Shown here: one piece after another, positions 1 to 64,000 of the stretch | Layout: each line of letters starts with the position of its first letter | Numbering within the stretch: the stretch's first letter is position 1 | Virus record (IMG/VR): IMGVR_UViG_3300046453_000026 | Span: 700-64,699 of that record | DNA from: a virus | Taxonomy: Duplodnaviria > Caudoviricetes | Reading direction: 5' to 3' (one strand) | Length of the DNA: 64,000 nt | Position numbers and translations under genes: made by a program | The notes under the pieces: model-generated | Told to the model about the DNA's origin: nothing | Databases searched by the model: none | What the model saw: the letters and a program-made list of their open reading frames with translations, nothing else

Positions 1-168
1 AGCACCTTCGGAAGCTTTCTCCTTTGCCCATGTTGATAGCTTCTTCTCTACCGATAGCATTGCGAGGGATACCTGCGTGTTAGCGTAGTGCTTAGCTCCC
101 CAGCGGAGGCCGTAACCTGCGCCGAACAGCAGGAGGACGCCCACAACGTACAGGACTGCATCGTTCAT
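1..168 (-). CDS. Small membrane protein, possible second holin (runs off the window)
   Basis: ATG at 168 with a GGAGGTG RBS. MNDAVLYVVGVLLLFGAGYGL is a TM helix. Lies directly after the endolysin; not in the ORF track. Confidence 0.55.
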   Translation of the reverse strand, partial: MNDAVLYVVGVLLLFGAGYGLRWGAKHYANTQVSLAMLSVEKKLSTWAKEKASEGA

Positions 169-189
169 AGTAATCACCTCCTTTTCCTT

Positions 190-1104
190 TTAGGTCAGGG
201 ATTGTCCTGAAGCCTTCCGAAGCGCGTTTGCGTATCCATGGATGCGCTCCTGCTTCGGCTTGTCCCCGTCTGCGGCGAACCACGCTGGGTTAAGCCATGT
301 CTGGATGATGACGTTCGCAGTGTCAGCAGCGAGCTTCCACGACGCAGGGGCCGGGAGGATACGAGCCGCACGCCGAACCTCTTCGGCCAGCCAGTGAACG
401 TAATCGCGGTCTTTGTTGGTCTTGGCCGCGAACCATGCAGGGCTGAGCCACATGTTGACGACGATGTTGGCTACTTCCGAAGTAAGCACAGCTTTTCCGT
501 ACTTGGCTTGCAGATCAGCTACGGAACCGTTGAACATGTTGACATCAAACAGGTTGCTAATGCCCTTCACCGCACCCCGGTCGGAGTACTGAAGGAATTC
601 CCAAGACGTCCAGCCGCCCCGGTCGCGCGGGCTTTTGTCACTATTGTAGTAGGCGTACCACAGAGGGTACGCAGACAGCTTGGATGCGAGCTTGCTGTCG
701 ATGAAGGAAGGGAAGGTGTAAACGATAGGACGGATGCCCATCAGCCCCTCTACGGTGCGAAGGAAGGCCAACCCGGCCTCTGCTGTATTGCTGCCGTTTT
801 CGATATCGAGCACAGGAGGAAGGTCAAGGTCGAGTGCCCGAATAACACTCACGAACTTCTTCGCTTCAGCGTTTGCTTCTGCTGCGGTTCCTGCGTTCAG
901 GTAGTGGTAAGCTCCGACAAGAATGCCGTTCTGCTTGGCTCCCCGGACGTTGGCCGCAAAGCAGTCGTCGGTGAAGGTAGTGCCTTGTGTAGCCTTCAGG
1001 AACGCAAAAGAGATACCGTCCGCCTTGGCCTTCTCGAAGTTCACAATCCCCTGCCAGTGACTTGCGTCGAGGCCTTTTGCCATGGAGCTGTTCCATTTTT
1101 GCAT
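190..1104 (-). CDS. Endolysin: GH25 muramidase with a duplicated C-terminal putative cell-wall-binding repeat
   Basis: GLDASHWQG, FLKATQG, GAYHY, VLDIE and LQYS motifs of GH25. Start moved to ATG 1104 using the RBS. Confidence 0.9.
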   Translation of the reverse strand: MQKWNSSMAKGLDASHWQGIVNFEKAKADGISFAFLKATQGTTFTDDCFAANVRGAKQNGILVGAYHYLNAGTAAEANAEAKKFVSVIRALDLDLPPVLDIENGSNTAEAGLAFLRTVEGLMGIRPIVYTFPSFIDSKLASKLSAYPLWYAYYNSDKSPRDRGGWTSWEFLQYSDRGAVKGISNLFDVNMFNGSVADLQAKYGKAVLTSEVANIVVNMWLSPAWFAAKTNKDRDYVHWLAEEVRRAARILPAPASWKLAADTANVIIQTWLNPAWFAADGDKPKQERIHGYANALRKASGQSLT

Positions 1105-1105
1105 G

Positions 1106-1435
1106 TTAACTACCGCCTTCCGAAGTTTGGTCACCCGCACGCCGCCGCACTACCAATGTCCCATGAAGCTCGGACACCTTGCGGTGCGTGTCATGCATGG
1201 TGGTGCGCACCTCTTGCTGGAACTGAATTTCGCGTTCATGCTGCCGCTCGAATACAGCCGATAGCTGCTCGAAGCTTTGTGTGTTGCGGTTAAGCGCCTC
1301 GGTACTGATGTTCTGCGCATCCGTGCTGTTCTTCCACTGCCCTATAAATAGCTGAAATACCTTATATCCTACAATCAGCACGGCAATACAGATTCCGGCT
1401 ATCCCTGCTTTCTCTAATCCCACAAGTTCCCCCAC
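1106..1435 (-). CDS. Holin-like protein (one N-terminal TM helix plus coiled coil)
   Basis: Hydrophobic GIAGICIAVLIVGY segment, immediately upstream of the endolysin, with an AAGGAGG RBS. Confidence 0.7.
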   Translation of the reverse strand: MGELVGLEKAGIAGICIAVLIVGYKVFQLFIGQWKNSTDAQNISTEALNRNTQSFEQLSAVFERQHEREIQFQQEVRTTMHDTHRKVSELHGTLVVRRRAGDQTSEGGS

Positions 1436-1500
1436 TGTTAACCCCTCCTTATTCGCATGATCCCCATTCCACTGCCCTCGTGACGTCCTATTTATACCAG

Positions 1501-1549
1501 AAAAAGGGCGCCCTCGGTAGACCTTTTTAGGGGTAGGATCGGCGCCCTT
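1501..1549 (-). terminator. Probable intrinsic terminator between tail-fibre and lysis genes
   Basis: AAGGGCGCC...GGCGCCCTT inverted repeat followed by a T-run on the minus strand. Confidence 0.55.
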
Positions 1550-1587
1550 GCGCCACTAGAACGGGTATTCATGCGAACTTCGGAAGC

Positions 1588-2376
1588 TTACGGAGTTAGG
1601 TACAAGTAGCTAGTGGAGAAGAATATCGTACCTCCACCCACCATAGCCAGCGTACCAGAAGTCACTGTTACACGGTACGATACGCTCAGCACACCTGTAC
1701 TAGCGTTATATGTGGTGCTAGGGAGGCTTGCGATTATATTTCCGGGAACTCCTATAGTGGACGAAATGGCGGCCCACGCCCCCCTAGCCATCCCGCACGC
1801 AGTAGCAAATATTCTGGTCTCTACGGAAGACGTATTAGTGTGGACAATGTATATATCAGTTCTAGTCGTAGGAGTAACGCTTACAGCCAGTAGCGTTTTA
1901 CCTATGGGTAGTGATATCGAAAAGTCCCATTGAAGCTGCAACCCTGTGTTCGTAACGGGTGCGCCACTATGTGAGAGTACACTCCCTGCCACAGTCGCGC
2001 CCGCTTTGGTGCCTACTATAGGGGCACCTTGCCCGTAAGCTATCTTGCCTGTAGCGATATCTGCAGCGGTAGCCGTGGCGTCGGCCGTAAAGGTCCCAGC
2101 CAGCCCATGTACTACCGCACTATGCCGCACGTTTGCCTGTGTGAAGTTAGGATCGTTAATGACTAGCAAGTCGCTGTCCGTTATCTGGCCGTTCACTCCC
2201 GGGAAGTAGTCTACGTACCCGTCGTGGGCAGAAGAAGGGTATCGGCCATCAATGACAAGACCACCCTCTGAGAAACCGGGCATCGCCCCTGCTGCATTGT
2301 ACAGTTCACGCGCGCTGAAGGTCTTGCCTGCGGCTACATCGGCCGCAGTTGCCGTGCCCGGAATAAAAAGTGGCAT
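1588..2376 (-). CDS. Tail fibre / receptor-binding protein
   Basis: Two TATAAD[VI]AxGK repeats typical of Firmicute phage fibres, a beta-rich C-terminus, and position after the baseplate genes. Confidence 0.65.
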   Translation of the reverse strand: MPLFIPGTATAADVAAGKTFSARELYNAAGAMPGFSEGGLVIDGRYPSSAHDGYVDYFPGVNGQITDSDLLVINDPNFTQANVRHSAVVHGLAGTFTADATATAADIATGKIAYGQGAPIVGTKAGATVAGSVLSHSGAPVTNTGLQLQWDFSISLPIGKTLLAVSVTPTTRTDIYIVHTNTSSVETRIFATACGMARGAWAAISSTIGVPGNIIASLPSTTYNASTGVLSVSYRVTVTSGTLAMVGGGTIFFSTSYLYLTP

Positions 2377-2377
2377 A

Positions 2378-3991
2378 CTATCCCTCCTCTGTGATGATGG
2401 TTGTTAGGTACGCCCCGGCTGAACCTGCGGAGCTTGCAGTTACGTAGATGTTTGTCCCTGCGGAGGCGATAAACATTACCGGAACAAAGTAGTACTCTTC
2501 TGTAGGCAGCAGCGTTCCCGCAGGTACTACAATGACGGACTTAGCTCCTCCCAGCCCCGTGTAGTTTACGCTGATACTCACGTTGGCAGTGCTGACTGCG
2601 CTTATGCGAAGATACAGCTTAACTGTATATATCCCAGCCACAGGCACTGTGTATGTCGCAGCGGTCGCAGCCGTGCCAGTTAGACTAAATTCGCTGACTG
2701 CTCGTCTGTTAGCGGCTATCTCTGTGATCTTTCCCGTGGTGCCACGTACAGGGATAGTACTTGCAGTAGCTGCTGCGTCGGCAGTTGCCCCGGCCACAAA
2801 TTTAGCGTTAAGGTTATCTACCATGATAGTGCTCGCGACTTTTAGCGGCGCGAGTGTGGCGTTGGTCGATATTAGCTGCCCGGTTGTTGCTACTCCCGCC
2901 CCAAATGTAAGCTCCAGCGATGTGTAGTCTGTTGGTATACTTCCCGTTGGTGCTCCCGCCATCATTGTCCAGCCTTCGGAACCTATCATCTTCACATTGA
3001 ATGTTCCAAGGGCTTGCGTAGCTTTGAACAGCTCCACATATGCAGCAGAACCACTAGCAGTTGGATGGTACACTACTCGCGCCCTGACTACACCCTGTGC
3101 CGCGCTGGACGAACTATAGTGGTACTGAGTGATGATAGGTCCGTAGATATCGGTAATCGCCACGTTGATTAGTGCGTGCCCAACAGCTCCGCCGGAGGTC
3201 GTCCAGTCAACAAGGAACATAGCCTCTTTTTTGGTGGAGGACGCAGCAGCACTCTCTGCGATTCTCTTCCACGAGGTCCCGGTAGTCGTCCAGCCAGATA
3301 GGGCAGGGGCTATGGACGGCACCGTGTTGAAGATGTCACCATTAGTATCCCGGACTACAACGGCGTTAGGTGCAGTTGAAGTGCTGGGTGCGTACCCTTG
3401 CAGGAATTGTGCATTGTTAGCACCCAGCTGCGTAGGCAGAGCTACCTTCACCCGGTTATCTGTCACTGTACCACCTGCGGATACGGTAGCTACTGGGATG
3501 TACTTCTTCGTAGCGTCAGCCGTGGAGGTCACAAGCTGAATCTGCCGTTGTACCCGGCGTGAAGTCTCGTAGCCCATGTCTGAGTCGAGGATTCCGTTGT
3601 CTGCGACATTGGTGCCTCCGCTTTGGTTGCCGTCTGTTTTGATGGTGTCCGCATAGGCGACTGTAACCTCAGAATACGCAAGGTACACTGTAGCCCCAGC
3701 GACGCCGCTAATGGACATGTTCTGTGTGTAAGGGATAGGCACGCCGCCGATTACGGCCACATCTGCCGGAACTCCCAGTGCACCACCTGTGTAGGTAAGG
3801 GCGGTCATTCCCACGAATCCGTCAGTCAGCACAAGACTGCCTAACGCGGCCATTTGACCCTGTATGATCTTCTGCATCTCCGTCAGCTCGATATCGAGGG
3901 GCACGGACCGCGCTCCCCATGTAACACGTGAGAACTGCTTGGATGACGCATATTTGTCCGTGCGCCCGGTGAAAACTGGATCAGTAGCCAT
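2378..3991 (-). CDS. Tail fibre protein with N-terminal baseplate-attachment domain
   Basis: ELTEMQKI and ETSRRVQ N-terminal motifs, NA..L.G repeats, Ala/Thr/Gly-rich composition, synteny. Confidence 0.7.
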   Translation of the reverse strand: MATDPVFTGRTDKYASSKQFSRVTWGARSVPLDIELTEMQKIIQGQMAALGSLVLTDGFVGMTALTYTGGALGVPADVAVIGGVPIPYTQNMSISGVAGATVYLAYSEVTVAYADTIKTDGNQSGGTNVADNGILDSDMGYETSRRVQRQIQLVTSTADATKKYIPVATVSAGGTVTDNRVKVALPTQLGANNAQFLQGYAPSTSTAPNAVVVRDTNGDIFNTVPSIAPALSGWTTTGTSWKRIAESAAASSTKKEAMFLVDWTTSGGAVGHALINVAITDIYGPIITQYHYSSSSAAQGVVRARVVYHPTASGSAAYVELFKATQALGTFNVKMIGSEGWTMMAGAPTGSIPTDYTSLELTFGAGVATTGQLISTNATLAPLKVASTIMVDNLNAKFVAGATADAAATASTIPVRGTTGKITEIAANRRAVSEFSLTGTAATAATYTVPVAGIYTVKLYLRISAVSTANVSISVNYTGLGGAKSVIVVPAGTLLPTEEYYFVPVMFIASAGTNIYVTASSAGSAGAYLTTIITEEG

Positions 3992-4053
3992 AAGGAATAT
4001 CCTCCTTTACGAAGTACCGGAAGCCCGGATTCGAGCTTCCGAAGTTTGTACGA

Positions 4054-4659
4054 TTAGAACGTCAGCTTCCACACGAGCGTGAGCTGCATAGTGTTATCTT
4101 TGTTCAGCACCGGAAATGTCTTGTAGTTAAACATCTGGCCGGAACCGTTAGTAGCTGTAGCATCCCCGCCGAATAGTCCCATCTCAACGATGGCTCCATT
4201 TGCCTCGGCTTCGAGGAACGTTGTGGTGATCTGGAGCACGTTGGTATCAGTGCCTGTGGCTACCCCGCCGGAGTCGAGGTTCGTCCACGCGGAGATGGCC
4301 TTCCGAAGCAGTGGGACCCGCAGGGCAGTCTGGGCAAGGTTCTCTGCCTGTGGAACTTGTGTGGTCCCTGTGCCTACACCTGTACCGACTTCGAGGTACG
4401 AGATGCCTGTGCCCCAGCTTGCGCCCGGGCGCATACGCTTAGCGATAAATTTGGAGGCGTTGGTCACGATCAGGTTCTTTACGTGGCGCTCGTCCACTAC
4501 AGCCTCGCGCAGGATGCGGTGGTACCCGTGTGTAGGGTCATCGCCGTAGGGCACAAATTCGAGCGCGCCTGCTGGGTGCAGGTAGGCGCTGATAAACCCT
4601 TCTGGCTTGGCGAGTAGGTCTTCGTATGAGCGTTCGACGTTCTCAATGTTAGTAGACAT
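4054..4659 (-). CDS. Baseplate / fibre-attachment structural protein
   Basis: KNLIVT, EANGAIVEMGLFGG and LTLVWKLTF motifs as in myophage baseplate proteins; synteny. Confidence 0.65.
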   Translation of the reverse strand: MSTNIENVERSYEDLLAKPEGFISAYLHPAGALEFVPYGDDPTHGYHRILREAVVDERHVKNLIVTNASKFIAKRMRPGASWGTGISYLEVGTGVGTGTTQVPQAENLAQTALRVPLLRKAISAWTNLDSGGVATGTDTNVLQITTTFLEAEANGAIVEMGLFGGDATATNGSGQMFNYKTFPVLNKDNTMQLTLVWKLTF

Positions 4660-4689
4660 GTGTAATTTCCCCCTTCGGAAGTGTGTTAC

Positions 4690-5958
4690 TTATATAGGCC
4701 TTGTCAGAACGACTACGCCGCCGACTGTCAAGGTAGCCATTACGCGGTCTTGCTGGACGGACGATCCTGCCAGCTCCCCTACATTCAGCTCACTAACGTT
4801 CAGCTCGAATACACCGACTGAAGAATCTTGCGGTATAGTGTATACGTCGGCGCTGGGCAGCTTGACCACTCCACCAGCAGCTTCCAGCACGGTTCCACTC
4901 TGCTCCTCTTCGTACGTAGCCTGTAAAGCCACAGCTTTGGCTTCTAAGGTCGTTACTATGGTTTCGGCAATTGTGCGGAGCAGCACTCCCACCTGCTCTT
5001 CAACAGGCTGCGAGATGGCTTCAGTATAGGTCGGTCGTACAACGCTCCCTGCGGCTACGTCGGTTGGGTTCGGCATAGCCGCTTCTTCCGTAGACTTCTG
5101 AAGCGTGGAACTCCGCTTATCCAAGCTGCTGAAGGGCATTCCGGTCTGATCGGCCAGCCACGCTCGGTAGTCCTCAAACGCGGGATCGGCCATGTAGTTT
5201 AGGAAGTACTCAATACCTGCCCCTTTTGTCTCCCGGAGAATCTTATGGAGCGCGGCAGCAGTGTCCACTTGCAGGTACTTGGTACTGACTTCAAGGGCGA
5301 ACTGTAGAGGTCCCCGATCTGCAATATTGATGTTAGTGTCCTGCAAGCGGTAAGCCAGCAGCTCCTTCATCGCGATATTGTTCGTCTTCGGGTTAAACAG
5401 CCACATGGTAAAGCGCCGCACGAAGCTGTTGTCCGTCTCGTTCGGTTCCCGGTCGATGGAGAAAAAGCTTGCCCAGAAATCGAGCCAAGTCCCATCCGCC
5501 ATTGTGCGGTTCAGCTGTTTCAAGGCCTGCTCTGTGTCGTTACCCGCCTGCCGGAGCACCCGGTATATCGGATAGAGCTGCCCCCACAGCTTGGAGTGGA
5601 AGGAAGTCAGCACGGTAGGCTCTGCGCCGTCGATACGTACGTTGTCTACTTCCATCATGACGTAGGGCTTGCGGGAGTTTACCCCATCCTCGATTAGCTC
5701 CGCAGTAGGCGCCACCGTGTATCCCATCGTCGCCAAGGTGCTGAGTACATCCGAAGTGCCCATACCGTCCAGCACGATCATCTGGCGCTGCGGCATCTCT
5801 CTTCGGAAGGCTACACTGTGCAGGTACATGACACCCTCTTCAATGGTCACACGGGTATGCAGGCCGGACCCTTTGGCGATAGTCATAAACGGCCTGTCCT
5901 TCGGAAGCTTGTTCCATACGTCACCTAGATTGTCCAAGAGCTTACGCATCAGTTTCAT
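4690..5958 (-). CDS. Baseplate wedge protein (P2 gpI-like central domain)
   Basis: ADGTWLDFWASFFSIDREPNETD motif; follows the baseplate J gene. Confidence 0.65.
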   Translation of the reverse strand: MKLMRKLLDNLGDVWNKLPKDRPFMTIAKGSGLHTRVTIEEGVMYLHSVAFRREMPQRQMIVLDGMGTSDVLSTLATMGYTVAPTAELIEDGVNSRKPYVMMEVDNVRIDGAEPTVLTSFHSKLWGQLYPIYRVLRQAGNDTEQALKQLNRTMADGTWLDFWASFFSIDREPNETDNSFVRRFTMWLFNPKTNNIAMKELLAYRLQDTNINIADRGPLQFALEVSTKYLQVDTAAALHKILRETKGAGIEYFLNYMADPAFEDYRAWLADQTGMPFSSLDKRSSTLQKSTEEAAMPNPTDVAAGSVVRPTYTEAISQPVEEQVGVLLRTIAETIVTTLEAKAVALQATYEEEQSGTVLEAAGGVVKLPSADVYTIPQDSSVGVFELNVSELNVGELAGSSVQQDRVMATLTVGGVVVLTRPI

Positions 5959-5970
5959 ACTCTCACCATC

Positions 5971-7116
5971 CTACACATAGATGAACGGGCTATCTGGTAT
6001 TAGAATCTCCGTTGATCCTGCCGTTAGATTGTCGTAGCTGTAGATCGTCCCGCCGTCGGTGGATAGCTCCACTTTGACGTCGTACACACCGTCTATCAGC
6101 TTAATACGGGTTTCGAGGGCGGTCTGCACAAGGGTCTGCCCCAGTTTCAGTGCAGAGAAGAAATCTGCGACCTCCCTTTCGACATAAGGCGTCAATTCTG
6201 TCAATAAAACGCCATTATCCGGCGTGATAGCCAGCCTGATTGTAACGGATTTCGCAGCGGCTGAATAGAGATTTACGATGATGCCCGCAGGCTTGTAGCC
6301 GTAGACGGGCTTCCCGCTGGCGTCATAGTAGCCGTATACGACCTTCTGAACCTCGGACAGAAGTTCCGCCGACGCTACTCCCGTACCGTTCCAGACGTAA
6401 CAGTCCACCTGCCCCAGCTTGTTTACAAGGTCCTCGAAGGCTTTTGCATCGGCTACGTACTCCTGTGTGAGACCTTCGGAAGTAAGCAGTATAGCGGTGG
6501 TCGCCCCGTACTCGATAGCGGGCAGCGTCCCACGCGACAAGGAGGCGATGAATTTCTTGAATCGGTTCTTCTGCTCGTCTGCGGTTTCCTCCTCCTTGCC
6601 GTTGCTGATTGCGAGTCCATTGCTGGCGGTCTCAACCCCGGAAGGCTTAGTTACAAAGTCGATGATCGTTCCAGACTCTACGTTCCCCACGGTTCCCGGC
6701 ACTTGGCAGATCACCGGGGCGTCGATAGCCATCGTACCTACGGCCATCAATACGTCCGCCGTAGTTCGGAAGCTCACCGGAGCCTGCGTCGCTGTAGCTT
6801 TCGTCTTGATGACGGTACCCAGCGGGATCAGGTAATTTGAATCAGCAGCCGAACTTCGGAAGAACGTTATCGTCCCTGTACTGTATATCGCCTGCCGCTT
6901 GGGAAAGCCCATAACGGTATAGACGTTCTCTTCAATCAGGGTCTTGACTGCGCGGTACATACGGTCGTACTGCTCTTCTACGACCAGCCCTACCGCCTCG
7001 TACAGCGTGCGTACACGGCTACCGACCCGAAAGTCGGTGACCTTTGTAGACACGCCACGCGTCCAGTCAATCATCTGCTGGACGACCTGCTCCATGGACT
7101 TGCGTTCGAATGCCAT
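5971..7116 (-). CDS. Baseplate J/gp47-family wedge protein
   Basis: TDFRVGSRVRTLYEA, C..PGTVGNV and G.EEET..E.K.RF motifs. Confidence 0.85.
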   Translation of the reverse strand: MAFERKSMEQVVQQMIDWTRGVSTKVTDFRVGSRVRTLYEAVGLVVEEQYDRMYRAVKTLIEENVYTVMGFPKRQAIYSTGTITFFRSSAADSNYLIPLGTVIKTKATATQAPVSFRTTADVLMAVGTMAIDAPVICQVPGTVGNVESGTIIDFVTKPSGVETASNGLAISNGKEEETADEQKNRFKKFIASLSRGTLPAIEYGATTAILLTSEGLTQEYVADAKAFEDLVNKLGQVDCYVWNGTGVASAELLSEVQKVVYGYYDASGKPVYGYKPAGIIVNLYSAAAKSVTIRLAITPDNGVLLTELTPYVEREVADFFSALKLGQTLVQTALETRIKLIDGVYDVKVELSTDGGTIYSYDNLTAGSTEILIPDSPFIYV

Positions 7117-7143
7117 TGTTCCTTCCCCCTTCGTTGCTCCGGG

Positions 7144-8094
7144 CTACGACGTGGTTATCGTCGTACTTCCGAAGTTCCCTTTAACGTTGATTGTAGCTGA
7201 TGTTCCGACAACCGTCACGGTTAAATCGACATATACTGACGTACCTGCCAGCGACACCGTATTCAGGGAGACTTCTCCAAGTCGGTCATCGTACCCCAGC
7301 GTGTCGATGATATCCAGTTCCACCAGCTTGTTGATGTATGGGAGGTACGCCTTACCGATCAGCGTATGAAGGTTACTCCCATATGAGAGGTGCTTCGGAA
7401 GGCTACCCCGGCGCGTGCGCAGGCGATGGTTGACAGACTGGGCGATGTTCTCTACTCCTACGTGGGTTCCGATGTCTCCAAACCCGTCGTCTTCTAAGTC
7501 CCCATCCTCGGCCAGCGCGTAGTCTATTCCTCCGATAGCTGTGAGCACTTCGGAAGTGCTTATACTCTCGCTCCCTTCTATAGTTCCCAGCGCACTATCT
7601 GCCGGAAGGTAGACGGTCTGCCCGGTAACCAGCACTTTAGCATCCGTACCGTTGTCGATAGGGAGTTCGTTTCGGATATCGGTGAATCCGCCGTACACTC
7701 CCAAGTTGGTGTTTACTGTGCCCGCCACTACGATAGCGCTGGCGATGACGTTGCCAAATGTTCCGTAGCTAACACACCGCACGTACAGGTACCCTACGGG
7801 AGAGCCTGCCGGAATAACGGTATCCTCGACCACGGCGTAGGTCTTTACGATGCCCTGCGCATCCACTTCCGTAGTGAAGGTGGAGTTCTTCATGATGGTC
7901 AGAGAGGACGTATATAGGCCACGGGTGACCGTTATGAAGCCACTTGCGTACAGGGTCTCGACAGCTTGGTTGCTGGTTAGGAAATACGGATACTCCAGCC
8001 CGTTGTAGTCCGCTATCTCTGCCCACGTGATGCCGTACTTGGCTGCTAGGCCTTGAATGGAGTCTACGTCGGTCAGCGTGTGTTCAATAGCCAT
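7144..8094 (-). CDS. Baseplate protein with N-terminal LysM-like and C-terminal gp25/GPW-like domains
   Basis: DSIQGLAAKYGITWAEIADYNGL is LysM-like; NIAQSVNHRLRTRRGSLPKHLSYGS...DDR is gp25-like. Confidence 0.75.
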   Translation of the reverse strand: MAIEHTLTDVDSIQGLAAKYGITWAEIADYNGLEYPYFLTSNQAVETLYASGFITVTRGLYTSSLTIMKNSTFTTEVDAQGIVKTYAVVEDTVIPAGSPVGYLYVRCVSYGTFGNVIASAIVVAGTVNTNLGVYGGFTDIRNELPIDNGTDAKVLVTGQTVYLPADSALGTIEGSESISTSEVLTAIGGIDYALAEDGDLEDDGFGDIGTHVGVENIAQSVNHRLRTRRGSLPKHLSYGSNLHTLIGKAYLPYINKLVELDIIDTLGYDDRLGEVSLNTVSLAGTSVYVDLTVTVVGTSATINVKGNFGSTTITTS

Positions 8095-8468
8095 TACAGT
8101 CCCACCTCCCCGGTAGTCGTGGTTGTCGTTGGAGTTCCGAAGACCGTAGTACCTTCCTGTCTGTTGATGTATACAAGGCTGTATAGCTGCGCTTGGATGT
8201 TACGCAGCTCGATCAGGATGTCGTAGGGCACGCTTTCGGCAGTACCTAGCGCATAGGTCACTGCCCGGCATAGGTCAACGTACTGATTGATCTCGTCGGT
8301 GTTTAGGTCGACCTTGTCGTATCGTGCTTCGTTGTAGTCTACCAGCGCGCTCTCCACGCGCAGCACGTAGATTAGAATCTGCTCGATGTTGTCGCGCTGC
8401 TCCCGCAATACCGGGTAGTTGACGAGCGTGACCGACTCCTTCGGAAGGTAAAAATTGTCCAGTGGCAT
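8094..8468 (-). CDS. Hypothetical baseplate-region protein
   Basis: Translationally coupled ORF within the tail operon. Confidence 0.6.
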   Translation of the reverse strand: MPLDNFYLPKESVTLVNYPVLREQRDNIEQILIYVLRVESALVDYNEARYDKVDLNTDEINQYVDLCRAVTYALGTAESVPYDILIELRNIQAQLYSLVYINRQEGTTVFGTPTTTTTTGEVGL

Positions 8469-8473
8469 ACCAA

Positions 8474-9079
8474 TCAGCTCCCGCCTGTTAGCTTACTCAT
8501 GATTTCGTTAATGGCTGAACCGCTCTTCCCTAGCTCCGTGACCATGCTCCGGGTGCTGGGGTTGGCCTGTAGGTACTCGACGAGGTTCGTGAACTTATCC
8601 TTCAGAAGTTGGCGAAGGCAGGTAAACCGGAACTCGTAACGGTACAGCAGTGGCTCGGACTTATTGCGCTGGAGACGGAAGCTCTGGGGCTGAATCTCGT
8701 AGTACTCGTCGTCCTCCCAGTTGTACCAGTAGAGATGCAGCTTGGGTTCGTTGCTGGCGATGAACCTGCGGTAGACTTCCGCCCTGAACAGTAGGAACTC
8801 CGTACGGCCATCTACTTCCACACCCTCGGCTGACGTACGCTTCTGATATCCGGTAGTTCCTGACAGGGTCACCGTCTTAAGCCCGGTTCCGAAGTCCGTG
8901 ACGTACGCGCCGCCCAGCGTGGGCGTGACTGTCACACGGGCAGGTTCGTCCTGCGCCGCATCGTCCGGGTTGATGACGAGAGTGTGTAGCATGGTCGAAC
9001 CGACGCCGTCATACTGCAAGTCGAAGGTATGGCGGTAGAACCTGCGGGCATTACGCGTTGCGGGCATTATTTCTGGCAT
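8474..9079 (-). CDS. Tail tube initiator / baseplate protein
   Basis: INP...R.TVT.T.GG..V.DFG.G...TLSGTTG and PLLYRYE motifs; synteny. Confidence 0.6.
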   Translation of the reverse strand: MPEIMPATRNARRFYRHTFDLQYDGVGSTMLHTLVINPDDAAQDEPARVTVTPTLGGAYVTDFGTGLKTVTLSGTTGYQKRTSAEGVEVDGRTEFLLFRAEVYRRFIASNEPKLHLYWYNWEDDEYYEIQPQSFRLQRNKSEPLLYRYEFRFTCLRQLLKDKFTNLVEYLQANPSTRSMVTELGKSGSAINEIMSKLTGGS

Positions 9080-9090
9080 GCTCTCACCTC

Positions 9091-9747
9091 CTAGTCAATT
9101 AGTGTCTTGGTAGAGGCACTCGTGATCGTCCCGGTGCAGGTCCCGATACCCGGAACGCTAACACTCACGGTGTCTCCTGCGCGGGCAGCTCCTTTGCTCC
9201 CTGTGTGGTGCTTAATCGTTCCCGCAGGGTGGTCGATGGTCACTCCTGAAGCAGTTACCGTGATAATCGCCGGAGCCGTGGCCCCTGTCTGGGAGGTCGG
9301 AAAGCTAATCAGGGCGTGGTCTGCGGCCAGCTCAATGTATGCCCGCTCGTCCTGCTTACTGTTATCCAGCAGGTGGGTCTTCACGTCCTCGTGAGATACC
9401 CCATCCTTCACTCCAATTTCGTAGACCGGAAGCTGAAGCTTGATCTTGTCCTTCTTCACGACAAGAAAGTTCGTCGTGTAGGATTGGTTCTTGACGAATC
9501 CCGCCAAGTACGGCGAATCCTTCCGCCCATCGAGGTACCCGACAACGATCATGTCACCCGATACAGGCTCCCGGTCGATATCCCCCACGACCCATATTGC
9601 GGACGGCTGGCTGTAGTCAAGGAACACAGCGCTAATCTTGCCATACTTGTGAAAGTCCTTAGTGTCTGTTACTTTGGCGAAGCGCTTGTCGTTGAAGCCC
9701 GGCTGGCGGTTGGCTGTTTTGCCGCCCAATGATGCTTGGTCTTGCAT
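9091..9747 (-). CDS. Baseplate central spike (gpV/gp45-like) with PAAR-like C-terminal segment
   Basis: OB-fold-like N-terminus (PVSGDMIVVGYLDG), beta repeats, and C-terminal GAARAGD...GTITSAS. Confidence 0.65.
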   Translation of the reverse strand: MQDQASLGGKTANRQPGFNDKRFAKVTDTKDFHKYGKISAVFLDYSQPSAIWVVGDIDREPVSGDMIVVGYLDGRKDSPYLAGFVKNQSYTTNFLVVKKDKIKLQLPVYEIGVKDGVSHEDVKTHLLDNSKQDERAYIELAADHALISFPTSQTGATAPAIITVTASGVTIDHPAGTIKHHTGSKGAARAGDTVSVSVPGIGTCTGTITSASTKTLID

Positions 9748-9759
9748 AGTAACCCCTCC

Positions 9760-11517
9760 TTACTTTGGAATCCGTAGGACTTGCCCCGGGTAGATGTATT
9801 TACCGTGTTCAGAAGTGTTTCGGCTATCGCGAGCGACTAGCGCGTCCTTGTTAGCATCCCATAGCTTCGTCCACAGGTCGGCCTTGCTGTATACCTGCTT
9901 GTTGGCTGCGATGGACCACAAAGAGTCTCCCTTCTTCACGGTGTAGAAACTGCTCTTCACCTCTTCGTCGGTCTTCTGTCCGACAGGTTTGGCTGGGACA
10001 GTGCCCACCTGCGTGCTGCCTGCGGTGCTCTCTTGCGGTGCTCCACCTAGTGCGACACCCCGTGTGAGCTGAAGGGTTGTTTCCCATCGGTCAAATACAT
10101 TGAAGCTCTGGGTGACTCCCTCGATGTAGAACTCCCTGTTTATGCCCTTCCGAAGTAGGCGCTGACCTATCTTATAGTTCCCTTTTCCCCGGACAGTCAT
10201 GGACCCGTTGTAGTACAGGTGGTTATTCTCGAACCAGTCCTTCAGCTTCTGGGTGTACTTTTTTGAAAGGTCCTCCAGCAGCGTCGGGTGCTCAGGATCG
10301 GAGGCGTCCATCGCCAGCCCTTCGATCTGCACCTCCAGTGGGGATATCCCGTACCGCTTGACGGCGTTCTCGTTCATCAGCGGAGGGGCTACACGCTTCA
10401 GGTCGATGCCCAAAGGATTGATCGTCGTACCTGCCCAGAACAGGTTATAGTGCTCGTCGTCGCTGTAGGATAGGTCCTCTTCCAGTACATCCTCGCTTGG
10501 CAGATCGTGCGTGTACAGCTGCTCCCACGCACCCTTGTAGAAAGGTGTGTTCCGTAGCGCAATCATGACGGCCGACCCGTCTTCTCCGAAGCTGAAGCGC
10601 GGCATTGGGTAGTACCCCTTGCCTTTAGGGAACTTGGCTTTGCTCTCGTCGGAAGCCTCTTCGATAGTCTCGTTTACGACCCGTGCTTTGCCTTCTGCGT
10701 TCCAAGCTTCGGAAGCTTCCCTCACATCTACGAACAGCTCCGTGAATGGGGCGATGCTGGCGCGCTCCATCAGGTTCCATATGGCACCCTCGAACTGGTC
10801 GGCAGACAAGATCAGCGGAAGGAACATATCGACCTTGGCGAAGTTGTAGCGCAGGATATTAGTTACATCCACTTTCTTCGATACTGGTTCTTTCTTAGAT
10901 TCATCCCACACCGTCCATTCCACCTCATTAAGCTTCGGAAGTACGTAGCGTATGATGTTGTCCAGCACGACGGCCGGGGTTCCTTGGGTGATTTGGTCGC
11001 TCGTGAAGAAGCTCATGAGGGTTACCCATCCCTCGTCAGTCAGGAAGAACTTCTCGCTGGCCTTCTGTGCGTCCGGGTTGGCCGCGCCCAGCTCTGGGTA
11101 GAATTTCAGGGCTGATTTTACTAGCACCTTACCGAAGTCCCTCCCGGTGATGATGGTGTTTACGGTGTTGCTGCCTGCGCTGCGCTGCCGCCGGATGCGG
11201 TCAATAAGACCGACCATAACGGTGTTAAGCTTGTTGCCCTCTGCGGTCTTGTATCCCATCTGGATGACCACGAGGTCGTTCGGTAGCAACTTTGCATTCC
11301 ACTCGTCCCCGGCCAGCGTGACCGTAAAGGCCCCCGCTGGCGTGTCCATCTGTTTGGACGTAGTAACTGAGAGTACTTGGTTGGTAGGGTCGAGCGTACC
11401 GTCGTTTAGCTCCCCTTTAAGCTGGTAGCATTTGGTGTTGGTATGGAAGCTCACCCGGACGAGGGGAATGTACCGCTTGGCTCCCGCATCCTGTTTCTGG
11501 ATATAACCGTTTGCCAT
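9760..11517 (-). CDS. Baseplate hub protein with C-terminal LysM domain
   Basis: ITGRDFGK and [20 protein letters not shown] hub motifs; [13 protein letters not shown]...[10 protein letters not shown] LysM. Start moved to ATG 11517. Confidence 0.8.
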
Positions 11518-11518
11518 T

Positions 11519-14500
11519 TTAGTACCCTCCCTTCGATGGTGAAAGCTGAAGCTTCTGGCGCTCAGACTCTTTGATGATCTTCCGCACAAGGTATTCGAGG
11601 TTGTTGCTCGTTGCCTTGTTTACGGCTGCGGCACCTTCCCCGTCGAGCTTCAGCGTAACGGTGATCTCGGACTTTTGGGCGGTAGCAGACGACACCATGT
11701 TACCGATGCTGCTGTCACCAGCGTTCATCCCGTTAAGTAGCTGCTGCGGGTCGAGAAGGTTCTGCTGCGAGTCCATATATCCAAGGTGCAGGTGGCTACC
11801 TGTTGTATGTGAGCCAGCTCCCGGAGTTCCGGGGTCGCCGCCAAGGTTGCCGACATAGTCGCCCGCATTGACGCTTGCCCCCTCCTTCAGCGCGTCGCTG
11901 ATCTTTGACATGTGCGCGTAGAAGTAGGTCTTCCCGTCCTTCATCTTGATGCCGACTGTGTTACCGCCGTCGGTCTTGTTGTCCGGGTCCCGCTTGATGA
12001 AGGACACGGTACCTCCTGCCAGTGCTTGGAGGTTGTCTCCCTGCTCTCCGTCGATATCCAGCCCTCGGTGCGGTGTGCTATGTGAGCCGTCCACATCCCC
12101 GAAGTTAGTAGTAACACGGCTCTGCCATCCTTTAAAGAATCCTGCGCCACTGGAGCCAGAGGAAGTGTTCACACCGAAGCCGTTCAGGAAGCTATTTACT
12201 CCTGTGGTCCAGTTAGAGTTCAGGTTCCTCGGATCATTGGTCGCGCCGATTGGGGCGTACTTCTGCTGGATGTCTGATACGCTGGTCAGCCCTTGGGAGA
12301 TGTAGTTCTTCTGAAGGTTAGCGGCCATCTTCTGGATGCCCTCTTCCACACTTCCGAAGTTCATAAGACCATACTTGCCCATCATCCCGCCGACGTTGTT
12401 CTTCAATCGAAGTCCGTCCGATGTCCCGTTACCCGTCTCCTGCATCGCGATGGAAGCGAGCAGCGCCGGGTCTACTCCATTCGCCTGACCTGCTTGGACG
12501 AATGCCTCACCCATACCGGACAGCTTTCCTCCCAGCTTGGCGTTTAGTGCGGACGCTGTAACTCCGCTGTTAGTGGATGCGTTGTACCCGCTACCACTTC
12601 CGAAGGTCGTGGATATTTGATCTCCAAGATTGGAGAAGAAGGTAAGCATCGGAGCGAATAGCGAACCTACATAGGTCTTGAAGCCTCGGAACTCAGTATT
12701 GAAGCTCGCCATGGCTCTGTCGGTCTCTGTGTTGAACTCTTCCATGGCTTGGTTGGTTGTCTTGGTGTCCTTCTTCGCCAGTTCGATAGAGTCCTCATAC
12801 AGAGATTTTGTGTTTGTGCCCATGGTGTTCAGGGATGTTGTACCATCCTCGGTGAAGGTCTTCAGGTCGCGCTGCATACCCGGCATAATGCCAATGCTGC
12901 TGTCTCCGCCGTCCTTACTGTTGGCGTCGGCGGTGCCCGTGCCGAATAGCTGCTGGAAGAAGCTACTGACTGCGCCAGCGCCTCCTGTTGCAGCGCCTCC
13001 AATAGCTTCCGCAGCTCTGTCGATCCATGGTGTTTTTACATCGCCGGAAGCCTTACGCTCCTGATAGCTGGTATCGACCCATCGGGAGAGCGATGCTTGC
13101 TCTTCCTTCGACAGCTTCTCTCCGCGCTGCGACCGCAGAAGCAGGTTGTCACCGCTCGGGCTGGCAGCAAGCGTAGCCTGTTCGTCCTTCGACAGCGTCT
13201 GTCCGCTTGCTTGTCGTGCTAGTAGCTCCTTGCCCTGTGCGCTCAGTTGGGCTTCAATGTACGCTTTGGTGGCTGCTGCGTCTTTACTGCTCGGCATTCC
13301 CAGCAGTGCGTCAGAAGCCGCTGCTGCCCCTTGCATGACGCCTTGCGCCCCGTTTTGCAGAGCTGCACCTGTAGCCGACGCCACTCGGTCTACCGCTGGA
13401 GATTGAAGGTGCTCCATTGCCGCACGGTCGCGGGCTTGCATGTTAGCCCACTCCGCCAGCTTTTTCGATTCTTCAGTACTCAGATACTTCCCACTCTTGC
13501 TCTTCTCCAGTATCCCGCCTTTGCCAGTAACCTCAGATTCGAGGGCGTTGGCTTGATCGCGCTTCTCCTGCTCCAGCTCCTTGTAGTACTGGGTGCGCTG
13601 CTGCGGGGTCTTGAAGGTCGGCTCCTTTGATGTGCCGTTTAGCATGTTCGTAGCGTTACCTACAAAGTTGTCAACCGCTCCGCCTATACCTCCGCTGGTG
13701 CTTCCGTCCCCACCTGCAAGCAGGCGCGTAAACCCGTCGGATACCACAGACATGATCGAGTTGAGGACTTCACCGATGGATGTGTTCCCTGCGGCGACAT
13801 CGCCCAGAGCAGAAGCTGCGCTCACGATAGGCTCCTTAATTGCCATTACGCCTTCTAAGATAGGCCGTCCGATCTGCGACAGTGCCGCCTCGAATCGGGC
13901 GTCGGTGTCCATATAGTCCTGACCTTGGGCGGTTGAACGCTCTTCGTCGTACTTCGCGCCGGAGTCGATGGAGCCGTTTTCGATCTGCTTCATCTGGTCC
14001 TCGTTGAAGGACGTCAGACCGTTAGTTGCATCGTAGAACTCCCCAGCTTCCGACTTGGTAGCTGCGAATCCTCCATCTGTAAGCCACTTCTGCATGATAC
14101 GCTTCTGAAGCTTGTCGTTACCTCCCGATATGCCCTTAACATACTGGGCCATGGCGGGGATGTTATCCTCGTTCATCAGCCCGTCTTCGAAGGAGCTTTC
14201 GAGGTCGTACAGGTCCATGCCTCCATACTTCTTCGGGTCGTATTGCTGGAGTGCCCGGATGCCCATCCATTTCCATTGATCGTTGCCCGGGGTGTAAATT
14301 CCACCCATGCCACCGATCAGGTTAGCTCCCTGCGCGCCTGTGAGCTGAGTCATGCCGTTATCCATGCCTATCTTGTCAAGCGTGGTCTGATAGGCCAAAA
14401 TCTGCTTGGCGGACCCGTCCTTCAGCGTGGTGTTCATCTGCTGTAGCAGCGTGTTGTTCGTCGTCATGACTTCCAAAATACGCGGAGTCATGCCGGACTT

Positions 14501-15859
14501 CGCTACACTCCCTGCAATGGCGTCAGCAAACTCCTTTGGCTTGGTAGCGCCGCCGATAGCCATGTTGCTCGATACACCGGAAGCAACTTCCGAAGTATTC
14601 AATCCGTATGATCTCCCGAACTTCAGAAGTGCCTGCTGCTGCTCGGTATCAATGTTGCCTGCGCCCCGGGTGTACTGATCGAGGAAGCTCCACGTTTCCG
14701 TGTCCTTGTACCCCATGTTGTCACTGCGACCTACAGCTCCAGCGGCGTCATACTGCTCTACATTGCTGCCCGTACGCCCTGCCTGCCCACGCATACGCTG
14801 AGCGAGGTCGAGCGTATTAACTTGGCGGTTGTACGCAAGGCCATAGGCCTCCTGCGCCATCGACGCAATACCCGTCAGCCCGGCGAGTCCAAGGGTGAAC
14901 TTACCCAAGCCCAGAAGCTTGCTGCTCGCTCCGCCCACTCCTCCAATGCTGCCGCCTCCGTCAGAGTCATCGTCGTCATCACTGGAAGACTTGCCGAACC
15001 CCGCTGCCTCGCGCTTCCGAAGCTGGTAGATGCGTTCGAGTTGGTCAATCTCGTCGGACATCTTCTCTAGCACTTTCTCCCGGTCGGCCAGCTCCTTCTG
15101 AAGCGCAGTTTTGTCCTCTCCGCTGGCCTTGCGCATCACATTGTAGAGGTCTTCCCATGCTGCGCTCTGTTTCTCCAGCTCCTGCCCCATCGCATCGAAC
15201 GTGGACTCGAAACGCCGCCGGAAGAAGTCGAGAGCCTTCACCTGCTTGTCATCGAAAATACCGCCGGACCGTGCGCCCTTATCGACAGCGCCCGAATATC
15301 CGCTCAGGTCCTTCCGAAGTTGCTGTAAGCCTCTCGATAGGGAGCTAAACTGCGCGGGCTGCTGCCGCCCTCCTAGTGAACCCAGAGACGGAGCGGAGCC
15401 GTTAGGAGGGAATGCAGACCCTCTTCCGCCGCCTGCTGAAGCCCCGCCGGATGGTGTGCCCGCAGGTGGTGTTCCTCTCAAACCTTTTCCCTGCATATCG
15501 TACAGGCGCTCGGTCTCTATGATTTGCTTCCGAATTAGGTCAAGCTCGCGCTCGCGCTCCGTGATAGTCTTTTTGATAGCATCGCGTTCGGCTCCCTGCG
15601 CCCGTTCCATCTTCCGGCCCATCTCGTCGATGGTGTCGTTTTGCTTCTTGAACTCGCGGTCAAGCTCTCGCAAGGTGTCTTTAAACCGCCGTGAAAACAC
15701 ATCAAGCGCACGGATTTGGGAATCGTCAAAAAATCCTCCCTTCCGTGCGCCCTTGTCTATTTCACCGACGACGTTTTTCAGGTCACCTTGGAGCTGGTTA
15801 AGACCGCGCTGTAGTTGGCCGAACTCTCCCCGCGCTGATACGCGAATCGACTGTTCCAT
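11519..15859 (-). CDS. Tape measure protein with glucosaminidase/lysozyme-like and M23 peptidase domains
   Basis: 1446 aa, helical and Ala/Gly-rich. [23 protein letters not shown] (lysozyme fold) and HRGLDID...HLHLG (M23). Confidence 0.9.
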
Positions 15860-15906
15860 CGCTACCCACTCCTATGCTGTTGTGGTAGAAGCCCTAGTTT
15901 GCGGCC

Positions 15907-16250
15907 TTACGGCGTTTGAGGGACGTCTGTTTCAACGTCCTCCCAGTCTTCTTCTTTTGGTCCTGCCTGTTTCGCTGGCGGTTTCGCGTCGTACATATAC
16001 GATAATTTGGCATCCCTCTCGTTAACCTCTTTGTCCCACTCTTCGTACTCAGGGTCTGCGAACTCTTCCGCCTTCTTGTCCCGTAGCTTACGATCTAGCT
16101 CTAAGTGGGCGTACTCAAGGTCTACCTGTTCGTCGGTCATCGCGAGGAGGCGCGGGTCGGTGGGCGGAATCCCGTTATATACGTGCTTCCGAAGTATCCA
16201 CAGTTTCCGCTCCTTCGGCACCTTCACTATCAGGTGCAGATGTGTTTCGA
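15907..16250 (-). CDS. Tail assembly chaperone, downstream part (probably reached by frameshift)
   Basis: LW.....PPTDPRLLAMTDEQ motif, no obvious own RBS or start, overlaps the upstream chaperone in the +1 frame. Confidence 0.6.
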
Positions 16251-16660
16251 AAGTCCTGCCGGAATGCGTCCTCCCACTCGTTGTACTTACCAAGGATATG
16301 ATAGAGGACTTCCGGCTCGGTCACCGCCTGTACGTTCAGCAGCCACTCTGGGCGCTTGGCGATAACTACTTCCAAGGTAGACATGGTGTGCGCCATAAAT
16401 TTAATAGACTCGTCTACAAGGTTAAGGTCCTTAACGCCCGCTGCGCGGAATACTTCAGACTTGATAGCACCCATCCGCATGAAGTCGGACATAGTAGGCT
16501 TCTTAAATTCGACCCACCCGCTGTATTTGTTGCCTTCCAAAGAGGTGAACTCAATATGCACGCCTTTGGTGAGGTCGCCACCTTGTCGCACTTGTCCGGC
16601 CAGCGCCATGGCCTTCCGAACCTCGTCCATCTGCGCTTCGTTACCTAGTGGTTGAGACAT
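16175..16660 (-). CDS. Tail assembly chaperone
   Basis: Between tube and tape measure genes; ATG 16660 with an AAGGAG RBS. Confidence 0.7.
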   Translation of the reverse strand: MSQPLGNEAQMDEVRKAMALAGQVRQGGDLTKGVHIEFTSLEGNKYSGWVEFKKPTMSDFMRMGAIKSEVFRAAGVKDLNLVDESIKFMAHTMSTLEVVIAKRPEWLLNVQAVTEPEVLYHILGKYNEWEDAFRQDFRNTSAPDSEGAEGAETVDTSEARI

Positions 16661-16710
16661 ATTACCCAGCTCCTTCGAATATTGTCGATTTTGGTCGCCA
16701 CCATTATAGA

Positions 16711-16740
16711 ACAACCCCTACCGACTTGGGTAGGGGTTGT
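16711..16740. terminator. Stem-loop after the tail tube gene
   Basis: ACAACCCCTACC/GGTAGGGGTTGT perfect 12-bp inverted repeat. Confidence 0.55.
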
Positions 16741-16756
16741 TTCGTACTTCGGAAGC

Positions 16757-17191
16757 TTACACTGTTTCTGCTACACCGGAGTCCGAAGACAGGTACAGCC
16801 AAGTAGCATTTTCTCCAGACATCGCGTTTGCACGGAAGTCTTCGGAAGTCTCTTGCAGTGTGCATCCACGGTACACGATGACGATGTCTCCTGTGAATCG
16901 GTCGGTGACCTCGATGTCGATGACATTCAGATTAAGAATGCCTGCACCATACGCTGCCAGCCCGATCTCTACAAGAGACTTCTTACGGATGCGGAACTTT
17001 TCGAGCGATACCGTTCCTTCAAAGCGAAGGGGTACCGATTCCTGCGGCAGAATGGAGCCGATTTCGTACTGGTTCTCAGTACCGAAGGACCGACGTCCAC
17101 TGATAGACTGTGCGCGGCCTACTTCGATACCGTCAATTTTCAGTCGGATCGTGTGCCCAGCGTGTGCTGGCTGGTCTTTTACGATAGACAT
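16757..17191 (-). CDS. Tail tube protein
   Basis: VGRAQSISGRRSFGTE..YEIGSI.PQE motif as in SPO1/Twort-like tubes; follows the sheath. Confidence 0.85.
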   Translation of the reverse strand: MSIVKDQPAHAGHTIRLKIDGIEVGRAQSISGRRSFGTENQYEIGSILPQESVPLRFEGTVSLEKFRIRKKSLVEIGLAAYGAGILNLNVIDIEVTDRFTGDIVIVYRGCTLQETSEDFRANAMSGENATWLYLSSDSGVAETV

Positions 17192-17247
17192 GGCTTATTC
17201 TCCCCTTTACGTATGTTTTAGACTTCCGAAGCCGAAGCTCCACGCCC

Positions 17248-18339
17248 TTACAGCGTGAAGTGGCTCGTAATCAGGAAGTTGTTGATCGGCAGGGTAGGCT
17301 TACCTTCCCATTCGAGGAAGAAGGCCGTTCCGTTCTTGGTGACCTTCAGCGAGTCCGATACGTACCCACTAATCCAGCCTGCCTTCAGGAAGGCTTCGAT
17401 CTGCGACACGAGGTCGTTATAGATCGTAACTTCGATGCCAGCCACACCCGCTTTGCCGATGTACTTGTTCTCGAAGTAGGTTACAAGGTTACTGGACATG
17501 TCATCCTTCAGCGTGGACACCGACAGCTCATTCTTGGTCAGGTCTTCAGTGGCGTCGGTTGTGATGCCCTGAACGATACGGAAGCCTACGTTCTGCACCA
17601 CTTCAATCGGCAGGATGTGCGCGGCCAGCAGTTCTTCGATGTCCGCTCCCATGTAGGTTGTTTCCAGCGCTGTGAACTTGACATTTTTGTAGGTCACAGG
17701 CTCCTGCGATGGTAGCCCTGCCCACAAGCCTGCGACTGCTGCGGCCATGTAGTACGAAGGTTTTGCAACCAGCACCCCAGTAGCATCAGGGATCATAGGG
17801 CACGGAGTTGCAAGTACTGCGCGCTCACTAGCGAAAGTTGCCAGCACCTTCACCGCATCCAGTGTCAGCCCAGTAGCATGGCCGTAGAACGCGCGGCGGC
17901 TACGACGGTTCTTCACGCTCGACATCAGAGTGACATGCGCGTCGATCTTTGTCAGGACCGCAGCAGTGGTTGTTACAGGCACGATCCCTGCAATAAACTC
18001 CGGCTGCATCAGGTCGATAGCTGCTTGCCATTCGGCGTCCGTAGGCTGAGCTGCGGCCTTCTGCACAGGGGCTACACCGATCAGATCGGCACCGTGTCCC
18101 CACATCACACGCATAACCTCCAGCAACTCGCCCTCACCGATAGCTGTAGCGGCCTCCTTAGGATCGTTGAAGAACGACACTTTAGTGGTCGGCAACGTGG
18201 ACGAAGCAGGAATTTCCCCTACTACGGCCAGTGTTTTGAGCGCGCCGACAGTTACAGGCGTCATGCCCGAAGTGTCGACTACCGAATACGCACCCGGGCG
18301 GCTGATCTGCGCTCCGCCGAAAGAGATATTAATGGTCAT
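17248..18339 (-). CDS. Tail sheath protein (short form)
   Basis: N-terminal ISRPGAYSVVD; C-terminal FRIVQGITT...ELSV...P..PINNFLI. Confidence 0.85.
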   Translation of the reverse strand: MTINISFGGAQISRPGAYSVVDTSGMTPVTVGALKTLAVVGEIPASSTLPTTKVSFFNDPKEAATAIGEGELLEVMRVMWGHGADLIGVAPVQKAAAQPTDAEWQAAIDLMQPEFIAGIVPVTTTAAVLTKIDAHVTLMSSVKNRRSRRAFYGHATGLTLDAVKVLATFASERAVLATPCPMIPDATGVLVAKPSYYMAAAVAGLWAGLPSQEPVTYKNVKFTALETTYMGADIEELLAAHILPIEVVQNVGFRIVQGITTDATEDLTKNELSVSTLKDDMSSNLVTYFENKYIGKAGVAGIEVTIYNDLVSQIEAFLKAGWISGYVSDSLKVTKNGTAFFLEWEGKPTLPINNFLITSHFTL

Positions 18340-18355
18340 GGCTGTTTACCCCCTC

Positions 18356-18643
18356 TTAGGAATATGTTCTGTTGGATTGGGCTTCGAGCTGCTTTGCCCA
18401 ATCCTCTTCCGTCTGCGGCACGAGTCCGCCCTGATTGGCGTTGGCCTCGTAAACGAAGCTCGCGACCAGCCCGGGATTCACTCTATGACGTTTCAGGTAT
18501 TCGTCCAGCGTAATCTTATCAGCTTCGGAAGCTGGCGTCGATACTACATTTTCCGACTCTTCCTGACCTTCCGAAGCATGAATGCCGTCGATCTTTGGCA
18601 GGTCTTGTGGCTCTTGCGCTACGCGCTTTTTTGCTGTCGTCAT
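18356..18643 (-). CDS. Hypothetical neck-region protein
   Basis: Coupled ORF with RBS. Confidence 0.55.
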   Translation of the reverse strand: MTTAKKRVAQEPQDLPKIDGIHASEGQEESENVVSTPASEADKITLDEYLKRHRVNPGLVASFVYEANANQGGLVPQTEEDWAKQLEAQSNRTYS

Positions 18644-19233
18644 GGCGTCTGTCCTCCTATATTAATAGTCGTGGATAGTACGGTGTCGACGGTGATATCG
18701 CTGATAGCTTCGACATTCTCGTAGACTTCGACGTTCATCGGGTTTAGGTATCGCATGGTGATTGCGCTCCAGTAGATTACTAGCGGAGCATTCTGCATCG
18801 AGCTATCCTGCTCGTCCCGGCCGCCGCCCAAGGTAACGTTTATCAGTCCCTTTTGCACGAGGGGCAGGCGGATGGCGAACAGCACGGCCTTGACCACGTT
18901 GTACAGTTCATCGCGCTTGTCCGCGTTGGTGTGCCACACGCGTACCTCGACAGCTTCAGAAAAGAAAGTTCCCTGCTCTGTGACGTACACTTTCGTGGTG
19001 CTGTTGTAGTCCTGTCCATGGTGGTCACCAATGGACTGATTTGACTCGTCGTCGCTTATCCGGTTGATGCCGATACACGGCATCTCGGTGTGCGTCTGCG
19101 GGTCCGACTTTATCACCTTCACAGCACCAAAGTTAAACTTCGGAAGTGTAGACTTTAGCGCCTGCACCAGTTCCTCTTTAACGTCGACCGTTTTAAAGTC
19201 GAAGTCCATTGTACCGATTTCCCAGTTCATCAT
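18640..19233 (-). CDS. Tail completion / terminator protein
   Basis: Position upstream of the sheath; P.I.I..ISD.E...IG pattern. Confidence 0.55.
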   Translation of the reverse strand: MMNWEIGTMDFDFKTVDVKEELVQALKSTLPKFNFGAVKVIKSDPQTHTEMPCIGINRISDDESNQSIGDHHGQDYNSTTKVYVTEQGTFFSEAVEVRVWHTNADKRDELYNVVKAVLFAIRLPLVQKGLINVTLGGGRDEQDSSMQNAPLVIYWSAITMRYLNPMNVEVYENVEAISDITVDTVLSTTINIGGQTP

Positions 19234-19235
19234 GG

Positions 19236-20081
19236 TTAACCCTCTCCAAGCCCCATAAAGTATAAGTCCATCTCGAACCCTCTACGCACAAGCGCAAGCA
19301 CTTCCTCGCGGGTGTTCTCGACGACCGCTTCCCGGATAGGGCGCGGCTTGACGCCGGGATGCTGCCAAGCCTTCGGATCGGAGTTCTCTGACAACCTTCG
19401 GAAGGTCATGTACTGGCTGTGCCCCGACTGGCCCATCTTCGCCATCCCGCTGAACTGCCCAGTTTTCCATGTGTACCCGGCCCCCGGATGCGCCCCTGAG
19501 TGGCTACGTTGCCCTTCGGAAGATTTCCCAAGCTTGCCACCCCATGTGTATCGGTTCGTTCCGGCTGCGGACCCCAGCTCGCCGTTGCGTCTGCTATATC
19601 CCAGATTCTTGGCTGCGTCGTATATGTGCTGCGGCATAGGTGCCATCGTGACGGTTCCCGGCGTGCCGTGCCGGAACGGGATAGTGATAAACCGTTTTCC
19701 GTCCTTGCCGATCCTCGCCTTGGGGGAAGCCAGCATCTTGGCTTTCATGTCCCGTGGTTGGGAACCGCTCTCGATGATCGCCCCGGTTGGGCTGGTCGTG
19801 AAGACCTCACCCGTCATGTCCTCCGGGAAACGTAAACCGTCCTCGATGCTGCGGACGTAGGCCCCGGAAACACTATTGATGCGGAAGGTACCGCCGCTGA
19901 AGGATACCGTTGCGCCCTGTGCGTACTGAATCCACGTTCGTTGTATTACGTCCCTCGTTGCTTCTCTGACAGCCGCCGCAGTGTAGGGGAGCGCACCTGC
20001 TCCGCCTGTACGTGCCCTATCCAGCTTCTTCAGTATCTCGCCAATGTTCGGAAGGTCAGAAGAGATAGTAATTAGGCTCAT
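19236..20081 (-). CDS. Neck protein
   Basis: FITIPFRHGTP and YMTFRRLSENSDPKAW.HPG motifs as in SPO1/Twort-like neck proteins. Confidence 0.65.
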   Translation of the reverse strand: MSLITISSDLPNIGEILKKLDRARTGGAGALPYTAAAVREATRDVIQRTWIQYAQGATVSFSGGTFRINSVSGAYVRSIEDGLRFPEDMTGEVFTTSPTGAIIESGSQPRDMKAKMLASPKARIGKDGKRFITIPFRHGTPGTVTMAPMPQHIYDAAKNLGYSRRNGELGSAAGTNRYTWGGKLGKSSEGQRSHSGAHPGAGYTWKTGQFSGMAKMGQSGHSQYMTFRRLSENSDPKAWQHPGVKPRPIREAVVENTREEVLALVRRGFEMDLYFMGLGEG

Positions 20082-20821
20082 TTCGGCTCGAATCCTCCGG
20101 CACGGTAGCGCAGAGCTACGTAGCGCGGCAGAAGTTGACCGTCTTGGTAGCGAGGCTTCGGAAGTGTAGTAAGCACTGTAAACACGGGCCGATGCTTATA
20201 CACTACGCTGTAGTGCTCACCCTCCTGTGGTGCTACGCCTCCCGCCTTCCATCGGATGACGTTTCCTTCGTTGGTGAAGTCCTTACCCAGCCTGTACACT
20301 ACTTGCTCCCCGGTACTGGGGTTGACAGTACGTACATGCTGGATGCTCAGCACCTCTTCGTTTAGCAAGGTGTCCGCAGGTCGCATGTAGATAGCCTTTC
20401 CCTTTATGAGCACTTCGGAAGTCTTATAGTCATCGTCGAGTACGGTGATCAAGTCATACATACTGACGTTATATAGAGGAACGTCCTCGAAGTCGGTACG
20501 GCTGAAGGTTCCCCCTTCGGAGCGTCGCCAGTACCGCTTCGGCACGGACATCACGGCATCTCCGATATGGAACATCCCGGCCATATCCTCGAAGTCTCCG
20601 TTTTGAGTAATGCTTGTGAGCAGCACGCGCCCGATGATCGGAGGGCTGTAGGTGTACCCTTTGCCGCCGCACACCTTGCACTCGTACACAGGCTGGCCGC
20701 TGTCAAGGTTCCAGCAAGCGCACATCAGCGCCTCCTGCCATGCTACGTCCCGTCCCCGGCGTTGTATCATGGTCTCGAACTTCTCGGCGTGAATCTTAAC
20801 TTCAGGCGACATGGTCCTCAC
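20078..20821 (-). CDS. Head closure / neck protein with Zn-finger
   Basis: G.DVAWQEA..CAC......P...C..C.GKG motif; synteny. Confidence 0.6.
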   Translation of the reverse strand: MRTMSPEVKIHAEKFETMIQRRGRDVAWQEALMCACWNLDSGQPVYECKVCGGKGYTYSPPIIGRVLLTSITQNGDFEDMAGMFHIGDAVMSVPKRYWRRSEGGTFSRTDFEDVPLYNVSMYDLITVLDDDYKTSEVLIKGKAIYMRPADTLLNEEVLSIQHVRTVNPSTGEQVVYRLGKDFTNEGNVIRWKAGGVAPQEGEHYSVVYKHRPVFTVLTTLPKPRYQDGQLLPRYVALRYRAGGFEPK

Positions 20822-20827
20822 CCCTCT

Positions 20828-21679
20828 CTATACCATCGTTATTCCGCGTTCGGTACCACGGGCGTCTGCCCCTTTTGGATCAAAAAAGGCATCCACGGCA
20901 TCCTGAAAATTCTTCATTTGTGCTTGGAACAGCGTAGCTGTTGCGGACGCTGTCGTCCCGTAGGACTCAGAAAGCCCGTCGATGGACGTTGAAGCGTTCG
21001 TAATCCCCCGCTGCCGGGCGTTGCCTGTAATTCCCAGCGCGTCGACTGCTACCATCTTGGCAACGATGTTTCGGATATCTGTAGGAATCTTACCTAGCCC
21101 ATATCCGGCAACATAACTGATATACAGCATCTGAGGCACGTTACCCTGAATAGCTCCCGTGATGAACGGGTACCCCGTCAGAGTTCCGCCTGCCATGTTG
21201 AATATCGAAGGGTCTCCGGCGTAGGGCACAATGTGTACCTGCCCGTTTCGCTTGTAGAGCTTCAGCCACTCTGGGCGCTCCAAGAAGTCCATAATGATCT
21301 GGCCGTTTGGAAGGACAAGCTTGTACTCCAATAGCTTAAGCACTGGACGCTCTCGGAGCTGCTGGAATCCGTACTGTACCCACGCTCGTGCGTCGTAGTC
21401 GTACGGTGGCTCTTCCCGGTCGTAGTCCTCACCCTCGACAAGGCCGCGCGCTTCTGCCTCTGCTACGATTACAGTAGGCTTCAGCGGAATGCCCAGCCTG
21501 CGCTCTACCTCTGTAGCCTTTGCGTCGATCATGTTCTGAAGGTCCTCGTCTTCGAGTCCATCTCCGAACTCGTCCGTGAGTTCGATCCCTGCGCACCAGC
21601 GCGTCCGTATCTCGTCCGGGGTAGGCAGGTTCGTCTCAGCGTATTTTGTGAGCTTCGGAAGTACAGGAATGATAACCAT
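20828..21679 (-). CDS. Head-tail adaptor protein
   Basis: PQMLYISYVAG...IP.DI...V.K and SIDGLSES motifs. Confidence 0.65.
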   Translation of the reverse strand: MVIIPVLPKLTKYAETNLPTPDEIRTRWCAGIELTDEFGDGLEDEDLQNMIDAKATEVERRLGIPLKPTVIVAEAEARGLVEGEDYDREEPPYDYDARAWVQYGFQQLRERPVLKLLEYKLVLPNGQIIMDFLERPEWLKLYKRNGQVHIVPYAGDPSIFNMAGGTLTGYPFITGAIQGNVPQMLYISYVAGYGLGKIPTDIRNIVAKMVAVDALGITGNARQRGITNASTSIDGLSESYGTTASATATLFQAQMKNFQDAVDAFFDPKGADARGTERGITMV

Positions 21680-21688
21680 GTCATCACC

Positions 21689-21958
21689 TTACATTCTGTA
21701 GGCGACGACCGTAACGGCCGCGTCTGCTTTAAAGTTGTATACAGCCATCGGGACGACCTTTGTCACCCCTGCTTTGATCGGAATACCATCTACCCCTGCC
21801 GCGACAGGGTCCCCGGTTGTAGGATTGATGGCATTTGGATAGAACAGGGTATCGGTAGCACTGTCCACTTCGAGGTAGATGTACGCCCCATGAGTGTCCA
21901 GTACGCCGAAGGTTTGCGCCGTGATGACCTTATGTGATCTAAATCCTACGTTCAGCAT
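21689..21958 (-). CDS. Hypothetical virion protein
   Basis: RBS-supported ORF downstream of the capsid gene. Confidence 0.5.
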   Translation of the reverse strand: MLNVGFRSHKVITAQTFGVLDTHGAYIYLEVDSATDTLFYPNAINPTTGDPVAAGVDGIPIKAGVTKVVPMAVYNFKADAAVTVVAYRM

Positions 21959-21975
21959 AGGTCGTCAGCTCCTTC

Positions 21976-22353
21976 TTATCTCTTAGCCGCAGGGCGGGCA
22001 GGTGCAGTGCGTTTCGGTGCAGCAGGCGCCACTACTTCAGCAGCAGGTTCAGCAGCAGGTTCAGCAGCAGCAGGCTCTACTTCAGGCTCTGCGGCTGCTT
22101 CCTCAGGAGCCACTGGAGAGTATCCTGCTTCGTCCTCTTGTTGATCGCTCTCGTCGTCCTTAGTTTGATCATCTCCGTCTTCGGAAGGCTCTTCCGGGGC
22201 TTCCAGCGCACGGTATTCGTGCGAAAGCTCTGTAAGGACCTCGGCTACCGCGTCGGATACGTCCGCTACGCCGCCCTCGTCAAATTCAACCAGCTCGCCT
22301 GCCACTCTAACGTTCTCGGGGAACTCCCCGAAGTGCTTCTGAAATTTTGGCAT
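21976..22353 (-). CDS. Small acidic protein after the major capsid gene, with EPAA repeats
   Basis: FDEGGVADV motif; 12-bp AGCAGCAGGTTC tandem repeats near 22040-22075. Confidence 0.6.
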   Translation of the reverse strand: MPKFQKHFGEFPENVRVAGELVEFDEGGVADVSDAVAEVLTELSHEYRALEAPEEPSEDGDDQTKDDESDQQEDEAGYSPVAPEEAAAEPEVEPAAAEPAAEPAAEVVAPAAPKRTAPARPAAKR

Positions 22354-22387
22354 TTATACCGCTCCTTTTTAGTGGGTTTATAGATGC

Positions 22388-22423
22388 AAAAAGGAAGGGC
22401 TTGGACTAGCCCATGCCCTTCCT
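22388..22423 (-). terminator. Intrinsic terminator after the major capsid gene
   Basis: AGGAAGGGC...GCCCTTCCT followed by TTTT on the minus strand. Confidence 0.75.
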
Positions 22424-22441
22424 CGTTGTTGTATGGCCGTC

Positions 22442-23920
22442 TTATCGAGCGACTGGCTTCACAGTACCAAAGCTTGTTTGGCCGTAGACCGGACCGAACA
22501 GTTCGCGGTTGCTGTTGAGTCCCAGCGTTCCGATGTTCTTGATTACGACGATGCGGCGCGGGTTGTACACCTGCACCATGCCGTACATCAGGATCATGAA
22601 GCGCTCGGAGGCGGAGATACGAGCCAGCGGGAGCTTCATCAGCGGAGCGAGCTGCTTGAACGTCAGAACGTTCTCGCTGTCGTTGTCGATCAGCACAGCC
22701 GTGTGGGTGCCCGGAATATCGAAGTTGCGGTCAGGGATCACTTGGGATGCACCAGCCACAGCCTTGATTTCGAAAGCGTACAGCGCGTTTGCCGGGTTAT
22801 TTGTGTAACCACGGTACACACGATACGTCAGGGCAACAGGGTCAGACACTACGCTGTTAATCTTCAGATCAACGCGTTGGCCTGCTGTAGTGGTCTGTCC
22901 AGCACCACCTACATACAGTGGTGCAGATTCGCCTGCACTGTTCTTCGCGGTTACGAAGTAGTGGTACGTACCTGCTGCCAGTTTGGAGGTAGCGTCTGCT
23001 GCTGCCGCAGTTGGAGCTGTTGCATCGCCTGTAGGGACAGCAGGTGCTCCTTTTGCCGACACAGCGGGCGGCGCAGTCTCAGGCTTCAGGAACGTGTTGT
23101 TCATGAAGTTGATGTCTGCGGTGTTCGCGGAGTAACCACGGACAGGTGCACCCAGTGTAGCAGAGTCACCAACTCCGATACGTTGACGTCCGGCAGGCCC
23201 AGTCAGGAGCTTCGAGAAGTCCTTGTGCACTTGGTTCGTCAAGTGGAGGTCAAGGGATTGACCGCCATAGTTATCAGCGATGATAGTTGCGATATCTTCC
23301 AGCGTATTCTCGTCCAGAGGGAGACCCTGCATGTCGATAATGTGCTGGTTGGCGTAGTTTTTGCCGGAAACGAAGTTCCGTACCTGCGCGATAACGCCGT
23401 CGAATGCCAGAGGGTCCAGTGCGGAATCCGCAAAGTACAATTGACGTTCGAGCTGCGTCAGGAGCCACAGTGTGCCTGCTTGGGTCTGCTGCGCGACGAT
23501 ATCACCGATAGTGTTACGCACGAGCGTAGCCGGATGGGTGATGACGCGAGTAGTACCCAAGAACTTCACGTACTGGGCTTGACGCACGAAGTTGGAATCT
23601 TCTTCGCCCGGCAGACCGCCTTCGGTGAAGAACGGGGAAGACTTACCACCATAGCTGTCCAGCACGTTGAATTCTTCAACGGTGTTGAACGCTTGTTTCT
23701 TGCCGATGCTGTTCCAGAACTTGATGTGTTTCTGCTGTGCAGTAACAACCTTCAGTGTTCCTTCCAGCGATTGCGGGCGAATCGCGGACATGTCCGCATA
23801 TGCGCCATTGCCGTATGCTTCGCCGTCTTGGCCTGTGCCAAGGGCTTTATTCAGCTCTTCAAGCTCTGATAGAGAGTTCTGTCCGAAGCCGATCTCTCCC
23901 ACGTCTGCTACTTGTACCAT
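22442..23920 (-). CDS. Major capsid protein (SPO1/Twort-like) with probable cleaved N-terminal propeptide
   Basis: ELNKAL.TG...AIRPQSLEGTLK, STV-like NTVEEF, FDG and LAPLMKLPLA motifs. Confidence 0.9.
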   Translation of the reverse strand: MVQVADVGEIGFGQNSLSELEELNKALGTGQDGEAYGNGAYADMSAIRPQSLEGTLKVVTAQQKHIKFWNSIGKKQAFNTVEEFNVLDSYGGKSSPFFTEGGLPGEEDSNFVRQAQYVKFLGTTRVITHPATLVRNTIGDIVAQQTQAGTLWLLTQLERQLYFADSALDPLAFDGVIAQVRNFVSGKNYANQHIIDMQGLPLDENTLEDIATIIADNYGGQSLDLHLTNQVHKDFSKLLTGPAGRQRIGVGDSATLGAPVRGYSANTADINFMNNTFLKPETAPPAVSAKGAPAVPTGDATAPTAAAADATSKLAAGTYHYFVTAKNSAGESAPLYVGGAGQTTTAGQRVDLKINSVVSDPVALTYRVYRGYTNNPANALYAFEIKAVAGASQVIPDRNFDIPGTHTAVLIDNDSENVLTFKQLAPLMKLPLARISASERFMILMYGMVQVYNPRRIVVIKNIGTLGLNSNRELFGPVYGQTSFGTVKPVAR

Positions 23921-23950
23921 GGCTCTGTTCCCCCTTTGTGTGCTTGCGAC

Positions 23951-24685
23951 CTATTCAAGCCCAAGCTCTTGTTTAATGTCCGACGTAAGTCGAAGTTGCT
24001 CGAAAGGTGTACCACCCTCGTAGCGCATGATCTCCGTACCGATCCCCATGTTTCCGGCTTCAAAGGACTTGTTCAGTACTTCCATGACGCGGCTGCGCGT
24101 CAGCGGTGCACCGTTACCCTTGTCCATGGACTTGGTGATGGTTTGGACCTCACGCTGGTTGACGACGCCTTTACGACCCACTGGGGTGCTCAGGACTGTA
24201 TCCAAGGACTTCCGAAGCTCTTCGTTATCGGAAGATAGCTCGTCCATCCGGGATGCCATAGTCTGTACGAGTCCGCCAAGCGACGTCAGCGCATTCACCA
24301 CTGCTCCCTGCTGCTTCGCAACATGGCTCAGAGACTTCTGAAGGCCGTCGACGTTAAAGCCGAACTCTTCAGCGATGTCCTGCAAGAAACCGGACACGTC
24401 GAACGCTTGCTGTTGCGTCTTACCCAGTGACTTTGCGAAATCCGTGGTTAGCGCCTTCTTCAAGTCGCCCTTTTCCTCGTCTTCCTCTTCGTCCTCGCCC
24501 TTTTCCTCGTCTTGGTTGTCGTCGTCGCCATCTTCCTCGTCTTGGTTGTCGTCGTCTTGGTCATCAGCTCCGTGCGCCTTGATTAGCTCTTCCTCTTCCT
24601 CGTCGGCAGTCTCCAATGACTTCCGAAGTTCTTCAAGGTCGGTATCAAGCTGCACTGCTGCTTTTGCCTGTGCTGCTGTTGGCAT
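23951..24685 (-). CDS. Nested in-frame scaffolding protein (internal start)
   Basis: GGAGGTGACAAC-ATG inside the protease ORF, at MPTAAQAK. Confidence 0.65.
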   Translation of the reverse strand: MPTAAQAKAAVQLDTDLEELRKSLETADEEEEELIKAHGADDQDDDNQDEEDGDDDNQDEEKGEDEEEDEEKGDLKKALTTDFAKSLGKTQQQAFDVSGFLQDIAEEFGFNVDGLQKSLSHVAKQQGAVVNALTSLGGLVQTMASRMDELSSDNEELRKSLDTVLSTPVGRKGVVNQREVQTITKSMDKGNGAPLTRSRVMEVLNKSFEAGNMGIGTEIMRYEGGTPFEQLRLTSDIKQELGLE

Positions 24686-25573
24686 GTTGTCACCTCCAAT
24701 TTTCCCGAATAGGGATTTTAGGACCGGGTACCTCTCGGAGATGTACGCCGCGTACTGACACGCTTCGTCGTAGTCCAGCCCGCCGTGGCGACCGTACAGG
24801 TATGCACCCATTCCAGCCTCCGCTGCCGTGCCTACTACGAAAGACTTCCGAAGGTCCTTGTCCTTCATATGGTCGTGGACAAACGAACGAAAGAGCTTAA
24901 TCCATCTCTCCTGCTCGTCTTCGGTGCTCTTCGCACCTCCCTCGACCGACTGAGGCATGACTTCCGCCATCCCTGCTGTGTCGAGCGACTTGTCGACCAT
25001 GTTGATCTCCACTTCGTGGTCTTTAGAGAAGGACTTTGCCAGCTCTGCCCACGTCATGGTGTTCACCGGGTTCATCGTAAGCACGACGTTCCGAAGTACA
25101 GACTTCAGAATCTTCCCAGTCTTACGGTCTCGCTCCTTGACGCCTCCCTCGATAGACCAGCCCATAGTCCGCTTGGTGTGAGACTTTTTCAGGTCTTCGA
25201 TGGCCGTTACCGCTTGCTTTGCCAGCTCGCGATTCTGGAATAGCCGTCCTTTCACGTAAATACCGTTTACGGACTTCTGAAGCGTAGGGTGGGTGAACTG
25301 TCCGACCCTAACTTCCAGCGGTTCCCCGATGAACTGGTTGGGGCTATTGCCGTGCTCGTACTTAATCCATCCTTTCGTCAGGAAGTACGAGCAGTCCATG
25401 CCTTCCGGCGTGATGGAGTCTTCTTCTTCGTCCTTTACGTCCGAAGTCATGACCCCTTGGACTATCCAGTCACCGTTCGCGTCCACTTCTACCGACTTCA
25501 GAAGGTCAGTGTCTTCGATAGGCACCCACACGCGATAGGAGTCCGGTAGGACATTTACTGGTGTGTCAGCCAC
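23951..25573 (-). CDS. Prohead protease fused to scaffold domain
   Basis: D.EE..I.P.GMD, KYEH, GWSIEG and VVLT.NPVN protease motifs, then acidic and coiled-coil scaffold. GTG start at 25573 with RBS. Confidence 0.85.
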   Translation of the reverse strand: MADTPVNVLPDSYRVWVPIEDTDLLKSVEVDANGDWIVQGVMTSDVKDEEEDSITPEGMDCSYFLTKGWIKYEHGNSPNQFIGEPLEVRVGQFTHPTLQKSVNGIYVKGRLFQNRELAKQAVTAIEDLKKSHTKRTMGWSIEGGVKERDRKTGKILKSVLRNVVLTMNPVNTMTWAELAKSFSKDHEVEINMVDKSLDTAGMAEVMPQSVEGGAKSTEDEQERWIKLFRSFVHDHMKDKDLRKSFVVGTAAEAGMGAYLYGRHGGLDYDEACQYAAYISERYPVLKSLFGKIGGDNMPTAAQAKAAVQLDTDLEELRKSLETADEEEEELIKAHGADDQDDDNQDEEDGDDDNQDEEKGEDEEEDEEKGDLKKALTTDFAKSLGKTQQQAFDVSGFLQDIAEEFGFNVDGLQKSLSHVAKQQGAVVNALTSLGGLVQTMASRMDELSSDNEELRKSLDTVLSTPVGRKGVVNQREVQTITKSMDKGNGAPLTRSRVMEVLNKSFEAGNMGIGTEIMRYEGGTPFEQLRLTSDIKQELGLE

Positions 25574-25596
25574 TAAGCTCACCTTCCCTTCTAAGC

Positions 25597-25743
25597 AAAA
25601 AGAACGAGGACAGCACAAGACACTCGATCTATTCGCTAACCCCGGCTTGCGCCGCGCAGTAAGCTTTCGGTCGATGCGCACAGTAGCGGGCGAGCTGGTA
25701 GGTTCCCGCTACTGTGCGTCGGTGTCTTGGGCTGTCCTCGTTC
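25597..25743 (-). promoter_or_regulatory. Structured 5' leader / attenuator-like RNA before the protease-capsid operon
   Basis: 13+8-bp outer stem (25602-25623 with 25722-25743), 14-bp inner stem (25677-25690 with 25705-25718), then a U-run and RBS. Confidence 0.65.
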
Positions 25744-25772
25744 GTGGACTTCGTTGCCCTATTTCAGCCTGA

Positions 25773-25801
25773 ATAATACACTGGCTTCCGAAGGGCGTCA
25801 A
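25773..25801 (-). promoter_or_regulatory. SigA-type promoter with CTTCGGAAG in its spacer
   Basis: TTGACG-17 bp-TATTAT on the minus strand. Confidence 0.65.
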
Positions 25802-25803
25802 TA

Positions 25804-26010
25804 CTATTTTTGCGCTTTTACGACAAACTTCGGGCGGGGTACTGCGGATGGTTCACCGTTCATCTCAACGGGGATCGGGTTGGGTGTTTTGCACGAGGGG
25901 CATAGCGCCGTTGCGCCACTAGGCGTGAATAGAACCATCCGGGTCCGTAGCTTCCATCCCTCCGGCGTCTTGTCCATTAGTATCCTGTTGCACTCCGAAC
26001 AGTGTAGCAT
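25804..26010 (-). CDS. Small Zn-ribbon protein, Mu Com-like
   Basis: C..CNRIL...CPSCKT.N pattern, 68 aa. Confidence 0.6.
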   Translation of the reverse strand: MLHCSECNRILMDKTPEGWKLRTRMVLFTPSGATALCPSCKTPNPIPVEMNGEPSAVPRPKFVVKAQK

Positions 26011-26023
26011 CCGCGACTCCCTC

Positions 26024-26281
26024 CTATGCGCCGAATTGCGCTTTTTTGTCTGTTACCATGATGTCGCTGAAACCTACGCGCTCGCACGCGCCAATCAGAT
26101 TCCGCCAGACCTTAGCGACGGATTCCTCTTCTTCTTCGTGGGAAAGCCCCTCGTCTATAAGTGCTCTTCGGAAGTTCCTCTCGTTGCTAGACAAGTAGCT
26201 AACGCACTCTTGCGCATCGTCTACGGTCTGAATCTCGTCGGTGAAAGAGTCCTCGTCAAACATGCGGCTATTGTCATCCAT
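26024..26281 (-). CDS. Hypothetical acidic protein
   Basis: RBS-supported ORF. Confidence 0.55.
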   Translation of the reverse strand: MDDNSRMFDEDSFTDEIQTVDDAQECVSYLSSNERNFRRALIDEGLSHEEEEESVAKVWRNLIGACERVGFSDIMVTDKKAQFGA

Positions 26282-26336
26282 TCCGGTTCACCCCTTCGCA
26301 TAAAGAGGGAGCTTCCGAAGAAGCCCCGCTCGGTCG

Positions 26337-29300
26337 TCACAACAGTATCACAAGTTTTAACGCTTTGTCAGCACTTGCTGCCGGGAGCTTCGGAAGCTTG
26401 GTAACCACCCGTTCTGCCACTTTCGGCTTACGTGGTGCGGCAGTAACTCCGCGAGGTTTCCGGCGCTGATCGTTACGGCTTGTAAATCCTCGGTGCCCTC
26501 TTCCGATGGTGCCTTGCGTCTCGCCCAGCTTCGGATTCTTCTCGGCGCTGCGGGTGCTACCTGTCAGGTCCTCAACGCCCTTGATCTTAGCGTCCTGCGC
26601 GTTGAACATGAAATCCTCAACCGTGTTTGGCACGTGCATGGACTCCACCCGGACGCTGTTTGCTCTGCCGATCTGTGCGTGAGTCTTGGCAGAGTCGGAA
26701 CGTCGTACTCGCGCGGTGAACTGCGCCATCTTCTGCGGGTTCCAGTCTTGGTCGTAGTGGAACATGATGTGTGCATTACCGAAGTCGACGCCTTCTTTAC
26801 CCGCCGGGGACACCGTAGTCGCCCACAGACTACCTTGATTCTTAGCATAGTCGTGCTTGTTGCCTCGGAAGCCTACTTTCGTATCCTCCCGGTCGGTGGC
26901 CTCTCCGGTGAACTGCCCCTGCCCAAGGTCTTTGTAGCCCTGCTTGTGCAGGTCGGCAAAGATCGGGTGCGACTTCCTAACCTCTTTCAGTACGTTGTCG
27001 ATGATGTCCGTACCGAATGTGGTGTAACTCGACTTCACGACGACCTTTGGAACCATAGGTACCTGACCGCGCTTGATGCGGTCCTTGTTCTCATCCTGCA
27101 AGCCGTCGAGGTACTTGTGGATGCGGTCCTGTAGGTACTGCGCTTTTGGGTTCTCCTTGTGAAGTGGCGGCAGCAGTTTAGGACTGCCGTCCCCGTTCTT
27201 CGCGTAGCCTCCCTCACCGTCGCTTTCGTAGTACCGTTTGAACCCGTCCTTATCGACGACGTAGTGCTCGCCCTCTTTCAGGCCCTGTGCTGCCTTCTTA
27301 CCAGCTTCGGAAGTAGCCGCAGCGCTTTGCGCATCGGTCGCGCCAGAGTCCAGTGCATCGCCGCCACCAACAAACATCTTATGAGACAGTGGTGCGTTCA
27401 GGAATTTCGCCAGCTTCTGCATAGCTGTCAGGTAGTTGCCGCCGTCTTTCTTACCTTGGTCAATCCCGGTGGCTGCGGCGGTCGCTAGTTCTGCCTTCTT
27501 GGATTCAGGCAGGTACTTCGCTTCCAGCTCCTTGTACTTATCGTACATACGCTGCACGGACGGGCTGACGTTCTTCGGTGTGGTCGTGGTTACCGTGTAC
27601 TTCTCGCCGTTCTTGGCGTTGGTAACCTCCTTCTGCTCGGACTCGAAGTCCGTGATCGAGTGCTTCGTGCCGTAGTAGTTGTTCGTGTTGTGGTCCCGGC
27701 TGCGGTCGACCATATTCCCCATGAAGTCGGTCTTCGGTGATGGCTTATCCACTTCGGAAGCCCCTTCGAGATGCGGGAAGTGAATCTTCGACCCGTCGTT
27801 GTACGTCACGTCCTCGCCACCCCGGAACTGAATAACGTTCGCCATGATATCGCCCAGCTTCTCGGACATGGCAGGCTTGATGCCGACGATCTTGCCGTTC
27901 TTATCTTTCTGCATGTAGTTGTCCGTGAACTCCTTCATGCTCCCCAGTTCGTGCTTGCCTCCTGTTACGGTGTCAATCAGGGCGTAGGCTTCGCGCGCGT
28001 CGTTCTCCATTGGTGTACCGGACAGGCCCCATACGTTCTTGAACTTGTCGGTGGTCTCCGCCAAGGCAGTACCGCGCTTACCCTTCTGGTTCTTGAAGGC
28101 ATGGACCTCGTCAATCACGATGTTGTCATACATGCCGCTGTTGGCGAAGTGCTCACGGTTCCGCATGAACGTATCGTAGTTGACGATATGGAAGTCATGA
28201 TCTTCGGAAGCATGAGCTGATGTGTTCTTCTTGAAGCTCTTGAAGTCCACCGCTTCCTGCTCATTGCCCGCCTGACCCCACATGCTGCGGCCGCGCTCGT
28301 TCTTGACGCCCTTCAGGCCGGAACCGATGAATAGCGCTGTGCTGTTGGTGTGGGACCCGACTTCCTTACCCCAGTCAGACATGATGCCCTTCGGAGATAC
28401 GATCAGGGTCTTCTTCGGCTTACGCCCTGCTGCCAGCTCTTCTGCCTTGTAGTGCAGTCCGGCCACGACGCCCAGAATGGTCTTCCCGGTGCCCATGCCG
28501 TGCCCGGCGATTGCTCTTCCGCGCTTCCGAAGGTGGGCGGCTCCTTCAAGCTGCGTCCCGTAGAGTCCTTGGCTCGGGTTCATCAGGTAGGAGTGTTCGT
28601 TGAACTGCGCCTTGTAGTGCTTGTCGAATTCCGGGTTGCTCGTCTTGACCGTCGATGGCTGGAACTGATCACGAAGCTCCGGCACGCTCTCCGGTTTGCG
28701 GTCCTTGCGGGCAAAGTGGTCTTTCAGGTACTCCGACGCTTCGTGCGTCAGCGATATGCCTCTGCTGTCCTTGCCAAGGTCTTCACGCAGCTTTTCGAAC
28801 ATGGCGGTGGATATGCGAGCTGTCCCGTCATTCAGAACCCGGACGCCTGCGGATTCGACATGCTTCCGCATAGAATCGGGCACGTGTACCTCCAGCTCCT
28901 TGACGTACGAGCTGCTGAACTTCGCCATCAGCTCCTTGCCCGCTTTGGAACGTCCCAGCACCTTCGCCAGCCGCTTGTGCTGCTGGTCAGACAGCTCGAT
29001 GTCCTTCTGAAGGTTTCCGTCCTTATCGAACGCTCCTTGATTGACGTTAGCCTTCTGGAGGGCTTGTGTGAACAGGTCCTTGGCGAGGTCTGCCCGGCGC
29101 TGAGATTTTGGGTCTTCTCCCTTGAAGGCCTCCGCGATGTTCATCCGGTGCGCGCCAGATTTTGCTACTTTGACGACAGCGTTCCCGGAATCGGACAGGA
29201 TTCGACCTTCTTCCCTAGCTGCCTTCAGCTCGCCTTTGCCAAACATCCCAATGACATGGCCTTTGCCGTCTGTGACCTTATAGGTGTCGCCCTCAATCGA

Positions 29301-32300
29301 GTGGATTCGACCCTTTCTGTACCCTGCGCCGTCCTTATACATCACCGCGTTGCCTGCTTTCATGGCGACGTCGTTCTGTGTCGTAAAGCGTCGGTCCACC
29401 AGCTTACCGTTTTTAAACAAGGCCTTCACGGGTTCCCCAGTGGTCGGGTCGATACTGCCCTTCGGAACATCGCGGCTGTCAATATAGCGGTAACCGCCAT
29501 ACTTGCCTCCGACGACGCGCGGCGCTCCCTTACCGTCGTATTCGAGCTGAATATGGTGACCCAGTGCGTCTCCGATGTGAATATCGCTGCCAAAGTGTGC
29601 CGTAATCCAGCGTCGGTTACCTACTGCGGACTTCAGAAGCTCGTTAAGGTCCGATTCGTTGGAAATAGGCTTACGCTGGTTCAACAAGCGCGCCATCAGA
29701 GGGTCCTTAATGTACCCTTCAGCATCGGTCGAGATATGGTTAACAGTTCCATCCGCCATCTTCTGTGCGAAGGTCTGCATCTTGATCGAGCCGTCACTAT
29801 CGCGAGCTTGGTCAACCAGCTTGAACTCTTTGTGCAGCATGGTGTCCTGAAGCCCTGCTTTAGTGTTGGCGCGATGCTTCGCCCATTCGTCGTCTGTGAT
29901 CTTCTTCATGAATGGCTTGTCTGCATCGGTGTTGGCAAACTGCGTTAGGGTAGCCTTAAGGTTGGAAGCGTCCTTTCCGGTGTACCCTAGCGCCCGGCCA
30001 AGGTGTCCCCAGTTCGTTAAGTCCTCATGTGCCCCGCCGTCCGGGTCGAAGGCTTCAGTAACAGCACTCGTGTACTTACCGCGCTCTTCGTTACCATCGG
30101 CGTCCTTCTTACGGGAGCCTGCTCCCCCTGTAAAGTCTCCGCCGATCTCCACCAGCATTGTCTTCCCGGTGATCGGGTTGCCAATCATGTACTTACCTTC
30201 CGGCAGCAGGTTCTTCCCTGCTTCCTCACGGGCGCGGCCCATTTCCTTCACGCCAAAAGACTCGGCCAGTGCTTCCATATTCCCGTCGGCTGCTGGGTTC
30301 ATGCTGGCTACATCCTTCAGAAAGCTTCCCATTTTGTCCTTGTTACGGCCAGCTACTGAACCGATACCTGCCAGAACCTCGCGGGCCTTGGCTTCAGCTT
30401 CGGAAGGGTTCTTACCGGATTTATAGGTATCATGATAGGCTTGCAGCGCCTCTTTGACGCCCGGCTTGTTCAAGAAGTGACTTCCAAGATGGGTCCGCTT
30501 CTCGTCCTCTGTCATGCTGTCCAGCTCTTCGCGCTCAGCGTCTGGCAGGTCAGAGTAGACATCCAGCGCTTTATGGGAGTGGTTGTCAAGAAAGTCTTTC
30601 ACATGTCCCCCTACAAGCCTATTGCCGTCCTTCTGCTTCCAGTCAGAACGCATCCGCTCCATTTGCTCGCGGAATGCTTGAACGCCGTGGTCGACCACAT
30701 GGCGGTTATCCTCGTTGACGTCCGCATCACGGGTGAACTGAATATCTCCGGCGTCATCGAAGTCAACGCCCCGGTTCTTCTTGGCGTAGCTCGCGCGCTC
30801 AGTAGCGTAGTCAAAAGTACCGTCCTTCTTCCCGGCGTTCTTCTCTTTGGCTGCGATGTGGCTCTTCCATCCCTCACGAGCGGAGGCCTCGCGGCCCTCT
30901 TCGTGAGAAGCCAGCGCTTCCCTCTCATGATGAAACTCCAGCTTGTCCTCCTGCGCACCTGCGTTGTGCTCGTCCCGATGCGCCGCATTCGACGAATCAT
31001 ACAGAAGCTCCCCGGTAGTAGAGCTGACAAGCACACGCTTGCCGCCCCACGTAATCCATGCAGAGCCGGGGTTCTTCAGCAGCAGCTCTTCCGACCATGT
31101 CTTACCGCCACCCTTGGATCGGGCGGCGGCGTGCTGTTGTTCAGAGATACTTCCGTACTTCTTCTTGTTGGCCTTCACATACTCGGTTGCCCGGCTGTTA
31201 ACGGCGTGGTTACTCCCGCCTTTATGGGGGAACATGGACTTCCGAAGCTCGTTACGGTGCGCGTTGAACGACTTATACAGGTCGTTGTCCGGCGGCAGCG
31301 TAAGCTCAGTGATGTGCGCCACGACGTCGCCTTCGTCCAGCATGATAAAGCTGCCCACGTACTCGTGTGGCTCCATGGACTTCAGAAGGTCATCCTTGCT
31401 ATCAGCATACAGCGTCCGGGTGTAGGTCTGCTGTAGAACATCGACACCCACACCCCAAGACCGCAGGGACTTCACGAGGTCGTATTCGTAGAAGGCCTTC
31501 ATGATCGAACCAACTACAAGGGACTTCAGCATCCGTAGCTGCTGGATGGCAGGGTGATTCTGCATAACAGCGGCGCTGATCTTCTTCATTGCCCGACCAA
31601 GGGTGTTCTCGACCCATTTCGTGTCCACGTCCGCCCCGTGCTTGTCGTTGAGACGCTGCGCCACTTCGGAAGCCGTCATGCTCGCCTTACTGCCTGTTTC
31701 GGAAGCTTGGGAGTGCTTAATGGTCATTGCCCGGATTTCGTCGTCCGTCAGTCCCATGTCACGCATAGCCTGCGGAAGCGCACCCTTCAGTTCGGCCTGC
31801 CGCTCTTTCTCGATAGCTGCTTCTTCTGGGGAGGCTCCGGTACGCTCAGTTACGCTGTCCTTAATGGACACGGTCTTCCCATCGGCGCTCTCTGCGGCTG
31901 CTTTGTCGATGCTCGTCGTCTTCTGCTGAGCGCTGTAGTTCTTCAGTGCTCGAAGCTTGTCAGATGGGTCCTCATACCGCTTGTTGGTCTGCACCCAGTC
32001 GCCCTTTGCGTCGTCATAATGCGGCGCGCGCACAATCGGGGCGTCCTTGAATGCCTTAGAGTTGGCTTCGAGGTGGTCAGCCAGCTCACCATGCGTAGGT
32101 GCCCGACCAAGCTTCTGCGTCAGCGACTCTTCGTGCTTGCGCATATCTCCGATAGCTCCGCGAATCTCGTGCGGCGCCGGGATGTCGTTCATGAAGTCAT
32201 AGATGTCACGGTGCAGCTTCTGCTTCATCCGGGAAATGGTATGAGCTGCGATGGACGTGCCCTTCTCGGGGTTCTGGCTGCCGGACAGGATACTGTGCAG

Positions 32301-33314
32301 GGTCTCATACATAGAGCCGCGCGCTGCCTGAAGCAGATCACCGTATACGCCCTGCTCTTGCTGCACATTAGCGTCCTTGGCGGCTTCCTTCTTGCCCTCT
32401 GCGGAACGGTTTGCCCCTTTATGGCGCTTCAGGATGTGCATCTGTCCCATGACATGAAGTCCCCGGGACTCGGCCATCTTCTTCACAACATGGCGGGCCA
32501 GCTTGTCGTTAGCCTGCGTGATCGCCCCGGCCACGTTCTTGATGTCCTCCGCATTGCGCTTGTTGACGGGCAGCGCCATAATAGCCTGCACCTTAGGCGT
32601 GTTCCACATCGCATCAATGTGAGTAGCTTCAGCGCTCGGTGTGGACTCCAGCTTGTTCAGCTCGTCCGCTGCCTTGCTCTGCTCGTTAGCCTTCGGGTCC
32701 TCCTGCTGCCGCTTGCGGTTCTGCGGGATGGTGCCCTTGACCTCCTTGGTCTTACTGCTCTCGTCGTGCGTGGTATCGCGTTTCAGCACAGGCGCTTCCA
32801 AAGCCTGCGTCCGCTTACTCTTACGACCTTCGGAAGCTTGCACAATGTTGTCGATTGCCGTCGATGCGGTTGCTGTCGATTTCGACGGCTTCCGGGTGTC
32901 GGATGCTGTCTTGCCGGATGCTGTCGAAACGGTAGGGTCTGTCAAATTTTGGCCCCGACCCGTGCCTCCCGTGGCATTGGTCTTGTTGGCCTCTTTAGTA
33001 GCCTTGCCCTTCGCAGCGGCGTTCGCTGCACGCTTAGCTTTGGCGTCGGCCTTTTTCTTGGCCTCTACGACCTTGGCGTGGTCGTTGGCGTGCATCATGT
33101 TGGCGCGCTTAACCTTACCGATCTTGCCGTCCTCGAAGCGCACCTTATGGTGGGTATCTCCTGTCTCCTGCACGATCCCTGTTTTGCCCGTGCTTGTTAC
33201 AACCTTGCTACCGCCCTTGATAGCTGTGAACTTACCGTACGTATCACGCGGGTGCATCGAATCCCTCCATGACTTCTGAAGGTCACCCCCGATGTATAGC
33301 ACAACATCTCCCAT
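26337..33314 (-). CDS. Giant head-region polyvalent protein: KOW-like, sigma-70-like module, unknown domains and SNF2 ATPase
   Basis: GHGMGTGKT, DEVH, LSGTPMEN, EGVDF and DWNP..Q..AR.RR SNF2 motifs (about 26600-28570). Sigma regions 2-4 at about 31575-32530. AAGGAGG RBS. Confidence 0.85.
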   Translation of the reverse strand: MGDVVLYIGGDLQKSWRDSMHPRDTYGKFTAIKGGSKVVTSTGKTGIVQETGDTHHKVRFEDGKIGKVKRANMMHANDHAKVVEAKKKADAKAKRAANAAAKGKATKEANKTNATGGTGRGQNLTDPTVSTASGKTASDTRKPSKSTATASTAIDNIVQASEGRKSKRTQALEAPVLKRDTTHDESSKTKEVKGTIPQNRKRQQEDPKANEQSKAADELNKLESTPSAEATHIDAMWNTPKVQAIMALPVNKRNAEDIKNVAGAITQANDKLARHVVKKMAESRGLHVMGQMHILKRHKGANRSAEGKKEAAKDANVQQEQGVYGDLLQAARGSMYETLHSILSGSQNPEKGTSIAAHTISRMKQKLHRDIYDFMNDIPAPHEIRGAIGDMRKHEESLTQKLGRAPTHGELADHLEANSKAFKDAPIVRAPHYDDAKGDWVQTNKRYEDPSDKLRALKNYSAQQKTTSIDKAAAESADGKTVSIKDSVTERTGASPEEAAIEKERQAELKGALPQAMRDMGLTDDEIRAMTIKHSQASETGSKASMTASEVAQRLNDKHGADVDTKWVENTLGRAMKKISAAVMQNHPAIQQLRMLKSLVVGSIMKAFYEYDLVKSLRSWGVGVDVLQQTYTRTLYADSKDDLLKSMEPHEYVGSFIMLDEGDVVAHITELTLPPDNDLYKSFNAHRNELRKSMFPHKGGSNHAVNSRATEYVKANKKKYGSISEQQHAAARSKGGGKTWSEELLLKNPGSAWITWGGKRVLVSSTTGELLYDSSNAAHRDEHNAGAQEDKLEFHHEREALASHEEGREASAREGWKSHIAAKEKNAGKKDGTFDYATERASYAKKNRGVDFDDAGDIQFTRDADVNEDNRHVVDHGVQAFREQMERMRSDWKQKDGNRLVGGHVKDFLDNHSHKALDVYSDLPDAEREELDSMTEDEKRTHLGSHFLNKPGVKEALQAYHDTYKSGKNPSEAEAKAREVLAGIGSVAGRNKDKMGSFLKDVASMNPAADGNMEALAESFGVKEMGRAREEAGKNLLPEGKYMIGNPITGKTMLVEIGGDFTGGAGSRKKDADGNEERGKYTSAVTEAFDPDGGAHEDLTNWGHLGRALGYTGKDASNLKATLTQFANTDADKPFMKKITDDEWAKHRANTKAGLQDTMLHKEFKLVDQARDSDGSIKMQTFAQKMADGTVNHISTDAEGYIKDPLMARLLNQRKPISNESDLNELLKSAVGNRRWITAHFGSDIHIGDALGHHIQLEYDGKGAPRVVGGKYGGYRYIDSRDVPKGSIDPTTGEPVKALFKNGKLVDRRFTTQNDVAMKAGNAVMYKDGAGYRKGRIHSIEGDTYKVTDGKGHVIGMFGKGELKAAREEGRILSDSGNAVVKVAKSGAHRMNIAEAFKGEDPKSQRRADLAKDLFTQALQKANVNQGAFDKDGNLQKDIELSDQQHKRLAKVLGRSKAGKELMAKFSSSYVKELEVHVPDSMRKHVESAGVRVLNDGTARISTAMFEKLREDLGKDSRGISLTHEASEYLKDHFARKDRKPESVPELRDQFQPSTVKTSNPEFDKHYKAQFNEHSYLMNPSQGLYGTQLEGAAHLRKRGRAIAGHGMGTGKTILGVVAGLHYKAEELAAGRKPKKTLIVSPKGIMSDWGKEVGSHTNSTALFIGSGLKGVKNERGRSMWGQAGNEQEAVDFKSFKKNTSAHASEDHDFHIVNYDTFMRNREHFANSGMYDNIVIDEVHAFKNQKGKRGTALAETTDKFKNVWGLSGTPMENDAREAYALIDTVTGGKHELGSMKEFTDNYMQKDKNGKIVGIKPAMSEKLGDIMANVIQFRGGEDVTYNDGSKIHFPHLEGASEVDKPSPKTDFMGNMVDRSRDHNTNNYYGTKHSITDFESEQKEVTNAKNGEKYTVTTTTPKNVSPSVQRMYDKYKELEAKYLPESKKAELATAAATGIDQGKKDGGNYLTAMQKLAKFLNAPLSHKMFVGGGDALDSGATDAQSAAATSEAGKKAAQGLKEGEHYVVDKDGFKRYYESDGEGGYAKNGDGSPKLLPPLHKENPKAQYLQDRIHKYLDGLQDENKDRIKRGQVPMVPKVVVKSSYTTFGTDIIDNVLKEVRKSHPIFADLHKQGYKDLGQGQFTGEATDREDTKVGFRGNKHDYAKNQGSLWATTVSPAGKEGVDFGNAHIMFHYDQDWNPQKMAQFTARVRRSDSAKTHAQIGRANSVRVESMHVPNTVEDFMFNAQDAKIKGVEDLTGSTRSAEKNPKLGETQGTIGRGHRGFTSRNDQRRKPRGVTAAPRKPKVAERVVTKLPKLPAASADKALKLVILL

Positions 33315-33339
33315 GCTTGCCCCTCCTTATTTCGCGCAC

Positions 33340-33367
33340 AAAAAGCACCCGGCCTACCACCGGGTGC
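33340..33367 (-). terminator. Intrinsic terminator just upstream of the giant gene's RBS
   Basis: GCACCCGG-7 nt-CCGGGTGC-TTTTT. Confidence 0.7.
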
Positions 33368-33452
33368 AAATTGTCGGTTATTGGCGAGTTCATTCTATCA
33401 GACCCGCCATGGTTTTGAATAGGTTAGACTTCGGAAGTCCTGTAAACGACAA

Positions 33453-33481
33453 ATAACCCTAGCCATCTAGACTAGGGTTAT
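33453..33481 (-). terminator. Stem-loop / terminator downstream of the 1139-aa gene
   Basis: ATAACCCTAG/CTAGGGTTAT inverted repeat. Confidence 0.55.
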
Positions 33482-33585
33482 AAGCAGTGAAGAGGTGTCG
33501 AAGCTCCCACCTAATAACAGTGAAGCCTACTTCGGCGGAGTGGAATCTACCGTTTCGTGCCTAGTTCTACATTAGCACATCACAC

Positions 33586-36500
33586 CTACTCTCGCAAGGT
33601 CTCTCCGTCATTAAATATCTTCCGGTCCTCGTCCGGGTTCGGAATAGGGACGATGACGCCGACCCCGAAAGGTACAGGCTGGCGGCTCACCAGCTCTCCG
33701 TGTTCGTCCTCTTCAATCCACGGAGGCTTCGGAAGTGCGATGACGTAGGCAGCAGTCTCGTCGTACAGGTCGTACTGGGAAATGGCGTAGCCCAGCGCCT
33801 GCTCAAACAAGTTGGTAAAGCAGGTCTCCTGTGCTTCCTTGTCGTCATCATTACCCTTGCCCTTAGTTTGCACGTATCCCTTGGCATTGATGGCGTCCAG
33901 CTCTCGCTGTCCGATGCCCCGGTACATCACGTTGGTGTCACCGCCGAAGGGGTCGTTACCTGCCGGGTCTGGGATGATGGACTTCCACAGCTCCCGGTAC
34001 TGGGCAATGGCCTGCTGCCGCTCGGCTTCATCCTTGCCCTTGACGATGCAAGGGACGTGAGTGTAGTCGAGGCCTTTGGAGGCTATCCAGCGGTGGTGAC
34101 CATCGTGGACATCGTTGTCGTACCCGATCTCGACAGGCTTCAGGCCGACGCCCTGCCGCATCTTCTCCATGTTCTCGCGCACCTTGTCCCAGTTGGTCGC
34201 TCCCTCGGTTTGGTAGATCATTTGCAGGCGGTTCACTGGGATGTAGATAACTTCCGAAGGGTCGGTCTCATGGTCGATATCGTAGGCGCTGCGCTCGGTA
34301 ATGCCAGACTCGATCCCATCCGGGTCCCGGCGGGCTTGTAGGGCTTGGTTTCGGGCATTATAGTTGTTCACCGCCTGATCTCCACGCTTCCGAAGCTCAG
34401 TAGCATTGAAGAACCTCAATGGTTCACCCTTTACCCGTTCTATATCCCGGATAAAGTCTAGGACCTGACCCTTTTGAAGTTCCATGTCCAGCGCCTTCTT
34501 CAGGGCCTTGGTCTTAGTGATGTGCTTCAGCAGCGCATCCATGGCGGCGTGCATGTGCTTGCGCTCGTCACCTACTGGGAACGGCGCGTCGAGGTTTCCC
34601 TTGGAAGTCTTCGTGTCCCACACAAGGTAGTTGTTTTTACGCTTCTTGGCGGTCAGTTTATCCTCGATCATGGACTCGAACACCCGGGCAAACATCTCGC
34701 ATCCTTGGGCGTAGTACGGCTTCCCGCCTCCGTCGAACTCTTGCATCCGGGTGTAGTACTCACTCTTACCTGTCGGAACCTGAATCTCGCCCTTGTACTC
34801 GGCCCCGGTCTTACGTTTCATCTCGTAGGCCACCATGTGGGGCAGGGCATTAAGCTCTTTCGTGTGGTTACGCTGCGCAATCTTAATACGCTTCTCCCGA
34901 TCCTTATCGGATTTCACGAACGAGCTGTTCATCACACGGTTGACCGCGCGGTCGTACTCGTTGTCAATCTTGTCCTTCCAGCGGGTGTACACTGCTTCAG
35001 GGCTATCCCCTGCCTCTATTTCCCGGCGCATACTCGGGTAGTAGGAGCCTGCGGGTCTAGCGGTGGAGTCTATCGAGACTTTCGTCACTCCACCGGGCTG
35101 TCCCGGTGCAGGCTTGCGAACGGCTTCCATCAGGTCACCGTATAGCCTCTTCAGCTCGGGGTCCCCATCGCCCATCGACTGCGGCGCATCGGATGCCAAG
35201 GATAGCGATCCAGCGCTACCATGCGAGTAGGCATACATGATATTGTCCATCGCATGGCCCCACTCATGCGCGAGGGACCCCGCGCCGCCGAACTTGGTCA
35301 TGTTGATGACCTTACGGTCCGGCTCATAGTGGGCTACTGCTCCAGCTTTACCACGAGCACCGAACGCTATCGACAGCCGCCCATTCAGGGATACGTCCTT
35401 GTCCTCCACTCCGATGATATCAGCGAGGTCACTGAAGGCTTCGGAAGCACGCTTCAGGTGGTACAGGCCAGACGAATCGTCCACCCAGTTACCAAACTCC
35501 ACGCCCTTCATGTTGAACTGCTTGACCATGTCCTCCGGCTTCTTGACGGTCGTTTCCTTCCCACCTGTTCGCTGGTGCTCACTGACGGCCATGCGCTCCC
35601 ACTTCTTCCTGCCTGCTCCCCGTGTGGAGGAACGGTCCTTCTCGTCGGCCCCATCTGCTGCGGCTTCGGAAGGCTTGAAGTAAGTGTCCCAGTTCAGCTT
35701 CTTGTCGACCACTGTCTGGAAGGTGCGCACGCGAGAGTTGCCGTTTGTGAAGAAGTTATTCAGCTTGTCTCCCATAGCCTCGAAGTCCATAACCTTCTTG
35801 GCGGCTTCGGCCTTGCTGATACGCTCGTTGTAGTAATCGTGGTTGAAGTAGGAGGCTGAACCGCTGTTTGCTACCTTATGCTTCAGCTCCGCCAGCCCGT
35901 CACCCTCTCTTGCAATGGTGCCCAGCTCAGACACGGACTTCCGAATGTTGTCCCACGTCTTAATAGGGGCGAGCACCCGGTGAAGCTGCCGGATACCGTT
36001 CAGGTAGGCCGCACGATCCTCGGGCTTGTCACCCGCAGGCTTCGGTGCTACCCGGTCGTATATAAGCTGCTTCAACATAGCAGCGTTAATCTCCACACCG
36101 TTCTTCTGCTCCTGCTCGAAGTCTACAGGTGGCAGGATGTTCTTCTTCACACACATCTTCTGTGCCACTTCCGGCGCAACCTTCTCCAGCGCTTCAAGGT
36201 TCTGCATCGTCGGCTCGGTAGTAAAGTTCTTTTGGAACGTGTCCTTGCGAGCGCCGCCCACCTTGTCGCCTACGTCGTAGGCCAGCTCTCGGTTAGCTTG
36301 GGCTTCGGAACGAATGTCGGCTACCTTGCCCGGCGCTTTCGCTTGTTTGCCCCCTGCCGGAGCCGCTTTTGGTGACTTCGGCTTCGCGGCTGGTTTGCGG
36401 TCTGGTTTGATGTCCACAGGTACTGTGAGTGTGGCGGGCTGCTTACCTCGAACAGGCTTCTTTCCAGCTCCGCCCACTGTTCCTGAGTCGATTTCTTTTC

Positions 36501-37005
36501 CAGCGGCGGGCTTTCGCTTAGCCGCAGGTTTGCCAGCGCTGCTACCAGCCTCGCCATCGACGGCCTTCCCAGCCCCACGACTATTACCCTTTGCCGCTCC
36601 TCCACTGGCTGCGCTCCCCTTCTTTGCCGCTACTCGTTTTTGCTTGGCTGCGGCCTTGGCTTCAGCGTCAACGTTGGCCTGATGCTTCTGAAGCTGCGGT
36701 TTGGTGGCCTTCTTCGCGCCACCACTAACTGCCGGAACCGATCCTGCCAGTACCTTGCCGTCCTTGACGTAAATATGGTGACCACTCATGGTCACCCATT
36801 GCCCACCCGGAGGCAGTTCCTTATGAACCGCCTTGGCTTGGGTCTTCGTTATCTTCGTCGTCTTCTTTGTCGTACTGGCGGTACCACTCCCCGCAGATTT
36901 TACCTTCGTCTTCGTCGTCGGTGGTTTGGTCGTCGTGCTTTTCAGTGCCTTCCGAAGTTCCTCCGGGTTGTTGATGATGTTCAGGCTGCTCGCGTCCAGT
37001 AGCAT
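33586..37005 (-). CDS. Polyvalent protein: LPD-type/zincin-like domains, ParB/Srx-like domain and putative ADP-ribosyltransferase-like domain
   Basis: DVGDKVGGARKD; EFGNWV..IAFGARG..AHYEP..SLAHEWGHAMD; EMFARVFE..YL..P.GDER; DGHHRW; YRG...E...I...G...FT..A.GYA. Start moved to ATG 37005 using the RBS. Confidence 0.75.
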   Translation of the reverse strand: MLLDASSLNIINNPEELRKALKSTTTKPPTTKTKVKSAGSGTASTTKKTTKITKTQAKAVHKELPPGGQWVTMSGHHIYVKDGKVLAGSVPAVSGGAKKATKPQLQKHQANVDAEAKAAAKQKRVAAKKGSAASGGAAKGNSRGAGKAVDGEAGSSAGKPAAKRKPAAGKEIDSGTVGGAGKKPVRGKQPATLTVPVDIKPDRKPAAKPKSPKAAPAGGKQAKAPGKVADIRSEAQANRELAYDVGDKVGGARKDTFQKNFTTEPTMQNLEALEKVAPEVAQKMCVKKNILPPVDFEQEQKNGVEINAAMLKQLIYDRVAPKPAGDKPEDRAAYLNGIRQLHRVLAPIKTWDNIRKSVSELGTIAREGDGLAELKHKVANSGSASYFNHDYYNERISKAEAAKKVMDFEAMGDKLNNFFTNGNSRVRTFQTVVDKKLNWDTYFKPSEAAADGADEKDRSSTRGAGRKKWERMAVSEHQRTGGKETTVKKPEDMVKQFNMKGVEFGNWVDDSSGLYHLKRASEAFSDLADIIGVEDKDVSLNGRLSIAFGARGKAGAVAHYEPDRKVINMTKFGGAGSLAHEWGHAMDNIMYAYSHGSAGSLSLASDAPQSMGDGDPELKRLYGDLMEAVRKPAPGQPGGVTKVSIDSTARPAGSYYPSMRREIEAGDSPEAVYTRWKDKIDNEYDRAVNRVMNSSFVKSDKDREKRIKIAQRNHTKELNALPHMVAYEMKRKTGAEYKGEIQVPTGKSEYYTRMQEFDGGGKPYYAQGCEMFARVFESMIEDKLTAKKRKNNYLVWDTKTSKGNLDAPFPVGDERKHMHAAMDALLKHITKTKALKKALDMELQKGQVLDFIRDIERVKGEPLRFFNATELRKRGDQAVNNYNARNQALQARRDPDGIESGITERSAYDIDHETDPSEVIYIPVNRLQMIYQTEGATNWDKVRENMEKMRQGVGLKPVEIGYDNDVHDGHHRWIASKGLDYTHVPCIVKGKDEAERQQAIAQYRELWKSIIPDPAGNDPFGGDTNVMYRGIGQRELDAINAKGYVQTKGKGNDDDKEAQETCFTNLFEQALGYAISQYDLYDETAAYVIALPKPPWIEEDEHGELVSRQPVPFGVGVIVPIPNPDEDRKIFNDGETLRE

Positions 37006-37282
37006 CGGTTTGCTCCCCCTTCTCATGCAAGATGGCAGGGACTGCGTTGTCCGTGTAGTAAGCATTGACATGACCTTCGCCCACGTCCACCTTCACCAGC
37101 TTTAGTAGCCCCTTGCGCACCAGCTTCTTTAGTCCGTTCTTGCTGATCATATCCGACTCTGTAAGCACGATTCCTGCGACAGGCATCCCGGTGGATACCA
37201 CCATGCCGTCAATGGCGGTCAGAACGAAGCCCTCGCGGGATTGTCTGAATTGCAGCGTGCCCTCGGTCTGTGGGTAATTCAT
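36821..37282 (-). CDS. Hypothetical protein overlapping the start of the polyvalent gene
   Basis: AAAGGAG RBS; the 3' part overlaps the next gene in another frame. Confidence 0.5.
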   Translation of the reverse strand: MNYPQTEGTLQFRQSREGFVLTAIDGMVVSTGMPVAGIVLTESDMISKNGLKKLVRKGLLKLVKVDVGEGHVNAYYTDNAVPAILHEKGEQTDATGREQPEHHQQPGGTSEGTEKHDDQTTDDEDEGKICGEWYRQYDKEDDEDNEDPSQGGS

Positions 37283-37302
37283 AGCTACCAGCTCCTTTAT
37301 AA

Positions 37303-37806
37303 TTAGGCCTCAGTGACTTCGACCTGTAAGTATACAACAATCATGAACCGATGCTGCTCTGCGATGCGCGCCAGCCGCATGAGAGTAGGAGGCACCAGCA
37401 CTTTAAGTTTTACGCGAGCCGGGTCAATGGTCAGGTCTCTTTCCTTTGTGGTGAACACCTTACGCTCTTCAGCCGGAAGGTATCCCTCTGGATATGTCTC
37501 TACTGCGCTATACGCGCTTGGCAGGTGGACGGTCATTGGTTCCTGACCTTCGGAAGGTACGAAGCCGTCAAAGTGCGGAGCCAGTAGCCCTGCAATTGCG
37601 TACCCTAATCCCTCAGCAAAGTCCTCTGTCGCCTTTGCAACAACATCATCGTCGTTCTCATAGGCCTTGTACGTGTAGGTGCGCCCGTAGCACTTAGTGC
37701 CGCCTGTGGTGAACACCTTCTCGTTAGGTAATGCCTCATACAGCCCGCCTATCTCCAGTTGCTGCGAGTTGTGCTCATACGGAATGTTCTCAATTTCGAG
37801 TCTCAT
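37303..37806 (-). CDS. Hypothetical protein
   Basis: ORF downstream of a predicted promoter. Confidence 0.55.
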   Translation of the reverse strand: MRLEIENIPYEHNSQQLEIGGLYEALPNEKVFTTGGTKCYGRTYTYKAYENDDDVVAKATEDFAEGLGYAIAGLLAPHFDGFVPSEGQEPMTVHLPSAYSAVETYPEGYLPAEERKVFTTKERDLTIDPARVKLKVLVPPTLMRLARIAEQHRFMIVVYLQVEVTEA

Positions 37807-37842
37807 TGTCCTTCATCCCCTTAATTGGTATTTGATGGCCCC

Positions 37843-37872
37843 ATGCTATACTAGGCCTTCCGAAGCCGTCAA
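37843..37872 (-). promoter_or_regulatory. Probable SigA-type promoter with CTTCGGAAG in its spacer
   Basis: TTGACG-18 bp-TAGCAT in the intergenic gap. Confidence 0.5.
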
Positions 37873-37875
37873 GCA

Positions 37876-39168
37876 TTAAAGATTTGGATCAGGCGGCAGT
37901 CCTCGCTTGGCGCGCTCTTCCTGAATCAACTCAGAGGCGGACTTCAGCGTCGGTACGCCCTCCACCATCTTGTAGAACCGGGAGATGCGGTGCCAGCGGC
38001 AGCGACATAGCGGGTGCATTGGGATGCACGGACGGTATGTAGCCACTCTGCGGCCGAAGTTGGTCTTTCCCGGCCACACCATCTGTGCGTCGCTGGCCTC
38101 GGACTCTTCGGAAGGCGGCTCCCGTAGCACGGTGAACTGCTTGCCGATGACCATCTCCTTGCAGTGCTTGCAGGCGTCCACGCTGCCCATCCCAATCACC
38201 TGCTCACCATCCTCCAGCTCTGACAGGTAGGCATCGCTCGCTACCATTGCCAGCTCCGTGATAGCTACACGTCTCCAGTCCCTATTCTGCTCCCCGTACA
38301 GGTCGAATAGCTCCTGTTCGAGGCGCTTCGGAAGCCAGCGCTCCTTCTTGGCCCGGATGATTAACTGCTTGATTCCCGCCCGGTGCCTGTCGTCCACTTC
38401 CTGCACCTTGTCTGCTGCGCCGTGGGTGGCATGAGAAACGGCTGCGGCTTCACGGGGGGTAAGTGGGAGGATGGTAACCTTGTGTCCTTCTGAAGCCTTC
38501 TCACGGGCTTCTCGTTCTGTAAGGACGACGGACTCTCTCCGGGAGGCTTGGATGCTCTCCGGGAATCGGTCAACCATGGCCCCGATGGTGCTGATAACCT
38601 GCTTCTCGGACTCGTTGCGAATCTTGCCGATAAATCCCGCACGTACCATGTAGGCCTCGACAGTTTTCGCATAGTCCGGTAGGCGGGACCGTAGCATTTT
38701 GTCGATCTTTGCCAGCTCCGCCTTCTTGAAGGGGTTGGTGTCCTGAATGTACTTGACGAAGGACTCCCGCCGCTCCTTGGAGACGGCCACAAGGTCCGAT
38801 ATGCGGCGCTTGGCGTTACCCATCCAGCCCTGCTTCGACTTTGTCAGGTCGTCTGCATAGGTCTCATACTCTAAAGTGAATGCCTTCTCGGTGTCCAGAT
38901 CGTCAACGTTTAGGCCCAGCGCAGCAAATATGTCGGCCATACGCTGAGCGCTGGCTTCCTGAAGCTCTTCGTATAATCCGTCCTCTGCCTGCCCCAGCAG
39001 CTCGTCGCCATTACGTTCCCACATGTTGTGCTCGTCTCCCTTGCCTGCTACCACGTTCATGATCTTCGGAAGCTCCATGGCTTGGCGGAGAGTGACCAGT
39101 ATTTGCTCCCGCACTTCAGCGGGAGCTTGTTGGATGTCCTTCGGAAGCTGGATGTTTAGCTTGTTCAT
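37876..39168 (-). CDS. MuF / SPP1 gp7-like head morphogenesis protein
   Basis: RDWRRVAITEL, DACKHC and PMHPLCRCRW motifs; follows the portal. Confidence 0.8.
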   Translation of the reverse strand: MNKLNIQLPKDIQQAPAEVREQILVTLRQAMELPKIMNVVAGKGDEHNMWERNGDELLGQAEDGLYEELQEASAQRMADIFAALGLNVDDLDTEKAFTLEYETYADDLTKSKQGWMGNAKRRISDLVAVSKERRESFVKYIQDTNPFKKAELAKIDKMLRSRLPDYAKTVEAYMVRAGFIGKIRNESEKQVISTIGAMVDRFPESIQASRRESVVLTEREAREKASEGHKVTILPLTPREAAAVSHATHGAADKVQEVDDRHRAGIKQLIIRAKKERWLPKRLEQELFDLYGEQNRDWRRVAITELAMVASDAYLSELEDGEQVIGMGSVDACKHCKEMVIGKQFTVLREPPSEESEASDAQMVWPGKTNFGRRVATYRPCIPMHPLCRCRWHRISRFYKMVEGVPTLKSASELIQEERAKRGLPPDPNL

Positions 39169-39392
39169 AGCGCACCTGCTGGTTCACTTCGGAAGGTGTA
39201 GCCATTTAGCGACAGGACGTATATAAAGCCCGGTAGCTGAGCTGCGGGTACTGTAAATACGACGTCAGTCGCTGCATCCTCTCCATCCAGCACGTCGTCG
39301 ATCTCGATGGTGACGACATAGTACTCAGGATGTTCGAGGGCGATAACAGCTTCTGACTCTTGGCTAAATCGGTTGTAGCTCTCCATTCCCAT
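39165..39392 (-). CDS. Hypothetical protein
   Basis: RBS-supported ORF between portal and MuF. Confidence 0.5.
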   Translation of the reverse strand: MGMESYNRFSQESEAVIALEHPEYYVVTIEIDDVLDGEDAATDVVFTVPAAQLPGFIYVLSLNGYTFRSEPAGAL

Positions 39393-39411
39393 GTGTGAAC
39401 CCTCCCTTGGT

Positions 39412-41343
39412 TTAGTAGTTATCCCAGCTAATCACGATGTTCAGCGTGGTGCCTTCTTCGTCTTCGGAAGCCAGCGACTTCTTCAGCGGGGCAGGCTTGC
39501 CCTTCTGCTTGACCTTTTCCAGTTCCATGTCATGCTTGTGTTCCAGCTTCATCTTCTCCAGCTCTTTCTCGTGCTGATCGTCCGGGTCCGGCTTGTCGTC
39601 GCCCTTGGACTTATCAGCCCCATCCTTCGCCTTGTCGCCGTCTGCCTTGGCTGACTTCTCTTGCATCTTGGCAGCGTTATCGGCCTTCAGCTTCTCCATC
39701 TTAAGCTGGTGCTCCTGATCGGCCTGCTTCTGTTCCATGGTCTGCTCGTGCTGCTTATCCAGCACTTCGAGTTGCTTGCCGTGCCCGTCATCCTGCATCT
39801 CCAGCGCTTTACCGTGCTGGTCGTCTGCGGAGGCCTGCTCTGCTTCTGGATCGTCCGGGTCGGCATTCGGGTCTGTCTGCTGCCCCATCCCGCTCTCTGC
39901 CATGTACACCTGAATCAGCGTAGCGTTGGCCGGAGCATTTGCCCACTTCGGAAGCTCTCCGCCGTTCTGCTTTTTGATCTCGTCGATGTCCACGTCGTTC
40001 TCTGCCCACACCATGGCGACCGTCTTCACACCGGAGTTGATCTGCTTCTCTTGGCGCTCCATCTTCCGGTCCTCGTCGTCTTCGTCCAATCCCACCCAGT
40101 AGAAGGCGTACTGGTCGTCGATCTGATCGACAATCTCGGAATTGAAGGTATCGGAGAGGAAGTTCATCAGTGGAATGAGGCCCTTGTCCTTGGACTTATC
40201 CATCTTCTCTTCGGTGTTGTCAGACTGGCTCATGCCCCCGCTCTTGCTCGTCCAGCTCTTGAATCCTACCTCGTTCGGGTCGATCTGATAGACCGCGCAC
40301 GCGATGTTAAACAGGAACTCCAGAAACTCGTTAAACTGCATGTCTTGGTTGGACTGCTTCAGCGGTGTCCACTGGAACCCGGAGCCTTCCTTGGAGGCCA
40401 TGATAGGCACAGCCCACTTTCCGGCAGCACCGCTTGTGAGCTGCTTCCAGTGGCGCTTGAACCCTTCGAGCGTCTTGTCATCATAGCTACCGACGAAGGA
40501 CAGAACGCCCTGCGGCAGGTGGCTATGAGTGAAGTATGTCGTATTGTAGCGTACGCCGTTGACGATGCCGCTCACAATCTCCACCAATACCTCCAGCTCT
40601 GACATTCCGAAGTCCGTGGTCATGATGTCGGTGCGCGGGTTACGGATAGCGTAGGCCAACTCTTCCTCAGTGTACTCTGCCACAATCTGACCGCTAATAC
40701 GCTGCACGTAGGCAATGTCCCCGGCTATCTTCTTGCCCCGGTTAGTCATGGGGTCGTACACCACAGGCTCGAACGCATCCGATACAGGCGAGGTGCTAAC
40801 CAGCTCAATGGTCGAGCCGTCAAGCGCCCACATCTCCGCCAGATTTCCTCCAATGGTGGGCACGGTCTCAATGGTCACCACGTCGAGGGTCAGCGTGTCG
40901 TCCACGATCTTCCGAAGGAAGGTGTTAAAGTTGTCCTTGCGCTTGCGGTTCTTGGCGTAGCCTGTCTTCAGGAAGAACTCTTCAATCTCGTGGGCCTTCT
41001 TGGCCTGCGCCTCCGTCATCTTCTCTCTGGAGTCCTTCAGGCCGATCTTGAATCCGATGTCTCCGTCGAACCGTGGACGCCGTGCATGTCGGCTGACTTG
41101 GTTCTTCCGGGTCAGCAGGATTGCCGCAATCGCCGGGACCTTTGCCATCGCCCGCAGGGTTCCGAATGGTATGATTGACTGCTTCGACCGTGTACCACCT
41201 ACACCGTAGCTGTTGGCTGGGTCGATGATGGCTGACTTTGGCTGTGCAGCTTGGCGCTCCTGCTCTTCCTTCTCTGCGGAGAGTGCCTTGTGAAGCTGCT
41301 GGCCGTATGGTGCTTTCTCCCACATCTCTAAAATGTTATCCAC
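39412..41343 (-). CDS. Portal protein with long charged C-terminal extension
   Basis: FLRKIVDDTLTLD, IRNPRTD..GMSELE and DMQF.EFL...ACAVYQIDP.EVGF motifs. GTG start with AAGGAGG RBS. Confidence 0.9.
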   Translation of the reverse strand: MDNILEMWEKAPYGQQLHKALSAEKEEQERQAAQPKSAIIDPANSYGVGGTRSKQSIIPFGTLRAMAKVPAIAAILLTRKNQVSRHARRPRFDGDIGFKIGLKDSREKMTEAQAKKAHEIEEFFLKTGYAKNRKRKDNFNTFLRKIVDDTLTLDVVTIETVPTIGGNLAEMWALDGSTIELVSTSPVSDAFEPVVYDPMTNRGKKIAGDIAYVQRISGQIVAEYTEEELAYAIRNPRTDIMTTDFGMSELEVLVEIVSGIVNGVRYNTTYFTHSHLPQGVLSFVGSYDDKTLEGFKRHWKQLTSGAAGKWAVPIMASKEGSGFQWTPLKQSNQDMQFNEFLEFLFNIACAVYQIDPNEVGFKSWTSKSGGMSQSDNTEEKMDKSKDKGLIPLMNFLSDTFNSEIVDQIDDQYAFYWVGLDEDDEDRKMERQEKQINSGVKTVAMVWAENDVDIDEIKKQNGGELPKWANAPANATLIQVYMAESGMGQQTDPNADPDDPEAEQASADDQHGKALEMQDDGHGKQLEVLDKQHEQTMEQKQADQEHQLKMEKLKADNAAKMQEKSAKADGDKAKDGADKSKGDDKPDPDDQHEKELEKMKLEHKHDMELEKVKQKGKPAPLKKSLASEDEEGTTLNIVISWDNY

Positions 41344-41380
41344 TGTCCTGTCCTCCTTTTCTCCCCGTATCAACAAAACA

Positions 41381-41414
41381 AGGGCTTCGGAAGCCCGTAG
41401 ACTCCGAAGCCCCT
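41381..41414 (-). terminator. Stem-loop built from the CTTCGGAAG motif upstream of the portal
   Basis: GGGCTTCGGA...TCCGAAGCCC inverted repeat followed by TTGTTTT on the minus strand. Confidence 0.55.
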
Positions 41415-41424
41415 GCTTCAGTGC

Positions 41425-41637
41425 TTAGTGATTTGCCCGACCGTGGATGTGTCCACAACTTGGGCAATGCTTTTCACCAGTCACGGAAGGCGCACGCTTC
41501 GTGCTAGTAATGCCTCTCGGCACCGCCAGCACTCCACAGGCTGCGCATTTCACCTTGGATGGAGACGTGTCTTCCGACTTGTCTGTCATCAGGCGAGTGG
41601 TTCCGTACTGATTACCGCCCTTGCTCGCTTGCGTCAT
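41425..41637 (-). CDS. Small Zn-ribbon protein
   Basis: CAACG...CPSCGH. Confidence 0.55.
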   Translation of the reverse strand: MTQASKGGNQYGTTRLMTDKSEDTSPSKVKCAACGVLAVPRGITSTKRAPSVTGEKHCPSCGHIHGRANH

Positions 41638-41684
41638 ATGAGCACCCCTTTCCGCTTATCGCGCCACTATCATACCAGCAACGG

Positions 41685-42215
41685 TCACACTTCGGAAGTG
41701 TTTTGTTTATGGGCTAAATTCCTTGCCATCACCTTACCACTACATACGCATTTATCAGTGCGGTGCTTGCAGTAGTGAGAGGAGTTACACTCCGCCGCCC
41801 AGTAGGCATCGGACTCTGCTACTTCGGAGAAGCCCATCTTAGCCATGATCATGTCGGAGGTCACTTCTCCCGGATACTCTAACGGGTGAACCCAGCATTC
41901 CACGAACACGGTCTCACCTACTAATCCCTCCAGTGTCAGTGCAGCGAGCCTGCTGCCTATGCCTCTACCTCGGAAGGCAGGGTGCAGGGCTATCACCTTC
42001 CAGTCTACGAGACCACTCCCGGCACGCACTGCGATGGAAACACCGACGACTTCAGAACCATCGCCAACTACCCACGCCTGCACCGCTCTGCTAAGCATGC
42101 GCTCTGTGTCTTCCAGCGTGTGCGGGTAGCTAAAGTAAATGTGAGCCTTCAGCAGGGCGTTGATCCCCGCAACGTGGGATGCCGTGGCTGCACTAATGTA
42201 CTCCATCGGAGGCAT
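41685..42215 (-). CDS. GNAT acetyltransferase with C-terminal Cys cluster
   Basis: ALHPAFRGRGIGSRL acetyl-CoA-binding motif. Confidence 0.75.
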   Translation of the reverse strand: MPPMEYISAATASHVAGINALLKAHIYFSYPHTLEDTERMLSRAVQAWVVGDGSEVVGVSIAVRAGSGLVDWKVIALHPAFRGRGIGSRLAALTLEGLVGETVFVECWVHPLEYPGEVTSDMIMAKMGFSEVAESDAYWAAECNSSHYCKHRTDKCVCSGKVMARNLAHKQNTSEV

Positions 42216-42600
42216 CTTCTTTCAGCACGTCCTCGGTATCGAACTTCGGAACCTTGTGAATTACGGCCTCCGCTTTCAGGAAGTAACACCACAGCGGCTG
42301 CACGGTCTCATACTCCGTAACGAAAGGCCTGCCGTAGTGGTGGGCGTTTACAGGTATGCGCAGGATACCATCCTGCCGGAAGCGAGCCATCATGGTGGCG
42401 ACGTTGGCAGCGCCCCACACGCCTCGGATGTTCTCTGGATTAAACGTCTCAAACTCCTTCATGCCATACACCACGAAGTATTGATCGTCGAAGAAGTCGG
42501 CCGGAGCAGTCACCATCTCGAAAGTCTCCACAGCCTTGCGGTTGTACTGGGCAATCTTCAGAAGGCCATCGCCTCCACCCGGAACGATGTGGTCGCTCAT
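42193..42600 (-). CDS. Hypothetical protein
   Basis: Coupled ORF. Confidence 0.5.
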   Translation of the reverse strand: MSDHIVPGGGDGLLKIAQYNRKAVETFEMVTAPADFFDDQYFVVYGMKEFETFNPENIRGVWGAANVATMMARFRQDGILRIPVNAHHYGRPFVTEYETVQPLWCYFLKAEAVIHKVPKFDTEDVLKEDASDGVH

Positions 42601-42983
42601 ACGTCCACCTGCTCCCCGTTCAGGAACTTTTCAAGTTGTCCGCATGTCCATGCTGCTCCGTTGTTTAACCCCTGCACTGCTAAGCGTCGGAAAGACGTAG
42701 GGTCATAAATACGTGGCGCATGCGTTGTCCGCTTCGTTCCGATAGCCTTTTCTTCGGCGTCCAGCTCCGGGCAAGAAACGGTCATCGTGTGGTCTGTGCG
42801 GTTATCCCTTCCGAATCCCTCCATAAGTGACAGCTCAGATACTGCACGGTCAAACATCCGGCGCACCCGCCCTACGTACTGGCTAACAGTCTCAGTTGCC
42901 TCGTCCTGCTGCCAGTCCTCAAATATGTGGGTTACTGCATCTCCGCCGTTCTCACTAATGTCCGTAATGGTGATCTTTGTCAT
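42597..42983 (-). CDS. Hypothetical protein
   Basis: AAAGGAG RBS. Confidence 0.5.
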   Translation of the reverse strand: MTKITITDISENGGDAVTHIFEDWQQDEATETVSQYVGRVRRMFDRAVSELSLMEGFGRDNRTDHTMTVSCPELDAEEKAIGTKRTTHAPRIYDPTSFRRLAVQGLNNGAAWTCGQLEKFLNGEQVDV

Positions 42984-43006
42984 GCTTACCAGCTCCTTTT
43001 ATTTGG

Positions 43007-43744
43007 TTAGTGCAGTTCAGTCAGCGTGTCCTTGATCTTATCCGCCCACTGGGACACCTTGCCCCGGTAGTTGTTCGGAAGGTCGACGGTAGCTGTGAAT
43101 CCCTTCTTCAGCATGTGGCGGTGGTAGACTTGGAAAGCATTCAGCCGATCGCTACCGTAGCGCTCCACCTTGCCGTCTACCTGATCGCTGTGCCCAATGA
43201 TCACTCCACGGCTACGGTCGTCATGGAGGCGGGTGAGCACGAGCTGAAGGTCAGTCACGCCCCGTGCGTTCTGGGCCTCGTCGATGATCAGAAACGCCCG
43301 CTTGTTGCGCCCACGCATATAGGTGTCGGTGACTGTCTCAATCATGCCCTTGGTGCGTAGCATCTCGACCGCTTCGTCCTGTAGGCCACACTCGGCCAGT
43401 GCTTCGTAGAACGGGGCCATTAGAGGCCGTACCTTGTCGTTGGGATCACCCGGCAGGAAGCCAAGGTTACCATTACGGGAGTCCGGGAACCGCAGGTAGG
43501 TGAGCTGATCAACCTCGCCGCGCCGCAGCATCTCAATGCCTACCATGACCGCGATAGTGGTCTTCCCTGTGCCTGCGGGTGCATCCACGAAGGTTACGGT
43601 ATGACTACAGATAGCCTCCGCATATGCCCGTTGGTGCTCGTCCAATCTCTTCCGAAGCTTGTCGGTATGCCCGGCGTACATCAGGGCGGACATGGTGCGG
43701 TCTTCCTTCGTGGTTTCAACTACGTGGAACTTGGGCTTCGACAT
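43007..43744 (-). CDS. phoH: PhoH-family ATPase
   Basis: APAGTGKT, LGFLPGD, YMRGR, IIDEAQN, LTRL and GHSDQVD motifs. Start moved to ATG 43744. Confidence 0.9.
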   Translation of the reverse strand: MSKPKFHVVETTKEDRTMSALMYAGHTDKLRKRLDEHQRAYAEAICSHTVTFVDAPAGTGKTTIAVMVGIEMLRRGEVDQLTYLRFPDSRNGNLGFLPGDPNDKVRPLMAPFYEALAECGLQDEAVEMLRTKGMIETVTDTYMRGRNKRAFLIIDEAQNARGVTDLQLVLTRLHDDRSRGVIIGHSDQVDGKVERYGSDRLNAFQVYHRHMLKKGFTATVDLPNNYRGKVSQWADKIKDTLTELH

Positions 43745-43761
43745 ATGAACCCTCCCGTTGG

Positions 43762-44103
43762 TTATACTTCTTCCCCTTGCTCCGCTCTCAGGGCCTTGTC
43801 CACCGAATCCCGCAACGCTATGAGCTGTGCAGTGCTCAGCAGCTCCAGCGGAGCGGTATGTGGGATAACCAGTAGCCCCAAGTGCGTACCCGCCTGCTTG
43901 TTCATTTCCTGCCATGCCCCTCGAAGGTTGTCCAGCTCCTGCATGGTCATCGCTTGGTTGATGACGTACATACCTTGGCGGGCTAGAACCTGCGGCTGGA
44001 TAGTGAGGGTGGTACTTACCAGCTGCTCCGGCTGCGTAACGGTCGTGACGCTAATCGGCGGCAGGTGATGCGTGCTGTCTCCCCATTCTACTTCCTTGCC
44101 CAT
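43762..44103 (-). CDS. Hypothetical protein
   Basis: AAGGAG RBS before ATG 44103. Confidence 0.5.
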   Translation of the reverse strand: MGKEVEWGDSTHHLPPISVTTVTQPEQLVSTTLTIQPQVLARQGMYVINQAMTMQELDNLRGAWQEMNKQAGTHLGLLVIPHTAPLELLSTAQLIALRDSVDKALRAEQGEEV

Positions 44104-44188
44104 ATTTACCAGCTCCTTTGCCTTTATGCCCGCATCATACAACGAAGCCCGCCTTCTGGGAATCCCCAATTGGCGAGCTTCGGAAGTT

Positions 44189-44392
44189 CTACCGTTTGAG
44201 TCTTCGGCGCTTACGCCGCCGACGCCATTCACCGATCACGTTTGTTAGCAGCAAGGGCCACGCTATTACTGCGATAGGGATAACCCTCCACCCTAGCGGG
44301 AACGTGTCCCCTGAAGCGATCGCCCTTAATCCCCATAGCGCACCGATGGATACCCACACTACTACTGCCCACGCTATCCAAAACCCTGCCAT
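44189..44392 (-). CDS. Small two-TM membrane protein with basic tail
   Basis: Two hydrophobic segments followed by RRRRKRRRLKR. Confidence 0.55.
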   Translation of the reverse strand: MAGFWIAWAVVVWVSIGALWGLRAIASGDTFPLGWRVIPIAVIAWPLLLTNVIGEWRRRRKRRRLKR

Positions 44393-44405
44393 GCCTTCCA
44401 GCTCC

Positions 44406-46226
44406 TTAGTAAAAGAATTCTGACCCGCCGTCGTCGATTACCTTCCGAAGGGCAATAGTCAGGTAGTTCATTGCATGCCCAAAGTGGTCACCACCCGGCA
44501 GGGTGCCTACCCGCTGCTTGATGACTTCCTTCTTCGTCTTCTCGTCGGTCTCGATGTCCCGGACGAGCACGAGATTGGTAACGTGTAGGATGAAGGTCTC
44601 AAAGAGGGGGTTCTGTGCTACCCACGCCGGGATGACGAATCGACCGTCCCGGAACATCTTCGCCATAATCATCAGGGTCATGGTGCGGTCTACGCTTACC
44701 TTGGCGTCATCCTCGTTCCATACGTCCTCTATCGTCTTGGTGGCATCGGTTGACAGCGATGGGTAGAAGCAGCTGAACACCTTCCCGGGGAAGTCCTGCA
44801 TCAGCTCCCAGTTACGGTCCTTACCATAACCAGCATCGAACACCCCACGACGGGCGTCCCACTGCCGCAGCTTCTCGCCTGTCTTGCGGATGTGGGGGTT
44901 ATCCTTGCGGCCGTCATGCTGCTCTGCCTCGTCCTCCTTGATGTCCCAAATGTCGAGGATGATGATCTTGTCCGGGTTGTCCGGGTGACGCATACCGTTA
45001 GCTCCCCACGAGCGGTTACCCCAGTCGACGCCTTGGGCGACGTTGTCTCTTCGGAAGTCGTAGGGGCTTGTCATGCTATTGTCGATACACCGCATGATGT
45101 CTCCCCGGCTGACCATGACGTTGTCCCCCAGATAAGGTCGACCGATGACGTAGTTCTCGAATAGCTGGTCGAGGGCATAGTCTTCCTTCTTCTTCATGAG
45201 CTGGGTAGCGCTTATCCACGGGCATATAAGCTGACTGATCTGATAGCCCCGGACATCCTTCCGGTAGTCATACAACGGGCGCCAGAATCCACGGACCCGG
45301 GTCTCGTCACTTACAAACTGGTGACACTTAGGGCATACATAGGCGAAGGTGTCAGTCTCCCGGATGAAGCTGTTCGACAGGTGCAGGCCGTGGTTAGCGT
45401 TACCGTAGCTGTCGCGCTTCAGGTCGACCACGCACTTCGGAAAGTCGTGGATAAGGGTCATCCAGTGATTACAGTGAGGGCACTTCATGAACCAGTGCTG
45501 TTCATCGCTCTTGCTGAAGCTTGCGTTCACGCCTACACCCGGCAGCGATGGCGTGGAGATATCCCGCCGCCAGCCGTAGGCCGACGAAGACAGAGTTTCG
45601 TTAAACGCTATCATGACGTTAGGGTGCATGCGGTCGATCTCGTCAAACCGCACCACGTCAACGTCGATACCTTCCCCTGCTCGTGCGGTGTGGCCGGAGC
45701 GGAAGAATATCCAATGGTCTGCTCCCATCTTCCGAAGCCGGACATTGTCGACCGGGTCTTCCCCGGGCTTCTTCTTGCCTGTCACTGCATCGTACCCCAT
45801 GCGGTCCCGCACATACGGGCTGTCCTTCATAACCGCATCGACACGAGTCTTCGAGAAGTCCGCTACTTGGTCGAAGGTTGGGAAGACATACGCCTGCTTG
45901 GTATAGGGGTGTGTGTCCCCGAACCATAGCAATTCCCGTACCTCGTTCTCGCTGGCTCCACACTGCCGGGACTTCTGCATGGCCTTATGTGGGTGCTGGT
46001 CGTCGAGCGGTTGCTGTAGGAACTGACGCTGCCCACGTAGGCCGATACGCCAATCATCGGATGGTATCTCTATCGCCTTCCGAAGGTCGAGCGAGCCATC
46101 CTCCCGGAGCTGTTCGAAGCGATAAGGCTTACCCCGGAGCTGGGTATGGTACTGAGACCATATGCTGGGACGCTTGTTGATCTGATACTGAAGGAGCTGG
46201 TCCTGTGTCAGTCCGTCGACAGCCAT
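44406..46226 (-). CDS. terL: Terminase large subunit
   Basis: KSRQCGASE Walker A, FDEIDRM Walker B, ISTPS motif, GVDWG nuclease and DHFGHA. Confidence 0.92.
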   Translation of the reverse strand: MAVDGLTQDQLLQYQINKRPSIWSQYHTQLRGKPYRFEQLREDGSLDLRKAIEIPSDDWRIGLRGQRQFLQQPLDDQHPHKAMQKSRQCGASENEVRELLWFGDTHPYTKQAYVFPTFDQVADFSKTRVDAVMKDSPYVRDRMGYDAVTGKKKPGEDPVDNVRLRKMGADHWIFFRSGHTARAGEGIDVDVVRFDEIDRMHPNVMIAFNETLSSSAYGWRRDISTPSLPGVGVNASFSKSDEQHWFMKCPHCNHWMTLIHDFPKCVVDLKRDSYGNANHGLHLSNSFIRETDTFAYVCPKCHQFVSDETRVRGFWRPLYDYRKDVRGYQISQLICPWISATQLMKKKEDYALDQLFENYVIGRPYLGDNVMVSRGDIMRCIDNSMTSPYDFRRDNVAQGVDWGNRSWGANGMRHPDNPDKIIILDIWDIKEDEAEQHDGRKDNPHIRKTGEKLRQWDARRGVFDAGYGKDRNWELMQDFPGKVFSCFYPSLSTDATKTIEDVWNEDDAKVSVDRTMTLMIMAKMFRDGRFVIPAWVAQNPLFETFILHVTNLVLVRDIETDEKTKKEVIKQRVGTLPGGDHFGHAMNYLTIALRKVIDDGGSEFFY

Positions 46227-46729
46227 GGCTTACACTCCCCTTCTGGAAGCTGGTAGACCGTCACTACTTGACGCCGCCACATAGCCCCATGTATGTCCCT
46301 GATGTACTTTTCTAAGCTCCCCGCCTCCGCCTCGGTCATCTCACGAGGCTCACATAAACCATCCGGCATCTTCACGCTACTGAATGGGCTTACTTCCTCG
46401 TAGGGGCGCAGCGCTTCCTCGTAGGGGCGCAGCGCTTCCTCGTAGGGGTTAGCTGCTCCGTTGTATGTGATCGTAGATAGTACCTGCTTCGGTAGCAGCG
46501 CCTCCTGTACTACACGGTCAGGCTCTGGCACCCTACTCCCATAGGGTATGCGTGATATCACTCTGTCTTCCCACCCCGGGAACAGCGCCTCCGATCTGCC
46601 TACTGCGCTGCTCTTAATGATCGTTACCTCTTGCACCGGACGCGGTATATTGCTACCGCCTGTCGGTGGCTTGCCTATTGGCCCTCTGTGTTCCGTCGGT
46701 TGCATAATTATTCCCCTCCCCATCATCAC
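46208..46729 (-). CDS. Hypothetical protein with PYEEALR tandem repeat
   Basis: Coupled to terL. Confidence 0.5.
   Translation of the reverse strand: MMMGRGIIMQPTEHRGPIGKPPTGGSNIPRPVQEVTIIKSSAVGRSEALFPGWEDRVISRIPYGSRVPEPDRVVQEALLPKQVLSTITYNGAANPYEEALRPYEEALRPYEEVSPFSSVKMPDGLCEPREMTEAEAGSLEKYIRDIHGAMWRRQVVTVYQLPEGECKPWLSTD
46393..46448. repeat. 21-bp perfect tandem repeat (about 2.7 copies)
   Basis: Unit CTTCCTCGTAGGGGCGCAGCG. Confidence 0.9.
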
Positions 46730-46771
46730 AAAAAGCTTCGGAAGCCTAGAGCGGCACCGAAGCTCGTATAT

Positions 46772-47032
46772 TTACACCAGCGCTGACCGCTGTATCAGGC
46801 TGGGCTTAATCTTATCCCATTCCCGCTGCATGTCCTGCTCGCTCAGCAGGTCCAGCACCATAACGATGGCGTACCCTGCATGCAGCTTCTTACAGGCATC
46901 CACCTCTGTATACGCCTTGGACACAAGCACTACCTGCGTACCATCATGACGCACACACTTGCCGAAGAACTTCGTCGGCTTCTGCTTGACCACCTTCGGA
47001 AGTACACTTACCCCATTGTTTCCCACGCTCAA
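46772..47032 (-). CDS. Hypothetical protein
   Basis: ORF between terS and terL. Confidence 0.5.
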   Translation of the reverse strand: MSVGNNGVSVLPKVVKQKPTKFFGKCVRHDGTQVVLVSKAYTEVDACKKLHAGYAIVMVLDLLSEQDMQREWDKIKPSLIQRSALV

Positions 47033-47072
47033 CCGCCTACCCCTCTCGATTTTGCAGGTATGTCAGGTACCC

Positions 47073-47852
47073 CTACCCGACATCCTTAGTCCCCGTCAGG
47101 TTACGAATGATATCGTTCCCCATGGCGTCGAATTCGGCCTCCAGTGCCTTGCGCTCTTCCTCCGTCTTGGACTTCAGAAGCTCGGACACATCTAAGCTTG
47201 CCGTAGTTACAGTACCGCTAAGGTTCGTGTTCTGCTCGACATGCTGCTGCTCGACGAACTCGCCTTTCTCTTGGGCGAGCTGCTTCATCCCGGCCAGTAC
47301 TCCTGTAATCAGGGAGCCGATAGACTTGTCAGTGATTGGTATCAGATCAGCGTTATCCACGATCTTCTCGAAGAGCTTACGAGTCAAGCGGGACAGCCCT
47401 GCAATACGCTCGCGCTGGCTGGCGAAGCCAGTCTCTAACACGAGGGCGTCTATGTGCTCCCGGAACTCCGGGTGCTGAAGCCAAGCGTAGATAATGTGCC
47501 TGCTGGCAATGCCTACGTCCGGGTCCTCTACTACCTGTGACACGGGAAAGCCCAGTGCGATAAGCTCTGCCGCCTTCATCCGGCGCTCATTCCACGTCCA
47601 CACCTTCGGAATGTTAGGAGCGTAGCTGGCTGGCACGGTGATCTTGTACTTCTTCCCCTTGGAGCTGGCAACCTCCAGTGTGATGTACTCCTGCGCTTTC
47701 CGGTGCAAGAACTCCGGCGTCGCCACTTCGGGTAATTCCTCCGTCGGTGGCGGCTCAGGTAATGCGGTTGTTCGTGCGAATTTTAGGTTCTCTGTGCCGG
47801 GCACCTGTACTGGCTTGACGGCCTTCTTGATCTGGCTCGTGATGCGGGTCAT
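47073..47852 (-). CDS. Probable terminase small subunit (HTH)
   Basis: WNERRMKAAELIA.G..V......GIASRHIIYAWLQHPEF HTH; first gene of the packaging operon. Confidence 0.6.
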   Translation of the reverse strand: MTRITSQIKKAVKPVQVPGTENLKFARTTALPEPPPTEELPEVATPEFLHRKAQEYITLEVASSKGKKYKITVPASYAPNIPKVWTWNERRMKAAELIALGFPVSQVVEDPDVGIASRHIIYAWLQHPEFREHIDALVLETGFASQRERIAGLSRLTRKLFEKIVDNADLIPITDKSIGSLITGVLAGMKQLAQEKGEFVEQQHVEQNTNLSGTVTTASLDVSELLKSKTEEERKALEAEFDAMGNDIIRNLTGTKDVG

Positions 47853-47926
47853 GCGCTCACCTCTTTTCGGCCTCTATAGGGCCAACTTGTGCATGGTTGT
47901 CCATTGTTGTCTATACTTGTAACTAC

Positions 47927-47988
47927 AGTATAGCTTAGTCCCACTAGATTCGACAAGAAATATCTTCATATTTCGACAACATTCGGCA
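47927..47988 (-). promoter_or_regulatory. Promoter with three Spo0A-box-like sites
   Basis: On the minus strand: TGCCGAA-3 bp-TGTCGAA, a third TGTCGAA at the -35 position, and -10 TATACT. Confidence 0.55.
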
Positions 47989-48149
47989 AGCCATGCAGCA
48001 CTAAGTCTCTCCAGCCACTTCCGAAGACCTCTCCGACGTATAGCGCTCAGATGCCTCACCCTATCTACGTTCCTGCACAACTTTGCACATATTTACTTCC
48101 GAAGCTCAGCTACCAATCCGCCACGACTCCGCTGAGGCTCCACCGCTCT

Positions 48150-48720
48150 ACCTTACAAAATTTGACAGTACATTAAAAATAATGCCTTATATAAGAGAGG
48201 TCTTTACTCTCCCTTGACTTAACAACTATTTTGGTCCGTCGTTTAATATAGATTTATGTACACTATACCCTATGGGGGTATATTTGTAAGATACTAGGAG
48301 ATGGTAACTACTGGTAGCTGTCTGGTAATCAGATAAATAATCAAACTTTTGCAAATTCAGTACGAGTTGGTACGGAATACTCACATGTTTTCATTTTTTA
48401 TTTTTCAATTTGAAAAAAATATTTTTTATTTTTTGAAAAAAGAAAAAATAATTCGTGGGGGGAGGGGGGGTATATTTTCTGTGTGACACCCGTTATTCAG
48501 TACGTACTCGTACGGAATTGATAAAAGTTGACCGAAAAAGCATTTTTCAGGGGTGTGGTATGCCGTCGAATCCGTCGAATTTGTCGATTTGGTAGGGGTG
48601 GGGGTATACGTCCGGGTAGCCAAGGGTACCCTCATGGGGTATAAAAGGAAAAACCCCGCCGGGGTGGGCGGGGCATTCTCTGGGGTATATGCGGTTGTGT
48701 TCCGTTTGGGGTATGCCTTA
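48150..48720. other. AT-rich non-coding control region (candidate origin, pac site or genome end)
   Basis: Sharp GC drop, long A/T and G runs, palindromes, no credible ORF. Confidence 0.6.
48649..48673 (-). terminator. Intrinsic terminator closing the early/accessory gene block
   Basis: CCCCGCC...GGCGGGG-TTTTT on the minus strand. Confidence 0.7.
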
Positions 48721-48792
48721 TATTACCCTGCCTGTTGCCGGATAAACAAGGCCCAATATTTCCCTTGTTGTCGATCTTCCGAAGCGCGGAGC

Positions 48793-49206
48793 CTATGGTG
48801 TAGTAGGTTCGTCGATTGGCGCCGCCGGATTATCCGGGTCTGCATCCACCCAGTCCGGGTTAGGCTCAGTGCCCAGTACAGTCTCCACTCGTGAGTATGA
48901 TAGGTATCCGTCAATTAGCGGGCTGAATGCTCCCTCAATTCCGGTGTCTCCCACAATAGCATCCCACGCCTCCACGGTTAGTGCGCCTAGTGTAATACGG
49001 GCGTTGATGATTGCTGCCGCGCCCTCGGCAACTCTGCCTACCTGTGCCAAGATAGCAAGGGGTTTCTCCATCAGTGTTAGGTCTGCCCGCGAGTAGAAGC
49101 GAATGACCTCCACCGAATCTCCGCTGGCCTTATTCTGGAGTGCAATGGTTTTACGCTCCGTTGGTTTGCCGACATCCAAAGTCAGCACTGTTGCCACAAT
49201 TGCCAT
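48793..49206 (-). CDS. Hypothetical protein
   Basis: GGAGAGG RBS before ATG 49206. Confidence 0.5.
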   Translation of the reverse strand: MAIVATVLTLDVGKPTERKTIALQNKASGDSVEVIRFYSRADLTLMEKPLAILAQVGRVAEGAAAIINARITLGALTVEAWDAIVGDTGIEGAFSPLIDGYLSYSRVETVLGTEPNPDWVDADPDNPAAPIDEPTTP

Positions 49207-49242
49207 GTCTATCCTCTCCCTTCGGAAGCATGATAACACGGG

Positions 49243-50058
49243 TTATCCGCCGACGTATATAGCGTTTCCCGGGATGTGATCGTCATTCACTGACACCTGT
49301 GTTACCGGGATTCCCCTGTAGTGGGTGAGCTTGCCCGCTATTTTCTTATCCGGGTATGGTTTTGTGATTTCCGCATATAGTTCGTCGTAAGCGACGTGTC
49401 CCAGCACAATAATTGCAGGAGGAAAACCAACCGCCTTCGTGTGTCCTTGTATTTTACGCCGCAGCTCTTGCTCCGGCGACCACGAGCTGCCCTTTCCGAA
49501 GAATGGGGTTCCCGCAGGTACCGCCGCATCCTCGGTCAGCCCCTCGTAGTATGTTTTAGGAGTCGGCGCGGGTGGTACCGTTGGCAGGGTATCGTTCATC
49601 TCTTGTAGTGCCCTGTGCGTGTGGGTGTCTTCGAATCTCCCGTTCGCAGCGCCTCCGGCCGTTTCTGTGGTCATCTCCCCGTGGAGCGATTTAACCGCAG
49701 CGTAGGTAATCATCGTGTCAGAGAATTGCCTAACCGCCGCCTCCCCTTGCGCCATATAATTGGGCGCCTGCCGCAGCTCGGTAGCTTCGTATTTAGCGAA
49801 CATATGCTCGTATTGCTCAATCTCCGGTGCACTGAATACAGGGACATGGGCATCCTGCGCCTCGCTCCAGCGCATGAGGTAGCTAGTCTTTTGTACCTGC
49901 ACAGCTGGTCGTCTGTGCGCCCACATTGCCTTAATTATTTCCTCCTGCGTCGGGTAGTGGTCGAACGCTCCACAGAAGAGGTTGCCATCTGCTGCTCGCA
50001 GCTCAAATACTTCCTTGGTAGTATCCTTGCCGCGCTTGCTCTCATCATTCGTAATCAT
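49243..50058 (-). CDS. Hypothetical protein
   Basis: Coupled ORF with GGAGG RBS. Confidence 0.55.
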   Translation of the reverse strand: MITNDESKRGKDTTKEVFELRAADGNLFCGAFDHYPTQEEIIKAMWAHRRPAVQVQKTSYLMRWSEAQDAHVPVFSAPEIEQYEHMFAKYEATELRQAPNYMAQGEAAVRQFSDTMITYAAVKSLHGEMTTETAGGAANGRFEDTHTHRALQEMNDTLPTVPPAPTPKTYYEGLTEDAAVPAGTPFFGKGSSWSPEQELRRKIQGHTKAVGFPPAIIVLGHVAYDELYAEITKPYPDKKIAGKLTHYRGIPVTQVSVNDDHIPGNAIYVGG

Positions 50059-50294
50059 TGGTCATGTCCTCCTTTAGTTTGTGGCTCAATGCGGCTGCGC
50101 AGCACCGGAGCCTCTTTGTTCATTTGCTCGTAGCGGTTGATTTCCCGCTGCGTGTTGCTCCCGGAACGTTCCTCCAGCCGTCTGGCATCCCTCATGGGCT
50201 GCACGGCGCGGGTGTCCAGCATAATGTTCTGACAATCCCTTGCTCCCTTGTCTGCGGGCAGCTTGGCTCTTCTCCCTGTCCGCTGCTTGGTCAT
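50055..50294 (-). CDS. Hypothetical protein
   Basis: ATGA overlaps on both sides. Confidence 0.45.
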   Translation of the reverse strand: MTKQRTGRRAKLPADKGARDCQNIMLDTRAVQPMRDARRLEERSGSNTQREINRYEQMNKEAPVLRSRIEPQTKGGHDQ

Positions 50295-50482
50295 TTGGCG
50301 AGCAGGTTGGCTGCTGCCTCTTTGATGGCCTCGATCTGCTCCGCGTCAGATAGCGCAGCGAACGCCTCAACAACGTCATCCGGCACACTCTCGTATGCAC
50401 CTTCCAGCTCAACGAGGTTGCTCATAAAGTCGTACTCGCTGTTAGACAGCCAGTCAATAACAGTCTGCTGGTCATCAGTCAT
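50291..50482 (-). CDS. Hypothetical acidic protein
   Basis: RBS-supported ORF. Confidence 0.5.
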   Translation of the reverse strand: MTDDQQTVIDWLSNSEYDFMSNLVELEGAYESVPDDVVEAFAALSDAEQIEAIKEAAANLLAK

Positions 50483-50501
50483 TTACCACATCTCCTATCT
50501 G

Positions 50502-50798
50502 CTAGATGGTCTCTTCCAGCGCCTCTACCGCGCTTCCGAAGTCATCGAATGACTCCTGTATCTGCCCCAGTGCCTCCTTAAGGCGCTCTAATACTTCCAT
50601 GCGGCTGTTGTAGGTTTCCAGCCGCTCTGACAGTGTAGCTCCCAGTTCTTCCATGCTGTCCAAACGGTCAATCTTCTGCTCCAGCTCGTCCGCTAATTCC
50701 TCATAAAGCTCAGTCAGCCGTGCTACCTCGTCCAGCGGGAAAGCGGCTGTAAGCGCCGCCGCCTCCTTGACTGCCTTCTGGGTGTCTTGCTTATTCAT
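50502..50798 (-). CDS. Hypothetical coiled-coil protein
   Basis: Heptad pattern; coupled ORF. Confidence 0.5.
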   Translation of the reverse strand: MNKQDTQKAVKEAAALTAAFPLDEVARLTELYEELADELEQKIDRLDSMEELGATLSERLETYNSRMEVLERLKEALGQIQESFDDFGSAVEALEETI

Positions 50799-51433
50799 GG
50801 CTCATTACTTTCTTCGTATCCGCCCCATACCTTGATGCCCTTGATACCCGGAACCTCCATTAGCCGCACCGAATCGTATGTTAGCGTAGTCGTTGCACCT
50901 GAAGGTACTTTGCCTAGTACTCTGCCTACATCGGCGCGCTTCGATTTCCGATCCACGACTTGGTAGGCTTCGGAAGACAGGAACACGAAATCCGGCGTTC
51001 TACGTGCAGGAGCACCCGGTGGAAGTGGCTTTGCTCCGTAGATTGCGGCATGCACCAGTAGCTCTACATCTGGCGGGGAGTACAGCACGGGATGCTCGTT
51101 GCCCATGCGGATAATGAAATCTTCCCGCAGCTCTGCGCGTGGCTCCCAGCAAAATGCCTCGACGAGTCTGCGATGCTCCATCTCCGGGTTAAGCTGCTCT
51201 GTTACGATAATGGTGCGGCTAATGGAGTCCGTCACGTCATGCTGCTGCGTGCTCATGTAGTCCATCTGCACAGCCTCACCGCTTGGGTTTACATAAATTA
51301 TTGCGAGCACTCGCACGTCATACTGAAGTCTACGCCCTTGGGTGCGAGCCTTCAGGGTCTGGAACAGCTCACCAACTTTCATGGACTTCGGAAACTCGTA
51401 AGGCTTAGGCACAGTGCCTGATTGATCTGTCAT
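50795..51433 (-). CDS. Hypothetical protein
   Basis: AAAGGAG RBS. Confidence 0.55.
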   Translation of the reverse strand: MTDQSGTVPKPYEFPKSMKVGELFQTLKARTQGRRLQYDVRVLAIIYVNPSGEAVQMDYMSTQQHDVTDSISRTIIVTEQLNPEMEHRRLVEAFCWEPRAELREDFIIRMGNEHPVLYSPPDVELLVHAAIYGAKPLPPGAPARRTPDFVFLSSEAYQVVDRKSKRADVGRVLGKVPSGATTTLTYDSVRLMEVPGIKGIKVWGGYEESNEP

Positions 51434-51463
51434 GGCTTGATCTCTCCTTTAGGTGTAGTGTAC

Positions 51464-52078
51464 TTACAAGCTAAGCTGCTGCTTTAACGAACGGTTGATA
51501 AACTCGGCAGCAAATGCGGCCTGCGCCTCCTGCTGTGGATCAATAGGATTTCCACTCTTACTGATCAGCACGACAACCCCCTGAGTGTCGTCTTCGATAC
51601 CACCAATGCGGCGCAGGTGGTAAGAGTGGGAAGGGATCGTACCCCATCCGCTATCGAGGTCAAGCTCACCCGGGTCGCATAGCTTCAGGTACGCGCGGTC
51701 TCCTTCAATCGCACTGATCGTGCATTTAACACTATCCGTTCTTAAGAAGTCACTGATATCCTCCCCTACACTACTGCCCGAAGGGATACGCTGAAGCCCG
51801 CGAGTGACTATTACCTCGGCCGTGTCTGTAATGACGACCGCGCAATCGCTTGACTGGAACAGGGACTCTGCAATTGTGGAGGCGTGGTCCGCAATATTGC
51901 CTACAGTGCTATACCGCCGCATTAGTACAGAACCATCCTTACCCAGCATGATCTCCAAGGGGTCACCCTCCCGCGCGTGCATAGCGCGGCGGATATCTTT
52001 AGGGATTACGACGCGTCCAAGGTCGTCGATACGGCGTACAATCCCTGTAGCTCTCCATTCATTTGATGCTGTTGACAT
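51464..52078 (-). CDS. spoVT: SpoVT-like transcription regulator (AbrB domain plus GAF-like domain)
   Basis: ATGIVRRIDDLGRVVIPKDIRR...REGDPLEI N-terminus; C-terminal G.VVLISK...A..AAEF as in SpoVT. Confidence 0.85.
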   Translation of the reverse strand: MSTASNEWRATGIVRRIDDLGRVVIPKDIRRAMHAREGDPLEIMLGKDGSVLMRRYSTVGNIADHASTIAESLFQSSDCAVVITDTAEVIVTRGLQRIPSGSSVGEDISDFLRTDSVKCTISAIEGDRAYLKLCDPGELDLDSGWGTIPSHSYHLRRIGGIEDDTQGVVVLISKSGNPIDPQQEAQAAFAAEFINRSLKQQLSL

Positions 52079-52233
52079 ATGTGTATCCTCCTCATTTTGG
52101 GGCTTACTTAATGCGCTTCGTTTTATATGACAGGGTCATCCGTATCAAGTAGCAGGCTTCGCGGGCTTCGTGGAATTCTCCCTTGTACGTCTGTTTCACC
52201 ATGTTACGAAACAGGAACCATAACAGCCTCGCC

Positions 52234-52905
52234 TTATCCCGCATCTTCGCCACCATCAGACTTCGGAAGCTCGAATGGGTTAGCTACTAACAGCTTGTGC
52301 TCCCAGCTCATGGCGTTGTACGTCTCATGGCATTCCGTGCAATTGCACGAGTTGACAATTACTTTTTCTTTTAGGTCATAGTTACCCCTCAGGGTGTCCC
52401 CCAGTAGAGCGTCGCATCGGGCGCAGCTTACCTGCGCCATGGATGTGCGGACAACGTTGCTGTGCCCCAGTATGGCGCACACCACAGCAGGCGTGCGAGG
52501 ATCGGATAGGGTCAGGCCAAGCTGCGCCAGCAAGTGCAGGAGCTGGTGACTTCCGTAGATGCCCGCCTCTTCCTTGACGGTGACGGCCTTGTCATCCCAG
52601 TACTCATGCGCGTAGATTTTAGGACTCCGGCCCTCAAACCAGCGGAATGTCGACGGGTGATGCTCGTTGAAGTACTTAATCGGCAGGTTGTACTCCTTGA
52701 TGACCTGCTTGGCATCCTCCAGCTTATAGCCTGAGCGGCAGGTCCACAGCACGAACTCCGTGTGCGGGTTGGCGGCGAGCTGCCCTTTCATCCGGTCAAC
52801 CGTGGACTGAATAATGTGGCCTTTGGTAATGTCCGGCCAGCCGCCAGCATAGATGCAGTCATCGAAGTCGATAGCGATAATGTACAGCGGGTCGCGCTCT
52901 TTCAT
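52234..52905 (-). CDS. HAD-superfamily hydrolase with Cys-rich C-terminal domain
   Basis: IAIDFDDCI, LWTCR and KIYA..YWDDK motifs. Confidence 0.75.
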   Translation of the reverse strand: MKERDPLYIIAIDFDDCIYAGGWPDITKGHIIQSTVDRMKGQLAANPHTEFVLWTCRSGYKLEDAKQVIKEYNLPIKYFNEHHPSTFRWFEGRSPKIYAHEYWDDKAVTVKEEAGIYGSHQLLHLLAQLGLTLSDPRTPAVVCAILGHSNVVRTSMAQVSCARCDALLGDTLRGNYDLKEKVIVNSCNCTECHETYNAMSWEHKLLVANPFELPKSDGGEDAG

Positions 52906-52933
52906 AGGCTCGTTCCTCGTTTCGTAGTATTTA

Positions 52934-53482
52934 TTAAGGTCTTCGGAAGTTAAGGGTGTGCTGCGGCCAAGCGCTCCGCGTGGCTTCGGGTTCGTTCTTC
53001 TCCCTCCAGCGCCTGTCGAGCTGTTCACATTTCGCCTCCATCGCAGATGCGAGGTCAATGCCTAAGTAGTCTGCCGCGACTGCGATGTTCCACACCATGT
53101 CAGACAGCTCGTACCCGATAAGCCTCAGACGTATGTCGCGCGGCCCATCTTCAATGCGGACCCCTTCTAACCGGATAATCTCCTTGGCTACTTCTCCAAG
53201 TTCGGAAGTAAGGTGCAGCATGCGGTTCGCTATGGGTACGTCGTACAGACCGTGCTGCTTGGCTGATTCAGCTACCCGCGCCTGATACTCACTCATTCCA
53301 TACTTCGGAAGTTCGGCACTGCCACTCTTCGGAAGTACAGTGGGTAAGCAGTCAGAACAATAGTTGATTACCATGTCCACGCCGTGGGACTCTCCGCATA
53401 CCTTGCATGTGCCACTTGGCACCGGGTGCCCTACCCATTCGTGCAGAGGCTTGCACTTCTCGCAGTTACATATCTCTTTCAT
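52934..53482 (-). CDS. MazG-like NTP pyrophosphohydrolase with N-terminal Zn-finger
   Basis: LTSELGEVAKEI...ELSDMVW..A...GIDL motif. Confidence 0.8.
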   Translation of the reverse strand: MKEICNCEKCKPLHEWVGHPVPSGTCKVCGESHGVDMVINYCSDCLPTVLPKSGSAELPKYGMSEYQARVAESAKQHGLYDVPIANRMLHLTSELGEVAKEIIRLEGVRIEDGPRDIRLRLIGYELSDMVWNIAVAADYLGIDLASAMEAKCEQLDRRWREKNEPEATRSAWPQHTLNFRRP

Positions 53483-53637
53483 TCTTGATCGTCCTCCTTT
53501 GATTCGTCCGTATTATGTTCGCTGTTGTACAGCCTCTCTGCCCGCTCCCGGGCGTCGGCCTTGCTGAAGGCAAATACGTTATACTTTTCGCCCTTGTGTA
53601 TCACGGTGTACACACGCATCGGTAGCCACATGTTCAT
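53479..53637 (-). CDS. Small hypothetical protein (52 aa, not in the ORF track)
   Basis: Fills the gap with ATGA overlaps on both sides. Confidence 0.4.
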   Translation of the reverse strand: MNMWLPMRVYTVIHKGEKYNVFAFSKADARERAERLYNSEHNTDESKEDDQE

Positions 53638-53840
53638 AGATCATGTTCCGAAGTGTAGTGCACAGACTTCTCGCACGAGGGGCACGACGGCGGACAAGAG
53701 TAGCTGCTGGTTGTGAAGAACTTCTCCCCACAGTCCTTGTCGTCACACTGGCACTCGTACAACCGCATGCCCAGCACGTCAATGATGCGGCCGCTTGCTG
53801 TGTAGGTAACGTTGGCGGCGTGACTGTGCTTTGTAGTCAT
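53634..53840 (-). CDS. Small Zn-ribbon protein
   Basis: YEC....CG..F....CPSCE. Confidence 0.5.
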   Translation of the reverse strand: MTTKHSHAANVTYTASGRIIDVLGMRLYECQCDDKDCGEKFFTTSSYSCPPSCPSCEKSVHYTSEHDL

Positions 53841-54496
53841 AGATCGTCATCCTCTCCGATATCCCACATCACCCATGCAGTACGTTTCTGCCCACGGTCG
53901 AAGTATTTGAAGTTAGCCGTAATCCACTTAAGCTGCGCCACGGTGGCTCCGCTGAATTCGAGGTTAAGCCCGCCCAGCTTTGGGGAGGTAGTAATGATTC
54001 CGTCTCCGTCTTCATTCGGGTCAGCCTCACCCCTGTACCGCCGGACGCCGGAGAAGTAGATGAAGGTGAACTGCTCTTCGAAGGTGTAGTCACGCAGCAC
54101 CAGCGCATGCTCAGTACTCGCGCATTTCAGGAACACCCCATTTGGCAGCAGTACCCCGCTGACTCCCATGCCTTCCTCGAATTCGTACTGCGTAGCAAGG
54201 TCTGCGCCGCTCAGCGCCTTCTGCTTCATGTACCAATCGGCCAAGCTACGGGGATCGGCAGTAAGGCTCATGCCGACTGTCATTCCCCTATTCACCATGT
54301 GCACCAGTATGCTTCGGAACTCTTCACCGATTAGCTCCTTAATCTCGTACTCTGCCGCGACCTCGTCCACAATCTGGGATGCATGGTACTCGCTGTGCAT
54401 CTTTAAGGCTTCCGCAATCTGATCGTTTGAGAGTCCGAACGCCCCACCCACTCTGCGCGGGATAACAGGGTCTTTCTTGTGCTCTTCTTCAGCCAC
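53837..54496 (-). CDS. Hypothetical protein
   Basis: GTG start at 54496 with a GGAGGTG RBS. Confidence 0.55.
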   Translation of the reverse strand: MAEEEHKKDPVIPRRVGGAFGLSNDQIAEALKMHSEYHASQIVDEVAAEYEIKELIGEEFRSILVHMVNRGMTVGMSLTADPRSLADWYMKQKALSGADLATQYEFEEGMGVSGVLLPNGVFLKCASTEHALVLRDYTFEEQFTFIYFSGVRRYRGEADPNEDGDGIITTSPKLGGLNLEFSGATVAQLKWITANFKYFDRGQKRTAWVMWDIGEDDDL

Positions 54497-54788
54497 AGAC
54501 GGGCACCTCCACCACGGGCACCGGGACGCCCAGCAGCTCTGCGAGGGTGTCATAGTGAGCCTGCATGTCATCCCGCTGCTGCCGCAGAATAGGTAATCTG
54601 TGCTTGGCCCGGTGCTTCAAGGTCTCATACGCCTTGTCCGACCGGAATGGACCGTTGTCCACAAGGCGCGCTACTTTCTCCATATGCTGAACCTGTGCGT
54701 TGAAATTTTTCAGTTGCTCCGCTGCTTCCTTATACGCCCATTGGAGCGAGACGTTGACCTGCTGTGTTACGTTAATTTGAGTACTCAA
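54489..54788 (-). CDS. Hypothetical protein
   Basis: Coupled ORF resembling its upstream neighbour (WAY..A..QL). Confidence 0.5.
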   Translation of the reverse strand: MSTQINVTQQVNVSLQWAYKEAAEQLKNFNAQVQHMEKVARLVDNGPFRSDKAYETLKHRAKHRLPILRQQRDDMQAHYDTLAELLGVPVPVVEVPVCG

Positions 54789-55036
54789 TGTTGCACCTCC
54801 GGTGGTAAGCCTAACGCCTCAGACAGCGTCTTTACGTGGCGGGTTAATTCTGCATGCTCTGCGTACAGCTCCGGGAGCTTATCCTCACAGGCTCTACGGT
54901 AGGATTCCGATTGCGGCACATGGGGTGTAGGCCGGGCGTTGCTCTCCATCTGTGCAGTTATGCGCTTGTTCACGCTTAGCTGCGCGACGGCTTGGGTGTA
55001 CGCCCACAGCATCGCGTCTATAAGCTGTTGTTCCAT
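54785..55036 (-). CDS. Hypothetical protein
   Basis: Coupled ORF. Confidence 0.5.
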   Translation of the reverse strand: MEQQLIDAMLWAYTQAVAQLSVNKRITAQMESNARPTPHVPQSESYRRACEDKLPELYAEHAELTRHVKTLSEALGLPPEVQH

Positions 55037-55284
55037 TCGTCCACCATTTCCCTTCCTCGGGCGGTCAGTCTGGCTGCAAAGTAGGCCCGGCGACCTGTGC
55101 CGTCCGTTACGTCGATGAACTTCGGAAGCTCGTGAGTAGGTATGATTGTAATAGCTTCCGGGTGCAGCGCCTGCACCTCCCGGAGACGAACGGCTGATGC
55201 GTACTCGAACACGGTCGCGCCGTTGTCAATGATGTCCATGCACTCATAGTGATCGTCGGTTAAAGCGGTGAGTTTTTGGGCCAT
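55018..55284 (-). CDS. Hypothetical protein, possibly winged helix
   Basis: C-terminal RLTARGRE. Confidence 0.45.
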   Translation of the reverse strand: MAQKLTALTDDHYECMDIIDNGATVFEYASAVRLREVQALHPEAITIIPTHELPKFIDVTDGTGRRAYFAARLTARGREMVDEWNNSL

Positions 55285-55538
55285 GATTTAATCGTCACCT
55301 GCTCTCTTCTGGCCTCGTTGTACTTCTGAAGTACTTCGGGGTCTCCGTAAAGTGTGAATATTGCCATGCACTGGCGGCAATCCATTCCGACGTGTAGTGT
55401 ACGATCAGGGGACTCGACGATAATTACGCCGAATTTCCCCTCTCCCGGTTCGGGCTTGGCCGCCGATGCTGCACGCCCCGGCGAATGATTGCCACAGGTG
55501 CAGGTCATGGGACCCATGGTGATGATGTTAGCGTTCAT
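55260..55538 (-). CDS. Hypothetical Cys-containing protein
   Basis: CTCG...CRQC. Confidence 0.45.
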   Translation of the reverse strand: MNANIITMGPMTCTCGNHSPGRAASAAKPEPGEGKFGVIIVESPDRTLHVGMDCRQCMAIFTLYGDPEVLQKYNEARREQVTIKSWPKNSPL

Positions 55539-56281
55539 TGTGCTGCCACCTCTCTATGGTTATCAATGTAGCTGTTCACGAACTGCTGTACATACTGGCC
55601 GCTCACGTAGCAGGCGATATTCAGGTACGTACCGTTCGCCTCTTTCATTACTGCATACGTAACGCCGACTACTTGCCCGCTGTAGTTAAGGATCGGACTG
55701 CCGGAGTTTCCGGGGCGCTGCATGATGCTAACCAGCCCCGTAGCAGGGTTCTCGATGATCCCTTCGTTGCGGCGCGGGTAAGTGCTACCCATGCTCTCCA
55801 GTGGGAATCCCATTGCTGCAACGGGTGTCCCCGGAGCATCGACGCCGAATGCGAAGGGTGTCACATACTCGCCATCCTTCGCGTCAATCTCAAGCAGCGC
55901 TAAGTCTCTTGCAGTATCCACAGCGACGACGTTGGCGCTTATTGCTACTTTGCGGTGGTCCTTATCTCCGGTGTTGTAGTACAGATTAATGGCCGTCCGG
56001 CCATGGATATCTACCACATGACGGTTCGTTACGAGCAGCGTCTTGGTTACAAAGAACGCGGTGCCCAGTGTGCTGTCGATGGCGGTAGTCACATCGTCAA
56101 TAGGTCTCGCGGACATCACATGTACTTCCGCTACGCTACCCCGCAGCGCATCGAGCGCCGGATAGGCCGCCTCTCCTACGACTGTTCCTGATACGACAGT
56201 ACCTACGACGGGGTCAGCACATACGGTTTGACCTGCGAGCAGGATAGAGAGCATAACGGATAGGATAATTTTCTTAAACAT
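55535..56281 (-). CDS. Secreted trypsin-like (S1) serine protease
   Basis: Signal peptide MFKKIILSVMLSILLAG; catalytic triad TNRHVV / DLALL / GNSGSP. Confidence 0.88.
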   Translation of the reverse strand: MFKKIILSVMLSILLAGQTVCADPVVGTVVSGTVVGEAAYPALDALRGSVAEVHVMSARPIDDVTTAIDSTLGTAFFVTKTLLVTNRHVVDIHGRTAINLYYNTGDKDHRKVAISANVVAVDTARDLALLEIDAKDGEYVTPFAFGVDAPGTPVAAMGFPLESMGSTYPRRNEGIIENPATGLVSIMQRPGNSGSPILNYSGQVVGVTYAVMKEANGTYLNIACYVSGQYVQQFVNSYIDNHREVAAQ

Positions 56282-56357
56282 GATTCAACATCTCCTTTAG
56301 TGGGTATGGCAGGTCTCCCTGCTCATACCCACTATACACAGGCAACTCATGGAACTC

Positions 56358-56810
56358 TTACCAGTTAACGTCATCGGTCATAAACAGGTTGGCCTTATGG
56401 GGTGTGTTCGTCTCGTAGAACTCTTCACCCTTATCGTGGCCCCATTTCTTAGCCCACGCGCGACTCTTTTCGATGGTTAGCGCCCGGCTGTAGCGGTCGC
56501 CGGACTTGCCGCAGTCGTGGCAGTGTGACCGGGTAAAGTACAGTCCGCCGCCTTGCCATGGCTCGCCGTCTGTCTCTACGTTAGCGTGTGGGCAGTGGCG
56601 CTGTAGTGTTTCAAGCTCCCACTGAATAACGCGCCTCCTGCCCTCTGCTGCCCGCTCCTCCATCTTCGCAGCTTCCAGCCGTTCCTCAATCCGCGCCCGT
56701 GCAATGCGCAGCTCTTCCGAAGGCAGGGACTTGATGTGTATCGGTAGGTAGGTCGGAGCTATGCCCCTCCTCAGGTTGATCGGTGTAGGTCCTTGCAATG
56801 CCTTTACCAT
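56358..56810 (-). CDS. Hypothetical protein (coiled coil plus CPH..C..CGK)
   Basis: Coupled ORF. Confidence 0.5.
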   Translation of the reverse strand: MVKALQGPTPINLRRGIAPTYLPIHIKSLPSEELRIARARIEERLEAAKMEERAAEGRRRVIQWELETLQRHCPHANVETDGEPWQGGGLYFTRSHCHDCGKSGDRYSRALTIEKSRAWAKKWGHDKGEEFYETNTPHKANLFMTDDVNW

Positions 56811-57175
56811 TGGATCACATCCTTGTTCAAGTCTTTGACCTTCTGAAGTGCGTACTCGTGACGCTTCTCGCCCTCACATAGCGTTTTCCAGATCATGGAG
56901 CCTTCCACCAGTGCTGCACCATGCTCCGCGAGTAGGTGCGCTTTGACGGCCAAGATATGCTCCAGTGTCATCCCGCCCTCATTTGGCGGTTTTAAAGGGG
57001 ACAGCGTGCGTCCTCGCTTGTCCCGCCATTTGTTGCTTGTAAGTACATCCTCTGTTCGATCCTCGCGCGACGGCAGGTACGGAGAGCCGCTGCTGTGGAA
57101 CTTCTTTCCGCTCTTCGAGAACCACTCACCCTGATTCAGGGCGAGGTCCATATAGTAGTCCGCCATCTCACCCAT
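56804..57175 (-). CDS. Hypothetical protein
   Basis: MGEMADY N-terminus, common in small phage proteins. Confidence 0.55.
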   Translation of the reverse strand: MGEMADYYMDLALNQGEWFSKSGKKFHSSGSPYLPSREDRTEDVLTSNKWRDKRGRTLSPLKPPNEGGMTLEHILAVKAHLLAEHGAALVEGSMIWKTLCEGEKRHEYALQKVKDLNKDVIQW

Positions 57176-57647
57176 TAGCGTCAGCCTTCGGAAGTGCTTC
57201 GAGGTCTTCTTGGAGCCTCCGCAGATCGTCTGTGATATCCCGCGTGCGCTGCATAATCAGCAGTACCACCGGGACCATATCCGTCTCGAAGGCACTCAGG
57301 GCGTTGTACTCGTCCAGCAGCGTGTTAATACCGTCTTGCAGCATAGAGCGCTTGTACTCGATATCGCGCTTCGGAAGTATGTACCCTGTGATCTGCCGGA
57401 TGGCCTGTTTCTTACCTTCTAGCTCTTTCTCCAGCCGCTGGCGCTGCGTCACAAGATAGGCACCCTTACGCTCCAGCTCTTCGTTACCTTCGTTTGTGCG
57501 AATGAAGTATTGGTGGATGCCGTCCTCGATCATGACCACATCCGGCAGCACCCGCTTGATGGTCTCGAACCTCTCCTTGGCGAGTTCGAGATTAGCCATC
57601 TCAATGCTGTGGAAGGTGCGCAGGCGTTCGATATCATCTATCGCCAT
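57168..57647 (-). CDS. Hypothetical coiled-coil protein
   Basis: Coupled ORF; start at 57647 or 57656. Confidence 0.5.
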   Translation of the reverse strand: MAIDDIERLRTFHSIEMANLELAKERFETIKRVLPDVVMIEDGIHQYFIRTNEGNEELERKGAYLVTQRQRLEKELEGKKQAIRQITGYILPKRDIEYKRSMLQDGINTLLDEYNALSAFETDMVPVVLLIMQRTRDITDDLRRLQEDLEALPKADANG

Positions 57648-58038
57648 AGGGGCCATCTCCCTTGTATCCGCGCGGGCGCATTACCCGACCGCTGGTGGCA
57701 CCGTACATACTGTCAATCATCCGGTTGGCCCGCGCCTGCACCATACCTTTATGTGTGGCCGAAATAACAGCTCCTACCATCTGCCCGTAGTTGTTGTTTT
57801 CTGGAGGTGAGATCAGCTTGTTAAGGACCTCTTGCAGCTTGGCCGCTCCTTCGTCATCTCCCACTGCCTGCATGCTCTCGATGGACTCTTTGGTCATTTC
57901 AACCACGCCCTTAATGAGCGGATGGTCTGAAAGTGTGCCTTCTGCCAGCTCGTTAAGAAGTTGTACCGCTTGCGCGGAGAGGGTGACGGTCAGTGTGCCG
58001 TCCTCGTTCAGGGTCCAGCTCTTGCTCTTGTCACTCAT
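57634..58038 (-). CDS. Hypothetical protein
   Basis: AAAGGAG RBS. Confidence 0.5.
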   Translation of the reverse strand: MSDKSKSWTLNEDGTLTVTLSAQAVQLLNELAEGTLSDHPLIKGVVEMTKESIESMQAVGDDEGAAKLQEVLNKLISPPENNNYGQMVGAVISATHKGMVQARANRMIDSMYGATSGRVMRPRGYKGDGPYGDR

Positions 58039-58333
58039 AGTGGATAGTCTCCTTTGGGGCTTCCGCCCTTAGTTCTGTAGTAGCTTGGATTAGCACCTGT
58101 TGCTGCTCTGTCACGGTTAGTAGCCGGAATCGTGGTACTTCATTTCCTTCTGCATCCTGCACCGTTGTATGGAAGGACTTCTCGGACCGTACCCATACCT
58201 GCGGCTTGTCAACGTGCATATTTTGATACACGACTGTAGCCTCGCCGTCAGCTTCGCGCTTCGCGTCTGCTATAAGCACCCGATAGTACTCCTTACTCTT
58301 ATAATGCTGGTACACGCTGCCCGGGTAGATCAT
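58031..58333 (-). CDS. DUF1653-like protein
   Basis: G.VYQHYK...YRV...A......VVYQ......WVR....F.......PRF motif. Confidence 0.8.
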   Translation of the reverse strand: MIYPGSVYQHYKSKEYYRVLIADAKREADGEATVVYQNMHVDKPQVWVRSEKSFHTTVQDAEGNEVPRFRLLTVTEQQQVLIQATTELRAEAPKETIHYE

Positions 58334-58953
58334 TAGCCTTTCTCCGGCGCAGAGGGCGGTGTGGCAGCAGGTGCATTAAAGGACAGCGCGCCGGACATCA
58401 GCATGGAACCGATAGCCTTCGTGACCAGCTCTTGCAGCATCCCGTCTACCCGCTTTTCGTCGAAGTTGGCTGCGACCCGCTCCCTGTACTCCTCAGTCAC
58501 GTATTGTGGGATAAGCTTCCGAACCTCGACTTCAACGAGCGGCTTCAGGTCGTCGGTAGCTTTCTGCCACGACTTGCGATAGTCGTCTCCATAATTGCGC
58601 ACAACTTCCTCAGCCATCGCCCGGATGGTCTGTCCACTACCTGTGTTGAGGCCCGCCGTTTTCATAGCATTATTGAAGTGTTCCGCAAGGATTTCTGCTC
58701 CCCACCCGGAGAACGAACGCTTGTGTCCGTTCCACACGTTAGCCTCGTCTATCTTAATGGCAGCGTCAATCATCTGCTGCACCTTACGCTCAGCCAGCTT
58801 AGTAGCCTGCTCTTCCACCTTAGCTGCGATGTGCGGGTTGTTCAGCCACGCGTCCAGCATGGCGCTCGCAAGATTTTGCTTGATCTGCGCGGTAGGCAGT
58901 TCCCCATGTACGAACCCGATCAGTTCTTCAATGCTCAGTGTAATTTTACCCAT
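58333..58953 (-). CDS. Hypothetical protein
   Basis: AAAGGAG RBS. Confidence 0.55.
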   Translation of the reverse strand: MGKITLSIEELIGFVHGELPTAQIKQNLASAMLDAWLNNPHIAAKVEEQATKLAERKVQQMIDAAIKIDEANVWNGHKRSFSGWGAEILAEHFNNAMKTAGLNTGSGQTIRAMAEEVVRNYGDDYRKSWQKATDDLKPLVEVEVRKLIPQYVTEEYRERVAANFDEKRVDGMLQELVTKAIGSMLMSGALSFNAPAATPPSAPEKG

Positions 58954-59011
58954 TATTTCCAGCTCCTTTGATTTTGTTTGATGGGCAGGTTGCTACCCTG
59001 CCCAGTCTTCG

Positions 59012-59320
59012 CTACTCCAGCTCTTCTTCTCCGTCATCGTCCCAACTACCCGCGCCTTCGTCCTCTGCCTCTTCCTGCTCTGTCACCCATGTGCGGATGA
59101 TCTCGCGTTCCCGTTCGCCCGGTTTGAGGCTGCTGTTGAAGCGGTTTACTACGCCTGCCGCCCGCGCTGTCAGAGCATTACCGACCTCGTCATCGGACAG
59201 AGAACCATCATTGATGCTCTCTTCTTCGATCTCCACCAGTACCTCTTCCCACGAAGCGGAGGCCTCAAGCTCTTTAGTCTTGGACTTCCGAACCTCACCG
59301 TGCACTACGAATACCTTCAC
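59012..59320 (-). CDS. Hypothetical acidic protein
   Basis: Coupled ORF. Confidence 0.5.
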   Translation of the reverse strand: MKVFVVHGEVRKSKTKELEASASWEEVLVEIEEESINDGSLSDDEVGNALTARAAGVVNRFNSSLKPGEREREIIRTWVTEQEEAEDEGAGSWDDDGEEELE

Positions 59321-59937
59321 TCCTGCCCGCTCCCTTTAGCTTCCACGGTCTCCATGGCGCTCTCGATTTCTGTTGCTCCCTCTGCCCCGTCTGAGGCGTC
59401 GGCTATCTGCTGCATCTCTTCAGTCAGCATTCCCATGGTGCGCATACCTGCCTTATTAAAGGCCTCTTCTAAACTTGCCAGCGTCCTCATGGTATACACT
59501 CGGGTCTCCAGCGAACCGCTCAGTCTGTGCATTGCAGTATGAAGGTTCTCAACCTCTTTAAGTAGCTGCGGGTTGCGCAGCACAAAGCTCTTCAGCGGTG
59601 CCGCCATGGATACAAAGTCCTTATGCTCCCGGCGAATCTTGCGATTTTCTTTAAGCTTCAGAAGTATGCCGTGCGCATCCTTGCGTGGAAAGTCGGCCAG
59701 CTCGACCGCGTGGGTCAAGTCTCCATATTCAAGGTCCATCGCATGCACTTGGTCATGTGCTGCGTCATGCAGGATCGGTACCTTAACCAGCGCATGGTGC
59801 AGCATGTCAATCAGCATCAGAAGCCCACCTGCACCCTTCAGAACCTCGGCGGGTATCGCGGTCTTCATTGCCTGCTCTCCCTGCCGCTTACTCTCTACCA
59901 GCCTACGTCTTGCCTGCCCCATCTCAATCAGTCCCAT
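59317..59937 (-). CDS. Hypothetical coiled-coil phage protein
   Basis: DLTHAVEL...LKENRKIRREHKD...R.Y..R pattern. Confidence 0.6.
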   Translation of the reverse strand: MGLIEMGQARRRLVESKRQGEQAMKTAIPAEVLKGAGGLLMLIDMLHHALVKVPILHDAAHDQVHAMDLEYGDLTHAVELADFPRKDAHGILLKLKENRKIRREHKDFVSMAAPLKSFVLRNPQLLKEVENLHTAMHRLSGSLETRVYTMRTLASLEEAFNKAGMRTMGMLTEEMQQIADASDGAEGATEIESAMETVEAKGSGQE

Positions 59938-61526
59938 CTATCCAGTTTGTATGAGGCTGTGCCTGTTGCTGCTGTCACTCGTATAGTAGCGTTAAGTGCC
60001 GCGCCACTTTGTAGGCGGATACCACATGCCGACGCTTCTTCGTATCCACCAAGCTGTGCGTTCTTCGAATACGATTCGATAGTGGAGCGTACTTCCCGAA
60101 GCTCGGACTTCAGCGTCTCAGGGAATAGCGCAATCCCTGCGCGTCCGGCGCGGTTGTCCCTCGCTCCGTCAAGTATGAAGATAACGGCCTTGCCTTGGTG
60201 CGCGTTCTCCTCGTACCACATGGACGGCTGATATGTGACGCCTGTTACCTTGCACCATCCACTCGTGAGTCCCCATTGAGACGGTGCAGAGCCGCCGCTA
60301 TATACGTACCAGTTAACTGGGTTGCGGCGTTCCTCTGTATCCCATTGCAGGATAGGCGGCGCGTCCGCGTTGACAGCGGTCAGGAGCGCGGTGAAGGCAT
60401 CGGTTCCACTACGCACTTGGTACTCGATAACTTCAGCGTTCGGAAGCACGGTCTCCAAGAACTTACGCCATGTCATAGTGACCGTTGGGAGCGTCATCGC
60501 CTTGGCTGGGGTTGGAGCGTCCTTTGCCTTCAAGTGGCCGAACAATCCGCCAGCCGCTTGCTCGTTTTTCGGAAGTGCAGGCTTCCATATCGTTTCGATC
60601 TCGTCCAGCCTTGCGAATCGGCGTTCTAGTGATGGTGCAAGTCCCAGCTTCTCGAATATCTTCTCGGCTTGGGCGATGTTCCCGGCGCTCGGTGCAGCTT
60701 GTGGGCGCTGGTACTGCAATGGGTGCATCTTGGCAGAGAAACGCTTCTTCACGCTCTCAAACTCCATGCCGGACTGAATGTCGTCGAGCAGGGTCCCGAT
60801 CATGGAGCTTCTGACGTGGGCGAATCCAGCCGGAGCAGTAGCCACCGCCAGCCATACTGCGTTGTTGCGGGTCTTGAGGTTCTTGACATGCACACCGCTT
60901 TCCGCCAGCTTCAGGAACCATTCTGCCACGCCCAGCGTCTTCTCACTACGGTACAGCACCTCACTCTTTAGAAGCGTGACCGCTTGCTGTATGGTTGGCA
61001 GGCTGTACGACTGAATAGCTTCCTGAAGCATCCGATAGTCTTCGCGCTTCTCAGCCATCTTCTGGCCTGCCGTCATAAGGCGGCTTGTGTACACGGACTT
61101 CGGAATCTGGGTAACAGACATGTGTGTCCATTCGCCTGTCTGCGGTTGTCCCCATACCTTTTCTTCCGACAGGAACACTCCTGTCACCTCGGCCTTCTTG
61201 ACCGCCTCAATCACTGCATTCACGGACGGCAGGAAGAACGTTGGCGCGTTCAAGTCCCACATGACAGGCTTTATCGTACTGTCCGCCTCGATGGTCACCA
61301 GTCCGCCGAAGCGGTCGACGAAGTTCGCGCAGGCTCGGCAGGTGTAGTACTGTCGAGCTTCGGCGGGCAGGTTGTGTAGGAACAGCTCGAACAGGTTGCC
61401 CGCGTCTGTTGTAAACAGGCGTGTTCCCTCCGTTACGTTCGCGCTGTAGTTGTGCCTAACCGCCTGCTCCAGCGCCGGATAGTTGTGGTTATTCTCATTA
61501 GGGGCCGTCCCCGTAGTCATTGTCAT
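59928..61526 (-). CDS. Conserved-looking phage protein of unknown function (532 aa)
   Basis: Long RBS-supported ORF with CRAC..F..RFG and PLQYQRPQA motifs. Confidence 0.7.
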   Translation of the reverse strand: MTMTTGTAPNENNHNYPALEQAVRHNYSANVTEGTRLFTTDAGNLFELFLHNLPAEARQYYTCRACANFVDRFGGLVTIEADSTIKPVMWDLNAPTFFLPSVNAVIEAVKKAEVTGVFLSEEKVWGQPQTGEWTHMSVTQIPKSVYTSRLMTAGQKMAEKREDYRMLQEAIQSYSLPTIQQAVTLLKSEVLYRSEKTLGVAEWFLKLAESGVHVKNLKTRNNAVWLAVATAPAGFAHVRSSMIGTLLDDIQSGMEFESVKKRFSAKMHPLQYQRPQAAPSAGNIAQAEKIFEKLGLAPSLERRFARLDEIETIWKPALPKNEQAAGGLFGHLKAKDAPTPAKAMTLPTVTMTWRKFLETVLPNAEVIEYQVRSGTDAFTALLTAVNADAPPILQWDTEERRNPVNWYVYSGGSAPSQWGLTSGWCKVTGVTYQPSMWYEENAHQGKAVIFILDGARDNRAGRAGIALFPETLKSELREVRSTIESYSKNAQLGGYEEASACGIRLQSGAALNATIRVTAATGTASYKLDRWD

Positions 61527-61530
61527 TGGT

Positions 61531-61674
61531 TTAATTCACTCCCTGTGCGTAGTCAATATCGAACTCATACATCTGCGACAAGTACTGCCGCTTAATCACC
61601 AGCCATGCACACCCGCTCTCATGGTGTGCCATAACGAATACGATCTGATAAGGCTCGCCGCGCACGTTGACCAT
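61531..61674 (-). CDS. Small hypothetical protein (47 aa, not in the ORF track)
   Basis: GGGAGG RBS before ATG 61674. Confidence 0.4.
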   Translation of the reverse strand: MVNVRGEPYQIVFVMAHHESGCAWLVIKRQYLSQMYEFDIDYAQGVN

Positions 61675-61775
61675 GCCGCCCTCCCTATACCTACCCCAGC
61701 GTTCCAAGATGGATACGCTAGGAATGTAGGTGAAGGCGGGATCGTACGGCCTAAAGCGTTGGTGCTCGGTGTCCT

Positions 61776-62726
61776 CTACTTTGGGGAGGGTGGGGCCGGA
61801 CGCCTACGTGCAGGTGGCGTAGCAAGCGGGCTATTAAGGGCATCTATGGCCTGCTGCCGCTCTGCCATATCCTCTGCTGTTAGCTGCTCCGGCTCCCCAC
61901 CGCTTAGTCCGCCCAGCAGCTCTTGCGGGACCGGAGGCGAAGAACGTACAGGCTTACCCATTACCTGCTGCTGAAACGGCTTACCGACGTTTGTACGCTT
62001 GGTCGCCCGGCCGTTTGCGCTATGGTACACCGTTTCATGTCCTTGTGGCTTCAGGGTAACCTCCAGCGGGTAACTTCCCGGAGTCGGTTCCCTGTACTGC
62101 CGTTTGTAGCCCACCACGTTAATGTACGGCGCGACTTCTTCCTGCTCGTCCATAAGCAGCAGCAGGTCAACCAGTGCCATTGTGTCCTCCATTGCGGAGT
62201 GAGCGCCCTCCAGCGAAACGCCGTAGTGCGCGGCCATCGCTGTGAGCTTATGACTACCCTTCGGAACCCGGTCGCGCGCGATGGTCAGCGGGCACAGGAT
62301 GTCGATATACTCCAGACTCCCAAAGTGCCCCATCTGCCGCTCCAGCATGTTTTTCAGTACGGTGTAGTCAAAGGTAGCGTTGTATGCTACAAGCACCGGG
62401 TCCTCTGCTGTCTCTTCCGGCTCGTTCTCCGCTCCAAGTATCATATCCCATAGGATGCTCGCGGCCTTGTACTCCGACATACCCTTCAGAAGGTCGGCGC
62501 GGCTATGATGCCCATTCTCTAAGGCTTGAGACCAGCCCGTCTCCGGGTGGTCCATTGGATTATAGTAAATCAGGGTGTTGAACATGCTAGTGACTTCGCC
62601 CTCTACTACCCGGACGGCGCACACCTCAACGGGCCGCTGCGCCATCAGATCGAGCTTACCGTCCGGGGTCTGCGCCCCGTTAGTTTCGAAGTCGAGTACA
62701 ATCAGTGTCCGTGGAATCACGATCAT
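61776..62726 (-). CDS. DEDDh 3'-5' exonuclease (DnaQ-like)
   Basis: VLDFETNG, VAYNATFD and HSAMEDT motifs. Start moved to ATG 62726. Confidence 0.88.
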   Translation of the reverse strand: MIVIPRTLIVLDFETNGAQTPDGKLDLMAQRPVEVCAVRVVEGEVTSMFNTLIYYNPMDHPETGWSQALENGHHSRADLLKGMSEYKAASILWDMILGAENEPEETAEDPVLVAYNATFDYTVLKNMLERQMGHFGSLEYIDILCPLTIARDRVPKGSHKLTAMAAHYGVSLEGAHSAMEDTMALVDLLLLMDEQEEVAPYINVVGYKRQYREPTPGSYPLEVTLKPQGHETVYHSANGRATKRTNVGKPFQQQVMGKPVRSSPPVPQELLGGLSGGEPEQLTAEDMAERQQAIDALNSPLATPPARRRPAPPSPK

Positions 62727-63045
62727 CCGACCTCCCCTTGTCCTCAATTTGATCGTACACAATATAATTGTCGTCCTCTCCAAGTACGTAGCGGACGCCA
62801 TCTTTGACGTAGCCCCTGCACCACTTGACGAAAAGGTCGCGCGGTACGCCGCTGGTGTGGCGGCAGTTCGGGGTAGTGTTGTACAGTACATACATCCATG
62901 TGGTCGCTACGATGTGGCGGCGACGCACTCCGCCGTTGTGAAACTCGGTGACCCCTTCATCCACTAACTTAGCGAGCTGGGGCCAGCTCAGGCTTTTAAG
63001 TTTGCGACGTGCACTCTCTGCTGCGTTCTTTTGGGTGGCGGTCAT
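62680..63045 (-). CDS. Hypothetical protein
   Basis: Coupled ORF. Confidence 0.45.
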   Translation of the reverse strand: MTATQKNAAESARRKLKSLSWPQLAKLVDEGVTEFHNGGVRRRHIVATTWMYVLYNTTPNCRHTSGVPRDLFVKWCRGYVKDGVRYVLGEDDNYIVYDQIEDKGRSDDRDSTDTDCTRLRN

Positions 63046-63371
63046 TTCGATCTACCCACTTCCGAAGTAGGTGGCGGAGGCGGCTCAATGCCTAACGCGA
63101 TGCGCAATCTCCGGGTCGCTACGTCTACCCGGTATGTCGCGATGTTCATATCGTCGATTGCTACGTTGATGTAGGCGGACTCTGCTTGGTCGAAGTTCTT
63201 CTCAGCTCGCCGGAGTTCCCGGTTGGCCTCAAAGAATTCAATCTGCGCGTCCATGATCCCGTCGTGCGCCGGATTTTTGCCCTTCGGAAGGTCGGACAAT
63301 GCTCCGATTTTTGCCTTGTGCTGATCAATACCGAACAGCCCCGCCATGCTACCGAAAACGCCTTTTACCAT
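63042..63371 (-). CDS. YaaL/DUF2508-like protein
   Basis: EA.RE...A..NF..A....I..AI.....A..R pattern. Confidence 0.5.
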   Translation of the reverse strand: MVKGVFGSMAGLFGIDQHKAKIGALSDLPKGKNPAHDGIMDAQIEFFEANRELRRAEKNFDQAESAYINVAIDDMNIATYRVDVATRRLRIALGIEPPPPPTSEVGRSK

Positions 63372-63397
63372 ATTCCCAATCCCCTCACGTTGTTGTT

Positions 63398-63985
63398 TTA
63401 GCAGGAGCCGTTAAGTAGACTCACATCTGCTGATAAATGGATAATTGCCGGAAGATTCGCATTCGTCTTTTCGACGAAGTCAACGGTCGATACTCCCAGA
63501 GCCTGTAAATGCTCCAGAGCCTGTTTTCCGCTCGCTGCCGTGTCAATCACGTTATTAAGCTCGTTCTTCAGCTTGTGCACATCCTTCTTGTCTTTAAGCA
63601 GCTTCTGAAGTGCGGCGTCCTTCTGAAGCTTGTGGATAAGGTTACCCACCTCTTCGTTACCATAGGATACGTACTCCCCGCCGCTCTCGATGGTGTTAAT
63701 GGCCCGGTGGCTCAGCGCATTCCTAACGGTGCCAAACAGGTGAGCAGTCATCTTGCGGGTGTCTGAGATGTCCTGCACAACGCCGCTGTAATTTGTGGTG
63801 CTGTTCATGAGCTTCTGAAGCTGCTCAGTCAACCCACTGTCGAACTTGTGCATGATGTCCTTTCCGTGAGTTGGGATGTCACCGATCAGCCCACGGATGA
63901 TGCGGTTCAGCTCCTCGTGGAAATGCTCCTTGTAGTAGGCCTCGACCTGCTTCGTCAGATTCTCCCGGCTACGTGTGGACAGCAT
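63398..63985 (-). CDS. Hypothetical protein (start may lie outside the window)
   Basis: Long minus-strand ORF. Confidence 0.55.
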   Translation of the reverse strand: MLSTRSRENLTKQVEAYYKEHFHEELNRIIRGLIGDIPTHGKDIMHKFDSGLTEQLQKLMNSTTNYSGVVQDISDTRKMTAHLFGTVRNALSHRAINTIESGGEYVSYGNEEVGNLIHKLQKDAALQKLLKDKKDVHKLKNELNNVIDTAASGKQALEHLQALGVSTVDFVEKTNANLPAIIHLSADVSLLNGSC

Positions 63986-64000
63986 TTCGACAAAATCCCG

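Follow-up and report, generated by a model that had tools for sequence, protein, structure and literature searches.

The stretch analyzed here (the window, 64,000 nucleotides) contains a dispersed array of a 9-bp palindrome extending over positions 6..63290 and comprising 95 copies of CTTCSGAAG, or 119 of CTTCNGAAG when any centre base is accepted; this and the other motif features below carry no strand. The phage origin proposed in the first-pass annotation was confirmed by the large terminase, portal, tail lysin and virion polyvalent proteins of the record. The large terminase (44406..46226, minus strand; PF05876), whose relatives show 69-79% identity, was used to find the clade. The genome set consisted of G000, which is the whole 64,699-bp record of an uncultured soil phage and contains the window, and the relatives G001, G002, G003 and G604, all four complete and of about 100 kb (94-105 kb). 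Reading frames were taken from a crude call of 74 genes.

The abundance of the word was determined by exact counting and compared with 100 dinucleotide-preserving shuffles. The earlier estimates of about 95 perfect copies, one per roughly 670 bp and about 0.5 expected agreed closely with the results (95 CTTCSGAAG in the window, one per 674 bp, shuffled mean 0.47 and maximum 3), the enrichment of CTTCNGAAG over chance being roughly 200-fold. The many variants claimed were also present (24 CTTCWGAAG and 126 TTCSGAA). On the other hand, the restriction of the centre to C or G did not stand: all four letters occur there, the centre base is free, and the word is CTTCNGAAG. The whole record contains 99 CTTCSGAAG and 123 CTTCNGAAG (centre G 60, C 39, T 15, A 9), and in the relative with 43% GC the W centres outnumber the S centres (50 vs 29). 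The runner-up 9-mers of G000 (41 and 37 copies) are overlapping pieces of CTTCSGAAG.

The 24 one-base variants of the word occur 0-9 times each in G000, against 99 copies of the word itself, and four-letter arms with a wrong outer base (T/A, A/T or G/C) were not found in this genome, compared with 123 for C/G. Both arms are needed, as would be expected of two-fold recognition of duplex DNA rather than of a strand-specific signal. Of the one-base variants, 29 fall at the two outer positions and 15 at the six inner ones; this bias, which Elhai 2015 (PMC4390886) reports for HIP1 and links to methyltransferases, counts against reading the word as an array for a DNA-reading factor. The first-pass annotation had also described flanks that often extend the symmetry, but positions ±1, ±2 and ±3 were complementary in 0.24-0.29 of the G000 sites (background 0.25), with similar values in the four relatives, indicating that extension occurs at chance and that the signal is confined to 9 bp. 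The copy at 7544..7560, where the flanks extend the palindrome to 17 bp (AGCACTTCGGAAGTGCT), and the other extended example quoted, at 10704, are both present in the window, the extension rate being that of chance.

Spacing in G000 was Poisson-like (gap CV 0.96; variance/mean ratio of 5-kb-bin counts 0.80, not significant), and in the window's own record this counts against the reader-array interpretation. The four complete genomes all showed even coverage (5-kb-bin variance/mean 0.35-0.51, P 0.005-0.045). Two non-genic copies 24 bp apart, flanked by small called ORFs, lie at 53303..53335. A word-poor stretch of 5.7 kb (57378..63058) holds no S-centred and two W-centred copies, the probability of no S copy being about 2e-4 at the mean density of the record. 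Its GC content (0.558) is like the rest, and several of its small genes have no counterpart elsewhere in the clade; possibly it is more recently acquired DNA.

The five genomes contain 123, 133, 134, 161 and 79 copies of CTTCNGAAG, which is the top 4-N-4 palindrome in every one of them across GC contents of 43-57%. Density is about 1.1-1.9 per kb (one per 0.5-0.8 kb), and 0.8 per kb (one per 1.3 kb) in the GC-poor G604. At least six further dense loci were found in viral contigs, all six of those listed belonging to the same clade, and the word is also present in independently assembled records from many samples and in 10 runs. The word is a trait of one clade of phages of about 100 kb with direct terminal repeats.

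The effect of coding on the array was analyzed using reading frames and shuffled sequences. As claimed earlier, all three frames are used: 87 of the 99 S-centred copies of G000 are genic, with frames 0/1/2 represented by 39, 32 and 16 copies and both centre letters occurring. The other 12 are not entirely within a called gene, and density is 1.5-2.2 times higher outside called genes than inside. Two null models suggested in the first-pass annotation left the excess standing. The synonymous-codon shuffle gave 17.8 ± 2.2 copies (maximum 27) and a codon-order shuffle 12.9 ± 0.8, both figures including the 12 non-genic copies, left unshuffled, against 99 observed; Markov models of orders 1-4 put each centre variant at 0.2-6.0 copies, whereas 39 and 60 were counted. 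Observed/shuffled ratios were 3.6-5.8 in all five genomes.

Peptides compatible with the motif are spelled with the word in 62-93% of cases in G000 and 47-93% across the five genomes (L[PR]K in G000, 40/43), and the tripeptide L[PR]K is itself over-represented 2-5 times (2.2-4.8; z 5-12). Synonymous-site conservation, the other comparison that had been proposed, gave a consistent answer: where the orthologous peptide is conserved the eight fixed bases were identical in 83-93% of cases (9/10, 10/12 and 7/8 for G000 against G001, G002 and G003), compared with a background of 11-20% (0.11-0.19 for these three pairs). Sites kept between related genomes amounted to 13/31, 11/33 and 4/16 (background 6-8%). 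Of the 36-68 motif windows that could be aligned between two genomes, no more than 5-25 were common to both, so that motif positions turn over at held density. Frames, shuffles, peptide spelling and site conservation agree in supporting the earlier view of a DNA-level signal that is neither a peptide motif nor codon bias, and selection for CTTCNGAAG is strong enough to bend both codon choice and protein sequence.

The word could have no function as DNA and could arise secondarily from peptide motifs, from codon-pair bias or from faulty assembly. Most frequent among the frames is indeed frame 0 (L-[P/R]-K; 39 of the 87 genic S copies), and a conserved LRKLPK at the MCM C-terminus corresponds to two abutting copies in G003 and G002. 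Such an origin is extremely improbable and already refuted by the use of all three frames and both centre letters, by the higher density outside called genes (1.5-2.2 times), by the enrichment that outlasts synonymous and codon-order shuffles, and by the recurrence of the word in independent assemblies from many samples and 10 runs.

Other palindromes have been purged, which makes the array conspicuous: in G000, 14 of the 64 six-bp palindromes have no copy, and their total is 606 vs 1001 expected. HIP1 (GCGATCGC) and the alternate highly iterated palindromes of cyanobacteria are described (Xu, Lawrence & Durand 2018, PMC5861425; Elhai 2015, PMC4390886) as 15- to 300-fold over-represented inside and between genes and in all frames. 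Compared with HIP1, CTTCNGAAG is likewise a short palindrome whose genome-wide excess surpasses an order of magnitude, in every frame within genes as well as outside them, with sites conserved between genomes beyond background, hence selection, and with one-base variants biased to outer positions. It differs in being carried by a virus of about 100 kb and not by a cellular chromosome, in not being enriched in the sampled candidate host phylum, in its free centre base (4-N-4), in a clade where the families searched gave no common cognate methyltransferase, and in standing against the purge of other palindromes. The HIP1 periodicity of 10-90 kb is impossible in phages of 94-105 kb, which show even coverage at 5 kb instead.

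A methyltransferase, or another base-modifying or nicking enzyme, might read the inner TCNGA/TTCNGAA; the enzyme could come from the host or be a phage enzyme that escaped recognition, and the word would be created and kept by a linked repair bias or by selection for modification, following the model of Elhai for cyanobacterial HIPs. We regard this as unlikely. Type II recognition sites include interrupted palindromes such as TCNGA (Hpy188I), and the compact interrupted 9-bp palindrome with its uninformative flanks, which contains TCNGA, is typical of such sites. However, phages normally avoid type II restriction-modification sites, whereas CTTCNGAAG is about 200-fold enriched while ordinary palindromes are purged, and no cognate enzyme was found in the genomes searched. 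The strong purge also suggests largely unmodified DNA. The bias of one-base variants to the first and last positions recalls HIP1, for which the same is stated in PMC4390886. A PF01555 methyltransferase was found in G001 alone, and no other genome of the set has a second iterated word: in G001 CTTCGAAG reaches 68 copies vs 14.3 by synonymous shuffle, TTCGAA 187 vs 92 and CTTCG/CGAAG 1319 vs 539. The methyltransferase search proposed in the first-pass annotation nevertheless gave no family common to the clade, which counts against the modification target proposed there in its phage-encoded form: PF01555 was found in one of the four genomes searched (G001, the scan not including G604), PF00145 and PF02086 in none of four, and PF05869 and PF02384 in none of five, and tblastn detected no homologue of the G001 enzyme in the other four genomes, G604 included. 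A host enzyme acting with repair drive should also mark the host, and the roughly 600 Bacillota genomes sampled all stay at or below about 0.04 per kb. That sites are conserved between orthologues favours selection over replenishment, as Xu et al. argue for HIP1 (PMC5861425).

The window encodes a SpoVT homologue (51464..52078, minus strand; PF04014 and PF15714) that is 35-40% identical to cellular SpoVT of Paenibacillus, Cohnella, Fictibacillus and Clostridia. This protein points to an endospore-forming Bacillota host. The hosts of the clade are probably endospore-forming Bacillota of soil and rhizosphere. The homologue gave no blastp match in G001-G003; it is lineage-specific and therefore not a clade-wide reader.

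The frequency of the word in candidate hosts was determined in cellular genomes. Five named spore formers had 0.003-0.021 CTTCNGAAG copies per kb, and the maximum, read by eye from tables, was about 0.035 per kb among 401 genomes of the Bacillota phylum and 0.043 among 201 genomes of the order of Paenibacillus sp. P25, the two draws overlapping. The word was rarer than its reversed control in four of the five named Bacillota and, by eye, in most rows of the larger draws. Among these sampled candidates, at most about 0.043 per kb against 1.1-1.5 per kb in the phages, there was no sign of the general host bias that the first-pass annotation had set against its own interpretation; in their DNA the word is at least 25 times sparser than in the phages.

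The array might hijack or titrate a host DNA-binding protein that has few chromosomal sites, the phage multiplying the site to recruit or sequester it. Such a protein could be a regulator or a nucleoid protein, or it could serve a spore former in chromosome segregation or forespore trapping. Spore entrapment of phage phi29 exploits host Spo0A and Spo0J sites. The SpoVT homologue carried by the phage, which therefore interacts with sporulation, is in line with such an array, as is the failure to find a phage reader among the proteins examined. The inner TTCNGAA is moreover the core of the CodY box, whose consensus AATTTTCWGAAAATT has AT-rich arms around TTCWGAA, and two CodY papers contain the string TTCNGAA. 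The CodY box itself was rejected: the word is not a CodY box, because the CodY-type TTTCWGAAA occurs only 0-2 times per genome vs 79-161 for CTTCNGAAG. Against a host factor in general, the same word is used at GC contents of 43-57% by phages whose hosts presumably differ, so the factor would need to be conserved among those hosts, and in the sampled Bacillota the reversed control mostly outnumbers the word, with no hint of a host regulon. Titration of a host protein is therefore quite improbable in our judgement.

The clade core is rich in proteins of DNA metabolism, namely a primase-MCM, PolA, SNF2, RuvC-like, Cas4-like and RNase T-like nucleases and a probable small terminase. The RNase T-like exonuclease (61776..62891, minus strand; PF00929), part of this DNA-processing set, has orthologues in all four complete relatives. 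Such a core would be compatible with a cis-signal for DNA transactions: a Chi-like or roadblock stop for helicase-nucleases arriving from either direction, a loading or priming site for primase-MCM, a preferred site of a RuvC-like resolvase, or a word by which terminase chooses phage DNA. Whichever end of a linear, terminally repetitive genome (direct repeats) is taken as the start, a palindrome reads alike, and coverage is even in all four complete genomes. Known Chi, KOPS/SRS and primase sites are, however, short and asymmetric and differ from this symmetric word; the strict need for both arms points to duplex recognition and not single-strand scanning; one site per genome suffices in known packaging systems; and no clustering of copies was seen near the ends or a putative origin. 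We consider a cis-signal of this kind a poor prospect.

No reader of CTTCNGAAG was identified among the proteins examined in the clade. The arms lie 5 bp apart centre to centre, a spacing that suits restriction/modification enzymes or ribbon-helix-helix proteins better than classical HTH dimers. A 259-aa core protein (47073..47852, minus strand), with orthologues in G001, G002, G003 and G604, is probably the small terminase: several of its 55 homologues have a precomputed HTH_23, and its AlphaFold model (pLDDT 69) gave small terminases as best PDB matches (Sf6 gp1, E 0.04, prob 0.96). It is a candidate reader solely as a DNA-recognising protein present in all five genomes. A winged-HTH protein that occurs throughout the clade (147 aa in G003) qualifies as a candidate only through its fold, and its own promoter contains no copy of the word. 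The virion polyvalent protein of 2325 aa (26337..33314, minus strand) contains an SNF2 ATPase (PF00176, residues 1602-1805) and is a candidate DNA-acting cargo; scanned piecewise at E <= 1 it gave SNF2/Helicase_C and a sub-threshold Sigma70_r3 (E 4e-4), with no methyltransferase domain. A second polyvalent protein (LPD1; 1161 aa, 33586..37071, minus strand; PF18796) includes a ParB/Srx-like DGHHR stretch in its translation, and Pfam ParB gave no match to it at E <= 1.

A parS/parC-type centromere, with sites clustered beside the partition genes and bound by their adaptor, was discarded because the word is dispersed. The actin-like partition cassette present in G003, G002 and G604 is preceded by TGTTTAAC-type repeats of its own, and G001 lacks the cassette. 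ORFs beside CTTCSGAAG iterons in unrelated viral contigs revealed no DNA-binding family common with the clade.

Stoperators of Cluster A mycobacteriophages are 13-14 bp long, asymmetric and orientation-biased to transcription, with about 20-35 per genome, and are bound by one phage protein, the immunity repressor, whose effect is genome-wide. The present array resembles them in placing many copies of one short site across coding and non-coding phage DNA. A stoperator array was rejected, since the site here is a strict 9-bp palindrome with 79-161 copies and no repressor was identified. A DNA uptake sequence or Chi-type word was also rejected, CTTCNGAAG being palindromic and not enriched in the sampled cellular genomes. 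In agreement with the statement in the first-pass annotation that the sequence was not recognised as a described signal, a literature search found neither CTTCNGAAG nor CTTCSGAAG.

The interpretation that we favour, at a little short of an even chance, is that CTTCNGAAG forms a genome-wide array of sites for a factor of two-fold symmetry that the phage itself specifies. A compact factor of this symmetry would act on double-stranded DNA at CTTCNGAAG sites, supplied either by early expression or with the virion; phage DNA would be told apart from word-poor host DNA by the density of the array, and the factor would act along the whole chromosome by coating or guarding, silencing or organising it. 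The binding of a protein to the word, the encoding of the binder by the phage and the purpose of the binding are inferences. In a bolder and more doubtful form, a phage-encoded reader of the word, possibly delivered by the virion, would make it a chromosome-wide self-mark, coating or guarding the entire genome and ignoring host DNA. A docking site would then be available every 0.5-1.3 kb or so, and the bound protein might block nucleases or defence systems, or silence the genome during host sporulation.

Highly iterated palindromes have been without assigned function for about 30 years, and the published ones found in the literature are all in cellular chromosomes. CTTCNGAAG represents an extreme and compact form, with eight fixed bases, near-saturation of compatible peptide contexts and visible distortion of the proteome. 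The small genome and short list of core DNA-binding proteins make the question of the reader directly testable. If the self-mark reading is true, these phages would have a sequence-encoded self/non-self system on unmodified viral DNA, with a previously unknown family of readers. A reader that marks phage DNA as self would be a new principle in phage-host conflict, and the word would also be useful for recognising the clade in metagenomes.

The CTTCSGAAG word (S, C or G) had been put by the first-pass annotation at about 95 copies between positions 6 and 63290, with about 0.5 expected. An exact count returned 95 copies over that span; in 100 dinucleotide-preserving shuffles of the sequence the word averaged 0.47 copies and never exceeded 3. 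The source record, a single linear sequence of 64,699 bp of which the window is bases 700-64699, is rated as an incomplete virus, 67% complete (IMG/VR, CheckV); it has a GC content of 0.52-0.57 along its entire length and contains 99 copies, and its next-ranking 9-mers (41, 37 and downwards) are overlapping fragments of CTTCSGAAG. Markov models of orders 1-4 predicted 0.2-6.0 copies per centre variant, against the 39 and 60 observed. Genes were called by a crude greedy procedure that gave 74 ORFs, 59 of them on the minus strand (the strand is wrong for some), and made 95% of the record coding. As had been claimed, the copies occupied all reading frames: 87 of the 99 were genic, in frames 0, 1 and 2 in 39, 32 and 16 cases with both centre letters used, and the remaining 12 were not fully within any called gene. 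Shuffling synonymous codons within each gene left 17.8 ± 2.2 copies (maximum 27) and shuffling codon order left 12.9 ± 0.8, both figures containing the 12 copies that were never shuffled. The synonymous-codon null is conservative, because the codons it draws on are already enriched for those that spell the word. The enrichment survives a codon-preserving null. Some copies outside called genes (window 41376-41420 and 46730-46775) serve as one arm of a larger inverted repeat rich in G and C, GGGCTTCGG ... CCGAAGCCC, after which the coding strand has a T-rich run, and these repeats look like terminator hairpins.

The limits of the word were defined by its variants. One-base variants of the eight fixed positions numbered 0-9 copies each in the record, compared with 99 for CTTCSGAAG, and they were skewed outwards, with 29 at the two outermost positions and 15 at the six inner ones. 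The centre was G in 60 copies, C in 39, T in 15 and A in 9, giving 123 copies of the 4-N-4 palindrome CTTCNGAAG, whereas arms carrying any other outer base pair were found 0 times and the reversed control GAAGNCTTC 7 times. The flanks had been thought to extend the symmetry; this was not borne out, since 0.24-0.29 of sites had complementary bases at positions ±1 to ±3, where the background is 0.25. The two extended examples put forward are present in the sequence, and their symmetry beyond 9 bp is chance extension. The unit is thus the strict palindrome CTTCNGAAG, with both arms required, which points to a two-fold symmetric reader of duplex DNA with a footprint of about 9 bp.

Relatives were obtained by large terminase (TerL) searches of IMG/VR at 69-79% identity. 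Three of them, complete genomes that have direct terminal repeats, G001 (105 kb, GC 0.45), G002 (94 kb, GC 0.57) and G003 (99 kb, GC 0.55), carried 127, 107 and 145 S-centred copies, and 12, 3 and 8 copies of the reversed control, respectively. A further complete genome, G604 (102 kb, GC 0.43, TerL 71%), carried 79 copies of CTTCNGAAG, with A/T centres (W, 50) exceeding S centres (29). In all five genomes, the window's record (G000) included, CTTCNGAAG was by far the commonest 4-N-4 palindrome (123, 133, 134, 161 and 79 copies; runners-up 7-21), and the ratio of observed copies to synonymous shuffles was 3.6-5.8. A scan of viral contigs for pairs of copies 22-52 bp from each other found at least 111 stretches; among the matches listed, six new loci had dense dispersed copies and all of these encode proteins of the same clade, the other paired-copy matches listed being isolated pairs or tandem iterons. 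A triple-word scan caught mostly tandem iterons and not iterated-palindrome genomes. In unrelated viral contigs the word is part of a longer palindrome of 17 bp, ATTTCTTCGGAAGAAAT, of which 3-4 copies follow one another with a period of 21 bp; one contig (L062) has two neighbouring non-coding blocks of it at 3830-4040, and 21-bp-period repeats also occur at L026, L029, L032, L040, L046, L049 and L059. These repeats look like an iteron or operator array.

Comparison of the genomes gave evidence of selection on the DNA itself. Between 47 and 93% of the peptide contexts compatible with the word were spelled with it in each of the five genomes; in the window's record these were 40 of 43 L[PR]K contexts, while frames 1 and 2 gave 31 of 34 and 16 of 26, respectively. 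Sites of this record were kept as the word in 13 of 31 cases in G003, 11 of 33 in G002 and 4 of 16 in G001 in nucleotide alignments, where the background for eight of nine bases was 6-8%. Where the peptide was conserved in protein-guided codon alignments (background 0.11-0.20), the eight fixed bases were identical in 9 of 10, 10 of 12 and 7 of 8 cases between the record and G001, G002 and G003, and in 24 of 28 and 13 of 14 between G003 and G001 and G002; values against the GC-poor G604 were lower (3 of 8 and 10 of 19). None of the 40 variant places listed (of about 440) fell in copies, with 0.6 expected, and none of the 78 differences from a 99% identical strain (L001) did so, with 1.5 expected, numbers too low to give these microdiversity comparisons any power.

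Aligned motif windows common to a pair of genomes were only 5-25 of 36-68, and CTTCNGAAG had a density of about 1.3-1.9 copies per kb in the four genomes of higher GC content and of 0.8 per kb in G604. Individual sites are thus replaced at a maintained density. Counts in 5-kb bins were under-dispersed in all four complete genomes (variance/mean 0.35-0.51, P 0.005-0.045) and the coefficient of variation of the gaps was low in G003 (0.72) and G604 (0.76). Spacing was Poisson-like in the window's partial record, which has a word-poor stretch of 5.7 kb (57378-63058) with 0 S-centred and 2 W-centred copies. Density outside called genes was 1.5-2.2 times that inside, and core genes carried 0.82-1.99 copies per kb against 0.47-1.38 for single-genome genes. 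That the copies serve as a cis-signal for DNA transactions is improbable.

The proteome is distorted by the word, L[PR]K being 2.2-4.8 times commoner than in residue-shuffled proteins (z 4.9-12). In the primase-MCM protein a conserved C-terminal peptide, G-LRK-LPK-F, is encoded by two abutting copies (G003 18478-18495; likewise G002), and G001 has one copy and a TTA variant at the same site. The frame-0 word reads L-x-K, and the next residue was S or A in 21 of 78 cases in the window's record (27%, compared with 17% after any K); the DNA palindrome may therefore account for part of a hydrophobic-x-K-[S/A] protease-site network.

The window encodes the large terminase and portal, a tail lysin of 1446 aa with M23 and glucosaminidase domains, a LysM protein, two polyvalent proteins (2325 aa with SNF2; 1161 aa with LPD1), an RNase T-like exonuclease and a trypsin-like protease. 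A Pfam match to Sigma70_r3, below threshold (E 4e-4; 20.8 bits, cut-off 25.3), covers residues 390-416 in the N-terminal region of the polyvalent protein with SNF2 (window 31815-33314, minus strand). There is no close cultured phage: megablast against the phage collection gave no match, and TerL was 30-32% identical to its best cultured relatives, SPO1-like Bacillus phages. The stretch occurs in 10 runs that bear the label rhizosphere metagenome; a contig of 106,517 bp carries a near-identical strain. A full-length SpoVT homologue, a sporulation regulator aboard a phage, is encoded at window 51464-52078 (minus strand), with an AbrB-type N-domain and SpoVT_C; a 106,723-bp contig carries a 77% homologue of it. 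Since it shares 35-40% identity with the cellular SpoVT proteins of Paenibacillus, Cohnella, Fictibacillus and Clostridia, the most likely host is one of the Bacillota that form endospores. A search for tRNA genes found none, and a genome-contig scan with the single SpoVT protein as query gave no match.

Candidate hosts were sampled through a SpoVT protein alignment, which led to loci in 80 Bacillota genomes. Five named genomes of the phylum had 9-178 copies in 2.9-8.5 Mb (0.003-0.021 per kb), and in four of them the word was rarer than the reversed control. The maximum density was about 0.035 per kb in 401 genomes drawn evenly from the same phylum and about 0.043 per kb in the order to which Paenibacillus sp. 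P25 belongs (201 genomes). The word's density in the phages, 1.1-1.5 S-centred copies per kb, exceeded that in every sampled genome by a factor of at least 25. A general host bias as the source of the enrichment was thus not seen in the sampled Bacillota, which are candidate hosts and from which the true host may differ. Hijack of a host factor by the phage word is improbable, though we rate it slightly above a cis-signal.

Ordinary palindromes were strongly purged from some of these phages. In the window's record 14 of the 64 six-bp palindromes were absent, among them CCGCGG, CTCGAG, GAGCTC and AGATCT, and the class totalled 606 against 1001 expected from base composition; G003 lacked 20 of 64 (total 641 against 1523 expected) and G001 lacked 19, and the purge was much weaker in G002 and G604 (4 and 2 absent). 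The purged genomes behave as unmodified DNA exposed to restriction would, and against this background the 200-fold enrichment of one palindrome is the more deliberate.

This purge bears on the main rival explanation, that the word is the target of an enzyme, as in Elhai's HIP model. The compact site and the bias of variants to the outer positions fit such a target, as does G001, the 45%-GC relative (L014-L019), where a PF01555 methyltransferase with a DLPY motif (40068-40934, minus strand) accompanies a second iterated word of spacing 0 found in that genome only (CTTCGAAG, 68 copies against 14.3 expected; TTCGAA 187 against 92; half-word CTTCG/CGAAG 1319 against 539, 2.4-fold). As a link to a methyltransferase this second word is the sole hint. 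The first-pass annotation had looked to a methyltransferase or DNA-binding protein; PF01555 was found in G001 only, one of the four genomes searched (G604 outside the scan), PF00145 and PF02086 in none of four, PF05869 and PF02384 in none of five, and the G001 enzyme had no homologue in the other four genomes. With no enzyme common to the clade, clean sampled host genomes and the palindrome purge, we consider an enzyme target unlikely, if less so than hijack of a host factor.

The DNA-binding half of that suggestion yielded a lead, not evidence. The non-structural core common to all four complete genomes comprises SprT-HTH (590 aa), SNF2, primase-MCM, PolA, a RuvC-like protein, Cas4-like and RNase T-like exonucleases, several small unknowns and a 147-aa protein with a confident winged-HTH model (pLDDT 90.8). 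The best PDB matches of this model, with weak E values (0.01-0.05), were CodY, CadC/ArsR and MarR, in each case the winged-HTH domain. The inner TTCNGAA of the word equals the CodY-box core; the CodY-type spelling TTTCWGAAA had only 0-2 copies per genome. The promoter region of the 147-aa gene has 0 copies of the word, and a nearby double copy is accounted for by the LRKLPK codons of MCM. With its weak fold match and a promoter without the word, the protein was set aside as an identified reader and stands as a predicted candidate.

Other candidates were rejected. An actin-like (ParM/Alp-type), type II partition-like cassette with an ALP_N/MreB-like_C ATPase (G003 40931-42316, that is L011 931-2316; G002 66933-68240; G604 36523-37751, with two in-frame TAA codons) has its own TGTTTAAC-type repeats upstream, and the ATPase is missing from G001; its 103-aa adaptor has a ribbon-helix-helix look by eye. 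The probable small terminase (window 47073-47852) was proposed from fold and position only, and in the polyvalent proteins neither a methyltransferase nor a sequence-specific DNA-binding domain was found. ORFs beside the 21-bp-period CTTCSGAAG iterons gave one match, to a non-DNA-binding accessory ORF of G604, and no DNA-binding family common with the clade.

Some features of the relatives were recorded in passing. Two genes of G003 are interrupted: the large terminase by about 1.3 kb of inserted DNA (52908-53519 and 54853-55902; L011), and the counterpart of the 2325-aa gene by a 213-aa ORF that separates parts of 1590 and 726 aa (65857-70629, 71507-73687); an intron, intein or homing element is possible in these genes. 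A sigma-70 family protein (396 aa), Replic_Relax and a TraG/VirD4-like coupling ATPase (902 aa) lie together at G003 34679-39448 (L010 14679-19448) and also occur together in G001, a conjugation-like module in a phage with direct terminal repeats.

A literature search, with supplements outside its scope, found no description of CTTCNGAAG or CTTCSGAAG; searches on iterated palindromes and phage returned cyanobacterial work only, and among the matches listed CTTCGGAAG occurred only in primers and constructs, all unrelated. The nearest described phenomenon, judged from parts of the two sources, is HIP1 of cyanobacteria (PMC5861425, PMC4390886). As portrayed in those parts, HIP1 shares with the word its enrichment, selection, outer-position bias and a function not established; unlike HIP1, the word is carried by a virus, leaves its centre base free, lacks a clade-wide methyltransferase and is absent on the sampled host side.

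It is firmly established that these phages carry a selected, clade-specific, two-fold symmetric signal at the DNA level, chromosome-wide and at a held density, and that the word is absent at such density from the sampled candidate hosts. The most economical mechanism, which we favour tentatively and with somewhat less than even confidence, is that the copies form an array recognised by a compact, phage-specified dimeric factor. Such an array would mark the phage DNA, and through it the factor would act along the whole of that DNA.
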